Part shown: one piece after another, positions 1-64,000 of the stretch
How the letters are laid out: each line of letters opens with the position of its first letter
Position numbering within the stretch: position 1 is the first letter of the stretch
Source of the DNA: Verrucomicrobiia bacterium
GTDB taxonomy: Bacteria; Verrucomicrobiota; Verrucomicrobiia; Limisphaerales; DASXHY01
NCBI GenBank assembly: GCA_035629175.1
Contig: DASPIL010000073.1
Coordinates: forward strand, 3,575-67,574
Direction: 5' to 3'
DNA length: 64,000 nt
Notes under the pieces: model-generated
Database searches by the model: none
Seen by the model: only the letters and a program-made list of their open reading frames with translations
What the model was told of the DNA's origin: nothing
Position numbers and translations under genes: made by a program

Positions 1-1608
1 AAAATCGTGGGCGGAAGTAATGCGTTCAGCGGCGGGGGTGAGAATGATCTCACTGGTTGGAATCTGTTCGATGAGTTGCTTCGTCGCCAGGGTCCGGAGC
101 AACAATACAAAGTCGGTTGCTGAAACGGAACGAAACGGGCCTCTCACCGCAAGGGATTCATGGAGATTCGAGGCCGACATTCCTCCCGTTTGCTTCAAAT
201 GGCTGAACACTTGATGCACAAGTGTGCTCAGGTGCATCTTCTGCGTTTCCGTCGGTTCAAGCCACTTTTGCTGCATCAGCCGTGTCAGAGCAATACTGCG
301 GAGCAGATCGGGAAAGAGCAGGTCGGTTAGCCGACTGCCCGCGTGAGGTGATTCCTCACGCGCATATAGTCGCATGATTGAGGACTCGCCCTCACGGCGA
401 CCCGAACGGCCGAGTCTTTGGACAAATGATGCAACACTCCAAGGCGGATCAATTTGACCAACGGCTCGCACTGAACCGATATCAATTCCCATTTCGAGGG
501 TGCTGGAGCAAATCGCCGTTGTCGGGACGCCACTTTTTAGCGCGGTTTCGGTTTCCTCGCGGAGTTCTTTGGCGACTGACCCGTGGTGAATCATGAACGG
601 GTCATGAGGCCATTTCTGTTTGGCCACTCGATCATGCACCCGGACCGCGAGTTCCTCGGCAGTTCGTCGAGAATTGACGAAGACAAGATTGGTGGAAGTG
701 GCAAAATTGCGAACGACATCGTCCGCAACATCATCAAGATCATCCGGTGAATCAGATTCGTCGGCTGGTTTTGGTGTGTTATTTTCAGTTCGCGGCGATT
801 CACCGGCGGCGAGCAATTGTTCGGCAGTTTTGTGCCGAACAAACTCCAGGATCTCCGCCGGCGTGAGTCGCGGCGCACAGTTGCCGGCCTTTCGCGCATC
901 GGGTCGCTTCAGCACCGCTTTAAGTGCAAATCGCACCTCCCGCCCCGCGCCGGAATCTTGAACGAGCGTGACAGTTCCCGGTGCATCTGGCGCGAGAAAC
1001 TGTTTACCCATCTCAGGATCACCGAGCGTCGCGGAAAGGCCGATCAGGCGTGGCTGCCGCCCAGTCGCGGCGCACAATCGCGAGAGTAAGCTGAGAAGAT
1101 GAACGCCTCGGACGTTGCCGAGAAACGAATGAACTTCGTCCACGACGACAAATTCCAATTCACGATAGAGGCGTGGCACTTGGGCCCCGTAGTTGATGAA
1201 ATTTGATTCGAGTGACTCCGGCGTAATGAGGAGAATGCCGCCGGGGTTGCGACGGAGAGCTTGTTTGTGGGATGCGGAAACATCGCCGTGCCAGCGATGA
1301 ACCGGGACTTCCATGCGCTCACACAAGTGATCAAGCCGACCAAATTGGTCATTGATTAGGGCCTTGAGCGGTCCGACGTAGATGGCGCGAACAGAATCAT
1401 GCGGCCCTGCGGCGAGTGTCGAAATGATCGGGAGAAAGGCCGCTTCGGTCTTGCCGCCTGCGGTGGCCGCGCAGATGAGCAGATGACTGCTACCACCGAG
1501 CAGTGTTTGGATGGCTTCGGTTTGAATGGGACGAAGCTGCTTCCAGCCCATCTCCCAGATGGCGCGTTGGACGCCGGGATGCAGGAGGGCGAAAGCGGCC
1601 TGACTCAT
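1..1608 (-). CDS. SF2 DEAD/DEAH-box (Lhr-like) helicase, N-terminal 536 codons; gene runs off the left edge (Shango SngC / BrxHI-like)
   Basis: Absent from the ORF track because it has no stop inside the window. I checked the minus-strand frame from ATG 1608-1606 codon by codon down to position 1 and found no stop. Motifs: RPIQ (Q motif), Walker A AATAGGKTEA (1441-1470), DEVH (1129-1140), GLSATLG, QRLGRSGRR. Its ATG overlaps the TAA of the upstream ATPase gene (TAATG). Confidence 0.85.
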   Translation of the reverse strand, partial: MSQAAFALLHPGVQRAIWEMGWKQLRPIQTEAIQTLLGGSSHLLICAATAGGKTEAAFLPIISTLAAGPHDSVRAIYVGPLKALINDQFGRLDHLCERMEVPVHRWHGDVSASHKQALRRNPGGILLITPESLESNFINYGAQVPRLYRELEFVVVDEVHSFLGNVRGVHLLSLLSRLCAATGRQPRLIGLSATLGDPEMGKQFLAPDAPGTVTLVQDSGAGREVRFALKAVLKRPDARKAGNCAPRLTPAEILEFVRHKTAEQLLAAGESPRTENNTPKPADESDSPDDLDDVADDVVRNFATSTNLVFVNSRRTAEELAVRVHDRVAKQKWPHDPFMIHHGSVAKELREETETALKSGVPTTAICSSTLEMGIDIGSVRAVGQIDPPWSVASFVQRLGRSGRREGESSIMRLYAREESPHAGSRLTDLLFPDLLRSIALTRLMQQKWLEPTETQKMHLSTLVHQVFSHLKQTGGMSASNLHESLAVRGPFRSVSATDFVLLLRTLATKQLIEQIPTSEIILTPAAERITSAHDF

Positions 1609-2945
1609 TAGAGTTTGAAGGAGGTTAAGTCTCCGTCTGGTTCGTCTTCGGGGACGACACCGCGCGCCACTTCTTCCTCGACCGAGGCAGGCCCGGCGGG
1701 CTTCTGCATGAAGCCGGAGTTTAGAAAGTCCTGCCACTTCTTGTCGGGATTCTGCTCCAGCACGCTCGACAGCCCGACGAAAGAGCGAACAACATCGCGC
1801 GGCGTCTTGTAGAATTCAGCCCCCATCGTTTCGTTTGCCTTTTGCAGCACCGCAACCAGCGTGTCGTCCGGCACGAGATATTTCTGTGGATTACCACTGG
1901 CGTGGACATGCCGGATGTTGCGCAGAAGAACAAAAAGGTCCTCCGGGGTCAGATTGGCCAGACGGACGACCGGCCCGGAGAAATCCACGACGCCGTCACC
2001 GGCGAAGCGGTTTTCGGAAAGTCGGGTGCGGAGCGCTTCGTAGCTGAACAGGCCGCGGCGTTTATCTTCCAGGCATTCATCCGTCCCAGCCAGAAGGAAT
2101 CCCAATCCGCCGACGCTGCCCTGAAGACAATCATTCAGGATTGTTAGAATCGCCTCGTAGTTTGATTGGCGGGCACGAGAGTTTGGCAGACGATGGGAAA
2201 GAACCACCATCTCGTCGAGACCAACAAGCAGCCCGGCGTATCCGGCCAACCGGCAAAATGCCGCCATCAGTTTCAGGCTGTCGTAAAAATTCTCGTCATC
2301 AATAATTCGCCGCACGTCGAGTAATTCGCGTGCTTCGGTCTTGGTGCTGAATTCACCCCTCAGCCATCGCAATGCGGCGGCCTGCAATTCATCATTGTGG
2401 TCTACGTGTCCCTCGTAGTAACGGGACAGGACCTCTGCAAACTCAAAGCCGCCGACATAATCTTGTAGACTGCGCAGGTCGGCAAGAATTTGCTTTTTTA
2501 CATCCTCTGGTGTTCCACCCTTCTGCGTCACGGCATGGTGAACCTGCGAAATCCAACCTTCAATGAGATTACGAAGCGCACCACCGTCCGGTTTGCCTTT
2601 CGTGGCAAGGTTGCGCATCAATTCCGACCAAAGAGCGCGGGACTGGCCCTGCGTAGCTTGAATGCGGCGTTCCATCGTAAAATCGGCCTGAGCAACAACC
2701 AGCCGACGTTGCAACGCAAGCGTGCGAACCAGGTTCACGAAGAAACTTTTCCCGCTGCCAAATCGCCCGACAACTATACGAAATGCTGAACCGCCCTGTT
2801 CCACTCGCTCCAAGTCCGAGAGCAGCGCCGCCACCTCCTGCTTGCGTCCGACTTGGATCAGGTGCAGACCGAGCTTGGGCACGAGGCCCGCTTGGAGTGA
2901 TTGGAGAACTGCGTCACGTTCACGGCGCTTAATCGGTTCGCTCAT
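1608..2945 (-). CDS. P-loop ATPase of the DUF2791 / BrxD type (Shango SngB-like)
   Basis: 445-aa ORF with Walker A GRFGSGKS and Walker-B-like LLVGLDEM. The N-terminal RRERDAVLQSLQAGLVP... region resembles BREX BrxD/DUF2791 ATPases. The ATG at 2945 lies 3 nt after the stop of the upstream ORF. Confidence 0.75.
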   Translation of the reverse strand: MSEPIKRRERDAVLQSLQAGLVPKLGLHLIQVGRKQEVAALLSDLERVEQGGSAFRIVVGRFGSGKSFFVNLVRTLALQRRLVVAQADFTMERRIQATQGQSRALWSELMRNLATKGKPDGGALRNLIEGWISQVHHAVTQKGGTPEDVKKQILADLRSLQDYVGGFEFAEVLSRYYEGHVDHNDELQAAALRWLRGEFSTKTEARELLDVRRIIDDENFYDSLKLMAAFCRLAGYAGLLVGLDEMVVLSHRLPNSRARQSNYEAILTILNDCLQGSVGGLGFLLAGTDECLEDKRRGLFSYEALRTRLSENRFAGDGVVDFSGPVVRLANLTPEDLFVLLRNIRHVHASGNPQKYLVPDDTLVAVLQKANETMGAEFYKTPRDVVRSFVGLSSVLEQNPDKKWQDFLNSGFMQKPAGPASVEEEVARGVVPEDEPDGDLTSFKL

Positions 2946-2948
2946 AGT

Positions 2949-3179
2949 TCAGGTATTTAGCAGGGAACGATGGACGGTAACGGAATCCTCCCCTTCAAGA
3001 AGGAAGTCGCCAAGTTGTTGATCGGCCCATTCGTTGACGGCGTCGAAAACGCTCAGGGGCATGAACTGATGCTCGCGCGCCAGCGATTCGAACTCGGTTC
3101 GACTCCAGGAGTCTCTTACGGCGAGGCGCTGCACGATCGGATGCCATTTCGCATCCAAGGATTGGAGCTTGCCCTGCAA
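2949..3179 (-). CDS. 76-codon TerB-C-like ORF, probable C-terminal remnant of a SngA/TerB-domain gene
   Basis: The sequence LDAKWHPIVQRLAVRDSWSRTEFESLAREHQFMPLSVFDAVNEWADQQLGDFLLEGEDSVTV resembles the C-terminal module of TerB-C domain proteins (W-sr-el, INEwA, GD-lleg-d pattern). There is no ATG or GTG start; the first possible start is TTG at 3179. The frame opens after a TAG at 3216-3218, which lies inside a repeat. Confidence 0.45.
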   Translation of the reverse strand: MQGKLQSLDAKWHPIVQRLAVRDSWSRTEFESLAREHQFMPLSVFDAVNEWADQQLGDFLLEGEDSVTVHRSLLNT

Positions 3180-3202
3180 AATGGTTGTGAAAGCAATGGG
3201 GG

Positions 3203-3305
3203 AATGGGGTCGCGTCTAAAGAGTTGACAAATCAGAATTGATGTCGGAGAGCAGCCAAGTGCAGGTGAGAATGTAAAACATTTAGACGCGACCCCATTGC
3301 GTTTT
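3203..3305. repeat. 103-nt palindrome-ended element, copy 1 (MITE-like)
   Basis: Terminal inverted repeats aatggggtcgcgtctaaa (3203-3220) and tttagacgcgaccccatt (3281-3298) form a perfect 18 bp. It is identical to copy 2 except for one base (3246 g versus 3477 c). It carries TTGACA at 3224-3229. Confidence 0.9.
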
Positions 3306-3433
3306 GTTGGTGTTCCTGGCCTCAAACTATTTGAACAACTTTGGCAACTGAGTAAACGGAACCACATCTTGTGCTGCAATTGCTGAACCGCTGAAAAATT
3401 GCATGGGCACGAGGTCGTCCGTTACGCAAATGC

Positions 3434-3536
3434 AATGGGGTCGCGTCTAAAGAGTTGACAAATCAGAATTGATGTCCGAGAGCAGCCAAGTGCAGGTGAG
3501 AATGTAAAACATTTAGACGCGACCCCATTGCGTTTT
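3434..3536. repeat. 103-nt palindrome-ended element, copy 2 (MITE-like)
   Basis: Same unit, offset by 231 nt. Here the inverted repeat extends to 20 bp (3432-3451 with 3512-3531). Flanking sequence is unrelated to the copy 1 flanks. Confidence 0.9.
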
Positions 3537-3821
3537 CCGAGAAGAGGCGCCTTCGTATGGACAAGAAAAGCCCGTCGAAAATCGCTCCATAGATTCAAAT
3601 TCGAGATCCAAAACGTCGTAAGACACGCGTTTGCAACAGCTTGCTTTGGCGAGACCAGGGGACGTAATCGAATAGCGGAAGCCGGGTTAAGGGGGGATAG
3701 CCGGGCAGATGAACACGGATTCGGAAACAGCCGCCTCTACCATTTCTCTGCGACCTCTGCGTGCTCCTGTTAAGCGTCTTCACTCCGTCTCCTGCGGCGG
3801 AGAGTTGCTGAATTGCAGACA

Positions 3822-4850
3822 TCACAAACCACGCAAGTCCATGACGAAGATGCCGTGGCCAACGCCAGCGGCTTCCGTCGACTTGGCAAGCTGAAATGCC
3901 ATGAACCGCCCATCATCGCTCACTACAGGATTGGACGCTCGATAGCCCGGATACTTCGTGAAGAACGTGACCTGCTCATAGGTTCCACTGCCATCCAGCG
4001 TCAGCTTGAAGATGTCGGCGAAACGGGAGCCGCGCAGGTTGTGTTTGTCGCATTCCACAAGAATCGCCCTGCCGTCGGGAAAAATGCCCTCGGGCTCGTC
4101 ATATTGATTTGTTGCGTTGGAGTAGTTCACGACTGCCTTGGATTGCAGATCGATTCCGCAAACCTCAGTTCCCTGATATCCGTAAGCGCTGAAGATCAGT
4201 TCCTTCTCGTCGGACGGACGAAAGTTCTGCGTTTCCAGCGTGCAACGAAACGGCAGGTCCCCGCTGTTCACAATCAGGCGGTGGTTCGTCAACTTCGGCT
4301 TTCCCCCTTCATAAACAAGGTCCGCCTCCTGCATCCTGGAACTGCCATTTAACATATTCCCGGGATACTGCGCGGCGACATGAGTCCACGCAATGTGCAT
4401 GCGCTGGCGGGAAACTGCCGGCCCTTCGCTGCACTTCGTTTCCAGCCGGACTGCGGGCTTGTCGAAGTTCTTGTCGAGCACGTACAGGAAGCATTGCACC
4501 CGCGCTTCATTCGGGCGCGACGGATCAAACGCATCCGGTCCTGAGAGCAGAACATCTCCATTGGCCAGATACAGGGCGCGGGTGTAGCCGTGATGCGGAT
4601 AATGCGCGGTGAGGTTGCGGATCGATCGTGACTCAATGTCAATTTCCATGGCGTCGCCAAACGTTTTGGAGAGAAAGAGAATGCGCTTCCCGTCATGCGA
4701 CCAGTCCGCGCGCTCTCCAAATCCCGTAAGCCGGGTAATGTGCGGCGGCAGATTGTCGGCCGGGTGCGTCGAATCGGCCGCGGCAGCGCGTGGAATATGC
4801 GCAATCGTTGCAATGAGTAAACAAGTAGCAAGCGCCTGGCGGGTTTTCAT
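3822..4850 (-). CDS. Secreted TolB/PD40-like beta-propeller protein
   Basis: 342-aa ORF with signal peptide MKTRQALATCLLIATIAHIPRAAAA. It has repeated PD40-like strands (WSHDGKRILFLS, FPDGRAILV, VSDDGRFMAFQ). Confidence 0.65.
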   Translation of the reverse strand: MKTRQALATCLLIATIAHIPRAAAADSTHPADNLPPHITRLTGFGERADWSHDGKRILFLSKTFGDAMEIDIESRSIRNLTAHYPHHGYTRALYLANGDVLLSGPDAFDPSRPNEARVQCFLYVLDKNFDKPAVRLETKCSEGPAVSRQRMHIAWTHVAAQYPGNMLNGSSRMQEADLVYEGGKPKLTNHRLIVNSGDLPFRCTLETQNFRPSDEKELIFSAYGYQGTEVCGIDLQSKAVVNYSNATNQYDEPEGIFPDGRAILVECDKHNLRGSRFADIFKLTLDGSGTYEQVTFFTKYPGYRASNPVVSDDGRFMAFQLAKSTEAAGVGHGIFVMDLRGL

Positions 4851-4956
4851 TATCTCTCAAGACGCCAATAACTCGCCGGGGTTTCAAGCCTGGCGAGCTC
4901 GCAATGTTGTGCAGCTGTTTAGAGCCTGTCTGAAATCCCTCGCCGCAGCACCCCAC

Positions 4957-5214
4957 TTATTTTTCAGCCAGCCTCTTACAATAGAAAAATTTGATGCCGA
5001 AGGGCGCGAACAATTCCCGCCCATCGATTCGGACTTGAACATACAGGCGGTGGAATCCGCTCCGATCGGGCTTCAGGTGGAAAGCAATTTCAGGCCCGCC
5101 GCGCTCGGCCTTGGATTTAGGCTCGGGTCCATGGGGATGAACGCTCATTGTGCACAATTCACCGGTTGCCGCCGTTGTCGAAAGAGTGTGATGATCTGCG
5201 TTCGCATATGCCAC
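4957..5214 (-). CDS. Small hypothetical ORF, possibly a remnant of a FixH/YtkA-like metal-associated Ig-fold protein
   Basis: The C-terminal EIAFHLKPDRSGFHRLYVQVRIDGRELFAPFGI looks like the last strands of small beta-sandwich proteins found beside metal ATPases. There is no signal peptide and the start is uncertain (an internal ATG at 5148 is possible). Confidence 0.25.
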   Translation of the reverse strand: MAYANADHHTLSTTAATGELCTMSVHPHGPEPKSKAERGGPEIAFHLKPDRSGFHRLYVQVRIDGRELFAPFGIKFFYCKRLAEK

Positions 5215-5263
5215 GTAGACGCAGCCCTCTCGAAAATCTTACCACCCGGCTTTTGCCGCCACG

Positions 5264-7828
5264 ATGCGACGAGCCCAGCCATGGGAAGCGTTCGAGCCTG
5301 AGCGGGTGTCCGCGACGGCGGAAAATCTATATGTAAGATCCGGTGATATGTTCCGTCTACCCGGTATGAAACACGATATTCATGCGAACGACCATTCGCG
5401 AGGCAGTGCGCCCGCAAAAACGCACTCCCACCACCAGCACGGTTACAGCGAAACCAGCGAGGAGCAATTTGCGAAGACTTCGTGCTGCAAGAGCAAAGGG
5501 ACAAACGCGGCATCACCAACGCCCACTGGTAGCCCTGGATCGTGCTGCGACTCGGACGATAAACACAAGCATCCGCATCAACACAGCGTTCAGCCACCAG
5601 CCGCAGCTGAATATTTCTGCCCCATGTGCGAAGGCGTCGTAAGCGACTCGCCCGGGGATTGCCCAAAATGCGGCATGGCTCTGGAGCGCAATCCGGCTTT
5701 TCGGGAACCCACTCACACAGTCTGGACTTGCCCGATGCATCCTGAGATCGCGCAGGATCACCCCGGCGACTGCCCGAAATGCGGGATGGCGCTGGAACCA
5801 AAAACCGTAACGGGGAGTTCGCCGGACGAGAAAAACCACGAACTCCGCGACATGACATGGAGGTTGAGGGTTGGTGCGGTATTAACCGTGCCGGTTTTCA
5901 TTCTCGGCATGCTGCATCTAATCCCCTCGCTCGCTGATGTCGCGAACGCTCCTTGGAGCCGGTGGGTGCAGTTTGCGCTCTCCACACCCGTCGTTCTCTG
6001 GGTCGGATGGCCATTGTTGACGCGCGGCGTTCGCTCTCTCCGCAATCGGCACTGGAACATGTTTACGTTGATTGCGCTCGGGGTCGTTGCCGCCTGGGCC
6101 TACAGCGTGGTTGCTCATTTTTTTCCAGCGATCTTTCCTCCTGCGATGCGTCACCACGGGATGATTGACCTGTACTTTGAGGCTGCGGCCGTGATTGTCG
6201 TTTTCGTCCTTCTCGGCCAGGTGCTTGAGCTTAGGGCTCGAGCCCGCACGTCCGGTGCAATCAAGGCGCTGTTGAATTTAGCGCCTGCGACAGCCATTCA
6301 AATAACCGAGCACGGCGACGAAGAAGTGCCGCTTTCGAAGATTACGGCCGGCGACCGCCTTCGCGTTCGTCCAGGCGCAAAGATTCCAGTTGATGGATTC
6401 GTTGAGGAAGGGCGGTCTTCTGTTAACGAGTCAATGCTCACAGGGGAATCGATTCCTGTTGAGAAATCGATCGGTGACCCCGTCAAAGGCGGCACGGTGA
6501 ATTCAACCGGCAGCTTCATCATGCGCGCCGACAAGGTTGGAGCAGATTCATTGCTCGCGCGTATTGTGCAAATGGTTGCATCGGCTCAACGGAGTCGCGC
6601 CCCGGTGCAGGGGCTCGCTGACAAGGTGGCAGCGGTGTTCGTTCCAGCAGTTGTGGCCATTGCGGCTCTTACGTTCGTCTTGTGGTATTTCTTTGGGCCA
6701 GAACCGCGTCTTGCATATGCGATCGTCAACGCGGTAGCCGTGCTCATCATCGCATGCCCTTGCGCCCTCGGACTGGCGACGCCGATGTCGATCATGGTCG
6801 GGGTTGGCCGGGGCGCGCAGGTGGGTGTTCTGGTTAAGGATGCCGAGGCGCTTGAGTCGCTGGGAAAAGTTGACCACGTTGTCATCGACAAGACAGGCAC
6901 GCTCACAGAAGGTCAGCCGGAGCTCGTTGAGATTGTTACCTGGAGTGGAACCGACGAAAGGAGACTGGTGCAGTTTGCAGCGTCTGTAGAGATAGGCTCA
7001 GAGCATCCGCTCGCTTCGGCAGTAGTCCGCGGCGCGAAAGCGCGAAACATCGAACTGTTGGATGCAGACGAGTTTCACTCAATAACTGGCGGCGGAGTGG
7101 TCGCGCGGGTAAATAGTTCGTCCGTGCTGATCGGTAAGGTGGCGTTTCTCCAGTCCGATGGCGTCTCAATTCCTGACGCGGCTCGCGCCCGAGCTCAAGC
7201 ATTGCAGGAAAATGGAAATACCGTCCTGTTCTGCGCGATCGACGGACGTTTGGCGGGACTTCTGGCGGTTGCCGACCCGATCAAAGCCACAACACGCGAA
7301 GCCCTTCAGGAGCTTCGATCTCTTGGGATCAAAGTCATCATGGCAACGGGCGACAACCGGCATACCGCGGAGGCGGTTGGAAAGCAGCTCGGTATTGAAC
7401 ACGTCAGAGCTGAGGTGAGCCCGGCGGATAAGATCCACCTCGTCCAGGAGTTGCAGGCGAATGGCGCTCAGGTTGCAATGGCGGGGGACGGTATAAACGA
7501 CGCTCCCGCTCTCGCCGCAGCTCGGGTCGGGATTGCGATGGGCGCGGGAACCGACGTCGCGATGGAAAGCGCTGGATTGACCCTTCTCAAAGGTGATCTG
7601 CGAGGCCTCGCGAAGGCCGTTCGCCTGTCTCGTGGGACAATGCGGAACATCCGCCAAAATCTGTTCTTTGCGTTCGCTTACAACACGCTGGGAGTGCCAA
7701 TCGCGGCAGGGGTTCTCTATCCTGTCTTTGGTCTGCTCCTCAGCCCGATCCTTGCCGGTGCGGCCATGAGCTTGAGCTCCGTCAGCGTTATCGCGAATGC
7801 TCTCCGCCTTCGGAGAATCGCCTTATGA
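5264..7828 (+). CDS. copA: Copper(I)-translocating P1B-type ATPase
   Basis: Core motifs: CPC ([13 protein letters not shown]), [17 protein letters not shown]...P and MSLSS in the last TM helices. The N-terminus has His-rich runs (HSHHQH, HKHPHQH), two CC pairs and two zinc-ribbon heavy-metal-binding modules ([17 protein letters not shown] and [17 protein letters not shown]). In-frame ATGs at 5348 or 5366 may be the real start. Confidence 0.95.
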
Positions 7829-8424
7829 TCTCCGCGCAAGCGATTGCGACGCCCAGATTGCGGGGGTATGTTGGGGCCGTGGAACGGCCTGCAACTACAA
7901 TCGACCCGATACTCGCGCGCCAAGCGGAGTTTCGGGCCTTTCTTATTTCGCGGCTCGGCAGTGAAGCGGACTCCGGGGATGTATTGCAAAACGCGTTGAT
8001 GAAAGCTCTGCGAAGCGCCAACGAACTGCGGGACGAAGAAAAGGTCATTGCATGGTTCTATCAGGTCCTTCGGAATGCCATCGTAGATCATGTCCGGAGC
8101 CAGCAATCGAGAAAGCTCCGGGATGATTCATGGGCCGCCAATGCGGCAACGCTCCAGGACAATGAGCTGGAGAAGCTCGCCTGCCGGTGTGTTGATACCC
8201 TGATCGATGATCTTAACCCTCGCGAGGCAGAATTGGTTCGCCGAATCGAACTGGGTAATGAGCAAGTGGCGGAAGCCGCAAAGTCAGCCGGAATATCGCC
8301 GAACAACGCAAGCGTCACACTCCATCGAGCACGAAAGAAATTGCGTGAAGGCCTGGAGCATTTCTGTGGCGAGTGCTCAACAGGAGCGTGTCTGAACTGC
8401 GACTGCCCGCCTCACAAAGAATGA
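7825..8424 (+). CDS. ECF sigma-70 family factor with C-terminal Cys-rich tail (CorE-like)
   Basis: Sigma-2-like segment [11 protein letters not shown]...[17 protein letters not shown]. Sigma-4 [44 protein letters not shown]. There is a CxC (ACRCV) between the domains, and the tail [21 protein letters not shown] has 5 Cys and 2 His. Its ATG overlaps the copA stop (ATGA at 7825-7828). Confidence 0.85.
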
Positions 8425-8760
8425 GAAACAGGGCAGGCTCGAACTGCGTTCCTTTTGTCGTTCATCACACTGCCGGCGGACGCGACTGCGGCTTTGTTTG
8501 CGGGAAACCAATCCACAATTTCGGACACGCCTTGGCCGTTGCCAGTCCAACCCATGGCATTGCCTGATTCGTTAACTCACCGCTGTGTCGCACCGCGACG
8601 CCCGCTCGCTTCACTTCTTCGACTGCATTCTTCACCTCAAACGGGCGCAAGTTAATGGGTGTCGCGTTTCGCTGTTCCCAGCGCTGACAAATTTGCGGCA
8701 ACTGAGAAGACGGGAAACAAGTGATCGTCCGCGTTTCGGCGTTGAGTCAGCCGATTGCCT

Positions 8761-9174
8761 TTATGGCAATCCCAGCGCTTGTGCGATACTGTTCAGAATA
8801 GTTTCGGATTGAGTTTTCATGAGTTCTCTATTGTTTCCTTCAACTCGGAAGTAGACCTCAACTTCGGTGGCCTCCTCTCCGGTTTCATGAAGCCAGATTC
8901 CCACGAGTTCGCCTCCCGATTTTCCGGCTGATTCCGCCTCAATGAAGCCGTTTGCTTCGTTGAGGCTTTTGATGACGAGTCCCTTTTGCTTAACCATCCG
9001 CAATGCGGAATCCCAGACCACTCCGTAAGGCGCCGCAAATATCCGTTTCGGTCCGATTCCCTCGTTTTCGGCCATCGGGGTGTCATCGCCGATTGTGCTT
9101 GCGGCAATGGGAAATTCGGAACTTCTGCAGCCGCAAAGGATAGCGACAGCGATCAGGAATAACTGAATTTTCAT
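8761..9174 (-). CDS. Hypothetical lipoprotein
   Basis: 137-aa ORF with a signal peptide and lipobox (LFLIAVAILCGC). No recognisable domain. Confidence 0.6.
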   Translation of the reverse strand: MKIQLFLIAVAILCGCRSSEFPIAASTIGDDTPMAENEGIGPKRIFAAPYGVVWDSALRMVKQKGLVIKSLNEANGFIEAESAGKSGGELVGIWLHETGEEATEVEVYFRVEGNNRELMKTQSETILNSIAQALGLP

Positions 9175-9276
9175 TGTCCTTATTTGCGAAAAGTTTGCTT
9201 CCGAAAAAAGGCAAAACTGCCGGCGTGAAGTTTTTTAAGTTTTCCCTTGCCTGCGCCTGATGGCTATAGGTATGTT

Positions 9277-9286
9277 TGATATATCA
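9277..9286. promoter_or_regulatory. YGATATATCA box, copy a (TGATATATCA)
   Basis: Perfect palindrome in the divergent intergenic region between the lipoprotein gene and the pseudopilin gene. It is preceded by the -10-like TATGTT. Confidence 0.5.
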
Positions 9287-9506
9287 CGAATGAGCGCCTC
9301 ACTTTTAACATGTGGAACCTCGAAGTGCATTCCGACAAAGTTCTCTCCCGTTTTTCGCATGTGCATCAGTGCGGAAACACACTGCGGCTGACTCTGGACT
9401 GAACGCCCGTCACCGAGTGCAACGTCAAGACACTATTCGAATTATGAACCGGAAAATGAGCATCAACTACGTGCGTGACTTTGGACGAGTGTCGCATGAG
9501 AGAAAA

Positions 9507-10214
9507 ATGAAGAGAGGGGCGGCATTCACGCTGATTGAACTGCTGGTGGTGATCGCTATTATTGCCATTTTGGCGGCCATGCTTTTGCCGGCTTTGGCGA
9601 AGGCGAAACAAAAAGCTCAAAGAACTTCGTGCGCCAATAATCTGAGGCAGTTCACGCTGGCATTCACGATCTTCGCCATGGATGCGAAGGACAAGTTTCC
9701 CTGGGACGCTTCAATCATGGATGGAGGGGTTCAAAAGCCCAACAACTATGGAAACGTATTAATCGTCTCGTTGTTCAACACGGTTTCAAACCAACTGCCC
9801 ACGCCTTTCATCACGGCATGCCCTGCTGACAAAGCGGCCGTTCCCGTCCGGAGCTGGGCAGAGTTCGATAAAACCAATACCAGCTACGCGGTGTCGTTAG
9901 ATGCGAAACCTAAATACCCGCAATCGATTTTATGGATCGACAAGAATTTTTGGCCGGCATCGCCCAGAAAGCATTACATCTCCAAAACGCCTGTGGGTGA
10001 CGGGGACACTGCGTCCGTCAATCAGATTGCTTGGGACAACAAGACCCACGTGAGATCAGGCAATTTTTCTCAGGCGGATGGCAGTGTTCAGCAGGTCAAC
10101 ATCCCCGGCTTGCAGACCGCCTTCACGAGCTATCTCGATGCTGTGGGCACCGATAATTACGCGAGCCGGATTACAAAAATGCCATTCAATCAAGTCTATA
10201 TGCTGCAGGACTGA
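9507..10214 (+). CDS. Prepilin-type N-terminal cleavage/methylation domain protein, H-X9-DG (DUF1559-like) family
   Basis: N-terminus [48 protein letters not shown], and a C-terminal [12 protein letters not shown] (H-X9-DG). The track ORF starts at 9312 (GTG). I prefer the ATG at 9507; an ATG at 9444 is also possible. Confidence 0.85.
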
Positions 10215-10307
10215 CGGGCTCTGCGCTCCAGACTGTCTTACCCCCAGGCCGGTTTAATGTCTCCGACAGAATGTCGCCACCCCCCGGTGACTCAAACAAA
10301 ACAACCC

Positions 10308-12506
10308 ATGAAAAAACATATTGATCCACAGGCAAGGATTCCCAGGGCGTTTCTCGCAACGGCTGCGCTCCTTATCCTAACCACGCGTGCGTTCGCGGTC
10401 GATTTCCAATGGACCGGCTCGGCGGCCAACGGGTATTGGGGCGACGCAAACAATTGGTCACCGCTGGGTGTTCCAAATGATGGGGTTAATGACACGGCCA
10501 CACTTCCGAGAATTGGTTTCACCAATATCGTGCTTGCAGACGCTAACGGCATGCCGGCCTCGTATGTCGTTACTAATCTTGTAATCAACTCGACGAACGA
10601 AGCGGTTGCTAATGTTGTCACGATCCCGGCTGGCCAGTCCCTTCAAACCACTTTTTTTCTTCTAGGTCCCGGAGATCTCGAAGAACTGGCTACTACGCAC
10701 TTCAGGGTGTCCGGCGAAGGAGAATTGAGAATCACGCCTTCAAATCAAAGAAGTGACGAGGTGGTTCGAATCGGAAGAAGTTCAAGTGGTCCGGGCAACA
10801 TCGCAACTTTGGATCTTTCCGGTCTGAACAGCTTCTATGTGACCAACAGCGGACGTTTCGTCATCGGCGATAAAAGCGGGGACGGAATGCCGGGAACAAT
10901 CATTCTAGCCACGAACAGCACGATTTCCACCACCGAGTTCGATCTCGGATTCGATCCCGCTGGGATGGAAACCATCCTGTTGGGTGTCGGCACCAACAGG
11001 CTTCAGGGGACGATCCGGATGGCGGTTGGAACGGCTGGCATGGGGACGATCAAGTTTCAGGACGGTGACACCAACGGTGTTGCCATTTTCCGCAACCGCG
11101 CTGGCACCGGAAAGATGGATATTCAAATGCAGCAGTCCAACAGTGAGTCGACGAATGACGTGACGAACTTGATTGATCTCAGAGGGCACCATGCAGACTT
11201 GAACGTCAGACTGTTCCGGCAATCAGCCCTCAATACACTTGGTATTCACACTGGACGAAAAGGAGTGATCGACAACCGTTTTTATTTCGATCGTGGGATA
11301 TTCAACATGGATAGTGCCTTGTTGGGGTGGGCGGGTGATAACACCAATAACGTGAATCTTTTCAGCATAGGCGGCGGGGCGGTAAACGTCACGGCGGTGA
11401 ATCAATTTACATCCGTGGCGATCGGCTTGTCGGGAATAGCGCCAGCCACGCTGCATATCGGCGGTGGCAGCCTCACTGTGTTGAACGGGGGGATAGGAAA
11501 GTATACGCTGGTCGATACTGCGAATGTCGCCACCTTGATTTTAAACAGTACCAACAGCGCCGATCCTGCCGTGCTTGATATGAACGGGAATTACATTGGG
11601 ACGGACACCGCTCCGCTGGATATTGTGGAATTCCTGGCAGGGACGCTCAAGAACCTGTCGCAATTCAATGGAGGAAGCAATCTGGTGAAGAGCGGACCGG
11701 GGGTCCTGACCTTGTCGGGAACCAATGCATATACCGGCGGAACTGTGGTCGAAAGCGGGACCCTGGTCGTCGACAGCGACGATGCCTTAAGCGATAACAC
11801 GCCGAGTTTCGCTCTGATGGGCAGCGTTCTCGACGTTTCCGGTCTATCTGGCGGAACTCTGGTGTTGGGTGCGCTGATGCCGCAAACCCTTCAGGGCTCG
11901 GGAACAATTCTAGGGAGCCTTGACGTGCGGAACGGTTCAACCCTTTCCCTTGGAAATCCCACCGGGACGCTTACCGTGACGAACGCCGTCACGCTGGCCG
12001 GCACGACCATGGTTTCGCTGGATCGAAGTGCGACGCCCAACAGCGGCCGGCTTCAGGCGGCGAACATCACGTTTGGTGGAGAAATCATTGTCACCAATGC
12101 GGGCGCGGGATTGCTGGCGGGCCAGAGCTTCCAACTGTTCAGTGGTCCCAGCACCGGGACCTTCGCGTCAGTGAGCCTGCCGGCCACCGATCATAACGGA
12201 GCCAATTATACTTGGACTGACAAACTGGCAATCGACGGCACAATTCAGGTGTTGACCTCGTCCGTCACCGGGCCGAACCCTGATCCCACTCCGACGAACA
12301 TCACGGCCACAGTCACCGGCAATTCAGTCACCCTCGCGTGGCCGGAGAGTCACACCGGCTGGTTGCTGCAGGTCCAGACGAATTCCCTCTCAATCGGGAT
12401 CAGCCCGGATTGGCACACCATTCCGGGATCGGAAAACAGCAATGAGTTGATTCATAACATTGATCGTTCCCAAGGGAGCGTGTTCTTCCGCCTTGTGTAT
12501 CCTTGA
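10308..12506 (+). CDS. Secreted autotransporter-associated beta-strand (PATR) repeat protein
   Basis: Signal peptide MKKHIDPQARIPRAFLATAALLILTTRAFA and PATR unit LVKSGPGVLTLSGTNAYTGGTVVESGTLVV. The track start at 10257 is replaced by the ATG at 10308. Confidence 0.8.
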   Translation: MKKHIDPQARIPRAFLATAALLILTTRAFAVDFQWTGSAANGYWGDANNWSPLGVPNDGVNDTATLPRIGFTNIVLADANGMPASYVVTNLVINSTNEAVANVVTIPAGQSLQTTFFLLGPGDLEELATTHFRVSGEGELRITPSNQRSDEVVRIGRSSSGPGNIATLDLSGLNSFYVTNSGRFVIGDKSGDGMPGTIILATNSTISTTEFDLGFDPAGMETILLGVGTNRLQGTIRMAVGTAGMGTIKFQDGDTNGVAIFRNRAGTGKMDIQMQQSNSESTNDVTNLIDLRGHHADLNVRLFRQSALNTLGIHTGRKGVIDNRFYFDRGIFNMDSALLGWAGDNTNNVNLFSIGGGAVNVTAVNQFTSVAIGLSGIAPATLHIGGGSLTVLNGGIGKYTLVDTANVATLILNSTNSADPAVLDMNGNYIGTDTAPLDIVEFLAGTLKNLSQFNGGSNLVKSGPGVLTLSGTNAYTGGTVVESGTLVVDSDDALSDNTPSFALMGSVLDVSGLSGGTLVLGALMPQTLQGSGTILGSLDVRNGSTLSLGNPTGTLTVTNAVTLAGTTMVSLDRSATPNSGRLQAANITFGGEIIVTNAGAGLLAGQSFQLFSGPSTGTFASVSLPATDHNGANYTWTDKLAIDGTIQVLTSSVTGPNPDPTPTNITATVTGNSVTLAWPESHTGWLLQVQTNSLSIGISPDWHTIPGSENSNELIHNIDRSQGSVFFRLVYP

Positions 12507-12543
12507 ACGAACCAGGGTAGCGGGTTGAATCAGTTTCAGCGCA

Positions 12544-12569
12544 CGGCCGAAGGTCAATTCCTTCGGCCG
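12544..12569 (+). terminator. Perfect 10-bp stem / 6-nt loop hairpin (possible terminator, attenuator or processing site)
   Basis: cggccgaagg tcaatt ccttcggccg. No U-run follows on either strand, so it is not a canonical intrinsic terminator. Confidence 0.3.
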
Positions 12570-12650
12570 GTCTGCTGGATGTGTTCCAGTTCGTTGGGCC
12601 CATCGAAGCTTGTGCGAATACGTGAGGAAACGCCCCCAACCAATAAAACA

Positions 12651-13436
12651 ATGCCAAAGTTTGCAGCAAACCTGACCATGCTTTTCACTGAAGCGCCATT
12701 CATGGAGCGCTTTGCCCTGGCGCGAAGGGCGGGCTTCACGTATGTCGAATATCTTCTGCCCTATTCCTACGAAGCTAAAGATTTGAAAGCTCAGCTGCGT
12801 GAGAACGGCCTGCAACAGGTGCTGTTCAATCTGCCGTGCGGCGATTGGACGGCAGGGGACCGCGGCATTGCCGCTCATCCCGGACGGAAGGACGAGTTTC
12901 GCGCCGGAGTAGAAAAGGCCATCAGCTACGCCAAAGCTCTCGGAGTAGCCCGGCTCAATTGTCTTGCCGGCAAGAGAACTTCAGGGTTCACCGAGGAGCA
13001 GCATTGGGAAACACTTGCCAGCAATGTTCAGTATGCCGCCGAAGCACTGAGATCGGACGGATTGACGTTGTTGGTTGAGGCCATCAATCACTATGACATT
13101 CCGGATTTTTTCCTGCACCGCACAGAGCAAGTGCTGAAGCTGATCGATCAGGTGAAGCAACCCAATGTGCTGATGCAGTATGACATTTATCATGCGCAGC
13201 GGGAGGAGGGCGAAATTACCGCAACGCTGCGCCGGAACATCTCGCGGATCGGACACATACAAGTAGCCGACAATCCCGGACGGAATCAGCCTGGCACGGG
13301 CGAAATTAATTTTCCCTTTCTGTTCAAGGAACTCGAAACGCTCAGCTACGACGGCTATATCGGGCTTGAGTACGTGCCGAAAGGCCCGAGCGGAGATTCA
13401 TTCGGCTGGATGAATGAGGCTGGGCATAAGTCGTGA
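12651..13436 (+). CDS. hyi: Hydroxypyruvate isomerase
   Basis: MPKFAANLTMLFTEAPFMERF...IACHPGR-type...GTGEINFPFLFKELE tracks E. coli Hyi along its whole length. The track ORF (12525) is trimmed to the ATG at 12651. Confidence 0.8.
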   Translation: MPKFAANLTMLFTEAPFMERFALARRAGFTYVEYLLPYSYEAKDLKAQLRENGLQQVLFNLPCGDWTAGDRGIAAHPGRKDEFRAGVEKAISYAKALGVARLNCLAGKRTSGFTEEQHWETLASNVQYAAEALRSDGLTLLVEAINHYDIPDFFLHRTEQVLKLIDQVKQPNVLMQYDIYHAQREEGEITATLRRNISRIGHIQVADNPGRNQPGTGEINFPFLFKELETLSYDGYIGLEYVPKGPSGDSFGWMNEAGHKS

Positions 13437-13467
13437 GCGGATCGCGAATAATCGTTCGAATACAACT

Positions 13468-14355
13468 ATGAAAATTGGCTTCATTGGGCTCGGAATCATG
13501 GGCAAACCCATGAGCAAAAATCTGCTGAAAGCAGGCTATGAACTCGTGGTTTGCGGACATGTGGCTCGTGGCAACGTGGAGGAACTGGTTGCTGCCGGTG
13601 CCCGGGAGGTGGCAACTCCGAAGGAAGTAGCTCAAGAGGTCGACGTTGTGCTCACCATGCTTCCCAACTCACCGCAGGTGATTGAAGTGGTGCTGGGAAA
13701 GGACGGCGTGATTGAAGGCGCTCGTCCGGGAATGATTCTAGCCGACATGAGTTCGATTGCTCCACTCGCCAGCCGCGAGCTGGCGGACCGCCTTGCCGAA
13801 AAGCAGGTGGAGATGCTTGACGCGCCGGTCAGTGGTGGCGAACCGAAAGCTATCGCGGGAACACTGTCTGTGATGGCTGGCGGCAAGCCGGAGGTTTTTG
13901 AGAAATGCCGGCCGATCTTTAATGCCATGGCGGCTTCAGTGGTGTTGACCGGAGATATCGGCGCCGGAAATGTGACAAAGCTGGCCAACCAGATCATTGT
14001 CGCTCTGAACATCGCGGCTATGTCAGAAGCGTTGGTGCTCGCCACCAAGGCGGGTGTCTCTCCGGAGCTTGTGTTCCAGGCTGTGCGAGGTGGGCTGGCG
14101 GGCAGCGCTGTCCTGGATGCCAAAGCGCCGCTCGTAATGGACCGAAACTTCAAACCCGGTTTCAAAATAAACCTTCACATCAAGGACCTCGCAAACGCCC
14201 TGGAAACCGCGCACGAAATCGGGGTCCCGCTTCCTCTGACGGCTTCCGTCATGGAACTGATGCAGACTCTCAAAGTTGACGAGATGGGAGATTCCGATCA
14301 CGGAGCATTGATCCGCTATTACGAGAAAATGGCGAAGGTTCAAGTTGCGAGATAG
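13468..14355 (+). CDS. garR: 2-hydroxy-3-oxopropionate (tartronate semialdehyde) reductase
   Basis: MKIGFIGLGIMGKPMSKNLLKAGY...DAPVSGGEPKAIAGTLSVMAGG...GAGNVTKLANQIIVALNIAAMSEAL...FKPGFKINLHIKDLANAL is very close to enterobacterial GarR/GlxR. Confidence 0.85.
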   Translation: MKIGFIGLGIMGKPMSKNLLKAGYELVVCGHVARGNVEELVAAGAREVATPKEVAQEVDVVLTMLPNSPQVIEVVLGKDGVIEGARPGMILADMSSIAPLASRELADRLAEKQVEMLDAPVSGGEPKAIAGTLSVMAGGKPEVFEKCRPIFNAMAASVVLTGDIGAGNVTKLANQIIVALNIAAMSEALVLATKAGVSPELVFQAVRGGLAGSAVLDAKAPLVMDRNFKPGFKINLHIKDLANALETAHEIGVPLPLTASVMELMQTLKVDEMGDSDHGALIRYYEKMAKVQVAR

Positions 14356-14378
14356 ATCCCCGGCGCCACGTTTTTAAT

Positions 14379-15650
14379 TTGAAAAAACTAATCAAGAATC
14401 GTTGGTGGGTTGTATTCCTTCTGTTCACCGGGACCTTCATTAACGCTTTGGATCGAGGCAGCATTTCGACGGCGGCTCCGTTCATCATGACGGATCTAAA
14501 GATTGATCCAGCCATGATGGGCATCATTCTCTCCTCCTTTTTTTGGGCGTACCTGGCATTGAACATTCCTGCTGGAATCCTGGCGGATAAATTTGGCCCC
14601 AAAGCCACTTTGGGCTGGTCCGCTTTTATCTGGTCCGCTTTTTCGGCGTTGACCGGACTCGCTACGCAGTTCTGGCATGTGTTGCTTTTCCGAATCGGGG
14701 TCGGCGTGGGCGAAGCGGCAATTAATCCGGTGAACACAAAAGTGGTCCGGGCGACGTTCGTATCTGAAGAACGCGGAACTGCGGTCGGAATTTACCTTTC
14801 CGGTTTTCGGTTGGGCTTTGCAGCAGCGCCGGTCGTAATGGCTTACCTGATTCAGATCTTCAACTGGCGTTATGCCTTTCTCATAACGGGAATTGGCAGT
14901 CTCGGCTGGGTGGCACTCTGGTATTTGACCTATAGCGAGTCCAGGAAGGAGGAATCCGCGAGTGCCAGCGCGTCGAAGAAGATTCCCTGGACGAAGCTGC
15001 TGCGTCATCGAAACGTTCTCGGCGTGGTCATGTGCAAGTTTTTCCAGGATTACTCCTTTTATCTTTTTGTGACATGGCTGCCTGCGTATCTCGTAATGGA
15101 ACGCGGTTTTACGCTTGTCAAGAGCGGTTGGTATTCGGCGTTGCCTTGGATCGCTGCGTTCATGTTTCAACCGGTGGCGGGAAAAATTTCTGACTGGCTG
15201 ATCAAGCGCGGCTTGACGGTGACGCAATCACGAAAGGGTTGCATCGTGGTGCTCCAGTTCCTGGCGGCTTCGATCGTTTGCGCCGGTTATGTGGATAGCG
15301 CGATTCTGGCGGTCTGGATTCTGGCGGCGTGCCTGGCATTCGAATCCGGCGCGAGCGTCGTTCTCTGGGCCGTTTGCGCGGAAGTGGCGCCAAACAAAGC
15401 GTCTGCCTCAGTGGGTGGAATCATGAACACGGCCGGCGCTCTCGGCGGCATCCTGGCTCCAATCATTACCGGATTGCTGCTGACGTGGACAGGAAGCTTT
15501 CAGTACGCCCTGTTAGTCGCCGGTTGCATGTTCGTTTTCGCGTCGCTTTCCATGTGGTTCGTAGTCGGAAAAGTGGAGACTATTTCACTCGACGACGACG
15601 ACGCACCCAAAACTTCGGCGTCCGCGCCTCCCGCGGCACAGGCCACCTGA
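14379..15650 (+). CDS. MFS transporter, anion:cation symporter (ACS) type (sugar-acid transporter, GarP/GudP/ExuT-like)
   Basis: 423 aa and about 12 TM helices, with the ACS-like motifs LDRGSISTAAP and GVGEAA. The start is apparently TTG. Confidence 0.8.
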   Translation: MKKLIKNRWWVVFLLFTGTFINALDRGSISTAAPFIMTDLKIDPAMMGIILSSFFWAYLALNIPAGILADKFGPKATLGWSAFIWSAFSALTGLATQFWHVLLFRIGVGVGEAAINPVNTKVVRATFVSEERGTAVGIYLSGFRLGFAAAPVVMAYLIQIFNWRYAFLITGIGSLGWVALWYLTYSESRKEESASASASKKIPWTKLLRHRNVLGVVMCKFFQDYSFYLFVTWLPAYLVMERGFTLVKSGWYSALPWIAAFMFQPVAGKISDWLIKRGLTVTQSRKGCIVVLQFLAASIVCAGYVDSAILAVWILAACLAFESGASVVLWAVCAEVAPNKASASVGGIMNTAGALGGILAPIITGLLLTWTGSFQYALLVAGCMFVFASLSMWFVVGKVETISLDDDDAPKTSASAPPAAQAT

Positions 15651-15659
15651 AGAGGTCCG

Positions 15660-16436
15660 ATGAATAACAACCTGAAGCAACGATTAAAGGCAGGCGAAAG
15701 CCTGGTCGGAACGATGGTTACTGCGTTCGACAACCCGCAGATTGCCAAGATCGTCAAGCTCTGCGGCTTCGATTGGTTCGTCATCGATTGCGAGCATGGG
15801 TCTTTCGATTACAGCAAGGTTGCGAACGTCCTTGCGCTGGCTCGCGAAATTAGAATTCCCGCGATTGTGCGCATCCCTGAAGTTCGGCGCGGGGTGATCC
15901 TTAAGTACATGGAAATGGGTGCTGCAGGATTGCTGCTGCCGAACGCCGAAACAGTGGAGCAGGCTGAATTGCTCGTGAGGTACGCCAAGTATGCTCCACT
16001 GGGCGATCGAGGAGTCTCGTTGTTTCGGCCGCACAGCGGTTACGAGAAAGTTGAGAACGCTGGTGAATACATGGCGAATACCAATCAGGAAACGGTGCTG
16101 ATGGTTCAGATCGAGTCGCGGAAAGCCGTGCAGAACGCCGGTGAGATTCTGGCCGTCGAAGGCATTGACGCGGCTTTTGTTGGTCCGAGTGACTTGTCGC
16201 AAAGCCTGGGAATTCCCGGACAGTTGGGAAATCCTGAATTCATCAATGCAGTGGATCAGGTGATCGCAGCTGCGAAACAGCAGGGAAAGTATTCCGGCCT
16301 TCACGTCATGACCAACACCGAGGCTTTGGACCCGTGGATCGCCAAAGGCATGACCCTGAATCTTTGGTCCAACGAGATTCTTCTCCTTATGCAGGCCGCT
16401 CGCGAAGGGTTGGCAAGGTTCAAACGAACGCCATGA
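15660..16436 (+). CDS. HpcH/HpaI-family 2-keto-3-deoxy-sugar-acid aldolase (GarL-like)
   Basis: GFDWFVIDCEHGS, PAIVRIPE, RYAKYAPLGDRG, QIESRKAV and FVGPSDLS are typical HpcH/HpaI aldolase blocks. Confidence 0.8.
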   Translation: MNNNLKQRLKAGESLVGTMVTAFDNPQIAKIVKLCGFDWFVIDCEHGSFDYSKVANVLALAREIRIPAIVRIPEVRRGVILKYMEMGAAGLLLPNAETVEQAELLVRYAKYAPLGDRGVSLFRPHSGYEKVENAGEYMANTNQETVLMVQIESRKAVQNAGEILAVEGIDAAFVGPSDLSQSLGIPGQLGNPEFINAVDQVIAAAKQQGKYSGLHVMTNTEALDPWIAKGMTLNLWSNEILLLMQAAREGLARFKRTP

Positions 16437-16452
16437 GTCACGCAGGAAAAAC

Positions 16453-17619
16453 ATGTCGCTGAAGGTTCTGATAGCTCCCGACAAGTTTAAGGGGACACTG
16501 ACCGCCAGAGCCGCTGCTGAAGTTATGGCTGCCGGTTGGCTGTCGGCATTTCCCGATGCTTCTGTCCGGATGCTTCCGATGAGCGACGGCGGAGATGGCT
16601 TTGGTGAACTTCTCGGTTCATTGCTGAAAGCCACGGTTCAAACCATAAAGACCGTTGATGCCGCTTCGCGTCCCTGCGTGGCGCAATGGTGGTGGGAGCC
16701 AAAGACCAAAACGGCGGTAATTGAATCCGCTGAAGTGGTCGGAATGGCAGGATTGCCGGCTGGGCGCTTTCATCCGTTCGAGCTCGATACCTTCGGTTTG
16801 GGCGCTGTTGTCAAAGCTGCAACAGAGATGGGTGCTAAAAAAGCAATCATCGGCATCGGTGGAAGTGCGACGAACGACGGTGGATTCGGCCTCGCTAGGA
16901 GCGTGGGATGGAAGTTCATCGATTCGAACAATCAACCACTCGAACAGTGGATAAGGTTGGAAGCGCTCGCCGGGATTAAACCGCCGCATCGGATCTGCTG
17001 GCCGAAGGACCTTTCGATTGCCGTCGATGTTCAAAACCCGCTGCTCGGAAGGAAGGGCGCGACTCGTGTTTATGGACCTCAGAAAGGTTTGCGTGCCGAA
17101 GATATTGATCACTCTGAGAGATGCCTGACGCGGCTGGCTCAGGTGGTGAAAAAGGATTGCGGATTGGGGCTCGCACGCGTGGCCGGTTCAGGTGCGGCTG
17201 GCGGTCTTGGATTCGGATTAGCCGCTTTTCTAGGCGCGAAGCTCGAGCCGGGGTTTGAACTCTTTGCCAAGCGTGCGGGGTTAGAGGAGCGCCTGAGTTG
17301 GGCCGACATAGTGGTGACCGGCGAAGGATCGATCGATGATTCCACCCTCATGGGAAAGGGCGTCGGCCAGATTGCGGCGCGTTGCCGCGAACTGCAGGTT
17401 CCCTGCATCGGACTCGCAGGAAGTGTCACCTTCAGCCGCCGTTCCCATGCGTTCGCGAAAACTTATGCCCTCACCGACTTGACCACGGATGTCCGGGCTA
17501 AAGCCAGAGCAGCGTTCTGGCTTGAGCGCGCAGCAAAACGGGCTGGCCAGGAATGGCTTCGGGATGCGGAATGGTTGACGCGTCCTGCGACACCCCGGGA
17601 TTCCGCTGGAGCTTTTTGA
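16453..17619 (+). CDS. Glycerate kinase
   Basis: The N-terminus LIAPDKFKGTLTARAAAEVMAAGW...PMSDGGDGFGE and GGSATNDGGFG are glycerate kinase (GarK/GlxK family) signatures. Confidence 0.85.
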   Translation: MSLKVLIAPDKFKGTLTARAAAEVMAAGWLSAFPDASVRMLPMSDGGDGFGELLGSLLKATVQTIKTVDAASRPCVAQWWWEPKTKTAVIESAEVVGMAGLPAGRFHPFELDTFGLGAVVKAATEMGAKKAIIGIGGSATNDGGFGLARSVGWKFIDSNNQPLEQWIRLEALAGIKPPHRICWPKDLSIAVDVQNPLLGRKGATRVYGPQKGLRAEDIDHSERCLTRLAQVVKKDCGLGLARVAGSGAAGGLGFGLAAFLGAKLEPGFELFAKRAGLEERLSWADIVVTGEGSIDDSTLMGKGVGQIAARCRELQVPCIGLAGSVTFSRRSHAFAKTYALTDLTTDVRAKARAAFWLERAAKRAGQEWLRDAEWLTRPATPRDSAGAF

Positions 17620-17678
17620 GCTCATGCACGCACGCACTCATTCGCCGGTGAGCTTTGAACCGAAGGAGAACAGCATTT

Positions 17679-19130
17679 ATGAACAAACCTCGAATGATAG
17701 ATGAGACTATGGCGCCCTCCTTGTTCGATCATCATTTGTCCCGCCGCACTGCGCTGAGTGTCGCCGCACTGGCAGCTGTGGGTTTCAACTTGCCCGGCGG
17801 AATCCGCGTTGCCCCCGCCGCGGACCGTTCAGACGCTGGGACGATATCGAACGTACTGAAGCGGGATCAGATCGGAGCCACGGTCGCCCGGCTTTTGGCG
17901 AAGCAACCCGCCACGGATCTGCACACGCACTGTTACAGTCCTCGATTCGCTTACAGCTCCAAACCGGGAGGACTGCTGCTTTTCGGAATCGATGAATTGC
18001 TGACTTATCACTATCTCGTCGCTGAGGTTTTCCGCGTCGTGCCGCCGTCACAACTGAGCTACGAGCAGTTCTGGTCAATGACCAAGCCGGAACAGGCCAA
18101 TCATATCTGGAAGAATCTTTTCGTAGAGCGCACTCCGCTGAGCGAAGCCTGTCGCGGGGTCCTCACGACCTTGTCCCGGCTGGGCCTGGATCCGAACGAA
18201 AAGGATCTGAATCGGTTTCGCAAATGGTTCGCAGCTCAAAAGCCGGATGCTTACATCGACAAAGTCATGCAGCTGGCAAATGTCGATCAGATCACGATGA
18301 CGAATCCGGTGTTTGATGACGTGGAACGCGCGATGTGGGAGCGGGATCCGGACGTGGGCGGCGATTCGCGCTTCAAGCCGGTTTTGCGTTGTGATCAATT
18401 GCTAACCGACTGGCCATGGGTGGCACAAAAGCTGGTCTCCTGGGGTTACCGGGTGCGCGTGGATCTCGGTGGTCAGACCGTTGACGAAGTCAAGCGATGG
18501 CTCGGGTCCTGGCTTGATCGAATGAAGTCGGCCTATTTGGCCATGAGTCTTCCGCCCGATTGGGCGTATCCAAACGCGAACAACCCGGCTGCAGATCGCC
18601 TTACACGTGACTGCCTTTTGCCGGCGCTGCGCGAACGAGGGCTGTCATGGGCTTTGATGATTGGTGTGAACCGCGGAGTGAATCCAGCGCTTAGGGACGG
18701 TGGCGATGGCGGTGGACGGGGCGACGTCCAGAGCGTCGCAAATGTCTGTCGTGATTTCCCCGAGAACAAGTTTCTCGTCACCATGCTCTCACAGGAGAAT
18801 CAACATGAACTTTGTGTGGCGGCTCGGAAGTTTGGAAACCTGATGATTTTTGGCTGCTGGTGGTTTCTCAACAACCCCAGCCAGATTGAAGCCATCACGC
18901 GGATGCGCATTGAAATGCTGGGCACCACGTTTGTGGCTCAGCATTCGGACGCCCGCATTCTTGATCAGCTGGTTTACAAGTGGGAACACAATCGCCGGAT
19001 CATTGGCAAGGTGCTGACGGAGGAATATCTCAAGTTGTTGGAAACGGGTTTGAGTCTTCATGAGCATTCCATTCGGCAGGACGTTGCGCGGCTTCTACGG
19101 GAGAACTACCGCAATTTTGCTGGCGCCTGA
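17679..19130 (+). CDS. Amidohydrolase-fold protein, distantly uronate-isomerase (UxaC)-like, with twin-arginine signal-like N-terminus
   Basis: AAGGAG lies 10 nt upstream of the ATG at 17679. LSRRTALSVAALAAVG resembles a Tat motif. DLHTHCYSP metal-ligand-like motif. The function call is weak. Confidence 0.45.
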   Translation: MNKPRMIDETMAPSLFDHHLSRRTALSVAALAAVGFNLPGGIRVAPAADRSDAGTISNVLKRDQIGATVARLLAKQPATDLHTHCYSPRFAYSSKPGGLLLFGIDELLTYHYLVAEVFRVVPPSQLSYEQFWSMTKPEQANHIWKNLFVERTPLSEACRGVLTTLSRLGLDPNEKDLNRFRKWFAAQKPDAYIDKVMQLANVDQITMTNPVFDDVERAMWERDPDVGGDSRFKPVLRCDQLLTDWPWVAQKLVSWGYRVRVDLGGQTVDEVKRWLGSWLDRMKSAYLAMSLPPDWAYPNANNPAADRLTRDCLLPALRERGLSWALMIGVNRGVNPALRDGGDGGGRGDVQSVANVCRDFPENKFLVTMLSQENQHELCVAARKFGNLMIFGCWWFLNNPSQIEAITRMRIEMLGTTFVAQHSDARILDQLVYKWEHNRRIIGKVLTEEYLKLLETGLSLHEHSIRQDVARLLRENYRNFAGA

Positions 19131-19162
19131 CACATCTTTCCGATCGAACAGACACATCAATC

Positions 19163-19200
19163 TTGACACAAAGAATGCAGAAGGTATTCTCGATATATCA
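19163..19200 (+). promoter_or_regulatory. Sigma-70-like promoter TTGACA-N16-TATTCT abutting YGATATATCA box, copy b
   Basis: TTGACA at 19163-19168, TATTCT at 19185-19190 and CGATATATCA at 19191-19200. The box ends 78 nt upstream of the aldolase ATG at 19278. Confidence 0.5.
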
Positions 19201-19277
19201 AGTATGCAAGTGTGGGCCACGGGTACAGTATCGCAGTCCAAAGTGGACTGTATCTTGACGCGTCGGTGACAAAACCT

Positions 19278-20015
19278 ATGGGACAAACAAAACAAAAGTT
19301 AGCACTCGGGAAGGCGGCGTTGGGAGGCTGGATCATGATCGGGCATCCATCGGTGGCAGAGATCATGGCGGGGGAAGGTTTTGACTGGATCGCGGTCGAC
19401 CTGGAACACACCAGCACAAGTCTGCACGATCTCCAGGCGATTGCGATGGCCCTGAAAGGCAGTGAGTGCGATCTGCTGGTGCGGCTGCATTCGTGTGACG
19501 CGGTTCAAGCCAAGCTGGTGCTCGATATTGGGGCTGATGGAATCATTGTGCCGGCGGTGAACACACCGGCGCAGGCAGCACAGGCGGCAGCCATTGCGCG
19601 ATTTCCGCCGGAGGGCATTCGAGGGACGTCGTTGTGCCGAGCCACGGATTTTGGACGCAACTTCAAAGACTATTTTGAGCAACACAACCGAAAAGTGATC
19701 GTGGTGGTGATGCTGGAGAATCATGTGGGAGTAGCGCAGGCTGATGCGATTCTGTCCACGCCAGGAGTGGATGCGGCCTTTATCGGGCCGTACGATTTGT
19801 CGGCCTCGATGGGTTTGGCCGGCCAGTTGGAGCATCCGGATGTCCTGGCGGCGCAACAGAAGGTATTGGCTGCGTGTGTTCGGCATGGCGTCGCGCCGGG
19901 AATCCATGTGGTCTCAACCAATCCTGACGACCTGAAACAGTGCGTTGACGAGGGATTCCGGTTTGTCGCGTGCAGTCTCGATACACTTTTCATCCAACAG
20001 GGTTGCCGCAAGATG
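19278..20015 (+). repeat. Inverted-duplication arm 1 (738 bp)
   Basis: Manual alignment to the reverse complement of 40686-41423 gave 49 mismatches and no indels (about 93 percent identity). Identical runs reach about 100 nt (for example 19716-19819). Confidence 0.85.
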
Positions 20016-20117
20016 CTGGGAGGGGCTTCGGTCAGCGCAATTCACCCTGCGTCCAACGGTCAGGGTAATCGTTCTTTTTCATCCTCTGCAGTTCCATGCT
20101 TGAAACTCTTGTCGTAA
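19278..20117 (+). CDS. HpcH/HpaI-family aldolase, copy A (candidate 2-keto-3-deoxy-L-fuconate/rhamnonate-type aldolase)
   Basis: GFDWIAVDLEHTS, LLVRLHS, RFPPEGIRG, MLENHVGV and FIGPYDLS blocks. The track start at 19212 is trimmed to the ATG at 19278. A near-identical paralog lies at 40560-41423. Confidence 0.85.
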   Translation: MGQTKQKLALGKAALGGWIMIGHPSVAEIMAGEGFDWIAVDLEHTSTSLHDLQAIAMALKGSECDLLVRLHSCDAVQAKLVLDIGADGIIVPAVNTPAQAAQAAAIARFPPEGIRGTSLCRATDFGRNFKDYFEQHNRKVIVVVMLENHVGVAQADAILSTPGVDAAFIGPYDLSASMGLAGQLEHPDVLAAQQKVLAACVRHGVAPGIHVVSTNPDDLKQCVDEGFRFVACSLDTLFIQQGCRKMLGGASVSAIHPASNGQGNRSFSSSAVPCLKLLS

Positions 20118-21121
20118 CGGAGAATGAATACCGAAAGGGAGAGGAAACTTTCCGGCGATGCAGTTCCTTCAGAACGGTCCGGTCTCCCGACGACGAAGCG
20201 AGTCTCGCGTCAGTTGTTCAAAACGAAAATGCACGGGCCGTGATTGTAGGCGTGGGGCGCTACACTGGACCGTTGTATTCTGCGCTACAAATCGGCGGAC
20301 AAAAGCAAGGCTCGCTGATCATAAGGTTTGGAGTTGGTCATGATGGCGTGAACAAAGCCCTTGCACGACAAGCCGGGATCGCCGTTTGCAACACGCCGGG
20401 AACGTTAGACATAAGTGTGGCGGAGCACGTCTTGTGGCTCATGGGATGTCTTGCCCGGAGGATTCCCCAGGCCGAAGCAGCGTTGCGCGCTGGGAATTTT
20501 CAGTGTGCCGCCGGCAGTGAGTTGAGCGGCAAACGGCTTGGCATTGTGGGTTTTGGACGGATTGGCCGCCGCGTTGCCCGCATAGCGCACTATGGCTTTG
20601 GAATGAAAGTTTGGGCGGCAAACTCGACGGGCGTTGCCCGGTTGGAGCAGGTCGAGAAATGCAGCCTGGCGGAAATTCGCCAGAGGTACGGCCTCGAGCG
20701 GTATGTAGAGCGGATTGAGGAACTCATGGCTGAATGCGATTACGTGACGATTCATCTCCCGTCCAATGTCTCGACGCGGCAGTTCATCAATGCGCCGACA
20801 CTGGCCTTGATGAAGCCAGCGGCATGTCTGATCAACACCGCGCGGGGCGGGGTGCTGGACGAAGCCGCGCTTTACGACGCGCTCGCCGAAGGCCGCATTG
20901 GGGGCGCTGCTCTTGATGTGTTTGAGTGTGAGCCCTATCAGCCGTCACCGGGGAAGGATCTGCGTCAGCTGGACAACGTTGTCCTCACGCCGCATATCGG
21001 TTCCAACACACAGGAGGCAAATCAGCGCATGGCCGCTGCCTGCCTGACGAATGCGCAACATTTTTTCGCGGGCCAGTTGGATCAGTTGACGCGTGTAGAT
21101 CTGCCTGAGTTACCGCCGTGA
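20096..21121 (+). CDS. D-isomer-specific 2-hydroxyacid dehydrogenase family protein
   Basis: NAD-binding GIVGFGRIGRRVA, catalytic-region NTARGGVLDEAAL and TPHIGS. It overlaps the aldolase tail by 22 nt. Confidence 0.8.
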   Translation: MLETLVVTENEYRKGEETFRRCSSFRTVRSPDDEASLASVVQNENARAVIVGVGRYTGPLYSALQIGGQKQGSLIIRFGVGHDGVNKALARQAGIAVCNTPGTLDISVAEHVLWLMGCLARRIPQAEAALRAGNFQCAAGSELSGKRLGIVGFGRIGRRVARIAHYGFGMKVWAANSTGVARLEQVEKCSLAEIRQRYGLERYVERIEELMAECDYVTIHLPSNVSTRQFINAPTLALMKPAACLINTARGGVLDEAALYDALAEGRIGGAALDVFECEPYQPSPGKDLRQLDNVVLTPHIGSNTQEANQRMAAACLTNAQHFFAGQLDQLTRVDLPELPP

Positions 21122-21172
21122 CTTCGACGTTAAGGCTCCCTTTTGAATGTGATAACTATTTACAGGATCGTG

Positions 21173-23050
21173 ATGACCATGAAAAGAGTTGTTCCGGCAA
21201 TAATCCTTAGCCTGTGGCTGCTTCCAGTCCTAGGTGCGGTTGCTGCCATTCCCGCGGCGAACCGTGCCGCGCCTGCGGATCTGGACGCCCGGAATATTCG
21301 AACAGGCATGATGATTCGGGACTGGGGCTACAGCGATCAACCGTTCGTGGTGATCGCAAAGGATGGCTCGTGGATTTGTTCCATCACGACGTGCGCGACC
21401 CGTGAAGGCGATGCTGGCCAGACGATCACCGTTTGTCGCAGTGAAGACAAAGGCAGGACGTGGACTGACTTCAAGAATCTTGAACCGGACAGCGGGCCCG
21501 TTGCGTCATGGGCGCTGCCGTTCATCAGCTCCACCGGCCGCATCTACATCTTCTACACCTATAACGTGGACGGTCTCACCAATATGATCACCGAGCCGGG
21601 TTCTGAAAAGCATGCCTCGCGGGTGGATACCCTGGGTGCGATGATGTTTCGGTTTTCCGATGACAACGGGCGCACGTGGAGTCTCAACCGTTATCGTGTT
21701 CCGATTCGTAACTTCGATATTGACCGGCGCAATCCCTATGGAGGGCGAATCCAGTATTGGTGGGGCGTTGGCAAACCGATCCTCCACCAGGGGAATGCGT
21801 ACATTGGTTTCGCAAAAGTCGGCAGTTTCGGCGAAGGGTTCATGGCCGAGTCTGAAGGCGCATTTATTTGCAGCACGAACCTGAACACCGAGTTGGATCC
21901 CGAGAAGCTCCATTGGATCACACTTCCAGACGGTGACGTCGGCCTGCGACCCGCCGCCGGAAAAATCGGTGACGAGCACAATCTGGTGGGCCTGAGTGAC
22001 GGTTCCCTGTTCTGCACCTATCGCACCGTGGCAGGCCATCCCTGTCATGCCTATAGCCGCGACGGCGGACATACATGGACGCCGCCCGCGTTCATGAATT
22101 ATGGCCCCGGCAAGCGATTGGTGAAGCATCCGCGTGCGGCGAACTTTGTGAAAAAGTTTGGCAACGGGAAATTTCTCTACTGGTTTCACAACAACGGTCT
22201 CGCGAATTACAACAGCCCGGGAAACGCCAACCGTAATCCGGCGTGGGTTCTGGGCGGCATTGAAAATGACGGGATGATCCACTGGTCGGAGCCCGAGATT
22301 CTCCTCTATGACGAGGATTCGACCGAAGGGATCAGCTATCCGGATTTTATTGAAGACGACGGCCAGATATACGTCACCGAAACGCAAAAGACAGCAGCGC
22401 GCGTTCACATCATCAACCCGAGGATCCTTGCCGGAGTCTGGGGTGAGTTGAAGCCGCTTTCGAGGAGTGCAGATCGTCAGGTGCTTGAGCTCGAGAACTG
22501 CACCGGGCAGACGGCGACAATTCCGGCCTGGCCGAGTTTTGACAAGCGGGAGCAGCACCGCGAACCGAGTGAACCGCGGTTCTCCAAGCGCGGTTCAATT
22601 TCAGTGGCGTTATCCGTCAAGTTCGATTCCGTGGCGGCGGGACAGATTCTGTTGGACAGTCGCGGGACAAATTCCCAGGGCATCACGCTGGTTACAACGG
22701 ACCGTGGGACGGTAAAAATAACGTTGTGCGACCGGCGCATCCAAACCGCTTGGGAATGTGATGCCGGGTTGCTGAAAGCCGGGCAATGGCATCAGATCGT
22801 CGCGATTGTGGATGGTGGAAGCAAAGTGATTTCATTTGTGGTGGACGGGCAGTTTTGCGATGGCGGAACCGAACGCGATTTTGGCTGGGGTTCCCTGCAT
22901 CGGGATTTCCGCCAGATTGAGGATAGTGGCACATTGCAGATTGGACCCGGGTTCAAGGGTGAAATCGGAAAGCTGCGCCTCTATCATCGCGCGCTGCTGA
23001 CCGCTGAAGCTGTTCAGTTTTGTCGGGAAGCCGCAGCTGAAATCCGGTAA
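21173..23050 (+). CDS. Secreted BNR/Asp-box sialidase-like beta-propeller with C-terminal LamG-like domain
   Basis: Asp-boxes SEDKGRTWT, SDDNGRTWS and SRDGGHTWT. The C-terminal GQWHQIVAIVDGGSKVISFVVDG is LamG-like. Signal peptide after the ATG at 21173/21179. Confidence 0.75.
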   Translation: MTMKRVVPAIILSLWLLPVLGAVAAIPAANRAAPADLDARNIRTGMMIRDWGYSDQPFVVIAKDGSWICSITTCATREGDAGQTITVCRSEDKGRTWTDFKNLEPDSGPVASWALPFISSTGRIYIFYTYNVDGLTNMITEPGSEKHASRVDTLGAMMFRFSDDNGRTWSLNRYRVPIRNFDIDRRNPYGGRIQYWWGVGKPILHQGNAYIGFAKVGSFGEGFMAESEGAFICSTNLNTELDPEKLHWITLPDGDVGLRPAAGKIGDEHNLVGLSDGSLFCTYRTVAGHPCHAYSRDGGHTWTPPAFMNYGPGKRLVKHPRAANFVKKFGNGKFLYWFHNNGLANYNSPGNANRNPAWVLGGIENDGMIHWSEPEILLYDEDSTEGISYPDFIEDDGQIYVTETQKTAARVHIINPRILAGVWGELKPLSRSADRQVLELENCTGQTATIPAWPSFDKREQHREPSEPRFSKRGSISVALSVKFDSVAAGQILLDSRGTNSQGITLVTTDRGTVKITLCDRRIQTAWECDAGLLKAGQWHQIVAIVDGGSKVISFVVDGQFCDGGTERDFGWGSLHRDFRQIEDSGTLQIGPGFKGEIGKLRLYHRALLTAEAVQFCREAAAEIR

Positions 23051-23058
23051 AAAACCCA

Positions 23059-24549
23059 ATGCCGATCCTTAGCCGCGAACCAAGGATGCTGTCAGGACCG
23101 GTAACGAGGCTGGGCGGGTCTGCTTTATTGATCTGTGTCACCGCGCTGGTGGGATTCAGTCTCAACGCAGCACCATTCCCCTTGCGCGTATGGGAAGTCG
23201 CGAAAGCCAGACCGGCGGTGCCCGGTGCCCCGAAGTACGGCGATGTCACGGTTCGCAACCTCAGGCCGCATCCTCACCGCGGAAAGAGGGCCGATCCTTA
23301 CGACACCTTCCAAATGGCCCGGGACTTTCACATTACGCGGCTGGAGTGGACTTACGGACTGGACCGAGAATTCGTTCAAAAAGCCAGGGCGATGGGGCTG
23401 ACCGTCGGGGGTGCTCTCGAAGATGCGGAAGAGGACGCAAACGGGTCGATGAAACTTGGGCGGGTTACAGGTCAGGATGGGAAATTGAAAACCCATCCGT
23501 GGTTCCATCCTGAACGGTTCGTGGGCTGCGCCAATTCACCCGAATTTCGGGCGGCCTGGCAGTATCAGGCGCGGCGTTACGTGGACGCCGGAGTCGATCT
23601 CATGCAGCAGGATGATCCGCAGATGTCTACACGCACGGCACCTCCGTTCTGCTACTGCGCCTATTGCTCGAAAGCATTTACCGCGTATCAGGAGCAGCAC
23701 GGCAGAGATGCTTCGTACGAGCAGTTCCAGCAGGAATCCATTCTTCAGTTCCATCGCGAAATGCATGGTGAATTGGACGCCTACGCGGGACGCCGGGTGC
23801 CCTTCTCCCACAACAATCTCATTGGGTTCCGGGATAAGCTGGATTGGACCGCGCCCGCATTTGATTTCATCAATGCTGAAATTGAAGGCGACCAGGTGCA
23901 TCCCGTCTCGTTGCAAAAGAAGTTGGCCGCGAGTGGCGGCATGCCCATGGTTTTTTCGTATCGCGACACTTCGGTTGCGAACAACCGCCGCGCTCTGGCG
24001 ACCCTTTATGCCGCCGGGGCCTGGATGCTGCTGCCTTGGGATGTTTACATGCCCAACAACGCACCACGCTATTTTGGCAGGGCCGAAGACTACGCGGATC
24101 TGTCCGGGTTCATTCGCGGCAACGCCCGGTTTTTGGATGGATACGAAGCGGTGACTACTGCTGGCACGGGAATGAAGGAAACGCGTTTCGGCGCAAGCAC
24201 GCCGGTTAAAATTGGAACAGGCAGTGGTGAAGCCTACGCATTTGTTCGCGCGCAGCCTGGCCAGGCCGCTCAGCCGATCGTCATTCACCTGATCGAATGG
24301 GCGTCAGTGGCCAAACCGTTCACGCTCCGGCTGCGGGTTGAGTATTTTTCCACCGGTGGGAATCTGACTGCCCGGCTTCGGTTGCCAACCGCTTATGATC
24401 CGGCGGTACACCGGATCGCCCAGGAACGTGGCGAGTTTTCGAGCCTGTGCCTCGAAACTCCGGTGACCGTCGTCCGCGAAGGTGACTTTGTGAAGTTATC
24501 GATTCCAGCTCTCAACCCGTGGGGAATCCTCGTGATTGAACATGATTAA
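23059..24549 (+). CDS. Secreted hypothetical protein (possibly glycosidase-like)
   Basis: 496-aa ORF with an N-terminal hydrophobic segment. It is tightly packed between glycan-active genes, and I see no motif I can name. Confidence 0.55.
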   Translation: MPILSREPRMLSGPVTRLGGSALLICVTALVGFSLNAAPFPLRVWEVAKARPAVPGAPKYGDVTVRNLRPHPHRGKRADPYDTFQMARDFHITRLEWTYGLDREFVQKARAMGLTVGGALEDAEEDANGSMKLGRVTGQDGKLKTHPWFHPERFVGCANSPEFRAAWQYQARRYVDAGVDLMQQDDPQMSTRTAPPFCYCAYCSKAFTAYQEQHGRDASYEQFQQESILQFHREMHGELDAYAGRRVPFSHNNLIGFRDKLDWTAPAFDFINAEIEGDQVHPVSLQKKLAASGGMPMVFSYRDTSVANNRRALATLYAAGAWMLLPWDVYMPNNAPRYFGRAEDYADLSGFIRGNARFLDGYEAVTTAGTGMKETRFGASTPVKIGTGSGEAYAFVRAQPGQAAQPIVIHLIEWASVAKPFTLRLRVEYFSTGGNLTARLRLPTAYDPAVHRIAQERGEFSSLCLETPVTVVREGDFVKLSIPALNPWGILVIEHD

Positions 24550-26380
24550 CATGCCTGCAATGAGCGCGAATAGGCGAAACCGGAGCCGAAGTTTCCGTGC
24601 CGCCGTCAGGGCAGTTCAATCCCTCTTTAGGAGCGAACCGAAAGCCGTCGGAAGAATTGCTGCACTTGCTTCGGCGATGGTTGTGACGTGTGCGGCAGCT
24701 GCGGAAGGCCAGCGCGCTCCCGCCGCCGGCGGAGAATTGCTCTACAACGGAATTCAACTGCCCAAGGAATGGCCGCCAAAGACACCGATACGCGATCGTT
24801 CGGTCAGACCTGTGCCGTACCTAATGGCGCCACCGGCGGTGATTCCCATTGATGTGGGACGCCAATTGTTCGTGGACGATTTTCTAATCGAGAAGACGGA
24901 TCTCAACCGCACGTTTCATCGCGCTCAACGTTTCGAAGACAACCCGATTCTCAAACCCGAAACCGAGCTTGAAAAGAAGGGGCCGGTGGCAACGCTGTTC
25001 AACGATGGCGTCTGGTTTGATCCCACAGATCAACTTTTTAAAATGTGGTATCACGCTGGGTGGTTTGATGGCACGGCTTACGCGACGAGCAAGGACGGAT
25101 TCAAGTGGGATCGGCCGAATCTCGATGTGGTTCCCGGCAGCAATCGTGTGTTGCCCAAGGAAGGCCATGGAAATCGCGACGGGACGGCGATCTGGCTGGA
25201 CCTCTTTGAAACCAACCCTGAGCAACGCTTCAAGATGTACATTTATGAGCGGCCCAAGGAAACCTACGGCGGCAGAATTTTCACTTCGGGCGACGGGATC
25301 CATTGGACCGACAAGGGTTTGACGCGCGTCGGCGATGGCGACAACACGACCTTCTTCTACAATCCGTTTCGGAAAAAATGGGTTTATAGCATTAGACTCT
25401 ACCGCATGGGCCGCGCCCGGGATTATTGGGAAACCGACGACATTACAAAGCCGGCCCACACGCAAACCAGCGATCATAGTCCGTGGGTCAGCGTGGATGA
25501 ACTGGATAAGCCTGACCCTGGCCTGTTGGCTCTGATGCCGAGTGCCGCAGAAATTCAGCAGGAAGCGCTGACAAACAAAACTGTCGCCGAACTAACCACA
25601 TACTACCGCAGTTTATATGGCGATCCACCGCAGCTCTATAACCTGGATGCAGTCGGTTACGAGAGCGTGATGCTGGGCGTGTTTTCAATCCTCAAAGGTC
25701 CGACCAGTTCCAAAGGCTGGAACAAGCACAAAATGGTTAAGATCAACGATCTGGAATTTGGTTACAGTCGAGACGGCTTTCATTGGGATCGGCCTGATCG
25801 AACTCCTTTCCTCTCCTCCACGCGCAAGGAGGGCGATTGGGATCGCGGGTATCTGCATACAACATCCGGAATCTGCGCGATCGTCGGCGATAAACTCTAT
25901 TTCTTTTATGGTGGCTGGTCGGGCATCGGTCCAAAGGGTCCGGATGTGTATTCCGGAGGGGCCATTGGCTTGGCGTTTCTGCGCCGAGACGGATTTGCTT
26001 CGATGGATGCCGGCGAAGAGGCGGGCTTTCTCACCACGCGGCCCGTGACGTTTCAGGGAAAACATCTTTTTGTGAATCTAAAGGCGCCGGGTGGCGAGTT
26101 GCGGGTTGAGGCTTTGGATGAACAGGGCAGGGTGATTGCGCCATTCTCAATGGATAATTGCATCGCCGTTTCTGGCGATACAACGCGTCAACGGGTTGCC
26201 TGGAAAGGAGCCAGCGATCTTTCGAAAGTGGCGGGCACGAAAGTGAGGTTTCGCTTTCAGCTTCGCTCGGGCGAGCTCTATGCGTTCTGGGTCACACCGG
26301 ATGCCGGGGGTGCGAGCTTTGGTTATGTGGCCGCCGGCGGTCCGGAGTTCAAGGGGCCGATCGATAACGGAAAACAATAG
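24542..26380 (+). CDS. Secreted beta-propeller glycoside-hydrolase-like protein with C-terminal beta-sandwich, family not assignable by eye; paralog of 47463-49274
   Basis: Shared blocks with the paralog: LYNGIQLP.WPP.TPI, VRPVPYL, IDVGRQLFVDDFLIE, FKMWY, SKDG.KW.RP, FFYNPFRKKWV, YSRDGFHWDRPDRTPFL, and a C-terminal LRVE.LDE.G.VIAPFS..NC....GD.T...VAWKG..DLS...G..VRFRF.L..GELY.FWV. Confidence 0.6.
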   Translation: MINMPAMSANRRNRSRSFRAAVRAVQSLFRSEPKAVGRIAALASAMVVTCAAAAEGQRAPAAGGELLYNGIQLPKEWPPKTPIRDRSVRPVPYLMAPPAVIPIDVGRQLFVDDFLIEKTDLNRTFHRAQRFEDNPILKPETELEKKGPVATLFNDGVWFDPTDQLFKMWYHAGWFDGTAYATSKDGFKWDRPNLDVVPGSNRVLPKEGHGNRDGTAIWLDLFETNPEQRFKMYIYERPKETYGGRIFTSGDGIHWTDKGLTRVGDGDNTTFFYNPFRKKWVYSIRLYRMGRARDYWETDDITKPAHTQTSDHSPWVSVDELDKPDPGLLALMPSAAEIQQEALTNKTVAELTTYYRSLYGDPPQLYNLDAVGYESVMLGVFSILKGPTSSKGWNKHKMVKINDLEFGYSRDGFHWDRPDRTPFLSSTRKEGDWDRGYLHTTSGICAIVGDKLYFFYGGWSGIGPKGPDVYSGGAIGLAFLRRDGFASMDAGEEAGFLTTRPVTFQGKHLFVNLKAPGGELRVEALDEQGRVIAPFSMDNCIAVSGDTTRQRVAWKGASDLSKVAGTKVRFRFQLRSGELYAFWVTPDAGGASFGYVAAGGPEFKGPIDNGKQ

Positions 26381-26602
26381 CGATTACCCACCAGCTGGAC
26401 ACACCGATGAACCTGCTTGATTGGTCACCTCAGCCGCGGCCGCGTCGGTTTCATTTACGTAACGGTGCGCCGCGGCATTCCTGCAGTTCGGGCCGGGATT
26501 CACGGTGGCCACAGGGTCGGCCGCGCCGGTGAAAAAACGATTTCGGCACGCGATTCAATCTCTCATGTCCCACACCCTCGACCCTCGTGAACCCAAAACC
26601 GC

Positions 26603-27553
26603 ATGAAAACCTATCCGTACAATCTTGTTCTCGTTGCTGCCGCGTTTATTGGCGGATTCCTCGCCGGCTGCGGTCAGAAAGCTGAACCTCCGCAGAGCAG
26701 CCAGAGTGAAGGCCGCATTTTTGGGATCTCCTTTCAAACGATGAACAATCCGTTTTTCGTCGATCTAAATGAAGGTTTGAAGCAAAGCATTGAGGCGAAT
26801 GGCGATCGACTGATTACGCTGGATGCGCAGGCGAACAGTCTCAAACAAAAGAACGACCTTTCTGACCTGATTCAGCAGCAGCCAGCCGCGATCTTTATCA
26901 ACCCCGTGAACTGGGAGGGCATCAAGGGCAGCCTCATCGAAGCGAAAAGGAAAAACGTTCCCGTTATCATTGTAGATGCGCCCGTCAGCGATCCCGATCT
27001 GGTTTTGTGCCAAGTCGCCAGCGACAATGTCGAAGCCGGCCGGCTTGCCTGCGAAGCGCTGGCCCGCTTGAAGCCAAACGCCAGAATCGTCATTCTGGCG
27101 CAATCAGTTAACAAGGCCTGCATTGATCGAGTGGAAGGGTTCAAGGCTGAAATGGCAAAGCATCCAGGCATGAAGATTCTCGGATCACAGGAGATTAAAG
27201 GCACCATTGAAACAGGCCGGCCAGTAATGCGCGACTTCCTGGGGCGCTTTCCTGATCTGGATGCAGCGTTTCCAATCAACGATCCCAGCGCGCTTGGCTG
27301 CATTTCCGCGATTGAGTCGGTTGGGAAGCTAGGGCAGGTAACCGTAGTTACGGTGGACGGTTCGCGGGAAGGGGCCGCGGCGATCCTGGCAGGAAAACTT
27401 CATTCCACCTCTGCTCAGTTTCCAAAGGAGATAGGGCGGGTCGCGGCAGAAAAAGCCTATGCCCATCTCGCGGGGAAACCGGTGGAGAAGGATGTCAAAA
27501 TCCAGGTAAAGCTGGTCACAAAAGAGAATGCCGCCGAGTTCATCCAACCTTGA
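26603..27553 (+). CDS. Sugar ABC transporter substrate-binding lipoprotein (RbsB/FrcB-like)
   Basis: Lipobox FLAGC and a periplasmic-binding-protein type I pattern (FQTMNNPFFVDLNEG..., VIIVDAPV). Confidence 0.8.
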   Translation: MKTYPYNLVLVAAAFIGGFLAGCGQKAEPPQSSQSEGRIFGISFQTMNNPFFVDLNEGLKQSIEANGDRLITLDAQANSLKQKNDLSDLIQQQPAAIFINPVNWEGIKGSLIEAKRKNVPVIIVDAPVSDPDLVLCQVASDNVEAGRLACEALARLKPNARIVILAQSVNKACIDRVEGFKAEMAKHPGMKILGSQEIKGTIETGRPVMRDFLGRFPDLDAAFPINDPSALGCISAIESVGKLGQVTVVTVDGSREGAAAILAGKLHSTSAQFPKEIGRVAAEKAYAHLAGKPVEKDVKIQVKLVTKENAAEFIQP

Positions 27554-29039
27554 AGGGGCTCCGCTCCTCAGTCTTCGAGGCATCGTCAAGCGATTTGGCG
27601 GAGTGACCGCGTTGTCCGGCGTCGACTTTGATCTCCGCGCCGGCGAAATCCACGCGTTGCTCGGCGAGAACGGCGCTGGCAAATCGACGCTGATCAAGAT
27701 TCTCGGCGGAATACACCAACCTGACTCAGGTGAGATTCAGGTGGATGGCCGACGGGCGGTCATTCACGACGTCGCCGATGCCGACCGCGCCGGCATCAGG
27801 ATGATTCATCAGGAACTTTCGCTGGCTTCGAATCTCTCCGTGGCGGAAAACATTTTTCTCGGACGCGAACCGACGCGAATGGGTTGGTTGAATCGACGAC
27901 AGCTATTCGCCGACGCTGAAGCGCTGATCAATGAATTGGATTTGCCGGAGATAGGGTCGGTGCGCACACCGGTGTCAGATCTGAGCGTGGCGCGACAGCA
28001 GATGGTGGAGATTGCCCGTGCGCTCTCTGTTAAAGCGCGGATTCTGGTTCTCGATGAACCGACAGCTTCCATATCAGAAGCCGAAACAGAAGCGTTGTTT
28101 GTGAAGCTTCGCAAGTTGTCCGGGCAGGGCGTCGGCATCATCTACATCTCACATCGACTCGAAGAGATTCAACGGCTCGCACATCGCATCACGGTTTTGA
28201 GGGACGGCCGATCGGTCGGAACGCAGTCTGCATCTGAGATGAATCAGCGGGAACTGATTCGGTTCATGGTCGGCCGGGATCTAAAGGATCACTACCCCCG
28301 GCCCGAGTGGAAACCCGGCGCCGTTGCTCTGACGGTGCGCAACCTGAGCAATTCGCGCCTCAAAGATGTGACCTTTGAGTTGCGTTATGGCGAAATCCTG
28401 GGCTTCGCCGGATTGGTTGGAGCGGGGAGAACTGAACTCGCGCGCGCCCTGTTCGGAATCGACCCATTAGATTCAGGCGAAATTCTGGTTGAAGGCAGAC
28501 GCGTCAATATTCGTTGTGTTCCCGATGCTCTCAAAGCTGGATTTGCGCTCGTGCCGGAGAATCGCAAGCAGCAGGGCCTAGTAATGACCGGTTCGGTGGC
28601 TTACAATCTGGCGCTGCCGTGGACTCAGAACTGGATCAAAGGTTGCCGTCCCAGTGCGACACGGCGAAACCAGATCGTTGCGCGGGCGATCAAAAACTTC
28701 GGCATCAGAGTTTCCGACCACGAACAGTCGATCGGCAGCCTCTCCGGCGGAAACCAGCAGAAGGTTGTGGTTGGGAAGTGGATGGAATGTCCGCCAAAAA
28801 TTCTAATTCTCGATGAACCCACCCGCGGCGTGGATGTCGGCGCGCGCGAGGAGATGTTCGGCATCATTCATCGGGTGGTGGAGCAGGGCATGGCGGTGCT
28901 CCTCATTTCTTCCGACCTGCCCGAAGTTATGAACTTGTCGCATCGCCTGGCGCTGTTTCGTGACGGACGAATCATCCGCGAGGTGCCGTCCCGGGAGATT
29001 ACCGCTGAAGAGGTCATGGGTGAGTTGACCCGGAATTGA
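27528..29039 (+). CDS. Sugar ABC transporter ATP-binding protein, duplicated ATPase (RbsA-like)
   Basis: Two ABC cassettes: GENGAGKST / LSVARQQ / LVLDEPT and GLVGAGRTE / LSGGNQQK / LILDEPTRGVD. Confidence 0.9.
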   Translation: MPPSSSNLEGAPLLSLRGIVKRFGGVTALSGVDFDLRAGEIHALLGENGAGKSTLIKILGGIHQPDSGEIQVDGRRAVIHDVADADRAGIRMIHQELSLASNLSVAENIFLGREPTRMGWLNRRQLFADAEALINELDLPEIGSVRTPVSDLSVARQQMVEIARALSVKARILVLDEPTASISEAETEALFVKLRKLSGQGVGIIYISHRLEEIQRLAHRITVLRDGRSVGTQSASEMNQRELIRFMVGRDLKDHYPRPEWKPGAVALTVRNLSNSRLKDVTFELRYGEILGFAGLVGAGRTELARALFGIDPLDSGEILVEGRRVNIRCVPDALKAGFALVPENRKQQGLVMTGSVAYNLALPWTQNWIKGCRPSATRRNQIVARAIKNFGIRVSDHEQSIGSLSGGNQQKVVVGKWMECPPKILILDEPTRGVDVGAREEMFGIIHRVVEQGMAVLLISSDLPEVMNLSHRLALFRDGRIIREVPSREITAEEVMGELTRN

Positions 29040-29986
29040 TGAGATTCATGAAGTCGCATTGGACATCGTACCGACAAATGATTCCGCTGCTGGTGGCGAT
29101 CGCCCTGTTGCTGGGATTGTTCCGCGTTTGGGTGCCGCAATTTCTGGCGACGGAAAACCTGCTGGATCTCGCGCAGCAGATTTCAGTCAACGCGATTCTG
29201 GCATTTGGCATGACGCTGGTGATCTTGATTGGCGGCATTGATCTTTCCGTGGGTGCGGTGGTGGCATTGATTGGAACGGTCGCGGTTTCCGTTCTGCCGC
29301 ACGGCGGGGTGTTTGTCGGTTTGCTCGCGGGCTTTGGCGTGGCGGCGGTGTTTGGCGCGATCAATGGCGTCTGTTCCGCGCGGACGCGAATGCCCGCATT
29401 CATCATCACGCTGGCGACCATGCTGATTGCGCGCGGCGCTGCGTTGCGGTTCAACGAGAGCCGCCCATTGCCCGTGGCGGATAGTGAAAGGCTGTTCCTA
29501 GCCCTGGGAAATGACCGGTTGTTTGGCGTGGTGCCAGTGCCCATTCTCCTGATGCTTGTCGCATTCACGGTGAGCGCTGTTCTCCTCCATCGCACGCGAT
29601 TTGGACAGCATCTTTATGCCATCGGCGGGAATCCCGAGGCGGCCCGCTTCACCGGCATTCCAATCGTGCGGAACGTTATTGTGGTTTACATGATCTGCTC
29701 GGTTTACGCGGGCCTTGCTGGAGTGATTCACGCCTCGCAACTTTACTCGGCAGAGCCGGGTTCCGGACAGGGCTTCGAATTGAATGCCATTGCTGCGGTG
29801 GTGGTCGGTGGCACGAGCTTCACCGGTGGAATTGGGCGGATGTCCGGCACACTGATCGGCGCCATCATCATCGGAATTCTCGACAAGGGTTTGAACCAGG
29901 CTGGCGTGCATTTCTCGCTGCAATACATCGTCAAGGGATTGGTGATTCTCGCCGCGGTTTACCTCGATGTGCGCCGTCGCAAATGA
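29039..29986 (+). CDS. Sugar ABC transporter permease (RbsC-like)
   Basis: About 10 TM helices and a GGIDLSVGA motif. Its ATG at 29039 overlaps the TGA of the ATPase gene. Confidence 0.85.
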   Translation: MRFMKSHWTSYRQMIPLLVAIALLLGLFRVWVPQFLATENLLDLAQQISVNAILAFGMTLVILIGGIDLSVGAVVALIGTVAVSVLPHGGVFVGLLAGFGVAAVFGAINGVCSARTRMPAFIITLATMLIARGAALRFNESRPLPVADSERLFLALGNDRLFGVVPVPILLMLVAFTVSAVLLHRTRFGQHLYAIGGNPEAARFTGIPIVRNVIVVYMICSVYAGLAGVIHASQLYSAEPGSGQGFELNAIAAVVVGGTSFTGGIGRMSGTLIGAIIIGILDKGLNQAGVHFSLQYIVKGLVILAAVYLDVRRRK

Positions 29987-30019
29987 ATCGACCTCGGTTC
30001 TGGAATCGATCAAAGCGTC

Positions 30020-30913
30020 ATGAAATATAAGATCGTTGGAATCGGGGAATTGCTGTGGGATTTTCTGCCCTCAGGGAAAATGAGAGGGGGCGCGCCCGGT
30101 AACTTTGTCTATCACGCTTCGGCACTTGGCGCGGAAGGGAAGCTGATCAGCCGCGTGGGAAATGATCCACTGGGCCACGAATTGACTGCTGAATTGAAGG
30201 CGCTGGAGTTGTCGGCGGAAGCAGTGCAGATCGATCCGGTTAATCCCACCGGAACCGTGACGGTGGAACTTTGTGATTCCCAACCGCGATTTACGATCCA
30301 CGAAGGGGTTGCCTGGGATCACATTGAGTTAACGGACCCGGCATTGCAGATCGTGAGGGATGCAGACGCGATTTGTTTTGGCAGTCTGGCGCAACGGCAC
30401 GAGGAATCGCGGAATGCAATTCAGAAGCTGGTCTCAACGACGCGCGCTTCCACTCTTCGCATTTTTGACGTCAACCTTCGGCAACATTTTTTCTCCCGTG
30501 AAATCATCGAGCAATCGTTGAAGCTTTCCAACGTTGTTAAACTGAATGACGCCGAACTTCCAATCATTGCCGGGCTGTTTGACATCAAAGGGTGTCCCGC
30601 AGACCAGCTCAAAAAGTTGGCGCGGCAATTCAATCTGCGTCTCGTCGCGCTCACTCGTGGAGAGCGTGGAAGTCTTCTGTACTCAATGGATCATTGGTTT
30701 GAACATCCGGGGTTTCCCGGGGAGGTCAAAGACACGGTAGGTGCCGGCGACTCCTTTACCGCAGCGCTGACAATCGGATTGCTACAGGGTCTGGTTTTGG
30801 ACGAGGTGAATCGTTGCGCAAATGAGCTGGCAAGTTTTGTGTGTTCTCAGGACGGAGCCACGCCACTTTTGCCCGAACGACTGCTGACGAATACAATCAA
30901 ACGGGAGACATGA
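30020..30913 (+). CDS. PfkB-family carbohydrate kinase (fructokinase-like)
   Basis: The N-terminus GIGELLWDFLP..GGAPGNF and the C-terminal DTVGAGDSFTAAL are PfkB signatures. Confidence 0.8.
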   Translation: MKYKIVGIGELLWDFLPSGKMRGGAPGNFVYHASALGAEGKLISRVGNDPLGHELTAELKALELSAEAVQIDPVNPTGTVTVELCDSQPRFTIHEGVAWDHIELTDPALQIVRDADAICFGSLAQRHEESRNAIQKLVSTTRASTLRIFDVNLRQHFFSREIIEQSLKLSNVVKLNDAELPIIAGLFDIKGCPADQLKKLARQFNLRLVALTRGERGSLLYSMDHWFEHPGFPGEVKDTVGAGDSFTAALTIGLLQGLVLDEVNRCANELASFVCSQDGATPLLPERLLTNTIKRET

Positions 30914-30931
30914 CTTGAGGCTCACTGCCGA

Positions 30932-32215
30932 TTAACCCGCGGACAATCGACTTCGCCGCGAGATCATCGAATCAAAAATCAGGATTGCAGCCGCAGCCAC
31001 CCAGGGAAAGAAACCGACGAGGTAGAAGATAAGATCGTAATGCTGGGTGACATCGACGTAGCGGCCGATGCGGGGATTTACCAGGGCAGCGACAATGTTG
31101 GCCGCCAATCCGGTCAATCCGGCCAGTTGCGCGGTGTTCTGGAAGCTGACTTCGGTCTGGCAGGCGGTCTGGTTGGGCACGATCGTGTTGATTCCCAGTC
31201 CAGCCAGGGCGAGGAGTGCGATGGCCACGTAGGTGTTGTTCACGTGCGGCACCACGGCAATGCTGGAGGCCATCGCTGCGCCGAGAAGGACGGTGCATCC
31301 GCGCGCCTTGCGCACAGACCAGCCGCGATGCGTGAGAAATTTAACGCAGCCGCCGCCGACATAATTCCCAAGGTCGCCGCCGAGAAAGATGAAAGTGGAA
31401 AGCAGACCGGCCCGGAGGAATGAGAAACCGCTTTGCTCCTTGAGGTAGCCGGGCACCCAGTCGCAGCAGAAATACCAGCACGGATTGATGGTGATGGAAA
31501 CCAGGATCAGGACCCAGAACGTGGGTTGAGACAGGATGGTGCGGAAGGGTTTCCAGATTTCCTTGAGGCTGCGGGAGGTGGGAATGGTGGCGGGATCATT
31601 GGCAAAGGCCCTGGCTCGACCGCCGCGGGTGAACCACAGCCAGAGTGCAACCCAGAAGAAGCCGATTGCACCGACCGAGAAAAATGCCCAGCGCCAGCCC
31701 GCGGCGGCGGCGATCGGGGTGATCACAAAGGGAGCTAACAGAGCGCCCACCGCAGCGCCGCTGTTGAAAATTCCCATGCCCAATCCGCGGTCTTCGCGCG
31801 GGAGCATGTTTGCCACAATGCGAGTTGAGAAAGGCCAGTTGACTGCTTCTCCGACGCCCAGCAACGCCCTCGTCCATTTGAAAACCAGGACGCTTCCGAC
31901 CCAGAATGCAGCGGCGCCGGCGAAGGACCAGATCCCGACAGCCAGGGCGAAGAGCATTCGCAACGAGAAGCGGTCGGCGACGAAACCGGCGACGATGTGC
32001 ATCGAGGCGTAGGTCCAGCGAAACGCAGCGAGCAGATTGCCAAATTCCTCGTTATTGATCTGGAACTCCTCCATGATCGGCGCCTTGCAAAGCCCCATGG
32101 TCTGGCGATCGAGGTAATTCAGAATCGTGGCCAGAAACAGAATGCCACACAGTTTCCATTTCCATTTCTTGGTGACCGGTGCGCTGGCAGCGGGCGGCTT
32201 CTCAGGTGAATACAT
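30932..32215 (-). CDS. MFS transporter, ACS/hexuronate-transporter-like
   Basis: 427 aa, multi-TM, with LDRQTMG and GVGEAVNWP motifs. Confidence 0.8.
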   Translation of the reverse strand: MYSPEKPPAASAPVTKKWKWKLCGILFLATILNYLDRQTMGLCKAPIMEEFQINNEEFGNLLAAFRWTYASMHIVAGFVADRFSLRMLFALAVGIWSFAGAAAFWVGSVLVFKWTRALLGVGEAVNWPFSTRIVANMLPREDRGLGMGIFNSGAAVGALLAPFVITPIAAAAGWRWAFFSVGAIGFFWVALWLWFTRGGRARAFANDPATIPTSRSLKEIWKPFRTILSQPTFWVLILVSITINPCWYFCCDWVPGYLKEQSGFSFLRAGLLSTFIFLGGDLGNYVGGGCVKFLTHRGWSVRKARGCTVLLGAAMASSIAVVPHVNNTYVAIALLALAGLGINTIVPNQTACQTEVSFQNTAQLAGLTGLAANIVAALVNPRIGRYVDVTQHYDLIFYLVGFFPWVAAAAILIFDSMISRRSRLSAG

Positions 32216-32227
32216 GACAGGATGGAA

Positions 32228-33271
32228 TCAACGGGTCCGGTCGTTGTCCGGATGCTCGTAATAATCAAAACTTGGTCCGAGCTTCGCGAGCAGAGGATCC
32301 GTGACCGCGTTCAATTCCCGGCGCACGTCCGGCAACAGAGGTTCAGACGCGGCGTGATAATTTGCCTGGAACTGCTCAATCGTTCGCGATCCGCAAAGTG
32401 AGCTGGTGATTCCATCGCCGCCGAATGCCCATTTCAATGCCAGTTCGGAAACGGTCAGGTGCTCGCGGGTGGCAATGCTACGAATCGCCTGCAAGGCTTC
32501 AGTGAGTTCGGCTTCAACTCCCGGCATCCCGTGGCGGCACTGGGGATTGCGACGACTGTCAAAATGGCGCGTGCGGCGACGGGAAACCGGGATGTCTGCA
32601 ATGGTTCGGAACTTGTCCGCCAACACGCCCTGCATCAGGGACATGTAACCCAGCACACCAATTCCGTGCGTGCGGCAGTGTGGCAAAATTTCCAGTTCGA
32701 TGGCGCGGGTCAGAAGACTGTAAGGCAGTTCGTTGATCACGATTTTTGCGCCGGTGGCGAGTGCCTCATCGATTTTCTCGCGGCCAAAATTGCTGACCCC
32801 GATATGGCGAATCTTTCCCTCGGCCTGCAGGCGCATCAACGTTTCAAAGGCATCCGTCACGCTGGGCGTGGGAATGGGCTGTGCAGTGAAATGACGGATG
32901 GCGTGCGGCGTGATCGGCCAATGGACCATGTAAAGATCGACGTAATCGGTCTGCAGGCGCCGCAGGCTGGCCTCGCAATGTGCCAACAGCTTTCGCGGTT
33001 CCGTGTTGGATGGGCTGATCTTGGTTCCGATCAAAACCTGGTCTCTGGGAATTCCGCGCAAGGCGGCGCCGAGGGACGTTTCGCTCGTGCCACTGTTGTA
33101 GGCTTCGGCCGTGTCGAAAAAGTTGCAGCCATGATCGATCGCACAACGCACGACGGTGTCGACATCTTTCTGATCCTGAGGTCCCCAGTAATCGCCGCCG
33201 CCATAGGACCAGGCGCCCATGCCCAGAACGGGAAGTTCAAGTCCGTGATGTCCGCATTTCCGCATTTCCAT
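32228..33271 (-). CDS. Aldo/keto reductase
   Basis: LELPVLGMGAWSYGG...FFDTAEAYNSG...DLYMVHWP. The track ORF (to 33463) is trimmed to the ATG at 33271, which lies 6 nt after the upstream stop. Confidence 0.8.
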   Translation of the reverse strand: MEMRKCGHHGLELPVLGMGAWSYGGGDYWGPQDQKDVDTVVRCAIDHGCNFFDTAEAYNSGTSETSLGAALRGIPRDQVLIGTKISPSNTEPRKLLAHCEASLRRLQTDYVDLYMVHWPITPHAIRHFTAQPIPTPSVTDAFETLMRLQAEGKIRHIGVSNFGREKIDEALATGAKIVINELPYSLLTRAIELEILPHCRTHGIGVLGYMSLMQGVLADKFRTIADIPVSRRRTRHFDSRRNPQCRHGMPGVEAELTEALQAIRSIATREHLTVSELALKWAFGGDGITSSLCGSRTIEQFQANYHAASEPLLPDVRRELNAVTDPLLAKLGPSFDYYEHPDNDRTR

Positions 33272-33276
33272 GAAGT

Positions 33277-34077
33277 TCAAGGTTGCTTTGGCTTTGGCGC
33301 TAATGCGCGGGTTGCGCCCCCGGAAATACCGCCATCGACCAGGAGAGTTTGTGCGGTGATATATTCGCTGGCATCGGAGGCAAGAAAGACAACCGCGCCA
33401 TCCAAATCGTTGGGCCGGCCAGGTCGCTTGAGCGGGATGCGATCGCAAAGATACTCCACCCATTGAGCGTCTTCATACATGACCGCGTTCTGTGCGGTCT
33501 TGAACCACCCCGGGGCCAGGCAATTGACGGTGATCCCGTGCGGACCCCAGTCGTCGGCCAGGCTCATGGTCAATTGCTTCACGCCACCGCGACTCGCTCC
33601 GTACGGTGCCAGCCCGGCGTATCCGGCTACGCACGTCACCGAGCCGATGTTGATGATGCGGCCGTAATGCCTGGGAATCATGTGTGCTGCGACGGCCTGT
33701 GAAACGAAAAACGTTCCGCGCAGATTGGTTTCAAGAATAAGGTTCCAATCATCCCAGGTCACTTGGAGGGCCGGCTTGCGCACGTTGCATCCGGCGTTGT
33801 TCACCAGGATGTCAATTTTGCCGAAGTGGGCGATGGCATCAGCGGTCATCTTTTGGATGCTGGCGAGGTTTCGTACATCCAAAGCCAGCGGAAGAACCTT
33901 TCGCCCGAGCGCTTCTATTTCGCTTCCAAACGCGTGCAACGCATTCGCTTCACGACTGGTGATGATCAGGTCTGCGCCGGCCCGGGCGAGGGCGCGGCCA
34001 AGATATTGTCCTAAGCCCCGGCTCGCGCCGGTTACCAGCGCCACTTTGCCAGTAAGATCGAAGAGCTTGGATTCCAT
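33277..34077 (-). CDS. SDR-family oxidoreductase (KduD / gluconate-5-dehydrogenase-like; candidate 2-keto-3-deoxy-L-fuconate dehydrogenase)
   Basis: TGASRGLG, NNAG and the YGASRGGVKQL (YxxxK) motif. The track start at 34149 is trimmed to the ATG at 34077. Confidence 0.8.
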   Translation of the reverse strand: MESKLFDLTGKVALVTGASRGLGQYLGRALARAGADLIITSREANALHAFGSEIEALGRKVLPLALDVRNLASIQKMTADAIAHFGKIDILVNNAGCNVRKPALQVTWDDWNLILETNLRGTFFVSQAVAAHMIPRHYGRIINIGSVTCVAGYAGLAPYGASRGGVKQLTMSLADDWGPHGITVNCLAPGWFKTAQNAVMYEDAQWVEYLCDRIPLKRPGRPNDLDGAVVFLASDASEYITAQTLLVDGGISGGATRALAPKPKQP

Positions 34078-34096
34078 TGTGATTGAGTAAAAGAGT

Positions 34097-35632
34097 TCAA
34101 TTTGCGGACACGACTCGATCGTGGCCTTCAATTTGAAATGCGTAAGCAAACCGGCAGGGTCGGTTCTCAGGATTCTGGAGTCGCTCGGGAAGCGCGATCA
34201 TCAGCCCCCGGCGTGGATCATTGCGCCACTTCAAGGGTGTCGATTCGCCGAGCAGGGTGATCTGGGAACCCGGTTTGGCCGACACGGTTTTCAATATTAG
34301 CAATTCGCCCGGCCAACGAAGAGAGATGGCGTGGATGAAACGATTGTCCTTGGTCCGCGTGAACCGGATGTGCTCTCCCTCACGCCAAAGATCACCGCTG
34401 CGGGGACGGCTTTCAAAAATGGCAGTGCCATTGACCTTCAGCCAGGCCCCGGTTTCCTGAAGGGTTTGCACGACTTGGGGATGAAACCGGCCCTGGTCAT
34501 CTGGACCAATGCCGACCATGAAATTGCCTCCCTTGGCGGTGATGTCCGCGAGATTTTCCACCACCCAGTCAGTGCCTTTGTATTTGGTGAGGTTCGGTTG
34601 ATATACCCAGGTGCCGGCGAGTTTGTAGATCACCATCCAAGGCATCGTGGTGTTTTCCTTGGAACCCGGAATCCAGCCTTCGGGAGTGTAGTAATCGCCG
34701 TAATTGCCGATGCCGCGCGCCCGCAACATCACGTCGGGTTGCAATTTCCGGACGAGCTTGATCGTCTCGCGAAGTTCCGGCCAAACATTCGATCCCAGCC
34801 ACTGGTCCAGGCAGAGCATGTCGATCCTCCCGTAGCGTGTGAGCAATTCCACCAATTGTTCACGATGCCGCGCCATCATGCGCTCGCGTTCTTCAGGCGT
34901 CGGATCAGGAGCAACAAAGATGTTCTTCGTATATTTCGCGTCGAACTCATCCGGCAAGGCGCCATACGTGTTGGTTGATTCGGTGCGCAGGGGATTCATG
35001 GCATAAGGCCTGAAGTCGGCGTCGTACCAATCCGGATGGGAATAATAGAGATCAATCTTAAGTCCGAAACGCTGCCCTGCGTCGCAGAGTTCCTTGACGA
35101 TGTCACGGCGGAACGGGGTTTCCATGATGCTGTATGCGAGGTCGCAGTCTTCAATTCGCGGCCCGCCGGGAGCGGTCCAGTTGACGCGCTGTTTCACCCG
35201 GGTTTGCGTGTCGAACATCGAGAAGCCGTCGTGATGCTTGGCCGTGAACGCGAACACCTGGACGCCATTTGTCTGGAACAACTGCATCCATTCGTCCGCA
35301 TTAAATCCCGCCGGATTGAAGCTTTTGTACTTCTGCTGATAACTCTGGCGTTCCTCATTTGTCATGTGCAGCAGGGGCCATGACGCATCACCGATCATCG
35401 CATAGACGCCCCAATGAATTCGGACGCCAAACTTCAGGTCGCGAAAGGCTTCGATGGCCGCGTCGGAGGGGTGGTGGTAATCCGGCTGCGGACTGTCTTC
35501 GATGAAGGCTTCGACGCGTTTCAGGTGCCAGTCGTCCGCAGGCAGCCTGCCGTGTTCGGCCGTGGACAGAGTCGCGGAAGTTGAGAGTCCGATCAGGATT
35601 GCAATCGAGACGGTTAAAAAATGGCTTTTCAC
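34097..35632 (-). CDS. Alpha-L-fucosidase, GH29
   Basis: FGVRIHWGVYAM and FTAKHHDGFSMFDT. The proposed GTG start at 35632 gives the signal peptide MKSHFLTVSIAILIGLSTSA and overlaps the upstream stop (GTGA). The track extension to 35959 is rejected. Confidence 0.8.
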   Translation of the reverse strand: MKSHFLTVSIAILIGLSTSATLSTAEHGRLPADDWHLKRVEAFIEDSPQPDYHHPSDAAIEAFRDLKFGVRIHWGVYAMIGDASWPLLHMTNEERQSYQQKYKSFNPAGFNADEWMQLFQTNGVQVFAFTAKHHDGFSMFDTQTRVKQRVNWTAPGGPRIEDCDLAYSIMETPFRRDIVKELCDAGQRFGLKIDLYYSHPDWYDADFRPYAMNPLRTESTNTYGALPDEFDAKYTKNIFVAPDPTPEERERMMARHREQLVELLTRYGRIDMLCLDQWLGSNVWPELRETIKLVRKLQPDVMLRARGIGNYGDYYTPEGWIPGSKENTTMPWMVIYKLAGTWVYQPNLTKYKGTDWVVENLADITAKGGNFMVGIGPDDQGRFHPQVVQTLQETGAWLKVNGTAIFESRPRSGDLWREGEHIRFTRTKDNRFIHAISLRWPGELLILKTVSAKPGSQITLLGESTPLKWRNDPRRGLMIALPERLQNPENRPCRFAYAFQIEGHDRVVSAN

Positions 35633-36543
35633 TTGAGGGCAGGGGAATGAATGACTTTGAGGGCTGTCAGCGGAATCTCGCTGGCATGAGGCGTCGCAGT
35701 CTTGATGTTGGGGGTGACGTCGGCGTCGATTTGTCCGGTGGCCCATTGAACACCCCCAACCAGCATCTGTCGGAAAATTGAGTTCTTCCAGATTTCTTCG
35801 TCGTGACCCATGGCGGTGAAGAACACCCTGCCTTTGTTTTCCATGCGCGCCCAGACGACGGGGAAATTGGGCCGTTGATAAAGATTTCCTGTCATTTCGC
35901 GGCAATCCAAGACCGCGATGACGTGGAGGTCTTGCGCAAAGTTCTTCATTGCCGGCCATTCATCGAAAGCCGCGAAATCCGGGGGAACAGCTTCCATCCC
36001 GGGAAATTTTCGATCGACAAGAATGAGCGGACCATTCTGCTCGCGGTTGTGTCCGATGAATTGAGCCCCCAGCATCTCGTGATACGGATCGATCGCGGGA
36101 GAGTCCTGAAACGAAGTCGAGCTGGAGCGCGGAAAAGTGGCAACTGCGCTGTGCACACCGATAAAACCTTTCCCATCCTGGATGGCTTTCAGCAACGCGT
36201 TCTTACCTTCGAGCGTCATCAGCGGGTAATTGTCTCCCTGGCCATCGCGCGGTTGATGAGTGAGATCGCCACTCGTGTAAAAGAGGAATGCGTCGAAGGT
36301 GGCGATATTCTCCGGCGTGAAGAGCGAGCCATCCTTGCTGAAAATAAAGTCAATGTTGTGCCGGATCCCGATTTTGAGCATCTCTCGTTCGAGAAAGCTT
36401 GGCCACGCGGTATCGCGGTAAACGATGGCGTGTTCGTAACCGGCGGATTTTGAAAATACCAGAACACGCTTCGGTGAGGCCGGTTCGTCGGCGAAGCCGA
36501 TCACCGGTGAAGCCAGCCCCAGGCAAAGAAGCAGGATTTTCAT
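35629..36543 (-). CDS. Secreted ThuA-domain protein 1
   Basis: Signal peptide, then VLVFSKSAGYEH...FDAFLFYTSGDL...GKGFIGVHSA, which looks like the class-I glutamine-amidotransferase-like ThuA fold. Confidence 0.7.
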   Translation of the reverse strand: MKILLLCLGLASPVIGFADEPASPKRVLVFSKSAGYEHAIVYRDTAWPSFLEREMLKIGIRHNIDFIFSKDGSLFTPENIATFDAFLFYTSGDLTHQPRDGQGDNYPLMTLEGKNALLKAIQDGKGFIGVHSAVATFPRSSSTSFQDSPAIDPYHEMLGAQFIGHNREQNGPLILVDRKFPGMEAVPPDFAAFDEWPAMKNFAQDLHVIAVLDCREMTGNLYQRPNFPVVWARMENKGRVFFTAMGHDEEIWKNSIFRQMLVGGVQWATGQIDADVTPNIKTATPHASEIPLTALKVIHSPALK

Positions 36544-37523
36544 CGGGAGCGAGTCTCCGATTCAGGCAGCCACACTTTGAAATTGGGAAACTGCGAGTGA
36601 ACCTTTGGCGGGTTCGAGGCAATGAACCTCTTCGCGCCGTCGGGAATCTCGTTCGCGTGCGGAGTGATTGTCATCATGTTGGGTGTCACATCTGCATCCA
36701 CAGTTCCAGTGGCCCATTTAATGCCCCCAAGAAGCATTTGCAGGAATACAGGATCGCGCCACATTTCAGCGGTGTGACCCATGGTGGTGTAGAACACGCG
36801 GCCTTTCCCCTCCATTCGCGCCCAGATGATCGGATAGCTCTGACGACCGTAAAGATTTCCAACCAGTTTCGGGGAATCCAAGGCCATGATGACGTGGAGA
36901 TCGGGCATGAACTCTCGAAAGGAATACCATTGATCGAGCGGACGATAATCTGACGGTACGCTTTCCATTCCCGGGAAACTGTGGTCCATGTATGTGAAAT
37001 AGCCGGGCTGCACTTCGTTGTGACCAATGTAACCGGCGCCTATCATTCGAGTATAACGGCTGGCATTGGTGCCGGTGTCTTTTTCACCCGGGCTCAGCCG
37101 TTCAATAAAGGTATAGACAGCGGTGTTGCAGCCGATGAAACCCTTCCCATTTTGAATAGCGTCAAGAAACGCCTTTTTCCCGTCCAGCGTCATCAAAGGA
37201 AAATTGTCGCCGCGACCATTTCTGTGTTGCGAGGTCAGATCGCCCGACGTGAAAAAAAAGAAGGCATCGAAGACGGCGATATTCTCAGGCGTGAAAATCG
37301 TTCCATCTTTGCTGAAGGTGAATTCAATATTATTTTCCTGTCCGAGCTTCTGGGCCGCCCTCTCGATCAAACTCAATTCGTTCCCGGTGCGGTGAATGAT
37401 TCTCTTTTCCCACGAAGCGGCTTTAGAAAAGAAGAGAACCTTTTTCGGACCGGATACGCTCTCAGCCTGTACCGGCCGGGCAAATATCAGCTCGAGAGCC
37501 AGAAGGATCAGAATGGCTTTCAT
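36540..37523 (-). CDS. Secreted ThuA-domain protein 2 (tandem paralog)
   Basis: Same block structure as 35629-36543 (VLFFSKAASWE, FDAFFFFTSGDL, GKGFIGCNTA). There are ATGA overlaps at both ends. Confidence 0.7.
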   Translation of the reverse strand: MKAILILLALELIFARPVQAESVSGPKKVLFFSKAASWEKRIIHRTGNELSLIERAAQKLGQENNIEFTFSKDGTIFTPENIAVFDAFFFFTSGDLTSQHRNGRGDNFPLMTLDGKKAFLDAIQNGKGFIGCNTAVYTFIERLSPGEKDTGTNASRYTRMIGAGYIGHNEVQPGYFTYMDHSFPGMESVPSDYRPLDQWYSFREFMPDLHVIMALDSPKLVGNLYGRQSYPIIWARMEGKGRVFYTTMGHTAEMWRDPVFLQMLLGGIKWATGTVDADVTPNMMTITPHANEIPDGAKRFIASNPPKVHSQFPNFKVWLPESETRSR

Positions 37524-38551
37524 GGCTGCAATATGACTTTTAACAGTCCTGGTTCCTTTCGATACAGGCGTTCGAACCAGGACGCTCCCTCCGACAACGG
37601 AGCGCTGGCGCTCAGAAGCGGTGCAGGCTGCAATGCGCCAGTGGCGATGAGGTCAAGGCATGCGGGATATTCCCCGGCGGAAGCGCACGAACCGTAGAGG
37701 GTCAGTTCACGTGTGACCGCCCATTGCAGCGGAAACTCGACCTTGGAAGCAAGATTGCCGACCAGCGTCACTTGTCCCCCTTTGCGCACGCAGCGAACCG
37801 CGAGGTCCACCGTTGGACTTATGCCCACCGCTTCGAAGGCCAGCGCCGCGCCCGCGTTGTGGGTCAAAGCCAGAATCTGTTCCAGCGCGTCGCCGTGCGC
37901 TGAATGGATGACGTGCGTGGCACCCATGGTTTTCGCCATGGCCAGCTTCTCCGGAGCCACATCCGTCACAATTATTTTTCCGCAGCCGGCGATCCGCAAA
38001 GTTTGAATCAAGGCCAGCCCGATGATGCCGCAACCGATGACAACGGCGGAATCGTTCAGTTGAATACGTGTCCGGCGAACGGCATGAAAGGCGATGGAGA
38101 ACGGTTCGATCAAGGCGGCCTGTGCGAAGGGCAGGGCGTTGGGCAGTTTATAAAGGATGCGTTGCGGAACCGCCAGGAACTCTGCGAACGCGCCGGGCTG
38201 GCGATAGTCCTCGCAAGAGACGCCGAGGACGCGGCGATGATTGCACAGGTTCACCTCGCCGCGCCGGCAGAATTCACAGTTGCCGCAATAGATCGTGGAA
38301 TCGAAGGTGACGCGATCGCCGGTTTTCCATTCCTTCACCGCACTGCCAGTGTCCGAGATGATGCCTGCCGCTTCGTGCCCCATGATGATGGGTGGACGCC
38401 GCCGTCCAGTACTGCCGTCCATGCCATGCACATCGCTGCCGCAGATGCCGCAGGCCTTGACCTCGACTAGCACTTCGTCCGGTTGAAGCTCGGGAGTGGG
38501 GACATCTTCGAAACTGAACTTAAGGTAGTCTTGGAGAATCAGCGCTTTCAT
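37520..38551 (-). CDS. Zn-dependent medium-chain alcohol/polyol dehydrogenase
   Basis: GICGSDVH, GHEAAG, CGNCEFCRRGEVNLC and GCGIIGL. The track start at 38743 is trimmed to the ATG at 38551. Confidence 0.8.
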   Translation of the reverse strand: MKALILQDYLKFSFEDVPTPELQPDEVLVEVKACGICGSDVHGMDGSTGRRRPPIIMGHEAAGIISDTGSAVKEWKTGDRVTFDSTIYCGNCEFCRRGEVNLCNHRRVLGVSCEDYRQPGAFAEFLAVPQRILYKLPNALPFAQAALIEPFSIAFHAVRRTRIQLNDSAVVIGCGIIGLALIQTLRIAGCGKIIVTDVAPEKLAMAKTMGATHVIHSAHGDALEQILALTHNAGAALAFEAVGISPTVDLAVRCVRKGGQVTLVGNLASKVEFPLQWAVTRELTLYGSCASAGEYPACLDLIATGALQPAPLLSASAPLSEGASWFERLYRKEPGLLKVILQP

Positions 38552-38975
38552 GCGTCGCGGACCGGATGACTCCGATGGTGAGCAACAGATTGGCAAAACG
38601 ACGTTCCTCGCCCGTCGCAATGACGAGGGTTGTAGCTGCAGATTTGGCTTCGGCGTAAAACTGAAACCGCTTTCTCTTAATCCAGCGGACGCCATCGGGC
38701 AGTAGCTTTTGAAACTCGATGTGAATCGCGGCTGACTTTCCATCCGGCAGGCTCATGACCATCGCCGACTCAATCGGAATGGCGGTCTTCAACGTTTCCA
38801 AAACGTCAGTGACCGTGACCAGCCCCCGGCGCAGGTTGAGAAACACCTTCTGCGCGGCGGTTGGTGATTCGCTGGTGACCGGGTAATTGCCGTCGGCAAT
38901 CAACACGCGCGAGCCATGGCCGGCCCGCGCGAGTGCCGATAGAACTTCTGGATGCAGCAGGGGGGTATAAAGCAT
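38520..38975 (-). CDS. fucU: L-fucose mutarotase (RbsD/FucU family)
   Basis: MLYTPLLHPEVLSALARAGHGSRVLIADGNYP is the typical FucU N-terminus. The protein is about 151 aa, and its tail overlaps the dehydrogenase start by 32 nt. Confidence 0.75.
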   Translation of the reverse strand: MLYTPLLHPEVLSALARAGHGSRVLIADGNYPVTSESPTAAQKVFLNLRRGLVTVTDVLETLKTAIPIESAMVMSLPDGKSAAIHIEFQKLLPDGVRWIKRKRFQFYAEAKSAATTLVIATGEERRFANLLLTIGVIRSATHESADSPRLP

Positions 38976-39007
38976 GTCAGATGCGAGTCGGGCGTCCCAA
39001 GCGCCAG

Positions 39008-40636
<1,629 letters not shown>

Positions 40637-40685
40637 TTCGAGGATGCAATGTGGTTTTGCCGTTGGAGATCCCCGAAGGTTGTTT

Positions 40686-41423
40686 CATTCTGCGGCACCC
40701 GCGTTGAATGAACAGGGTATCAAGGCCGCATGCCACGAACCGGAATCCCTGGTCAAGGCACTGTTTCAGGTCGTCGGGATCGGTTGAGACCACATGGATT
40801 CCCGGCGCGACGCCATGCCGAACGCACGCAGCCAATACCTTCTGTTGCGCCGCCAGGACATCCGCATGCTCCAACTGGCCAGCCAAACCCATCGAGGCCG
40901 ACAAATCGTACGGCCCGATAAAGGCCGCATCCACTCCTGGCGTGGACAGAATCGCATCAGCCTGCGCTACTCCCACATGATTCTCGAGCATCACCACCAC
41001 GATCACTTTTCGGTTGTGTTGCTCAAAATAGTCTTTGAAGTTGCGTCCAAAATCCGTGGCTCGGCACAACGATGCCCCGCGAATGCCTTCCGGCGGAAAT
41101 CGCGCGATTGCCGCCGCCTGTGCTGCCTGCGCCGGTGTGTTCACCGCCGGCACGATGATTCCATCAGCTCCAATATCGAGCACCAGCTTGGCTTGGACCG
41201 CGTCGCACGAATGCAGCCGCACCAGCAGATCGCACTCACTGCCTTTCAGGGCCATCGCAATCGCCTGGAGATCGTGCAGACTTGTGCTGGTGTGTTCCAG
41301 GTCAACCGCGATCCAGTCGAAACCTTCACCCGCCATGATCTCCGCCACAGACGGATGCCCGATCATGATCCAGCCTCCCAATGCGGTATTTCCCAGCGCC
41401 AACTTTCGTTTCGTTTGTCCCAT
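40686..41423 (-). repeat. Inverted-duplication arm 2 (738 bp)
   Basis: Reverse complement of 19278-20015, with 49 mismatches by manual alignment. Confidence 0.85.
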
Positions 41424-41692
41424 GGTGTCAGGAGTGTGGAATGGTGAAAGGGCCTACGATCTCGGTTGCGACCACCATCTTGAGTTCAAGCCGTCCGGCA
41501 CGAGCCAATTCGTAAAACGTGAGTGGAAGATTGACGGTATGACGGGACTCAACACGGGAATCAGCCGGGGCATTTCGGGCTGTTCACGACAATCGAGCAA
41601 ATCCCGGATGGAAACGGGAAAGGCCGATTCGGTCCAGCATGAGCAGATCATCCGGGACTGTTCCGCTGCAACCGTTGTTGAACGAAAACTGC

Positions 41693-43876
41693 TCACTTGA
41701 TCCAGATCGAATTCATTTCTGTTGCCCGGAGTGCAGTCACTTTTACGTCTGCCCCGCCACGAATCGTCAATCCCTTGTCCTTTGAGAAGATGTTGCCGGC
41801 GAACGCCATGGCGACTTCTCCATCATTCGCGAAAAGCTCCAGCACGCCTCGATCGATCAGAAGACGAAGACGCAAGACACCCCCCACAGGCCTGACGACC
41901 GCTTTTGTATCCTTGCAGGAAAGCTCGCCGGTTTCCGCGTCATAGCGGATGTCCATGCCGTGAACGGAGAGAGTGAACGGCTGGGACGGGTCCGTTGTGG
42001 CAGCGAGCTCGCAGTCGAGCAATTCCGGGTTTACTTTTTTCAGGAGCTCGTTGGCGGCCGCGATACTCAAATCCTTACCCGACTGCGACTTCCGTGAACG
42101 CAATTTCTCCAGCTCGCGGGCGGGTGAGAAGGTCATGCGAATGCCATGATCCGTCCGCCGCAATTTGAGTTCGAGCGGCACGGTCATCCCTTGTGAGAAA
42201 GGCATTCCGGGATAGTTTGCTCCGTTGAGCCAGCCGAGCATGACCCGCCGTTGTCCGGGCATTTCCTTGAAGCTTTGGCCGGCGTAGAACTGCGGACCCA
42301 GATGTCCCTCGATGATTTCCGTTTCGGGAGTGAACTTCGAGCCATTGAAGGAACCGATCATGTAAGAAGATTTGGAAGCGTAGCGATTGGTGGCCTCCTT
42401 TTTGGAACCGTAGAGGACCCATTTTCGGCTTGTCTCGCCTTCCACCGGCAGTTCGAAAAAGTCAGGGCAATCTTGGAAACCCTCGATCAGGTCGAGTTTG
42501 TGCCAGTTGGTGAGATTGGTGGATTCGTAAAACGCGTAGCCGAAAGAGGGCAGTTTGCGTTCGAACACAAGCATCAACCATTTGTTTTCCGGCTCGTAAC
42601 GCATGACGTTGGGATCCCAGCCGCTGTGTTTGAGAACCGGATTTTGTGGAATATCGATGAGCGAGAGTGCACGACCGGTCCCATAAGCAATGCATTCGCC
42701 CCGGCCGATTCCAGTGTACGAGGCGATCAACACGTCCTCCTTGCCTTTGCCAAAACCCAAAGTGTTGCCGTAATCAACCAGTGCGCCGCCGGAATACGCG
42801 CCACCGGCGATTCCGTGCGGATAGAGCGCCGGCGGCAGTTCCGTCCACCGCAGCAGATCGCGGCTTACCGCGTGACCCCAGTGCATGTTGTTCCAGTCAA
42901 TGCCGTACGGATTGTTCTGATAGAACATGTGATACTCGCCGTTGAAGAAGACGAGACCGTTCGGGTCGTTGTTGAAACCGCGGCGGACGGTGAAATGAAA
43001 CTGGGGACGATTGGCTTCGCGATAAACATCGTTCGCTTCGATCGGGACGTCGCTTTGTCGCAAAAGGGTGGAGAACGGATCGGCGAATTCGGCGGGCAAC
43101 TTGTCGCTCGTTCGAATCGTCAGCGTTTTGCCCAGGTAATCGCGCATATCGGAGAATGCCCACCAATCCGGTGTCAATCCAGAAGCGAGCTCGATTTCAA
43201 ACTCGCGAACCATTTTTCCGTCCAGAATCATCTGCAACGGAACTTGGCGGGATTTGTTTTTAACCGGCAGCAACAGATAGCGCTTCTTGATGGTCAGATC
43301 GAAAGCAGGGCTTTTCAAAGGGGCATCCGTTTGAACGATGTCGTCGATCAAGATGTGCGCGGCGGAGTTAGTGGAGCGGTCAACAATTTCGAGCCGCGCG
43401 ATTTTCCCTTGGAACTCGGCAACGCTCCAGTCGTCATGTCGCAGGATTTGCGAACGTCCGATCTTGCTCTTAAGTCCAGTGGCGCTGCGTACGGTCTTGC
43501 CGTCGACGAGAAGGTTGAAGGAAGTCTGGTCGGGGAGTTCCGCGCCGCCGATCAGAAATCGAATGTAAGCTCTCTCCAGTTTGAATTCCGGCGATTGCAA
43601 GCACCCGGTCGCCGCGTCTTCCGCCGCGCCAGAGTTGGCCAGCCGTCTGCCACCGAAGGATTTTATCCCCTTTTGCCCAGAGACCGCTCCGGCAGTGGGT
43701 CCAGAACCGAAGGCGGTGCCTTCAACGGTCCATTCGCCAAAGGATTCGTTCTCAAAATCGGCGATCGGAAGATTGTTCGGTGCGCCAAAACAAATGCACG
43801 CTGAGCACAGGGCGAAAAGCCAAAAAGGGCGATGCATAAATAATAAGATCGTGCGGGTTATGGGGACGTTATTCAT
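41693..43876 (-). CDS. GH32 beta-fructofuranosidase/fructanase with N-terminal lectin-like domain
   Basis: [31 protein letters not shown] (WMNDPNG-type block). DCPDFFEL stands in the position of the ECP block. Signal peptide present. Confidence 0.85.
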
Positions 43877-45173
43877 TTTGGAAAATGGGACGGCGTGGAT
43901 CGATCAATGCCCAACAGCCCACCCCAACAAGAAAGAGAAAACTCATGAGGTAGAGCGAAATATTCCAGTTCGCAAATTTTTGAACTGAGTAGGCGACAAT
44001 TAGCGGACAGAGCAGACTTCCCACCTGGCCAGCGGTGTTCATCGCCGCGCTCACCACACCCGCATTATCTCCCCCGACGTCGATGCACGTGCCCCAGGCG
44101 GCAGCGAGCGTGAACATCGTGGCTCCAACCGCAAGCGCAATGAGCACCGCGGCCATAACCGGCGTCGGCGCTATTGTTGCGAACAAAAGTGCAATCGCGG
44201 CAACCAGATACCCGGCCGATCCTACGAGACAACGGCCGGCGCGCAATCCGTAACGCGCCGTGAGCCGATCCGTAACCACGCCGCCCAGCAGATCGCCAAA
44301 AACACTGACGAGCAGAGGCAGACCCGCGAAAAATCCCAACGCACTGGCGTTGAAACCATGGCGTTCCTGGAGATACGTCGGAAGCCAAGTGATGCAGAAG
44401 TAAAAGACAAAGCTGTTGGGGAAATACATTAGGCAAAGCGCCAACGTGTTTCGATTTCGGAAAAGCCGTTTCCAGTAGACCCAGCCCAGTTCGTGCGGAG
44501 CGGTCGGCTGGCGTTCGGAGGTGATCAGTTGCAACTCTCCGGAGCTTACCTCGGAGTGCTCCGCGGGATCGTCCCTAAACCAGCGATACCAAACCACAGC
44601 CCAGATAAATCCCAGCAGGCCGAAAACGACGAACACCATTCGCCAAGGCATGAATACAAGCAATGCGGTCACCAGCAGGGGAGTCAATCCACCGCTCAAG
44701 TGCGCACCGGCAAAAAAAATTCCCTGGATGGTTCCGCGTTCCCGTCGTGGAATCCAGCGGGCGAATGAACGCGCTACGCCCGGCCAGGCTCCAGCCTCTC
44801 CAGCTCCGAACAGGAATCGTACGAGTAGCAGGGACGCATAATTAAATGCAGCTCCGGTTGCGATGGTGAATGCCGACCACCAGACCACAATCCGCGTCAA
44901 CATGGTGCGGGTGCCTTTGCGGTCAGCCCACCAGGCGCTCGGGATTTCGAATAGCGCGTAAGCCAGGGCGAACGAGCTGAACACGTAACCCATCTGAACC
45001 TTTGAGAGATTCAGGTCCGCCATGATTTCGGGCGCCATTCTCGAAATGGCCACGCGGTCCAGATAAGTGACGACGCCAAGAAGAATCGTCAAGCCGACTA
45101 CCTTGTAGCGAGTCCGGCTTTGTGGCAGGTCCGAGCTCTTCGACGGATCTGTTGAGTGACGCAGGCTCAACAC
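43869..45173 (-). CDS. MFS transporter, ACS type
   Basis: 434 aa, multi-TM, with [11 protein letters not shown] and [12 protein letters not shown] start; the gene overlaps the GH32 start by 8 nt. Confidence 0.8.
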
Positions 45174-45235
45174 AGAGCGACGAAAGTTGACCGGAATTCA
45201 GTCCGAAACAAGTTCATGCAGGCAAAGCACATATC

Positions 45236-45245
45236 TGATATATCA
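45236..45245. promoter_or_regulatory. YGATATATCA box, copy c (TGATATATCA)
   Basis: Perfect palindrome 63 nt upstream of the GTG start of the 14-kb minus-strand gene train. It is preceded by ATATC. Confidence 0.5.
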
Positions 45246-45429
45246 AGTTGTAAGATTCCTGGATGCGGCTGCGCAAGGATAATTTCATTCGGCTTTTGCA
45301 GGTTGTGCAAAGATAACGAGTTTCACGGCGCAAGTTCTTCCTTCCAAAATCTCGAATCGCACGCAGCCTGTTCCAATCATCAGCAAGCCTCGACCGTAAG
45401 GAAAATTTCAGTTGTGCAGAAAACATATA

Positions 45430-45439
45430 CGATATATCA
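45430..45439 (+). promoter_or_regulatory. YGATATATCA box, copy d (CGATATATCA)
   Basis: Lies in the same 565-bp divergent intergenic region, 300 nt upstream of the GH29 ATG at 45739, and is preceded by CATATA. Confidence 0.45.
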
Positions 45440-45738
45440 AATGGGACATCCCTATGCATTCGGAATGCTGGACTTCGTCCGGCGCGGCGGTTCGGCCGTA
45501 GCATTGAATATGAGACATTCGGTTTCGTCAGACATGCGCCCGCGGCGCACGCTAGATCTTTTAATATGAAGTTGAATCAATGTTGCGCCTACTCCCCCGC
45601 GACCATGCACACCCGCGTTGATTGAACTTGCATCCTTTACCCCGATTTCGCGGAGAGTGCGAAGGATTGAAGTGAAGCCGGGAACCACTTTGAGCCTTGC
45701 GAAAGGCCGATTCCAAAAAATAAAGACCGATACGTTTT

Positions 45739-47286
45739 ATGATCGAATGCCAACGAAGTTTGATTCTTATGGCCCTGTTGACGATGAGCTGCGGGTTTGG
45801 TGTGGGAGCGGTGGATACGGCTCCGCTGCTCGGCCAAAAACGGATCAGCCAAGCCGAGGAAACGGGATTGCAGGAAAAATATTCCGGCTATCGCAGAGTC
45901 GATGATGATTATGTTCACGCGGGCGAAGCTGCCTTGGAGCGCTGGATGGATTGGAAATGGGGACTGCGAATCCATTGGGGTTTATACACTCTTTATGCTG
46001 GCGACAAACCTTGGAGCGGCGAATCGTGGATAATTCCCAAGTTCCATTCGGACGACAAGGAATGGCAGAAGAAATATTATACGTCGTATCAGGATTTCAA
46101 TCCGCAAGGGTTCGATGCGGACGAATGGATGCGGATCATGCAGCAGGGCGGCATGAAATATTTTTCTTTCACCACCAAGCATCACGATGGCTTCTGTCTG
46201 TGGCCGACGAAGACTCTGCAAAAAGGATTTCGCAGGCTGGCGGATGGTTCTTTCGAGGACGTCACGAATCATTTCAGCGTGGCGGAAACACCCTTCAAGC
46301 GGGACGTTGTAGGGGAGTTGGTTAAAGCCGGGCGCGCTCACGGACTCGGGGTGAGTCTTTATTATTCCCACATCGACTGGCACGACTGGGATTTTGCGTG
46401 GGATCATCGCAATTACTGGTACGACACGAATTTCACCAAGGTTTCAGATCCCGCACGCTGGGCCGCCTTCATCCAGAAGGAGCGTGATCAGGTTACTGAG
46501 CTCCTGACATGGTATGGTCCGATCGACACGCTGTGCTTTGACATCAGTTGGGGCGAGGCAAAGGAGAAGGCGTTCAGCATTGCCAAGCTTTCCCGTGATC
46601 TTCAACCGAACACACTGCTGCGCAATCGTGGCACTGAAATGTATGGCGATTACAGCACACCAGAGGGGGAGATTCCGGCCGACCCCAACGAAATGAAAAT
46701 GCCGTGGCAGGTGATTTATCCGTGCGGGAGCGGCGCCTCGTACCGCCTGAATGATAATTACAAGCCCAAGGAATGGGTTTTGGAGAGCCTGATCGATATT
46801 GTGGCCAAGGGTGGGAATTTCCAGGTCGGCTTTGGTCCCGACGCCAATGGCAGGTGGCCCCAGCAAATGATTGACCGTTTGAACTACGTCGGAGACTGGC
46901 TCGAGGTGAATGGTGAAAGCATCTTTGCCACGCGTCCTTACCTTCGTTATCACGAAGGCAGCGATTTGAGGTTCACGCGGACGAAGGACAAAAAATTCGT
47001 GTACATTCTTAGCTTGGTCTGGCCGGGGGAAAAACTGAAATCGCGGATGGTCAAAGCCAAAGCCGGCACGGCGATTCGCCTGCTTGGTTATGACCAAGAC
47101 TTGGTTTGGCGGCAGCAGGACGACACGCTTATCATAGATATCCCGAAGAAGCTGCAGTCCGAATCAAATCGTCCCGCACAACAGGCATACGCCTTCAAGG
47201 TTGAATCTAAAGCCTGGGATGAATTCGCCGAAAGCTTGCCGGTTGAACCTCCACTGCCGTCGAAGGATAAGAAATCTTCACCGTAG
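45739..47286 (+). CDS. Alpha-L-fucosidase, GH29
   Basis: GLRIHWGLYTL and FTTKHHDGFCLWPT. Signal-like N-terminus. Paralog of 34097-35632. Confidence 0.85.
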   Translation: MIECQRSLILMALLTMSCGFGVGAVDTAPLLGQKRISQAEETGLQEKYSGYRRVDDDYVHAGEAALERWMDWKWGLRIHWGLYTLYAGDKPWSGESWIIPKFHSDDKEWQKKYYTSYQDFNPQGFDADEWMRIMQQGGMKYFSFTTKHHDGFCLWPTKTLQKGFRRLADGSFEDVTNHFSVAETPFKRDVVGELVKAGRAHGLGVSLYYSHIDWHDWDFAWDHRNYWYDTNFTKVSDPARWAAFIQKERDQVTELLTWYGPIDTLCFDISWGEAKEKAFSIAKLSRDLQPNTLLRNRGTEMYGDYSTPEGEIPADPNEMKMPWQVIYPCGSGASYRLNDNYKPKEWVLESLIDIVAKGGNFQVGFGPDANGRWPQQMIDRLNYVGDWLEVNGESIFATRPYLRYHEGSDLRFTRTKDKKFVYILSLVWPGEKLKSRMVKAKAGTAIRLLGYDQDLVWRQQDDTLIIDIPKKLQSESNRPAQQAYAFKVESKAWDEFAESLPVEPPLPSKDKKSSP

Positions 47287-47390
47287 TGACTGGCTGGCTT
47301 CCATGGAGCTCTGCTGTGAAATTGACATCCGCCAAACGCGGTTGCCGTTGCCGCATTTAAAAGAGCGGGCGTATCGCCGTAACTTTTGGC

Positions 47391-47430
47391 TTGGCATGCT
47401 CGTCCTGCTTTGTAAATATCCGATATATCA
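47391..47430 (+). promoter_or_regulatory. Sigma-70-like promoter TTGGCA-N16-TAAATA followed by YGATATATCA box, copy e
   Basis: TTGGCA at 47391-47396, TAAATA at 47413-47418 and CGATATATCA at 47421-47430. The box ends 33 nt upstream of the ATG at 47463. Confidence 0.5.
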
Positions 47431-47462
47431 AGAATCCATTGAAACTCCCTTCTGATAAATTC

Positions 47463-49274
47463 ATGCGAAACGGAATGTTAAATACCATCGGACTTGAAGC
47501 CAAAGTGCGAGATCGTGATGCTGGTTCACGGCTCGTTGGCAATCTGAAACTGCGGCTGCTGGCGCTCGTATCTGTGGGAATCCTCACCGGGACTGTCCCG
47601 GCAGCCGAGCCGCGCGTGGGCGAGGTTCTATACAATGGGATTCAATTACCCGAACAATGGCCGCCGACCACACCCATACCGGGCCGAAAGGTTCGGCCGG
47701 TGCCTTACCTGTCAAATCGCCCCGCAGTTGTGCCAATTGATGTCGGGCGCCAGTTGTTTGTGGACGATTTTTTGATTGAGAGCAGTACCCTCAAGCGCGA
47801 ATGGCATTATCCAGAACGCTATGAAGGGAATCCGATTCTCAAGGCTGAAACTCCAACTGAGTTGAATAACGGAAAGTTGCCTTTGGCTGCGATGATCAGT
47901 GACGGCGTCTGTTACGATCCCGAAGCGCGCGAATTCAAGATGTGGTACCAGGCGGGATGGCGCGATGGCACCATGATTGCCACCAGCAAGGATGGATTGA
48001 AGTGGACACGTCCCGAAACAGATATTGAACCTGGTAACAATCGTGTGCTGCCTTCGAGAGGCCGGTTGGTGCGTCACGGCACCAGCATCGTTCGCGATCC
48101 TTATACCAAGGACCCATCCCAGCGCTTCAAATTAACAGTCTTCGAAAACCACATTCGAAAGACGTCGGCTTATGCGTCGGGGGATGGTATCCACTGGGAC
48201 TTCAAAGGACATCTGCCGGAATGCGGTGACAACACCACATTTTTTTATAATCCATTTCGCAAGAAATGGGTGTTCAGTGTTCGATTGTATCGCGATGGCC
48301 GCTCCCGCAACTATGTTGAGTGCGACGACTTTTTTACTGGCATGAATTGGGATAAGGAAAAGGAATCCCCCTGGGCGCATCCCGATGTTCTCGATCTGCC
48401 TGATCCCCTGGTGGCATCCTACCGACCCACACCTGAAATGATCGCGGCGGAGGCGGTCTCCTCGAATCGCCCCGTCGCTGAGTTGACCGAGCACTATGCA
48501 AAGTTGTACGGCGACCCCGTGCATTTATACAATCTCGATGCGATGCCTTATGAAAGCATCATGATTGGTGTGTGGGGATTGCTGAAAGGCCCTATGACTT
48601 CCCGGGCTTGGAACAAGCATGATATTGGCAAGATCATTGATCTGTACGCCGCGTACAGCCGTGATGGATTTCATTGGGATCGACCGGATCGGACGCCCTT
48701 CCTGGCTTCGACCCGAAAGCCAGGTGATTGGGACCGGAGCTATCTGCATTCCGGCGTTGGCATCTGCACGGTCGTCGGCGATAAATTGTATTTCTACTAC
48801 AGCGGCTGGTCTGCGGAAGGAACGAATGGCGTCCCAGCCACCTACGCAGGCGGTGCAAATGGTGTGGCGTTCCTGCGCCGCGACGGTTTTGCGTCAATGA
48901 ACGCCGACACGAAAGAAGGAACGTTGACCACGCGCCCGGTGACATTCAAGGGTAAGCATATGTTTGTGAATGTGAATGCGCCCAAGGGTGAACTGAAGGT
49001 GGAGGTCCTCGATGAAGCAGGGAAAGTTATTGCGCCGTTCTCCGCCCGGAATTGCACTACTCTTAAGGGCGACCGGACCAAATTGCAGGTAGCTTGGAAA
49101 GGCGCGGATGATCTGTCCAGGCTCAGCGGTAAGAAGGTGCGCTTCCGTTTTACTCTGCAGCAGGGCGAACTGTATTCATTCTGGGTGACGCCCGATGCAA
49201 CCGGCGCGAGCCATGGCTACGTGGCTGCTGGCGGGCCTGATTTCCCGGGGCCGGTTGACACGGTTGGAAAATGA
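47463..49274 (+). CDS. Secreted beta-propeller glycoside-hydrolase-like protein, paralog of 24542-26380
   Basis: Same conserved blocks as the paralog. The track start at 47391 would place the promoter and box inside the gene, so the ATG at 47463 is preferred. Confidence 0.6.
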   Translation: MRNGMLNTIGLEAKVRDRDAGSRLVGNLKLRLLALVSVGILTGTVPAAEPRVGEVLYNGIQLPEQWPPTTPIPGRKVRPVPYLSNRPAVVPIDVGRQLFVDDFLIESSTLKREWHYPERYEGNPILKAETPTELNNGKLPLAAMISDGVCYDPEAREFKMWYQAGWRDGTMIATSKDGLKWTRPETDIEPGNNRVLPSRGRLVRHGTSIVRDPYTKDPSQRFKLTVFENHIRKTSAYASGDGIHWDFKGHLPECGDNTTFFYNPFRKKWVFSVRLYRDGRSRNYVECDDFFTGMNWDKEKESPWAHPDVLDLPDPLVASYRPTPEMIAAEAVSSNRPVAELTEHYAKLYGDPVHLYNLDAMPYESIMIGVWGLLKGPMTSRAWNKHDIGKIIDLYAAYSRDGFHWDRPDRTPFLASTRKPGDWDRSYLHSGVGICTVVGDKLYFYYSGWSAEGTNGVPATYAGGANGVAFLRRDGFASMNADTKEGTLTTRPVTFKGKHMFVNVNAPKGELKVEVLDEAGKVIAPFSARNCTTLKGDRTKLQVAWKGADDLSRLSGKKVRFRFTLQQGELYSFWVTPDATGASHGYVAAGGPDFPGPVDTVGK

Positions 49275-49298
49275 TTCACCAACGTTGAGCATTGCACG

Positions 49299-49325
49299 CT
49301 CCGCAGAGGGGGCTCTTCTGCGGAG
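49299..49325 (+). terminator. 9-bp stem hairpin downstream of stop (weak terminator candidate)
   Basis: ctccgcaga ... tctgcggag with a 9-nt loop and no U-tract. Confidence 0.25.
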
Positions 49326-49458
49326 CTGCCCGAACCGTTGAAAAGGCCGCGATGCCGGGTGTTCGTCGAAACCGGAGCAGGTCGGCACGTAACTTCCAGA
49401 TGGCGGCAATGTTTTCTGCAGCAGATTTGAAAAGTTGAAGCAAACAACCAGCTAATTT

Positions 49459-50994
49459 ATGAAGACATTCTGTGCATCGGCGATGGTTCTGACGGCATAC
49501 CTTGCGATATCTTCTCTCGTTTCGGGACAAACTGCGGTCGCGCCAAAGGTGGAAAAGAACGCTCCCCATCCATCGTTTGATATCTCTCCGGAAGAGGCCG
49601 CCGCGAATCAGCATTATAATCAACCGCTGCGGCCGCAATTTCATTACACCCCCATTCAGGGATTCGTGGGCGATGCCACGGGGCTTATTTATGACAACGG
49701 CACGTACCATCTGTTCTACATGTCGGACAAGTGGGAGCGGCGGAAGAATCGCAACAAACGGTGGGGTTACGCCACCAGCTCGGACTTGTTGCATTGGAGT
49801 GAGAAGCCTTCCGTTCTCGATCCGATCCACGACAACAAACCTGGCAGCGGCAGCGGCATTGTGGATTGGGACAACACTCTGGGACTGCAAACCGGCAGGC
49901 AAAAAACGCTGGTGGTTTATTACACTGATTACAAGACCGGAAGCTGTATTCTGTACAGCACCAATGGCGGTGTGACATGGACACGACATCCGCAGAATCC
50001 AGTATTGCCGCGCATCGCGAGCAACGATCGAGATCCGACAGTCTTCTGGCATCCACAAACAAAGCAATGGCGGATGATCCGGCACGAAGAACCCTTCAAC
50101 GGCGACGGCAAGACCGGCTTTGTGTTCTTCGGATCGACCAACCTTCTTGATTGGACCTTTCTCAGCCGAATCGGTGATTTCAATGAATGCGCTGATTTTT
50201 TCGAACTGCCTGTCCGGGGTGGTCGGCGGGGGGAGAAAAAGTGGGTGCTGATGGACGCTGGCTACAATTACAAGCTCGGGTCCTTTGACGGCACCGAGTT
50301 CAAGCCCGAGTCTGAAAAGCTGCGGGCTGATTATGGCGCCGCCAAGTTCGCCTATGCGCCTCAAACCTGGAAGAAAACACGGGATGGCAAAACCCCGCCG
50401 ATTCAAATGGGTTTTCTTCATTATCCAAAAGGGGCGGATCTCATGCCTATGCGGCTTGTCTGGCACGGACAGATGACCTTTCCATGCGAGATCACGCTTA
50501 AACAGTTTGCTGAAGGTCCGCGGATCTGCCGGGAACCGATCAAGGCGATTGAGAAGCTTTATGGGGAGAAAAGGTCCTGGCGCAACCTGATGCTTAAACC
50601 CGGTGAGAATCCCCTGGCGGATTTGACTGGGGACACGTTGGATATTCGCATGGAGATCGAACTGGACGAAGCCGCCGAGATTATTTTTAACGTGCGTGGT
50701 GAATTGATCCGATACTCAAGGGCTCGCCATCTTTTGGAAATTGGAACCTCCAAGATTCCGCTTCGGCTCGCTGGAAAAACTCTTCGTTTGCGGGTTCTGC
50801 TGGACCGTGCCTCTATTGAAGTGTTTGCAGATGAGAATCAGGTCTCATTTTCAAAAGCTGTCTTCTTTGATGCAGCACAAAGAGATTTCAGTCTGTCCGC
50901 TGAAAAGGGCGGGGCTCAGTTGAAATCTCTTACCGCCCATCAAATCAAGTCCATTTGGGACGAGAATGCTAAGGTCGCTTCCGCGAAGCGCTGA
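49459..50994 (+). CDS. GH32 family glycoside hydrolase (divergent)
   Basis: RPQFHYTPIQGFVGDATGLIYDNGTYHLFY, NDRDPTVFW (RDP block) and FNECADFFEL (EC block). Signal peptide present. Confidence 0.8.
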   Translation: MKTFCASAMVLTAYLAISSLVSGQTAVAPKVEKNAPHPSFDISPEEAAANQHYNQPLRPQFHYTPIQGFVGDATGLIYDNGTYHLFYMSDKWERRKNRNKRWGYATSSDLLHWSEKPSVLDPIHDNKPGSGSGIVDWDNTLGLQTGRQKTLVVYYTDYKTGSCILYSTNGGVTWTRHPQNPVLPRIASNDRDPTVFWHPQTKQWRMIRHEEPFNGDGKTGFVFFGSTNLLDWTFLSRIGDFNECADFFELPVRGGRRGEKKWVLMDAGYNYKLGSFDGTEFKPESEKLRADYGAAKFAYAPQTWKKTRDGKTPPIQMGFLHYPKGADLMPMRLVWHGQMTFPCEITLKQFAEGPRICREPIKAIEKLYGEKRSWRNLMLKPGENPLADLTGDTLDIRMEIELDEAAEIIFNVRGELIRYSRARHLLEIGTSKIPLRLAGKTLRLRVLLDRASIEVFADENQVSFSKAVFFDAAQRDFSLSAEKGGAQLKSLTAHQIKSIWDENAKVASAKR

Positions 50995-51041
50995 AATACA
51001 GGCCAGCGAATGCTGGTTTAAGAACCCGTCAAAATCCGCCC

Positions 51042-52706
51042 ATGACAAAACATAAAAGATTCCTGCTTCTGTGCATCCGGACCGCAGCCGCGTTTTTATT
51101 CGCCGCTGGAACAACCACGGCCTTCGCACAGGGAACCAGCACGAATCTCACTTCTCGTGTGCCGAGGTTTACTTTCGGACAAACACTTGAGGAGCAGAAG
51201 GCTCAACTTAAAACCAACTCACTGTTGCGGCGGTTTGCCGAATCACGGGAAAAGTTGTCCAGTGATCCGCATCGTCCGTTCTATCATTACGTGAACCCCG
51301 AGGCTCGCTTGAACGATCCGAACGGGCTTTCATTTTGGCGGGGCCGCTGGCATCTCTTTTATCAGGCATATCCGCCCGAAGACACCCGCCAGCATTGGGG
51401 CCACGCCGTCAGCGAGGATCTCATTCACTGGCGTGATCTGCCTTACGCCATTTACCCGAACCCGGAAGAGAAATCCTTTTCCGGGGCAATTTTGATTGAA
51501 GAGGATCGCGCGATTGCGATGTACCACGGAACAGCGGTCGGCAACATCGTTGCTGTCTCATCGGATCCATTGCTGTTGAACTGGGAGAAGCTCACAGGAG
51601 CGGCAGTGATACCCCGGAGGAAGCCGGGTGAGCCGGCGCAGCCGTATAATGTGTATGATCCCTGCATTTGGAAAAAGGATGGGATGTATTATTCGATTTC
51701 CGGCAGCACCATGCCCACTGGCCCCGCTCGAAAGCCGCTTCCAGCACAATATCTTTTCCGTTCCATAGACCTTGTAAAATGGGAATACCTGCACCAGTTC
51801 GTGGAGGATGATCGCTTCACCATGGTGGGCGATGACGGAGCGTGTCCCTATTTCTGGCCGATTGGGGACCGTCATATCTTACTTTTCTTCAGTCACATGA
51901 GCGGCGGCCAATATCTTATCGGTGATTACGACAAGCAACGAGACAAGTTTATTGCGACGTCTCATGCGAAATTCAATTTTGGTCCCTCCACACCTGGCGG
52001 AGTCCACGCGCCCTCTGCGTTTCCGGACGGCAAAGGAGGCGTGATCACGATCTTCAACGTCAATCCCGCGAAATCCACGCCGGGCTGGAATCAGCTGATG
52101 ACGCTGCCCCGACGGTTGACGCTCGCCTCAAAGGACGTCTTGGAGGTCGAGCCGGCCGGCGACATTGAATCGCTTCGCTACGGTCATCGCCGCGTGGAGA
52201 ATGTTTCTCTGCCGGCAAATCAGGAGATTGTTCTCACAAATATCCACGGCAATGCCGCGGAATACATTCTTGAGATCGAGCCCAGTCATGCACCGTTGGT
52301 TGAGTTGAATGTGTTGAGATCACCTGGCAAGGAAGAGTACACGCGGATCGCGTTTTTCCGGAATCGTGGTTACGTCATCAGCCGGGCTCGAACTGGGGAT
52401 TCGTTCCAAAGCTCGGTCAGCCTTGATACTTCGTATTCATCCGAACTCGACTCAGCCACATCGCGCGCTCCCGAAACCGCGCAGATTGCCATTGCACGCG
52501 ATGAGCCGCTAAAGCTCCGCGTGTTCGTCGACAAGAGCATCGTCGAAGTTTTCATCAATGGTAAGCAGTGCGTTGCCGCCCGGGTGTATCCCGGGCGTTC
52601 TGACAGTGTCGGCGTGTCGCTGCGAAGCCAGGGTCGGAATTCGATGCTCAAATCGTTTGACGCCTGGCAGATGAAGTCGATCTATGAAACGGCGAAGAAT
52701 CGGTGA
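51042..52706 (+). CDS. GH32 family protein with atypical RDP/EC blocks
   Basis: HRPFYHYVNPEARLNDPNGLSFWRGRWHLFYQ is canonical. YDPCIW stands where RDP is expected, and GACPYFW stands where ECP is expected. Confidence 0.75.
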   Translation: MTKHKRFLLLCIRTAAAFLFAAGTTTAFAQGTSTNLTSRVPRFTFGQTLEEQKAQLKTNSLLRRFAESREKLSSDPHRPFYHYVNPEARLNDPNGLSFWRGRWHLFYQAYPPEDTRQHWGHAVSEDLIHWRDLPYAIYPNPEEKSFSGAILIEEDRAIAMYHGTAVGNIVAVSSDPLLLNWEKLTGAAVIPRRKPGEPAQPYNVYDPCIWKKDGMYYSISGSTMPTGPARKPLPAQYLFRSIDLVKWEYLHQFVEDDRFTMVGDDGACPYFWPIGDRHILLFFSHMSGGQYLIGDYDKQRDKFIATSHAKFNFGPSTPGGVHAPSAFPDGKGGVITIFNVNPAKSTPGWNQLMTLPRRLTLASKDVLEVEPAGDIESLRYGHRRVENVSLPANQEIVLTNIHGNAAEYILEIEPSHAPLVELNVLRSPGKEEYTRIAFFRNRGYVISRARTGDSFQSSVSLDTSYSSELDSATSRAPETAQIAIARDEPLKLRVFVDKSIVEVFINGKQCVAARVYPGRSDSVGVSLRSQGRNSMLKSFDAWQMKSIYETAKNR

Positions 52707-52945
52707 ACTTTGGATGCTGTCCCGGACGCGCTGGATCGCGTGACCGCCGGTGCTGCGACTGAGGCCGTGAATTCGTCTGCCGCGCTGCACAAACGCGACT
52801 GTCGGCCAGAAACAGTTCGTTTTGAATCTGGTTACTTTAATATTCCTTTTTCACCTCGCGATTCTCCGCTTTTTTTGTCAAGCGTCATCGTTTTGACCGG
52901 CCTTTATTCTTGTATTTAAAACGGCGTGCGATAGATATACCGCAC

Positions 52946-53674
52946 ATGCAAGATAGCTTCCAGACTCTCAAGGCTCAGGTTTACCAAACCTTGCGGCGCG
53001 AGATTCTGTCCGGCACCACTCCCCCCGGCACCCGGCTCGTGAGACGAACCTTGAGCCTTCGCTTGGGCGTCAGTCCCATTCCAGTCATCGAGGCCCTGCA
53101 TCAGCTGGAAAAGGACGGATTGGTGGAGAGTCAACCCATGTACGGTCATCGGGTCCGGGCTTTGAGTGTGGATGCCGCCCGGAATGATCATGTTTTGCGC
53201 GAAGCGATTGAATGTCAGGCAGCGCGCTTATGTGCCCAGAATGCTTCCGACAAACAGCTCGAGACGTTGGAACGACAGGCGGTGGAATTGGATAAAATTC
53301 TGAAGGGCGATCCGGAGGGTGCCACTCCCGCCGAAGAACACCTTGAATTTCATTTAGGCGTGGCGCGAGCGACGGGCTATAGCGGGTTGGTGGACGCACT
53401 GCAGAACCTATGGTTTCGGCGCTTGATGGTTTTCAACACGGTCAATGCAGCCGCATTGGGGATTCCGCGAAACTGGCACGGCCAGTTGGTCAAGGCATTG
53501 GCCACTCGCGACCCCGATGTCGCAGAGCGAGCCATGCGGGAGCATGTGCAGTTCAACGTTGCGCAACAGATGAAGATGCTGGAATCGAGCCGTGTAACTG
53601 AGCCGGTCAAAGACACTGCTTCCCCCTCCAAGAACGGCAGCAAAAAATCCGTTCGAAAGACTTCCAAGGTCTAG
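52946..53674 (+). CDS. GntR-family transcriptional regulator (FadR/FCD-type C-terminal domain)
   Basis: Winged HTH: LKAQVYQTLRREILSGTTPPGTRLVRRTLSLRLGVSPIPVIEALHQLEKDGLVE. The C-terminal half is helical. The track start at 52910 is trimmed to the ATG at 52946. Confidence 0.8.
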   Translation: MQDSFQTLKAQVYQTLRREILSGTTPPGTRLVRRTLSLRLGVSPIPVIEALHQLEKDGLVESQPMYGHRVRALSVDAARNDHVLREAIECQAARLCAQNASDKQLETLERQAVELDKILKGDPEGATPAEEHLEFHLGVARATGYSGLVDALQNLWFRRLMVFNTVNAAALGIPRNWHGQLVKALATRDPDVAERAMREHVQFNVAQQMKMLESSRVTEPVKDTASPSKNGSKKSVRKTSKV

Positions 53675-53808
53675 CCCGCCTCCTGGCGTTCAGTCTCCCG
53701 TTTCCTTCTAGACTCATAGTACGAAACTGAAGATGCCGGGGAGGCCATTCCGGTCAAAGCCCCCGACATTTGATCATTCGCCTTGCCTTTGAGGGCATCT
53801 GGTATTAA

Positions 53809-53818
53809 CGATATATCA
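53809..53818 (+). promoter_or_regulatory. YGATATATCA box, copy f (CGATATATCA)
   Basis: Lies 112 nt upstream of the ATG at 53930 of the 1822-aa gene and is preceded by TATTAA. Confidence 0.5.
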
Positions 53819-53929
53819 GATATTGGTTTGGCTATTGGGGTAGCCTGCATCGTCGAGAATCGTTCTCAGCGTGAATGAGATGATCGCGGAACCAACCTGT
53901 CATACCGTGAAAACAATGAGAGCCACAGA

Positions 53930-56900
53930 ATGAAGCACTCGGAAATTCAACAAATATTCGCTGATCTGCGTTACCGCGTGTTGTCGGCCCTGATTTGGGT
54001 TTCTCTGATGTGGTTCGATTTGCCCGCTCAAGGGGCTAGCTATTACGTTGACGCGACGAATGGCTCCGACAGTAATCCCGGCACAATCTCGGCGCCGTAT
54101 CAGACGTTGTTTCGCGGCACGCTGCTTCTTTCTCCGGGGGATACTCTTTACATTCGAGGCGGCGTATACCGGGAAATACTTCAGCCCACACGATCTGGAA
54201 CCGCGGCTTTACCGATTGTTATAACTGCATATTCGAACGAAGTGGTGACGGTGACTGGAGCGGATGTAGTGACCAACTGGACATCGTATTCCAACGGCAT
54301 TTACCAGGCGACGGTTGATTGGGATTTGGGTGAAGCTCGCAACCAGGTGCTCGTGGATGGCGAGATGATGCACCAGGCGCGATTCCCGAATTTTGGTGAC
54401 GGCGATCTGCTTCATCCGGCAGTGACGACGGCGACGATTGGATCACCGAACAACGTCGTAACATCCCCGGATTGGGCGGGTAAGCCAGCAAACTTCTGGG
54501 CGGGTGCCCGAATGCTGGGCGGCTTTGGCAGCGCATGGGCGCATCAGACCGCCATTGTCGGAAGTTCCTCCGGAAACAGCCTGACTATGTCCAATGGAAC
54601 CATGAGTGGCCAGTGGTTCACCGGCAGCGGACCTGCTTACCTGTTCGGATTGATGAGCCTGCTCGATTCCGACAAGGAATGGCATCTGGATCCGGTGGCT
54701 GACATTCTCTACCTGCGAATTCCGAACGGTCAGGATCCCAACTTGCATCTAGTGGAAGTGAAGCGCCGGGTTTGGACGGTGAGCTTTGCCAACGTGAATT
54801 ACGTGAAGGTGCAGGGTTTAAGGTTGCGCGTCGGCGGCGTGCAGATGGCGCGGGGATACGGTCTCGCGCTCATTGATTGCGACGCACGGTTTCTGAGCCA
54901 CTACCTCAAGTTTTCCGTCGGCGATGCCGGAGACATCCAGAACGCATGGGACCGTGGAATTTACATCGCCAGCACCAATAGTGTGCTGGAGCGTTGCACG
55001 ATCTACGACACCGCGAGTTCGGGGGTCTATATTCAGGGCATGAGCAATGTGCTGACAAGGAACTTCATCTACAACGTCAGCTACACCGGCGTCAACGGCG
55101 CGGGTATGAACATCCGTGGTCGACGCCATCTGATTACCTTCAACACCATCAGCAATGCCGGGTGGGCTGGATTCGCTCCCGCCAACGATAGCCAGACCGG
55201 ACACAAGATCCTGTACAACGATGTGACGCGAGTAGCGGAAGTCACGAAGGATACCGGCGTCTTTTATGCGGCATCCGGCAGCAATACCGAACGAACGCGG
55301 CTGGCTTACAACTGGTTTCATGACGTGTTTCCCTGGCGGCAATCCGGAGTGCTCATTTACCTCGATGGGACGTGTGTAAACAACGATATCGACCATAACG
55401 TGTTGTGGAACGAGATCGGTCGTGATGCCATTCAAGTGGCTTCAAATTCGAAGAACGACAACTTTTTCAATAACACCATTTTCAATGCCCGGCCTCTCGC
55501 AATTGGATCTCCGCTCATTGTGCTCAGCAATAATCTTTATCTCGCGTGGGCGCCCGAAGCGCAATTGATGGATTGGCAGAATCACGATTTTCGATTGAAA
55601 CCTGGGGCGACCTCAATTGATGCAGGCATTGTGATCCCGGGATATTCCGACGGCTACAAGGGCGCGAAACCGGATCTTGGAGCTTACGAAACCGGCGGAC
55701 CTTACTGGGTTCCCGGTATCCACGGTTGGAGTCTCGAACAGCCAGGAATCCGCACTGATCGTGCCCGGAGCTGGAGCGGGACTGATGCAAGCGTGCAGGG
55801 AACGTTGATCTCCGCCGGCACAGCTCCAACGACGGTGAATTTGTATTGGGGCGAAGCGGACGGCGGGACCAATGTTGCGGCCTGGGCGAATGTTGCCACC
55901 GTCGGAGTTTTCGCGACGAACCCGGCGGTGCTGGTGGAATCCATCAACGGGCTCGTTCCCGGAAGTGATTACTCATATCGATTCTACGCATCGAACGCAC
56001 ATGGCCATTATTGGGGTCATACGCGAAATTTTAAAGCCGGGGGTGGCGCTTGGATTTCGGATGCCAATTCGGCGTGGGGCGATAGCACGCGTTGGGAGAG
56101 CGGTTCAATACCTAATGGCACTGGCACCTTCGCCGATTTCAGCACCATTGATATCACAGCGGACCGCGTCATCGATCTTGAACTCTCCAGAACGGTCGGC
56201 GGAATTGGTTTCAACGATTTGATTCCCGGCCATTCCTGGACGGTTTCAGGGGGCGAAACCCTCTATCTTTCAACGCGCAATCCTATGCAGCCTCCGGTGA
56301 TTGAAGTGCAAAACACCTCGGTTTACTTCGGCGCGCCGCTGGGGGGTGATGACGGTCTTGAAAAGATTGGGTCTGGTTCACTGTCGTTGGCCGCGGGGAA
56401 TGGTTACGAGGGCCCGACGCTAGTCAGAGGCGGAAGTCTGCTTGTGAATGGTTCCATCAGCAACAGCCCAGTCCGTGTGGCTGCAAAGGCGGTACTCGGC
56501 GGCGCCGGATGGATCGCCGGCGTGGTCACTGCTGACGACGGGAGCGTCCTGTCACCGGGAACAAACGGGATTGGTTCTGCAGGTACCTTGACGGTGAACC
56601 ACCTTGCCTTGGACGGCGCGACGCTTCTATACAACCTGGCGAGCAGAACCAACGCCGGGGCAGGAGTGAACGATTTGATACGACTTCAATCCGGTGGAGT
56701 GTTGACATTGACTCCAACCAACGGGGGCATCGTTCGTCCGGTAACATTCCTGGCTCATATGTTGAACGGTTACCTCACGAATCGCACTTACATGGTGATC
56801 AGCAATGCTTCATCAATCGTCGGTGACGTTTCTACCCTGTTTTCAGCGCCGGGATTGTCGGCGCGCTTTTACACCAACAGCGGCGCGGGCCCCTATCACG

Positions 56901-59398
56901 TGTTCATGGCTGTTTCGAATGTCGTGGGGCGCGACCTTGTCTGGCGGGGAACAGCGGGCTCCGCCTGGAACATTGGCGTCACTTCAAACTGGCTGGAAAG
57001 CATCTCGGAATCAGCCAGCGCCTTCAATCAGAAGGACCGCGTCCTGTTTGATGACGGCGCTTCAAACTTTGTCGTCAACGTCGTGGGAACTCTTTCGCCT
57101 CTATCTGTCACCGTTGAGAATTCAATTTCCAACTACATTATTGGCGGAGGTGGAAAAATCACTGGCGCCGGTTCCTTCACAAAGTCGGGAACCGGCACGT
57201 TGACCTTGAATCTCGCCACTGATTATACCGGAGCGACACGCATTGAAAATGGAACGGTGATTGCCGGAACCCATAACGTGTTCCCGCCGAACACGGCGTT
57301 GTTCCTCGGACAAAGCGATTCCAACCGGCACTCCGTGGCGGCCTTGGATCTGACTTCAGCGAGCCAGACCGTCGGCTCTCTCGGAATCGCTTCGCTGCGT
57401 TTGACGGCCATGGTCAATACCAGCCCGGATTATGTGGATTCAACGCGCATAACAAATCAGATCGTGATCGGAGCAGGGCGCACTCTGACAGTGAATGGAA
57501 GTGTGGTGATCGGAGACTCGGCTTTGCCACATTACCTGGCCAGCTTCACATCGATTCGGGGGGCAGGTGCGTTTAACGTGCAGACAGCCGGCGGCGTGTT
57601 TCAGGTTAATGGGAACGATTATCCCGGCAGCGCCGGCGCAACGCGCACTTACCTCGACATGTCCGGCCTGGCCACCGCTAACATCAACCTTGGGAATGGC
57701 ACGTTTTATCTTGGCGATCGGTCGACTGCTGGCGACGGCAACAGCGCCACCGTATTGACCCTCGCGAGCAATACGACCATCACCGCGGGAATCTTCAACA
57801 TCGGGAACAGCCAGCGCGCGAAGCCGCATCTATTGAAACTCGGCAGCGGCAGCAATGTTTTTAACGTGGATACGCTGCAGTTGGGTGTGACCCGCGACTC
57901 AGGCCAGGTCTCGTTCAATACGGCGGGCGGAACGTTCACATTGCGCGCCGCAAACGGCAGCGGTAGGGCAGCGCTCACGGTTGGTCCCAACGTCGGTACT
58001 ACTTATGGCGCATCAAATCAGTTTATGAACTTGAAGGATCATCATGTGGATCTCCTGCTGAGCACACTACGTGTGGGTGAAGACAACCGCGGCAGCAGTG
58101 GCAGTTCCTATTCATCGAATTACTTTGGATTTTCCAGCGGCGTCCTTGACACAACAGCTTTGAGAGTGGGCAATCGTTCTGGGAACCCAAACAGCACTCC
58201 GGCTCGATGGTTCAATGTATTGGACATCGACGGCGGCACTGTGAGTATTGGCTCCAGCGGGATTGTCATGGGCACCGGCTTCGGTTCCAACGGTCCTCTT
58301 TCGACCAATGCCGCAGCGTTGAACATCACCGGCGGCACTGTCTCGGTGGGGAATGATATTGTGCTGGCGACGCAAAATTCTGCCGCCGGTCATAACACCC
58401 TGGTCAGCACCCTCAACGTATCCGGAGGAACGCTCGTCGTGAATGGAGACATCCTCTGCGGCATCGGCGCGGCGAACCCTGCTCCGCGTTTAGCCAGTCT
58501 GAATCTTAATCATCCCGATTCGGTTCTAAACCTCACCGGGCACGCGATTGGGGGCACGGACAACATCAGCAGCAATGCCATTCGCCTGATCGATCAATTG
58601 TATTTTCAGTCCGGCACGCTGCAGAACGTCGGACAGATCAATGGCGGCGCCGAGCTCGTGAAACAGGGCGCGGGCAGGCTCACCATTGCCGGGAACAATT
58701 CCTACACAGGTGAAACCGTTGTCAGCAACGGAACCTTAAACGTGTCGGGAATCATCGGAGCTTCAAGTGCGGTGAGGGCGTTGACCGATTCGTCCCTGAC
58801 CGGCGATGGGTTGATCCAGAGCCCGGTCACGATCAACGGAACGTTATCTCCGGGCAGTTCAGTGGGAGCTCTGAGAATCAATAATTTACTCACACTTGGC
58901 GCGGGCAGCACGACCTTGATGGAACTGGACTCCGCCGCCAACACCAACGATTCAATTCGCGCTCTTACGCAGGTCTCGTATGGCGGAACGTTGATTGTGA
59001 CGAACCTGAGTGGGGAGTTGACTGACGGAAAGGTATTCATGCTGTTTGAAGCGGCGGCCCGCAGCGGAGCATTTGATGCAATCAATCTGCCGGTGCTTCC
59101 GGAGGGTTTGATCTGGACGAACAGACTTTTCGTGGACGGGAGTATCGCGATTACACGTTTACCCCTGTTGCGGCCATTCATATCCGGATCGCGTTTATTG
59201 GGGACCAATTTGGAAATCACCGGAACGGGTGGGACCCCCAATGGTTCCTATCGAGTAATCTCGTCGACGAACCTGGCTCTGCCTCTGATCTTTTGGACGC
59301 CCGTGATCGAGAGTCGTTTCACTCCAGGTGGAGACTTTTCAAATTCAATTCCCCTGAACCCAAGTTCGCCCTCAATGTTTCTCCAGCTTGATCAATGA
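53930..59398 (+). CDS. Giant secreted protein: N-terminal right-handed parallel beta-helix (pectate-lyase-fold) domain plus multiple PATR repeats
   Basis: Signal-like N-terminus. [26 protein letters not shown]...[13 protein letters not shown] is the typical beta-helix cap, followed by PbH1-like repeats. Three clear PATR units are present ([78 protein letters not shown]). Confidence 0.85.
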
Positions 59399-60510
59399 AG
59401 TTAGTAACTGATTCGACCCCCGATAAGGAACAAGGGAATCCTCTGAGCTTGTACTCCGCAACGATGACCGCGTCCGAACCGAGAGTTCTCGGAAAAACAG
59501 GATTGCGTCTTCCGCGTATTGTTTTTGGTACCAGCTGCCTGGGAAATCTCTTTCAAGTGATCCAGGATGATACCAGACATGCGATTGTCAGTGAGGTGGT
59601 CCGGCACTCCATCCCTGCCGTTTTTGACTCCGCTGGAAAGTATGGCGCCGGTCTCGCCCTTGAAGTGCTCGGAGATTCGCTGAGAAAGTTGCACGTTCCC
59701 CCAGCACGGGTGCTGATCAGCAACAAGCTTGGCTGGTACCGCGTTCCACTTAGAGAAGGGCAGCCCACCTTTGAACCAGGCGTGTGGGCGGACCTCAGGC
59801 ACGACGCCGAACTGCGGATCAGCTATGAAGGTATCATTCAATGCTTTGAACAGGGGTGTGCGCTAATCGGACCCGGCTACACATCCCGGATGGTTTCAGT
59901 TCACGATCCAGATCAGTTTCTCGACGGCGCAAAGACCCCTTGGGAACGAACCCAACGATTCAAAAGTCTGGTTGATGCGTATCGCGCACTATTCGAGTTG
60001 AAGGCAAAGGGAAATGTCGATGCCGTCGGTATTGGTTCCAAAAACTGGCGCGTCATTCGCGAGGTATCCGAACGGGTAGATCTCGATTGGGTGATGCTGG
60101 CTTGCAGCCTCACTCTTTTTTCGCACCCCCGCGAGCTGTTGGATTTTGTGTCACACCTCCATTCGCGAGGAGTAGGAGTTATCAACTCAGCGGTATTCCA
60201 CAGTGGATTCTTAACCGGCGGTGCGTGGTTCGATTATCGCAAACCCAGCCTTCATGACGACTCCCACTTATATGTTTGGCGTGACAGTTTTTTCCGGGTT
60301 TGCAGAAGGTTTGGCGTTCGCCCCGCAGATGCGTGTGTGCAATTTGGCTTGGCACTGCCGGGTGTAATTGCAGTGGCCCTCAACACCGGAAAGCCGGAGC
60401 GCATTAAAGATAATATTCAAACGGCCACACAGGAGATTCCTTCCCGCTTCTGGCGGACCTTGAAGGAAGAGGGGTTGGTAGACAGAGATTATCCCTTCGC
60501 TTCGTTTTGA
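59395..60510 (+). CDS. Aldo/keto reductase (candidate L-fucose / D-threo-aldose 1-dehydrogenase)
   Basis: [21 protein letters not shown] and the genomic context. The ATG at 59395 overlaps the stop of the giant gene (ATGA). An alternative ATG lies at 59464. Confidence 0.7.
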
Positions 60511-60583
60511 CTTTTAGTGCGATCGAATGAACCAGCCCGTCGAAACTTCCATTCTTCAGCCTCGTATGCAGTGAGTGCCCGAT

Positions 60584-61408
60584 ATGAGGATCGATTCTCA
60601 CCAACATTTCTGGCGGTACAATTCCACCGAATACGAGTGGATAGGGGACGACAAGAAGCCGATCCAACGGGACTTCTTACCGGAGCATCTGCTTGCCGAA
60701 ATTGCGGCCGTGAAATTGGATGGCGTGATTTCGGTCCAGGCGCGGCAAACTCGCGAAGAGACGCAGTGGTTACTCGATCTTGCGACACGGTACCATTTCA
60801 TCAAAGGCGTTGTGGGCTGGGCCGATTTGGTTTCGACCCGGATTGATTCTGAATTGGAGATCATTGCCGCGCATCCCAAGCTGAAAGCGATCCGTCACGT
60901 CGTTCAGTGCGAACCGGAGGGGTTTCTTCTGCGTGCGGATTTCAATCGCGGTATCCGCGAACTTAGGAAGTACGACCTGGTCTACGATATTCTGATCTTC
61001 TCCCGCCACCTTCCAAACGCCATCACGCTTGTCGATGCGCATCCGAATCAAATCTTCGTGCTTAACCACCTGGCTAAGCCCTCTATCGCGAAAAGTGATT
61101 TCGAGCTTTGGGACAAACATCTGCGCGATCTGGCAAAGCGGCCAAACGTGTATTGCAAAGTCTCAGGAATGGTAACCGAAGGAGATTTCGGAGATCAGGC
61201 AGAAATCCAGCTTCGATCTTTTTTCGATGTGGCTGCGGAAGCATTCGGGCCAAAGCGATTGTTGTTTGGATCCGATTGGCCTGTCTGCCTCCTGGCGTGC
61301 AGTTATCCTCGTTGGCACGGGATTGTCTCGAACTGGGTCGATGGGTTCACGAGCACTGAAAAAAGCCGCATTTTTGGCGAGACGGCGACGGAGGTCTACC
61401 GATTATGA
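60584..61408 (+). CDS. Amidohydrolase-2 family lactonase (L-fucono-1,5-lactonase-like)
   Basis: [12 protein letters not shown]...GVISVQAR... and the C-terminal LLFGSDWPV are typical of the COG3618 lactonases. Confidence 0.75.
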
Positions 61409-62424
61409 AGGCCCTCGTGATTTCGGAGCCGGGCAGAACCGGCTATGTGGAGATTCCCCAACCAAAGCTGGCCCGCGGGGAGGTGCTGTTACAGGTTAAG
61501 AGATTGGGCTTTTGTGGATCGGACCTCAATGCCTTCCGTGGTGTCAACCCATTGGTGACCTATCCACGCATTCCAGGCCATGAAGTCGCCGGCCTGATCG
61601 CTGAAGTGGGAACGGAGGTTCCCGCTACATTCAAAGTTGGTCAATCAACTACTGTTTTGCCCTACAGCAGTTGCGGAGCATGCGTTCCGTGCAAAGCCGG
61701 GCGGGTAAACTCCTGCAGGAATAATGAAACCCTCGGCGTCCAAAGAGACGGAGCGTTCACCGAATTTATCGCCGTGCCCTGGCAGAGTTTAGTCGGTTCT
61801 GAGCGGCTTACACTTGCCGAACACGCTCTTGTCGAGCCGTTGAGTGTGGGCTTTCACGCTGTAGAACGCGGATGTGTAAACCGTTGCGATACCGTGACGG
61901 TCTTTGGCTGTGGCATGATCGGTCTTGGCGCCATCAGCGGCGCAGCAGGGGTGGCTGGCGCCCGGGTCATCGCAGTCGATATCGATGACTCCAAACTCGA
62001 ATTGGCCAGAACGGCAGGTGCGGTTGAGACAATCAATTCCCGGATTGAGAATCTGCCGGAAAGGCTTCAGGCGTTAACCGGCCGGGAAGGTCCCAATGTT
62101 GTGATTGAAGCAGTCGGATCGCCCGAAACGTTCCGGGCAGCCGTCGATGAAGTCTCCTTTGCAGGCCGCGTCGTTTATATTGGTTATGCGAAGGAACCTG
62201 TCACCTATCAAACAAAGGCTTTTGTGATGAAGGAACTCGATATTCGGGGTTCTCGAAATGCGACCATCAAGGACTTTGCCGACGTGATCAAAGTTCTCGA
62301 ATCCCAGGGCTATCCTGTAAATGAGACCATCACCCGTTCTGTCCCTTTTGCTGAGGCGGGCGATGCGCTTGCAAAGTGGAGGGACAATCCGAGCCTTGTA
62401 ACGAAGCTTCACGTCGTGTTATAG
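61405..62424 (+). CDS. Zn-dependent medium-chain dehydrogenase
   Basis: [29 protein letters not shown] and GCGMIGLG. There is an ATGA overlap with the lactonase stop. Confidence 0.8.
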
Positions 62425-62448
62425 GCCGATTCAAAGAGCGATCTACTT

Positions 62449-63783
62449 ATGAAAAGCAACGGAAAGCTGTCGAAAAAGGGTATGTTCGTCACGAGCGATG
62501 GCAGAAACGTATTTCTTACGTTCGTATTGATTAGCTCACTCTTTCTTCTTTGGGGCTTTTGTAATGGCATGATCGATGTCATGGACAAGCACTTTCAGGA
62601 GGAGCTTGGCCTGACGCTATCACAGTCGGCATGGGTCCAGTTTGCTCATTATCTCGGCTATTTCTTAATGGCTGTCCCTGCTGGGTGGCTGGCAACCAGG
62701 CTGGGTTACAAGGGCGGCATAATTGTTGGCCTGCTGATGGTTGCAGCAGGAGGCTTTTGGTTTATCCCGGCTTCGAAGATCGCTGAATTCTGGGCGTTTC
62801 TTTTTGGCGTTTGTTTGATAGCCGCCGGATTGACGTTCTTGGAAACGATCGCAAATCCGTATACGACCGTGCTTGGAGATAAAAAATTCGCCGCCACGCG
62901 TATTAATCTAGCGCAATCCTGCAACGGAATAGGTTGGATTTTCGGACCGATCGCCGGGGGGATGTTCTTCTATGGCAAAGATGCCGCCGGCAAGAGCACC
63001 GGGAGCGAAACCCTGTGGATTCCGTACGCCGGAGTGGGTGTGGTAGTCCTCATTCTGGCCCTCGTCTTCTATTTTGCCAGCGTACCCGACATCAGGGCGG
63101 AAGACGAATACCATCTGGACGATGCTTCTCCTGGCATTTCGCGTTCGATATGGTTACATCCGCATTTCGTTATGGCCGTCTTCGCCCAGTTTTTCTACGT
63201 GGCTGCACAGTCCGGTATTTTCAGTTTCTTTATCAATTACATGACTTCGCAGACGCCAGACATTCCGCCTGCGTGGAACGCAGGCAGAATTTCCGGTTGG
63301 TTCGAGAAAAATGAGGTTGGCGCTCTCAGCCTGAGCGACAGGGGTGCAGCCAATCTCGCGTCATTCGGGTTCGTTTGCTTTCTCGTGGGACGCTTTTCTG
63401 GCGCCATATTGCTCAAGAGGTTTCCGGCTCACAGAATTTTAAGTCTCTATGGAATACTGAATGTCCTGGCGTGCTTGTTGGTGTTTAGCAAGCTTGGCTG
63501 GCTATCCGTTGCAAGTGTGTTTATCAGCTACTTTTTCATGTCGATTATGTTCCCGACGATCTTCGCTCTAGGAATTCATGGTTTGGGTTCCCGCGCAAAA
63601 CGGGCATCGTCATATATCGTTATGGCAATCATGGGGGGAGCGCTGTTGCCAAAGCTGATGGGACATATTGCGGATCGTTCCGATATGTCACGTGGGTTCA
63701 TTGTTCCGCTCGTGTGCTTTATGATTGTAGCGGCCTATGGGCTCCTGTGGCCCCAATTGAGCAGGACCAAGACCGCTAAATGA
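62449..63783 (+). CDS. fucP: L-fucose:H+ symporter-type MFS permease
   Basis: LFLLWGFCNGMIDVMDKHFQEELGL..., 12 TM helices and the FucP/glucose-galactose transporter pattern. Confidence 0.8.
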   Translation: MKSNGKLSKKGMFVTSDGRNVFLTFVLISSLFLLWGFCNGMIDVMDKHFQEELGLTLSQSAWVQFAHYLGYFLMAVPAGWLATRLGYKGGIIVGLLMVAAGGFWFIPASKIAEFWAFLFGVCLIAAGLTFLETIANPYTTVLGDKKFAATRINLAQSCNGIGWIFGPIAGGMFFYGKDAAGKSTGSETLWIPYAGVGVVVLILALVFYFASVPDIRAEDEYHLDDASPGISRSIWLHPHFVMAVFAQFFYVAAQSGIFSFFINYMTSQTPDIPPAWNAGRISGWFEKNEVGALSLSDRGAANLASFGFVCFLVGRFSGAILLKRFPAHRILSLYGILNVLACLLVFSKLGWLSVASVFISYFFMSIMFPTIFALGIHGLGSRAKRASSYIVMAIMGGALLPKLMGHIADRSDMSRGFIVPLVCFMIVAAYGLLWPQLSRTKTAK

Positions 63784-64000
63784 GAACAAAGGATGCGCGA
63801 TGTGGCCGCGCAGGCAGTCCAACGTTTTCGGCGGCCATGCTAAGCCGCTCACCGGACACGCGCCTCTGCACTAACCGTTGCCGTTGCACAAAAGCCAATC
63901 TTCAATGAACTGACACCAGCTGTCAGATATGCAAACGTCGCGACTCTTTCAGCATAGGCTCCCAAAACATTATTTAACATACATAGGAGACCAATTGTGG

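What the first reader, a model, noticed from the sequence alone, without database searches (positions are those of the whole stretch)
3203..3536. Two tandem 103-nt elements with perfect 18-20 bp terminal inverted repeats (MITE-like or structured-RNA locus)
- Copies at 3203-3305 and 3434-3536 differ by a single base and are separated by 128 nt of unrelated sequence.
- Each copy can fold into a long hairpin (18-20 bp perfect stem, about 60-nt loop) and ends in GCGTTTT.
- Each carries a consensus TTGACA hexamer.
- They occupy the 640-bp gap between a beta-propeller gene and the defence-like operon, exactly where the operon promoter should be.
- No transposase, cas gene or integrase is present in the window.
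- Near-identity of the two copies implies recent duplication or mobility.
Basis: seen in the sequence. Interest (0 to 1): 0.65.

Follow-up and report, generated by a model that had tools for sequence, protein, structure and literature searches.

The report
Miniature tyrosine-transposase repeat truncating a defence gene
The two near-identical hairpin repeats are real: they are small non-coding mobile elements built from the terminal inverted repeats of a tyrosine-transposase insertion sequence (a known but little-studied class), and the outer edge of one of them is where a phage-defence gene (sngA of a Shango system) is cut off.

Summary
The unit is 109 nt (copy 2, 3428-3536). Copy 1 is 3190-3305.

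- **Copy number.** The contig that continues the window holds a third copy, and a metagenome contig holds a fourth. All have different flanks and no target-site duplication. Depth in the source metagenome suggests about 4 copies of this unit and about 20 copies of its left arm.
- **Origin of the arms.** The roughly 30-nt arms (GGGGTCGCGTCTAAA-N3-TTGACA) are the terminal inverted repeats of about 1.05-1.1 kb elements. These encode a RAYT-like Y1/HUH transposase with motifs NHYH, FQ and YIHLNP. This is the "TIRtron/TIRYT" class (Di Nocera 2013; Quentin 2018, subclass 2.1).
- **Likely cognate element.** A full-length element whose left arm is identical over 27 nt occurs in the same metagenomes. 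Its depth there equals the window's.
- **Effect on the defence operon.** Relatives with 91% DNA identity have an intact sngA of 747-748 codons. Their homology to the window stops at the outer edge of copy 1. Only the last 75-88 codons of sngA remain, while sngB and sngC are intact.
- **Other readings.** No evidence supports a structured RNA or a promoter.
- **Verdict.** A new member of a known kind, of moderate interest. In related loci, tandem "stutter" duplications recur at the arm edge (GGGG|TCGC) and remain unexplained.

The parts
3190..3305 (+). Copy 1 of the 'family A' TIR doublet. Left arm about 3190-3232, interior about 3233-3271, right arm about 3272-3305. The left border is ambiguous by 1 nt.
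   Evidence: Homology of relatives L131/L132 and of runs X3/X10/X13 ends at 3190.
3195..3210 (+). Imperfect 8-nt tandem duplication AATGGGGG|AATGGGGT at the outer edge of the copy 1 left arm ('edge stutter').
   Evidence: Read from the sequence. The same phenomenon occurs at 28 of 152 arms elsewhere, against 4 of 456 control positions.
3206..3229 (+). Left-arm core GGGGTCGCGTCTAAA-GAG-TTGACA of copy 1. Within a 27-nt stretch (3203-3229) that is identical to the left arm of the full-length element in L045.
3306..3427 (.). Unique 122-nt spacer between the copies. Single copy by depth, with no similarity to SngA or to relatives.
3428..3536 (+). Copy 2 of the family A doublet, the canonical 109-nt unit. 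Left arm 3428-3463, right arm 3503-3536.
2949..3189 (-). Remnant of sngA (TerB-C end of the Shango TerB protein). Only the last 75-88 of about 740 codons remain. The open frame runs on into the element and is closed by the arm's TTTAGA.
   Evidence: Pfam TerB_C and PADLOC SngA profile positions 451-519 of 528. tblastn with intact SngA of relatives. Intact sngA of 738-842 aa in L008, L009, L131-L135.
1608..2945 (-). sngB (BrxD-like ATPase), full length.
   Evidence: PADLOC SngB 1.6e-164, Pfam BrxC_BrxD.
1..1737 (-). sngC (DEAD/DEAH helicase). Its 3' part lies beyond the window. It is complete at 769 aa in contig L006.
   Evidence: PADLOC SngC 3.2e-177. Gene table of L006.
3537..3821 (.). Unique sequence between copy 2 and the beta-propeller gene (3822-4850, - strand). 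It contains an unrelated short repeat at about 3708-3780.

Best explanation
The two repeats are copies of a miniature, non-autonomous mobile element. Each is a 'TIR doublet' made of two inverted arms of about 30 nt (consensus (C)AATGGGGTCGCGTCTAAA-N3-TTGACA) around a non-coding interior of about 45 nt.

The arms are the terminal inverted repeats of a 'TIRtron', an IS-like element of about 1.05-1.1 kb. Its single gene encodes a TIR-associated Y1/HUH tyrosine transposase (TIRYT). This protein is RAYT-related, falls in TnpA_REP subclass 2.1, and often has a DnaA-C-like HTH tail.

What is shown:
- The whole 109-nt doublet is the unit that multiplies. Four copies at 98-99% identity have different flanks and no target-site duplication.
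- Full-length elements with these arms exist. One whose left arm is identical over 27 nt is present at matching depth in the metagenomes that hold this genome.
- A fragment of its right end lies on the window's own contig.
- Homology of sngA to its intact relatives stops at the outer edge of copy 1.

What is inferred:
- The doublet is mobilised in trans by the TIRYT. This would occur through a single-stranded intermediate in which the doublet folds into its 24-bp hairpin, as for IS200/IS605 and REP/RAYT enzymes.
- An insertion into sngA was followed by loss of the upstream part of about 2 kb. The most simple route is recombination between two direct copies.
- The Shango system is thereby probably inactivated, leaving sngB and sngC intact but without their native 5' region.
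For: Repeat and hairpin:
- Searches confirm the repeat and its fold.

More copies with other flanks:
- A third copy lies at L006 10146-10254 and a fourth in L094. Neither has a TSD.
- Depth of the interior unitig is 54.7 against a baseline of 12.5 in X1, and 34.2 against 8.0 in X2, which gives about 4.3 copies. The left arm is at about 255, or about 20 copies.

Arms flank a Y1 transposase gene in inverted orientation:
- L060: arm at 490, gene 542-1525, arm at 1521-1535. L072, L119, L017 and L057 are similar, and so is L045 (arm at 15, gene 69-1112, arm at 1108-1122).
- The arm core starts 52-54 nt before the start codon. The stop codon is the TAG of the right arm's TTTAGA.

The protein family:
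- Pfam finds Y1_Tnp plus Bac_DnaA_C.
- The best NCBIfam model is REP_Tyr_transpos.
- The best PDB match is E. coli TnpA_REP, 4ER8, with the HuH and YI.xNPV motifs aligned.
- The motifs NHYH, FQ and YIHLNP match subclass 2.1 in Table 1 of PMC6006769.
- TIRYT/TIRtron elements, the GGGGWSAS TIR motif and 'dimers or clusters' of TIRs are described in PMC3733652.

Same-genome link:
- L105 is 99.98% identical to the window's contig and comes from the same JGI metagenome as L045 and L094.
- L045 and L047 lie at 100% identity in X1 and X2. Their unique-flank depths are 11.4-12.2 and 7.8-8.1, equal to the window's.
- L006 10063-10135 is 70/71 identical to the right end of L045.

Empty site and truncation:
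- L131, L132 and L133 (SngB 97-98% aa, DNA 91%) have sngA of 747-748 aa and align to the window only up to 3185-3190.
- X3, X10 and X13 diverge at the same place.
- tblastn finds only SngA residues from about 651 to the end (L008 numbering) anywhere in the window.
Against: - No experiment or read-level polymorphism shows transposition.
The cognate TIRYT is therefore linked to this genome only by co-abundance in two runs and by a 71-nt fragment.
- X1 and X2 are probably the data the assembly came from, so they are not independent support.
- The family A interior has no significant similarity to the full-length element. Its origin as a deletion derivative is not shown, unlike family C.
- The right arm differs from the right arm of L045 at 7 of 32 positions.
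- The arm motif GGGGTCGC fits the published GGGGWSAS at 7 of 8 positions.
- Pfam does not detect the DnaA-C-like domain in the L045 protein.
- How sngA lost its 5' part is inferred, not seen. The truncated operon may have been acquired in that state.
Confidence: 0.8

Rival explanations
1. A structured small RNA or cis-regulatory RNA locus. The hairpins would be transcribed and act as RNA, for example as a riboregulator or as an mRNA stabiliser or terminator in the way REP elements can.
For: The predicted hairpin is strong on both strands. The + strand hairpin is followed by TTTT. The elements lie downstream of the minus-strand beta-propeller gene and upstream of sngB/C, so read-through transcripts would contain them. 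REPs are known to have such host effects (PMC3733652).
Against: Rfam gives only a sub-threshold chance hit, 27 bits against a gathering score of 90. No promoter-like site is found on either strand in 2900-3900. The paired arms are conserved in sequence, not by covariation. The same arms occur singly, and also 1 kb apart around a transposase gene. Interiors are unrelated between families. Inner arm positions of this very element are not complementary (GAGTTGACAAAT against TGTTTTACATTC). No RNA run holds the unit.
Confidence: 0.06
2. A purely local tandem duplication of a 231-bp segment carrying a palindrome. The unit would not be mobile.
For: The two copies are 231 bp apart, in direct orientation and 99% identical. 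Three of the four copies lie within about 7 kb.
Against: The spacer is not duplicated, because the flanks of the copies differ right beyond the unit. Copies 3 and 4 have unrelated flanks. Depth indicates about 4 dispersed copies. Related doublets and solo arms occur in four Verrucomicrobiota MAGs and in at least 119 metagenome contigs.
Confidence: 0.02
3. A classical MITE, meaning a deletion derivative of a DDE-transposase insertion sequence that is moved by cut-and-paste.
For: It has terminal inverted repeats of 24-30 bp, is small and has no coding capacity.
Against: None of the 4 copies has a target-site duplication. Every full-length element found with these arms encodes a Y1/HUH transposase, not a DDE enzyme. 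The only DDE gene seen, in L017, is a separate IS nested next to a TIRtron.
Confidence: 0.03
4. A canonical REPIN of a domesticated, single-copy RAYT, as in Pseudomonas or E. coli.
For: The architecture is the same: two inverted short repeats, a spacer, a hairpin, the doublet as the replicating unit, and no TSD. The best NCBIfam and PDB matches of the transposase are RAYT/TnpA_REP.
Against: The arms have no GTAG foot and are not themselves good palindromes. The transposase scores below the RAYT cut-off (40 against 80 bits). It is about 345 aa with an extra C-terminal domain. It occurs in 2 copies on single short contigs, L017 and L045, which is IS-like behaviour. Its motifs place it in subclass 2.1 (Bertels group 1), not in the REPIN-associated groups 2 and 3.
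Confidence: 0.06
5. attC-like recombination sites of an integron-type cassette array (a CALIN). Direct repeats would bracket cassettes such as the sng operon.
For: All three local copies are in the same orientation and bracket sngA'BC. In L005 two doublets bracket a small ORF.
Against: The stem is fully paired, with no extrahelical bases. There is no GTTRRRY/RYYYAAC core. No integrase is present. The arms are demonstrably the ends of Y1-transposase elements.
Confidence: 0.01

Closest known systems
TIRtrons / TIRYT-associated TIR repeat families (Di Nocera, De Gregorio & Rocco 2013, BMC Genomics 14:522; TnpA_REP subclass 2.1 of Quentin et al. 2018, BMC Genomics 19:475)
   Same: A RAYT-like Y1 transposase gene is flanked by long inverted repeats that start with GGGG. 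The upstream TIR lies at a fixed distance from the gene and the downstream TIR overlaps its 3' end. The protein has an HTH tail (Bac_DnaA_C). Its motifs are NH[YF]H, FQ and Y[IV]HLNP. The TIRs also form moderately abundant families of singles, dimers and clusters.
   Different: This is a Verrucomicrobiota lineage with its own arm sequence, GGGGTCGC, which fits GGGGWSAS at 7 of 8 positions. Here the dimer is shown to multiply as a unit and to mark the breakpoint of a defence gene. The edge 'stutter' duplications are not mentioned in the two papers read.
REPINs and RAYTs (Bertels & Rainey 2011, PLoS Genet 7:e1002132)
   Same: Two inverted short repeats with a spacer form a hairpin. The element is non-autonomous, the doublet is the replicative unit, there is no TSD, and the transposase is a Y1/HUH enzyme.
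   Different: There is no GTAG-tagged palindromic REP. The copy number is low, about 4 for the unit and about 20 for the arms. The transposase is longer, multi-copy and IS-like rather than single-copy and domesticated.
IS200/IS605 family and their palindrome-associated miniature derivatives
   Same: Y1/HUH chemistry, no target duplication, and probably single-stranded intermediates.
   Different: IS200/IS605 ends carry subterminal hairpins in the same orientation and no long terminal inverted repeats. Their transposases are about 150 aa with the Y...Q motif.
Classical MITEs (e.g. Correia, ERIC, Nezha)
   Same: Size, terminal inverted repeats, hairpin potential and intergenic location.
   Different: There is no TSD, and the autonomous partner encodes a tyrosine (HUH) transposase, not a DDE transposase.

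Membership tests
TIRtron / TIRYT-associated TIR repeats | The repeat is the terminal inverted repeat flanking a RAYT-like Y1 transposase gene. | tested here: met
   L060, L072 and L045 have inward-facing arms 1046-1108 nt apart around a Y1_Tnp gene. L119, L017, L057 and L052 have one arm at the expected gene end.
TIRtron / TIRYT-associated TIR repeats | The TIR carries the motif GGGGWSAS. | tested here: inconclusive
   The arms read GGGGTCGC, which fits at 7 of 8 positions (G where the consensus has A).
TIRtron / TIRYT-associated TIR repeats | The transposase has the HuH motif, a catalytic Tyr in Y[IV]HLNP, and FQ (subclass 2.1 signature). It is longer than a RAYT and has a C-terminal HTH. | tested here: met
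   L045 has NHYH, FQ and YIHLNP in 347 aa. L017 has NHFH, FQ and YLHLNP in 345 aa, plus Bac_DnaA_C. Pfam does not detect the HTH domain in L045.
TIRtron / TIRYT-associated TIR repeats | The TIRs form a repeated family of singles, dimers and clusters in the genome. | tested here: met
   The held loci contain about 25 distinct mini-pairs of 79-290 nt, about 130 unpaired arms and 4 full-length pairs. Clusters occur in the window, L004, L005, L047 and L102.
TIRtron / TIRYT-associated TIR repeats | A cognate TIRYT gene lies in the same genome as the window's doublets. | tested here: inconclusive
   L045 is at 100% identity and matching depth in X1 and X2. A right-end fragment lies on the window's contig. 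The whole genome was not searchable.
TIRtron / TIRYT-associated TIR repeats | The transposase acts on the TIRs (binding, cleavage, mobilisation). | not testable with these tools
   This needs biochemistry or a transposition assay. According to PMC3733652 it has not been shown for any TIRYT either.
REPIN / RAYT | Each half is a REP, that is a short imperfect palindrome with a conserved GTAG-type 5' tetranucleotide. | tested here: not met
   The arms have no GTAG, and the window's arms have only weak self-complementarity (sequence).
REPIN / RAYT | The transposase meets the RAYT model and is single-copy. | tested here: not met
   NF047646 scores 40 bits against a cut-off of 80. Two copies lie on L017 and on L045.
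Classical (DDE) MITE | Target-site duplication flanks the TIRs. | tested here: not met
   The flanks of copies 1-4 share no direct repeat.
Integron attC | R'/R'' core sites (GTTRRRY), extrahelical bases in the folded strand, and an associated integrase. | tested here: not met
   The stem is fully paired. The ends are AAATGC and GCGTTTT. No integrase was seen near any copy.
Shango (SngABC) defence system, for the adjacent operon | Three genes are present: a TerB-N/TerB-C protein (SngA), an ATPase (SngB) and a helicase (SngC). | tested here: not met
   SngB and SngC are full length. SngA is reduced to profile positions 451-519 of 528. It is therefore a degraded Shango locus.

The most novel reading that the evidence does not exclude
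The tandem 'stutter' duplications have one endpoint fixed at GGGG|TCGC at the outer edge of the arms and the other endpoint variable. They may mark the cleavage site of the TIRYT. If so, they would reveal a nick-primed, replicative or template-switching step. The same step could generate adjacent rearrangements such as the sngA truncation and the truncated TIRtron next to copy 3. That would give the first mechanistic handle on a transposase class for which no activity has been shown.
Probability: 0.2. Interest if true: 0.55.

Novelty: new member of a known kind. Interest (0 to 1): 0.35.

Why it matters
- It explains an odd 'intergenic gap' as the scar of mobile-element activity that probably disabled a Shango anti-phage system. 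sngB and sngC are still intact, so the event looks recent.
- It documents in Verrucomicrobiota a complete small population of a poorly studied transposon class. The population comprises full-length TIRtrons, a demonstrable deletion derivative, and doublets that multiply as units.
- The recurrent edge duplications at GGGG|TCGC give a testable prediction for where these untested tyrosine transposases cut.

Tried and rejected
- **RNA and promoter.** Rfam gave nothing above threshold. The sigma-70 promoter scan found 0 sites.
- **Viral contigs.** The arm pattern had 0 matches.
- **Expression.** No RNA run holds the unit, so expression is untested.
- **Remnants of the lost sequence.** I looked for remnants of sngA, or of relatives' upstream sequence, in 3306-3821 and found none.
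- **Origin of the interior.** I tested whether the family A interior derives from the full-length element or from families B and C. There is no significant similarity (p 0.3-0.9).
- **Empty site on the other side.** I tried to find one through relatives of the beta-propeller gene. That protein is a singleton cluster.
- **A worry that was resolved.** I briefly thought the 95%-identical relatives also had a broken sngA frame. This was a 1-nt coordinate slip of mine, resolved by aligning L131.
- **Readings rejected.** attC, classical MITE and strict REPIN were considered and rejected on defining features (see membership tests).
- **L008.** The IS200-like Y1 gene in relative L008 has no arms nearby and is unrelated.
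- **Literature.** A search for the arm sequence found only chance primer matches.

Full report
**Observation**

The window holds two direct copies of a 103-nt sequence, at 3203-3305 and 3434-3536, that differ at one base. The arm core GGGGTCGCGTCTAAA occurs four times in the window, twice per copy on opposite strands, against 0.09 expected by chance. Each unit folds far better than shuffled controls. As RNA the z-score is -5.1 on the + strand and -6.2 on the - strand. As single-stranded DNA the unit forms a 24-bp stem with one T/G mismatch, z -8.9.

A third copy allowed the borders to be corrected. The ENA contig L006 is 100% identical to the window and extends beyond its start. It carries another copy at L006 10146-10254, about 1.2 kb outside the window, downstream of sngC and in the same orientation. 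Aligning the three copies shows that the unit is 109 nt, AAATGCAATGGGG...CCCCATTGCGTTTT, which corresponds to 3428-3536 for copy 2. Copy 1 is 3190-3305. It lacks one T and carries an imperfect 8-nt tandem duplication, AATGGGGG|AATGGGGT, at 3195-3210. No copy has a target-site duplication.

**Surroundings**

The minus strand to the left of the repeats carries a Shango defence operon:
- sngB lies at 1608-2945 (PADLOC SngB 1.6e-164).
- sngC lies at 1-1737 and continues beyond the window (SngC 3.2e-177).
- A 76-codon ORF at 2949-3179 matches only the C-terminal end of SngA, at profile positions 451-519 of 528 and Pfam TerB_C.

Relatives all have an intact sngA of 738-842 codons. This holds for relatives whose SngB is 93-98% identical (L008, L131-L135) and for the more distant L009/L010 (87% SngB identity). 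The closest relatives are about 91% identical in DNA over 3190 nt. They align with the window from sngC up to position 3185-3190 and no further. Contigs of wastewater and sludge runs that are about 95% identical diverge at the same place. tblastn with intact SngA finds only the last 75-88 residues anywhere in the 64-kb window.

The outer edge of copy 1 is therefore the breakpoint at which about 2 kb of sngA is missing. sngB (445 aa) and sngC (769 aa in L006) are full length. The spacer (3306-3427) and the stretch 3537-3821 are single-copy and match nothing in the relatives.

**Copy number and mobility**

These hold the window at 100% identity and are probably its source.

- The unitig for the interior of the unit has depth 54.7 in X1 and 34.2 in X2. 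The unique flanks have 12.5 and 8.0. This gives about 4.3 copies.
- The four copies are accounted for: copies 1, 2 and 3, plus a fourth on the JGI contig L094. The flank of L094 also appears as a loose end in X1.
- The left arm alone has depth of about 255, or about 20 copies. It is shared with two other doublet families, B (about 152 nt) and C (about 290 nt).
- The contig carrying families B and C, L047, has the same depth as the window in both runs.

The unit is thus dispersed, multiplies as a whole, and is absent from this site in relatives.

**What the arms are**

A scan of one genome per species with the two 12-nt arm cores, allowing 45-75 nt between them, found five doublets in four MAGs. 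All four are Verrucomicrobiota (Chthoniobacterales, Limisphaerales and one unclassified). The arms were conserved but the interiors were unrelated.

In these contigs most arms stand alone, about 25 form miniature pairs of 79-290 nt, and four pairs lie 1046-1246 nt apart.

At least three of the four long pairs (L045, L060, L072) enclose a single gene. In L060 an arm lies at 490, the gene at 542-1525, and the inverted arm at 1521-1535. L072 and L045 are built the same way, and L119, L017, L057 and L052 show one gene end with its arm. The arm core starts 52-54 nt before the start codon. The stop codon is the TAG of the right arm's TTTAGA.

The protein is about 345 aa and has these features:
- Pfam finds Y1_Tnp and, in L017, Bac_DnaA_C.
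- Its best NCBIfam model is the REP-associated tyrosine transposase, below the cut-off.
- Its best solved relative is E. coli TnpA_REP (4ER8), with the HuH and YI.xNPV motifs aligned.
- More than 4500 homologues are on record. Those that carry names are called transposase or RayT, and the NCBI-named ones come from Verrucomicrobiota MAGs.

**Comparison with what is known**

Di Nocera et al. 2013 (PMC3733652) named RAYT-like genes flanked by long terminal inverted repeats 'TIRtrons' and their proteins 'TIRYTs'. They noted a shared TIR motif, GGGGWSAS. They also noted that the TIRs can form moderately abundant families arranged as singles, dimers or clusters.

Quentin et al. 2018 (PMC6006769) place most TIRYTs in TnpA_REP subclass 2.1. 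That subclass has the motifs NH[YF]H, FQ and Y[IV]HLNP and C-terminal HTH domains such as Bac_DnaA_C.

- The L045 protein has NHYH, FQ and YIHLNP.
- The L017 protein has NHFH, FQ and YLHLNP.
- The arms read GGGGTCGC, which fits the TIR motif at 7 of 8 positions.

The window's repeats are therefore TIR dimers of a TIRtron family, a known though little-studied kind, in a lineage where I found no description. They work like REPINs. They fail the REPIN/RAYT membership tests because they have no GTAG palindromic REP, score below the cut-off, and have a multi-copy transposase. They fail the classical MITE test because they have no TSD and no DDE partner.

**Link to a cognate transposase**

L045 comes from the same JGI metagenome as L105, which is 99.98% identical to the window's contig, and as L094. 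It carries a full-length element whose left arm, AATGGGGTCGCGTCTAAAGAGTTGACA, is identical to the window's left arm over 27 nt. A second copy begins at its other end.

X1 and X2 hold L045 at 100% identity. Its unique-flank depths are 11.4 and 7.8, the same as the window's baseline. Family C is a clear internal-deletion derivative of this element. L006 10063-10135, right next to copy 3, is 70/71 identical to its right end, including the last codons of the transposase.

The family A interior shows no significant similarity to the full-length element. For family A, only the arms tie it to the transposase.

**Mechanism**

What is shown:
- The doublet is the copied unit.
- The arms are the ends of a Y1-transposase element.
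- The element's edge is the sngA breakpoint.

What is inferred:
- By analogy with IS200/IS605 and TnpA_REP, the TIRYT acts on single-stranded DNA, in which the doublet folds into its hairpin, and moves it without a target duplication.
- The loss of the 5' two kilobases of sngA followed an insertion into sngA. The most simple route is recombination between two direct copies.
- Shango is thereby disabled. This rests on my own knowledge that all three genes are needed, and was not tested here.

**Rival readings**

- The RNA and promoter readings gain no support. Rfam gives only a chance-level hit and no sigma-70-like promoter is found.
- TTGACA is a conserved part of the arm. It faces into the element on the + strand, away from the minus-strand sng operon.
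- In full-length elements TTGACA sits at TTGACA-17-hexamer-5/7-start codon, for example TTGACA-17-TGAGAT-7-GTG in L045. It may therefore be the -35 box of a leaderless transposase mRNA. This is inference.
- No RNA data exist for this organism.

**An unexplained feature**

At 28 of 152 non-redundant arms, an exact tandem duplication of the outer flank plus the first bases of the arm spans the arm's outer edge. The periods are 7-61 nt. The same test is positive at 4 of 456 control positions (odds ratio 25, p 2.6e-14). The duplicated tract most often ends 1-5 nt into the arm, with the mode right after GGGG. The 8-nt duplication in copy 1 is an imperfect example.

One fixed endpoint and one variable endpoint suggest a site-specific nick or replication stall at GGGG|TCGC. 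I did not find this described in the two papers I read.

**Verdict**

The feature is real and its nature is largely explained. It is a new member of a known kind. Interest is moderate because of the defence-gene truncation and the edge-duplication clue to the transposase's cleavage site.

Noticed in passing
Held loci L001-L129 (e.g. L003 1525-1560, L004 2100-2290, L014, L020 4470-4510, L047 14505-14630, L072 650-690, L124 265-370); window 3195-3210: Exact tandem 'stutter' duplications of the outer flank plus the first nucleotides of the arm occur at 28 of 152 arms, against 4 of 456 control positions. The end of the tract peaks right after GGGG of GGGGTCGCG.
   Followed up: partly
window 3708-3780: A different short repeat (ctctgcgacctctgcgtgctcctgttaagcg...). 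Summed contig depth in X1 reaches about 600 against a baseline of about 12, at roughly 90% likeness and on several long contigs. It is not repeated elsewhere in the window or in the held loci.
   Followed up: partly
L006 10063-10135 (about 1.1 kb beyond the window's start): A fragment of the right end of an L045-type TIRtron, including the last transposase codons and a solo arm. It is cut off right where family A copy 3 begins. This is a second case in this genome of a truncated sequence abutting a doublet edge.
   Followed up: yes
L019 2268-2367, L104 137-235, L127 971-1070, L098 4100-4237, L121 5054-5191, L107 1066-1198, L124 282-460: Solo arms lie 1-60 nt beyond the 3' end of tRNA-Arg(CCT) genes in at least four different sequence contexts. 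In L019 and L127 ARAGORN reads this tRNA with an 8-nt anticodon loop (anticodon 'ccta').
   Followed up: no
L131 1-4443, L133 1-4412: In the closest relatives the intact Shango operon lies directly downstream of Wadjet-like genes (SMC_N/JetC-type and JetD_C), which makes a defence island. The window has a quite different upstream context of beta-propeller and Cu-ATPase genes.
   Followed up: no
L017 1455-3110: An IS with a DDE transposase (DUF772 plus DDE_Tnp_1_6) sits where the 3' arm of a TIRtron should be. This is a nested insertion. L017 also holds a second TIRtron start at its other end.
   Followed up: no
L045 32-71; L017 4166-4199; L060 508-544: The geometry from arm TTGACA to the transposase start codon is conserved: TTGACA, 16-17 nt, a hexamer, 5-7 nt, then the start. 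In L045 this is TTGACA-17-TGAGAT-7-GTG. It suggests the arm supplies the -35 box of a leaderless transposase mRNA.
   Followed up: no
L005 3359-4127: Two identical doublets in direct orientation bracket a minus-strand ORF of about 570 nt in a Verrucomicrobiota MAG. The arrangement looks like a cassette and resembles the window's copies bracketing sngA'BC.
   Followed up: no

Follow-up and report, generated by a model that had tools for sequence, protein, structure and literature searches.

YGATATATCA as a predicted operator of a GntR/FCD regulator in a glycan-utilization island of a Verrucomicrobiia bacterium

Described regulators and operators of related type

Escherichia coli NanR is a FadR/FCD-subfamily GntR repressor of sialic-acid catabolism whose release is triggered by a sugar acid, Neu5Ac (PMC8012715). 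A GntR/FCD regulator of 242 aa is encoded at 52946..53674 (plus strand) of the window, the whole 64-kb stretch of DNA analyzed here, and is the proposed binder of a repeated 10-nt box, YGATATATCA. It shares with NanR the winged helix-turn-helix plus FCD architecture, and NanR represses catabolic operons from a promoter site. The NanR hexamer GGTATA is one base off GATATA, which the box holds on both strands; GGTAT was found 9 nt before GATAT at three of the six window sites; the period of the NanR repeats is 8-9. The window regulator has homologues in sialic-acid-looking loci, with a NanA-like (DHDPS family) lyase, GlcNAc 2-epimerase, SASA esterase, BNR_2 sialidase-fold proteins and TRAP or SBP_bac_5 transporters. 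Orthology to NanR was rejected, as its NCBIfam model, NF003011, scored 44.9 bits vs. a cutoff of 260 and matched residues 84-206 only (the FCD domain). The NanR structure ranked 22nd in the fold search of the window regulator, and the PDB sequence matches listed with E ≤ 0.001 did not include NanR. A NanR-type operator was also rejected, the box being an inverted repeat and the NanR site three direct GGTATA repeats. NanR binds cooperatively via a 32-residue N-terminal extension, whereas helix 1 of the window regulator begins at residue 8.

BioR, an alphaproteobacterial FadR-subfamily regulator, has the site TTATMKATAA (cited in PMC4494728). Both it and the box are 10-bp palindromes without a GT...AC core, with the geometry T-N-A-T-N2-A-T-N-A, and both regulators are FadR-subfamily GntR proteins. 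The outer bases differ (TTAT vs. TGAT here), as do the regulon (biotin) and the taxon; this comparison was made between the binding sites. The canonical FadR/FCD regulators (FadR, PdhR, LldR, DgoR, Atu1419/VanR, PmiR and TM0439) share Pfam domains and predicted fold with the window regulator, and have palindromic, promoter-overlapping operators, as is predicted here. Four histidines invariant among homologues of the window regulator (H132, H136, H178, H200) stand at FCD metal-site-like positions. In contrast, the box fails the family operator consensus TKGT-N(0-3)-ACMA (PMC4494728), and the two DNA-contacting arginines are replaced by Pro and Ile/Leu/Thr.

An identical 10-mer core, TGATATATCA, is found in the Treponema denticola tro operator, sited between promoter and ribosome-binding site and bound by TroR, a DtxR-family protein that controls a metal ABC transporter (PMC2628430). 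The tro site, however, is an 18-bp dyad, ATTTTGATATATCAAAAT, with TTT/AAA flanks and a metal-dependent DtxR-type binder, and none of these was found here. The DtxR/TroR operator class was rejected because the box flanks were unconserved and the span held neither a DtxR gene nor a metal transporter.

The six boxes and their gene runs

The 8-mer core GATATATC occurred exactly six times in the window (starts 9278, 19192, 45237, 45431, 47422 and 53810). Dinucleotide-preserving shuffles averaged 0.25 copies with at most 2, none of 100 reaching 6; the first-pass annotation had expected roughly one copy or fewer in 64 kb. Its coordinates (9277, 19191, 45236, 45430, 47421 and 53809) are the starts of the 10-mer, one base before those of the 8-mer. 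All six copies fitted YGATATATCA, and a one-mismatch scan added only two near-matches (63610 and 63681), both coding. Information content outside the 10-mer was ~0-0.4 bits, so the flanks are unconserved. Each box was non-coding and upstream of a gene run (6/6), as had been observed at first reading; the core was not present in the first 9 kb. The further claim that a box marks essentially every transcription-unit boundary did not hold, since four gaps of 184-269 nt within the span (26381-26602, 41424-41692, 49275-49458 and 52707-52945) were box-free at ≤2 mismatches. The last of these holds a conserved variant, AGATATACC.

Box 1 (9277..9286, plus strand; TGATATATCA) stands ahead of operon 9312-19130, which encodes a pseudopilin, a PATR protein, a Hyi-like TIM barrel, a GarR-like reductase, an MFS transporter, an HpcH aldolase, a glycerate kinase and a 491-aa protein without known function. 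From this box (9278) the first gene is ~165-230 nt away, and the mechanical GTG ORF start (9312) 34 nt. Box 2 (19191..19200, plus strand; CGATATATCA) lies 86 nt ahead of a run starting at 19278, with an HpcH aldolase, a 2-hydroxyacid dehydrogenase, a BNR/LamG protein and two proteins (496 and 614 aa) without known function. Box 3 (45236..45245, minus strand) reads TGATATATCA followed by GATAT on that strand, 64 nt ahead of the minus-strand train 45173-30932 (MFS, GH32, HpcH aldolase, GH29, FucU, ADH, two ThuA, GH29, SDR, AKR, MFS). Box 3 and Box 4 (45430..45439, plus strand; CGATATATCA) lie together in the 565-nt gap that separates the divergent MFS (minus strand) and GH29 (plus strand) genes; Box 4 is 308 nt ahead of the GH29 alpha-L-fucosidase gene at 45739-47286.

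Box 5 (47421..47430, plus strand; CGATATATCA) lies 53 nt ahead of operon 47475-52706, encoding a 599-aa protein without known function and two GH32 proteins; this operon may run on into the GntR gene. The 8-mer at 47422 falls inside a mechanical TTG-ORF, the called gene beginning at 47475. Box 6 (53809..53823, plus strand) combines CGATATATCA with an extra half-site, GATAT, 120 nt ahead of operon 53930-63783, which encodes a giant Pel9A-like/PATR beta-helix protein, an AKR, an Amidohydro_2 lactonase-like protein, an ADH and an MFS transporter. The window's own GntR gene has a degenerate box only (52933..52942, plus strand; AGATATACCG), in which GATAT begins 12 nt ahead of the ATG; this is probably a weak autoregulatory operator.

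The regulator and the box in other genomes

In the 254-aa ORF of the regulator, PF00392 matched residues 21-82 (E = 1.5e-14) and PF07729 was also matched (E = 6.5e-20), indicating an N-terminal GntR-type winged helix-turn-helix and an all-helical C-terminal FCD effector domain. No other transcription factor was recognizable in the 9.3-64 kb interval. The regulator's AF2 model (pLDDT 86.8) contained helices at 8-22, 33-40 and 44-56 and a two-strand wing, and the top Foldseek matches in the PDB were regulators of the FCD-type GntR class: 7u5q, PmiR (7xp0/7xp1), Atu1419 (6za3) and TM0439 (E = 1e-8 to 3e-10, TM-scores 0.6-0.7). The subfamily carries the signature REAIECQAAR directly after the wing. 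D116 and the four histidines named above were invariant in the alignment of 30 homologues (A4), and the histidines align with His residues of 7xp0; these are candidate ligands for a metal site of the Asp/Glu-plus-three-His kind in the FCD pocket. The recognition helix reads GVSPIPVIEAL, vs. GVSRTPVREAL or GISRGPLREA in relatives; the type is conserved across the subfamily, with Pro and Ile/Leu/Thr at the positions of the two family arginines. As Arg at that position favors G/C (PMC4494728), A/T in the operator where the family has the G/C of GT...AC fits the loss of these arginines. The box, TGAT-AT-ATCA, holds no GT/AC and lacks the GT-N(0-3)-AC core, NanR and BioR being known subfamily exceptions; the earlier remark that it is not a classical GT-N-AC site was correct, and matches the loss of both arginines in the subfamily.

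At 14 loci an exact TGATATATCA was present in the promoter that precedes a GntR homologue or the operon holding it (L013, L015, L018, L020, L024, L028, L029, L031, L032, L038, L040, L163, L164 and L165). With the window and two orthologous loci, L034 and L036, the box-bearing places numbered 17 of the 38 non-redundant ones examined, and came from six phylum-level groups (Planctomycetota, Victivallales/Lentisphaerota, Kiritimatiellia, Verrucomicrobiota, Sumerlaeales/Sumerlaeota and Spirochaetota). In an unbiased count over 250 nt upstream of 32 GntR homologues, GATATATC/ATATATCA was the top-enriched 8-mer (9-10 of 32 loci vs. 0.3-0.6 expected). In about ten loci the GntR start codon follows the box by 12-125 nt, and the box was tandem, at 10-12 bp spacing, in L015, L028 and L029. 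Within the GntR-linked DNA, 21 of 33 exact 8-mers fell in the 12.5% classed as non-coding by a crude ORF mask (p = 8e-12), and the truly coding copies were without T...A flanks. Unrelated operons of the same loci, e.g., the cbb3 oxidase operon in L040, were box-free.

Absence of the box upstream of orthologous operons had been named as a possible refutation; in L034 and L036 (regulator identity ~81-82%) it was present at matching intergenic positions. Equivalents were found of Box 3 (L036, position 513), Box 4 (L036, position 738, behind GTGACA-N17-TAAACA) and Box 6 (L034, position 10852). In the three-way orthologue alignment of the Box 5 region (A1), the only conserved block was TTGGCA-N16-TAAATATC[C/A]GATATATCA, comprising the box and the -35/-10 hexamers; two other intergenic alignments were too diverged, and boxes were not brought into register. 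Both orthologous loci keep TAGATATACC at the same distance from GntR, the remaining upstream region not being kept, and L038 and L040 carry an exact box with the geometry of the degenerate box at 52933..52942.

Part of the comparison speaks against the link to GntR. The closest homologues in genome assemblies (L005-L012, 50-56% identity) had no exact box near the gene; some carry TGACATGTCA instead, with a recognition helix almost identical to that of the box-bearing L013. In a reverse test, none of 80 sampled metagenome loci with tandem GATATATC cores encoded the GntR subfamily, which implies that the 8-mer core is used by other systems too. The box might then be the operator of another protein encoded beyond the window (DtxR/TroR-like or PadR-like), its association with GntR being incidental. 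The tandem cores in L058 adjoin a PadR gene, the tro operator includes TTTGATATATCAAA (PMC2628430), and some homologues had faint precomputed matches to PF01325 (DtxR-type HTH). We consider this explanation unlikely: TTT/AAA flanks like those of the tro dyad are missing from the window boxes, the regulated span holds no PadR gene in addition to lacking DtxR and metal-transport genes, and the N-terminal domain is clearly GntR-type (iron-dependent repressor match not significant, E = 0.12). The GntR homologue was the only gene that consistently accompanied the T-flanked box across the six groups, its start codon often lying 12-80 nt past the box.

Promoter geometry and proposed repression

A -10-like hexamer had been reported before every box; this was so at five window sites, 1-3 nt before the box, and at Box 4, whose gene is ~300 nt away, the promoter was weak or unclear. 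Putative promoters were TTGCCT (9247-9252)-N18-TATGTT (9271-9276) at Box 1, TTGCGC (45276-45271)-N17-TTACAA (45253-45248) on the minus strand at Box 3, and TTGCCT-N14-TATTAA, with TATTAA at 53803-53808, at Box 6. The good -35 hexamers reported at two sites were both present, at Box 2 (TTGACA-N16-TATTCT, 19163-19190; 10/12 consensus matches) and Box 5 (TTGGCA, 47391-47396, N16, TAAATA, 47413-47418), but only 19163-19190 passed a strict consensus scan. Three of the six window promoters had weak consensus. Across 31 sites, 22 had a sigma-70-like promoter (at least 8/12 hexamer matches) with the -10 ending ≤8 nt from the box start, vs. 6.7 ± 2.3 (maximum 14) in shuffled controls. The box typically started 1-5 nt past the predicted -10 hexamer or overlapped it, a repressor position. 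With the box just past or over the -10 of promoters of sigma-70 type, RNA polymerase would be stopped by a bound repressor, either during open-complex formation or at the start site.

YGATATATCA is probably the operator of the GntR/FCD regulator at 52946-53674, which would repress six promoters. The first-pass annotation had predicted a repressor operator over the transcription start with this protein as candidate binder, and is supported by the co-occurrence with homologues in six groups, the 8-mer enrichment, the A1 conservation and the -10 geometry. The sequence comparisons show how often the motif occurs, how it is conserved, that it co-occurs with the regulator family, and how it is placed at promoters; we infer that GntR physically binds the box, that it represses rather than activates, and that the effector, probably a small acidic metabolite, would bind the C-terminal FCD domain and release the repressor. 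A GntR dimer would bind the 10-bp palindrome via its winged helix-turn-helix domains; a second dimer may join at some sites, where there is an extra GATAT/ATATC half-site or another box. About 40 genes, concerned with glycan breakdown and catabolism, would be driven from the six promoters. They encode GH29 fucosidases, GH32-family enzymes, PATR/beta-helix surface proteins and a BNR/LamG sialidase-fold protein, enzymes of non-phosphorylative fucose-type catabolism, and a sugar-acid part comprising HpcH aldolases, a lactonase, dehydrogenases and GarR- and GarK-like enzymes of the glycerate pathway. Six-promoter control of a 44-kb glycan and sugar-acid utilization island would be ordinary bacterial regulation; neither the regulator subfamily nor its atypical operator seems to have been described before. 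The broader reading, to which we give an even chance, is of an undescribed multi-phylum FCD-type GntR clade (REAIECQAAR; both recognition-helix arginines replaced) that reads the all-A/T-core palindrome TGATATATCA as master repressor of glycan/acidic-sugar islands (sialic-acid-like sugars, fucose, 2-keto-3-deoxy acids) in Planctomycetota, Verrucomicrobiota, Lentisphaerota, Kiritimatiellia, Sumerlaeota and Spirochaetota. How these groups regulate transcription has hardly been studied; if the reading is true, one motif would allow regulon prediction for many uncultured glycan degraders.

The same geometry could arise if the box were a core-promoter or initial-transcribed element (discriminator, start-site motif, alternative sigma -10) and not a regulator site, as it lies directly downstream of, or overlaps, -10-like hexamers, and GATATA/TATATC is itself at the -10 position in L015, L164 and L165. 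This is quite improbable given that the box is a perfect palindrome, that its offset from the best -10 ranges from -13 to +19, and that tandem boxes occur at 10-12 bp. Other promoters of the same loci and the window's first 9 kb were box-free, and the box follows one regulator family through phyla with differing transcription machinery. An RNA-level 5'-leader element (hairpin, riboswitch or protein-binding site), part of which would be transcribed if the start lay within or just before the box, is scarcely credible, because there were no Rfam matches in the window, leader folding was no better than shuffled (z-scores -1.3 to +1.0), a loopless 10-nt palindrome is unable to form a stable hairpin, Box 3 is in the opposite orientation, and the predicted -10 follows the box in several loci.

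Box copies in the window and before regulator homologues

The 64-kb window contains exactly six copies of the core GATATATC, located at 9278, 19192, 45237, 45431, 47422 and 53810 (boxes 1-6), against a mean of 0.25 and a maximum of 2 in dinucleotide-preserving shuffles of the window. On a gene map that combined the ORF list with the genes called on identical public contigs, all six copies were non-coding (the copy at 47422 is inside a mechanical TTG-ORF, yet the called gene begins at 47475). The palindrome YGATATATCA fits 6/6 copies, and a one-mismatch scan added just two coding near-matches near 63.6 kb. An all-A/T-core palindrome was unexpected, as the window has 55% G+C. The box reported in the first-pass annotation is real, and its interpretation as an operator is supported. 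That it marks ‘essentially every’ unit boundary was too strong a claim, since four 184-269-nt gaps inside the span (26381-26602, 41424-41692, 49275-49458 and 52707-52945) contained no match to the box even when two mismatches were allowed. The first 9 kb, with a P-type ATPase and other genes, contained no box. Within that stretch, TGACAAATCA occurred twice (3225 and 3456, 231 nt apart) in an 876-nt intergenic gap, 2946-3821, with no relation to the regulon span. At 8936-8966 (+), a GC-rich hairpin of 13 pairs with TTTT directly after it has the appearance of a strong intrinsic terminator; it falls within a 137-aa ORF without family match, 8761-9174 (-), which may be spurious, and if so 8425-9311 is one long intergenic region before box 1.

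A genome-collection search using the window's GntR/FCD protein (52946-53674 (+), 242 aa) as query returned 29 loci, L005-L033. In L013, L015 (two copies), L018, L020, L024, L031 and L032 the exact 8-mer preceded the homologue by 50-125 nt, and in L028 and L029 it headed the homologue-containing operon; seven copies were present within 9 kb around the regulator on the Sphaerochaetaceae chromosome of L020. Box-bearing genome-assembly loci were from Planctomycetota, Victivallales, Sumerlaeales and Spirochaetota. A protein search yielded closer relatives. In L034 and L036 (82% and 81% regulator identity), boxes occupied intergenic positions equivalent to window boxes 3, 4, 5 and 6, so the box does precede orthologous operons, a check that the first-pass annotation had proposed. 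In L165 (60%) the box started 13 nt before the ATG, in L163 (Lentisphaerae) it headed a LamG-GntR-URO-D-BNR_2 operon, and in L164 (Kiritimatiellia) two boxes were found in the divergent region adjoining the regulator. When 8-mers were counted without bias in the 250-nt stretches preceding 32 homologues, ATATATCA (10 loci vs. 0.6 expected) and GATATATC (9 vs. 0.3) ranked at the top. Across 567 kb of GntR-linked DNA, 21 of 33 exact cores fell in the 12.5% non-coding fraction as defined by a deliberately generous ORF mask (p = 8e-12), and truly coding copies were without the T...A flanks that complete the 10-mer. Presence before homologues across phyla, top rank there and retention in L034 and L036 uphold the earlier nomination of the local GntR/FCD protein as candidate binder.

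Upstream of the 599-aa gene, the sole conserved block in an alignment of the window, L034 and L036 was TTGGCA-N16-TAAATATC[C/A]GATATATCA, the rest having diverged; for the 45.2-45.7 kb and 53.7-53.9 kb intergenic regions, alignments with orthologues were too diverged for the boxes to be brought into register. No exact box precedes the window's own GntR gene. A variant, TAGATATACC, is located at 52933-52942 and also just upstream of 10001 in L034 and L036, and in all three its GATAT begins exactly 12 nt ahead of the regulator's start codon, with surroundings not conserved. The same geometry was observed for the exact box in L038 (67%; protein named Verrucomicrobiota by NCBI) and L040 (65%), 12 nt before the GntR ATG, where the gene is almost leaderless and the box ends 3 nt from the ATG. 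TAGATATACC is accordingly read as a probable weakened autoregulatory operator.

Promoter placement and anatomy of the box

The first-pass annotation placed the box at the promoter and transcription start. Using a strict sigma-70 consensus scan, one of six window promoters passed (19163-19190), the other five were weaker, and promoter-like sites overall were not enriched; a targeted geometry test was run in its place. Sigma-70-like promoters (≥8/12 matches) were present at 25 of 31 T...A-flanked sites, and at 22 of those 25 the -10 hexamer ended no more than 8 nt from where the box begins, compared with 6.7 ± 2.3 sites (maximum 14) when the upstream 50 nt were shuffled. This geometry (22/31) supports the predicted placement. 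The box most commonly started 1-5 nt past the -10, and in a minority of sites was itself the -10. Arrangements included TTGACA-N17-TATGAT-N4-box-N4-box-AGGAGG (L028), TTGCCA-N17-TATAAT-N4-box (L032) and TTGACA-N17-TAATAT-N7-box (L020). Placement just after the -10 is the classical position for steric repression, and activation from it is unlikely. That the box is a core-promoter element in its own right is disfavoured by its palindromic form, its variable offset from the -10, the occurrence of tandem copies, and neighbouring promoters that have no box. Action at the RNA level is also disfavoured, as there was no Rfam family match and no excess folding.

A symmetrised motif was calculated over 34 sites, with the eight core positions invariant by construction; the flanking T/A were 85% conserved, and ≤0.4 bits were found beyond the 10-mer. 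Many sites had an extra half-site: window boxes 3 and 5 carry ATATC-N-GATATATCA, while GATATATCAGATAT is present at box 3 (minus strand), at box 6 and in L034. Full tandem boxes 10-12 bp apart were identified in L015, L028 and L029. These additional half-sites and tandem boxes suggest that some promoters may accommodate more than a single dimer.

AGATATACC is a variant of the box; a variant palindrome, TGACATGTCA, was found upstream of homologues in L005, L007, L008 and Posidoniimonas polymericola (L162), and TGATATGTCA plus TGATATTTCA upstream of those in L021 and L022. Palindromes of the TTGACATGTCAA type, without an exact box, were located at L005 9823, L007 9793, L008 9804, and L162 9521 and 9997, one L162 copy overlapping the annotated start codon. 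Their bearers are the closest genome-assembly homologues (a clade with proteins beginning MANYRF, and P. polymericola), and have a recognition helix nearly identical to that of box-bearers. No recognition-helix residue separating TGATATATCA loci from TGACATGTCA loci was evident, L013 being nearly identical to L005 in the helix.

The candidate regulator and other possible binders

The GntR protein contains PF00392 and PF07729, and its AlphaFold2 model (pLDDT 86.8, pTM 0.77) comprises a wHTH with a two-strand wing, then a helical bundle. Best structural matches were FCD-type GntR regulators (Brucella GntR (7u5q), PmiR, Atu1419/VanR bound to palindromic DNA, and TM0439), with E. coli NanR at rank 22. 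A DtxR-like HTH for the N-terminal domain was rejected. The signature REAIECQAAR, directly after the wing, was common to all homologues. The subfamily recognition helix is VS-(P/V/H)-(I/A)-P-V-(I/L/T)-EA, and that of aligned solved relatives is GISRGPLREA or GVSRTPVREAL; by this comparison both family recognition-helix arginines are replaced in the subfamily. The replaced residues presumably correspond to the DNA-contacting Arg45 and Arg49 of the FadR-DNA complex. According to Suvorova et al. (PMC4494728), a G/C pair is preferred where the key residue of the helix is Arg, and TKGT/ACMA boxes are common to the sites of the FadR subfamily, NanR and BioR (TTATMKATAA) being exceptions. As the first-pass annotation remarked, the box is not a classical GT-N-AC site, and TGAT-AT-ATCA, in which A/T replaces the GT/AC core, would fit the altered helix. 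Within the subfamily, the closest precedent is BioR, whose 10-bp operator likewise lacks GT...AC. The clade would thus offer a natural GntR-family example of two recognition-helix arginines lost alongside a switch from a GT...AC to an A/T core.

The core alone does not identify its binder, because the experimentally studied operator of TroR (DtxR-family) in the Treponema denticola tro promoter holds the identical 10-mer, TTTGATATATCAAA, in a longer dyad (PMC2628430). Literature string searches for GATATATC and TGATATATCA otherwise gave incidental matches only. A DtxR/TroR look-alike was rejected, as flanks, regulator type and target genes all differ. For a reverse test, metagenomes were scanned for tandem cores (GATATATC-N1-5-GATATATC), and none of the 80 loci obtained (377 kb) contained a GntR-subfamily HMM match; the test added no support, and the core by itself is not diagnostic. 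These loci carry other flanks, namely CGATATATCG, satellite-like GGATATATCC, and AGATATATCT beside a PadR gene, and others are ORF-poor or look non-prokaryotic. In L058, AGATATATCT repeats come right after TTGACA, upstream of the PadR-family gene. Tandem CGATATATCG-N3-CGATATATCG sites were found in contigs of 63-72% G+C (L053, L057, L075, L087, L095 and L073), where chance is unlikely and the operator of some other regulator is the probable explanation.

Three points therefore make the case for GntR as candidate binder: its association with the box in the forward direction, the autoregulatory placement, and the lack of another regulator in the span, GntR being the only recognisable transcription factor in 9.3-64 kb. 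This candidate would function like a classical FadR/FCD-type local repressor acting at the promoter, which is in itself a conventional mechanism. The closest biological analogue is E. coli NanR, also of the FCD family, which occupies GGTATA repeats at the promoter until the sugar acid Neu5Ac releases it (PMC8012715). The NanR operator consists of direct repeats, whereas the window box is an inverted repeat. Orthology with NanR was rejected. No description of this clade or motif was found in the open-access literature, although an earlier one is possible.

Genes following the boxes

Box 1 precedes unit A (+), encoding a pseudopilin (N_methyl/DUF1559), PATR protein, Hyi-like TIM barrel, NAD_binding_2 reductase (GarR-like), MFS, HpcH aldolase, glycerate kinase and 491-aa unknown. 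The operon 9312-19130 is headed by the pseudopilin and PATR surface-protein genes, and its remainder resembles a glucarate/galactarate-type lower pathway (HpcH/GarL-like aldolase, GarR-like reductase, glycerate kinase, Hyi-like isomerase, MFS transporter). Box 2 precedes unit B (+), with HpcH aldolase, 2-hydroxyacid dehydrogenase, BNR/LamG protein and two unknowns, and, beyond a gap that has no box, genes for a ribose-type ABC transporter and a PfkB kinase. Box 3 precedes unit C (-; MFS, GH32, HpcH aldolase, GH29, FucU, ADH, two ThuA, GH29, SDR, AKR, MFS), box 4 unit D (+; GH29), box 5 unit E (+; 599-aa unknown, two GH32, followed by the GntR/FCD gene), and box 6 unit F (+; 1822-aa Pel9A-like/PATR protein, AKR, Amidohydro_2, ADH, MFS).

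Across phyla, recurrent neighbours of the regulator were BNR_2 (sialidase-fold), Laminin_G_3, SASA sialate-O-acetylesterase family and URO-D-like proteins; HpcH, DHDPS (NanA-like) and RraA-like aldolases; 2-hydroxyacid dehydrogenase; GlcNAc 2-epimerase; and MFS, TRAP (DctP/DctM) or SBP_bac_5 ABC transporters. The window adds three GH29 fucosidases to this set, together with genes resembling a non-phosphorylative L-fucose route (AKR or ADH dehydrogenases, Amidohydro_2 lactonase-like protein, SDR, HpcH aldolases) and a glycerate branch resembling GarL, GarR and GarK. The theme common to these loci is that acidic or 2-keto-3-deoxy sugars are released and cleaved, and the spirochaete and Lentisphaerae loci look sialic-acid-like. 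Given this common theme, the probable effector is either an acidic sugar or some shared keto-acid intermediate.

To our knowledge, regulation in glycan degraders of the PVC superphylum and among free-living spirochaetes is nearly uncharted. One highly informative candidate operator and one recognisable regulator clade would allow regulons to be read from metagenome-assembled genomes, tying unknown proteins (491-, 496-, 599- and 614-aa; URO-D-like; PATR/beta-helix giants) to a sugar-acid or fucose/sialic-like pathway.

The URO-D-like (uroporphyrinogen-decarboxylase-fold) gene recurred by BNR_2/LamG genes and this GntR in L020, L005, L038, L040, L163 and L165, spanning Spirochaetota, Planctomycetota, Verrucomicrobiota and Lentisphaerota, and was absent from the window. 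The HpcH aldolase genes at 19274-20010 (+) and 40691-41423 (-) form 733-bp inverted repeats with 93.6% identity, and public contig L002 directly fuses window 24962->19274 to 40691->57286. This junction indicates that a strain variant exists in which the ~21-kb segment between the HpcH paralogues is inverted (or recombined), and the inversion swaps operon bodies between two promoters predicted to be under box control.
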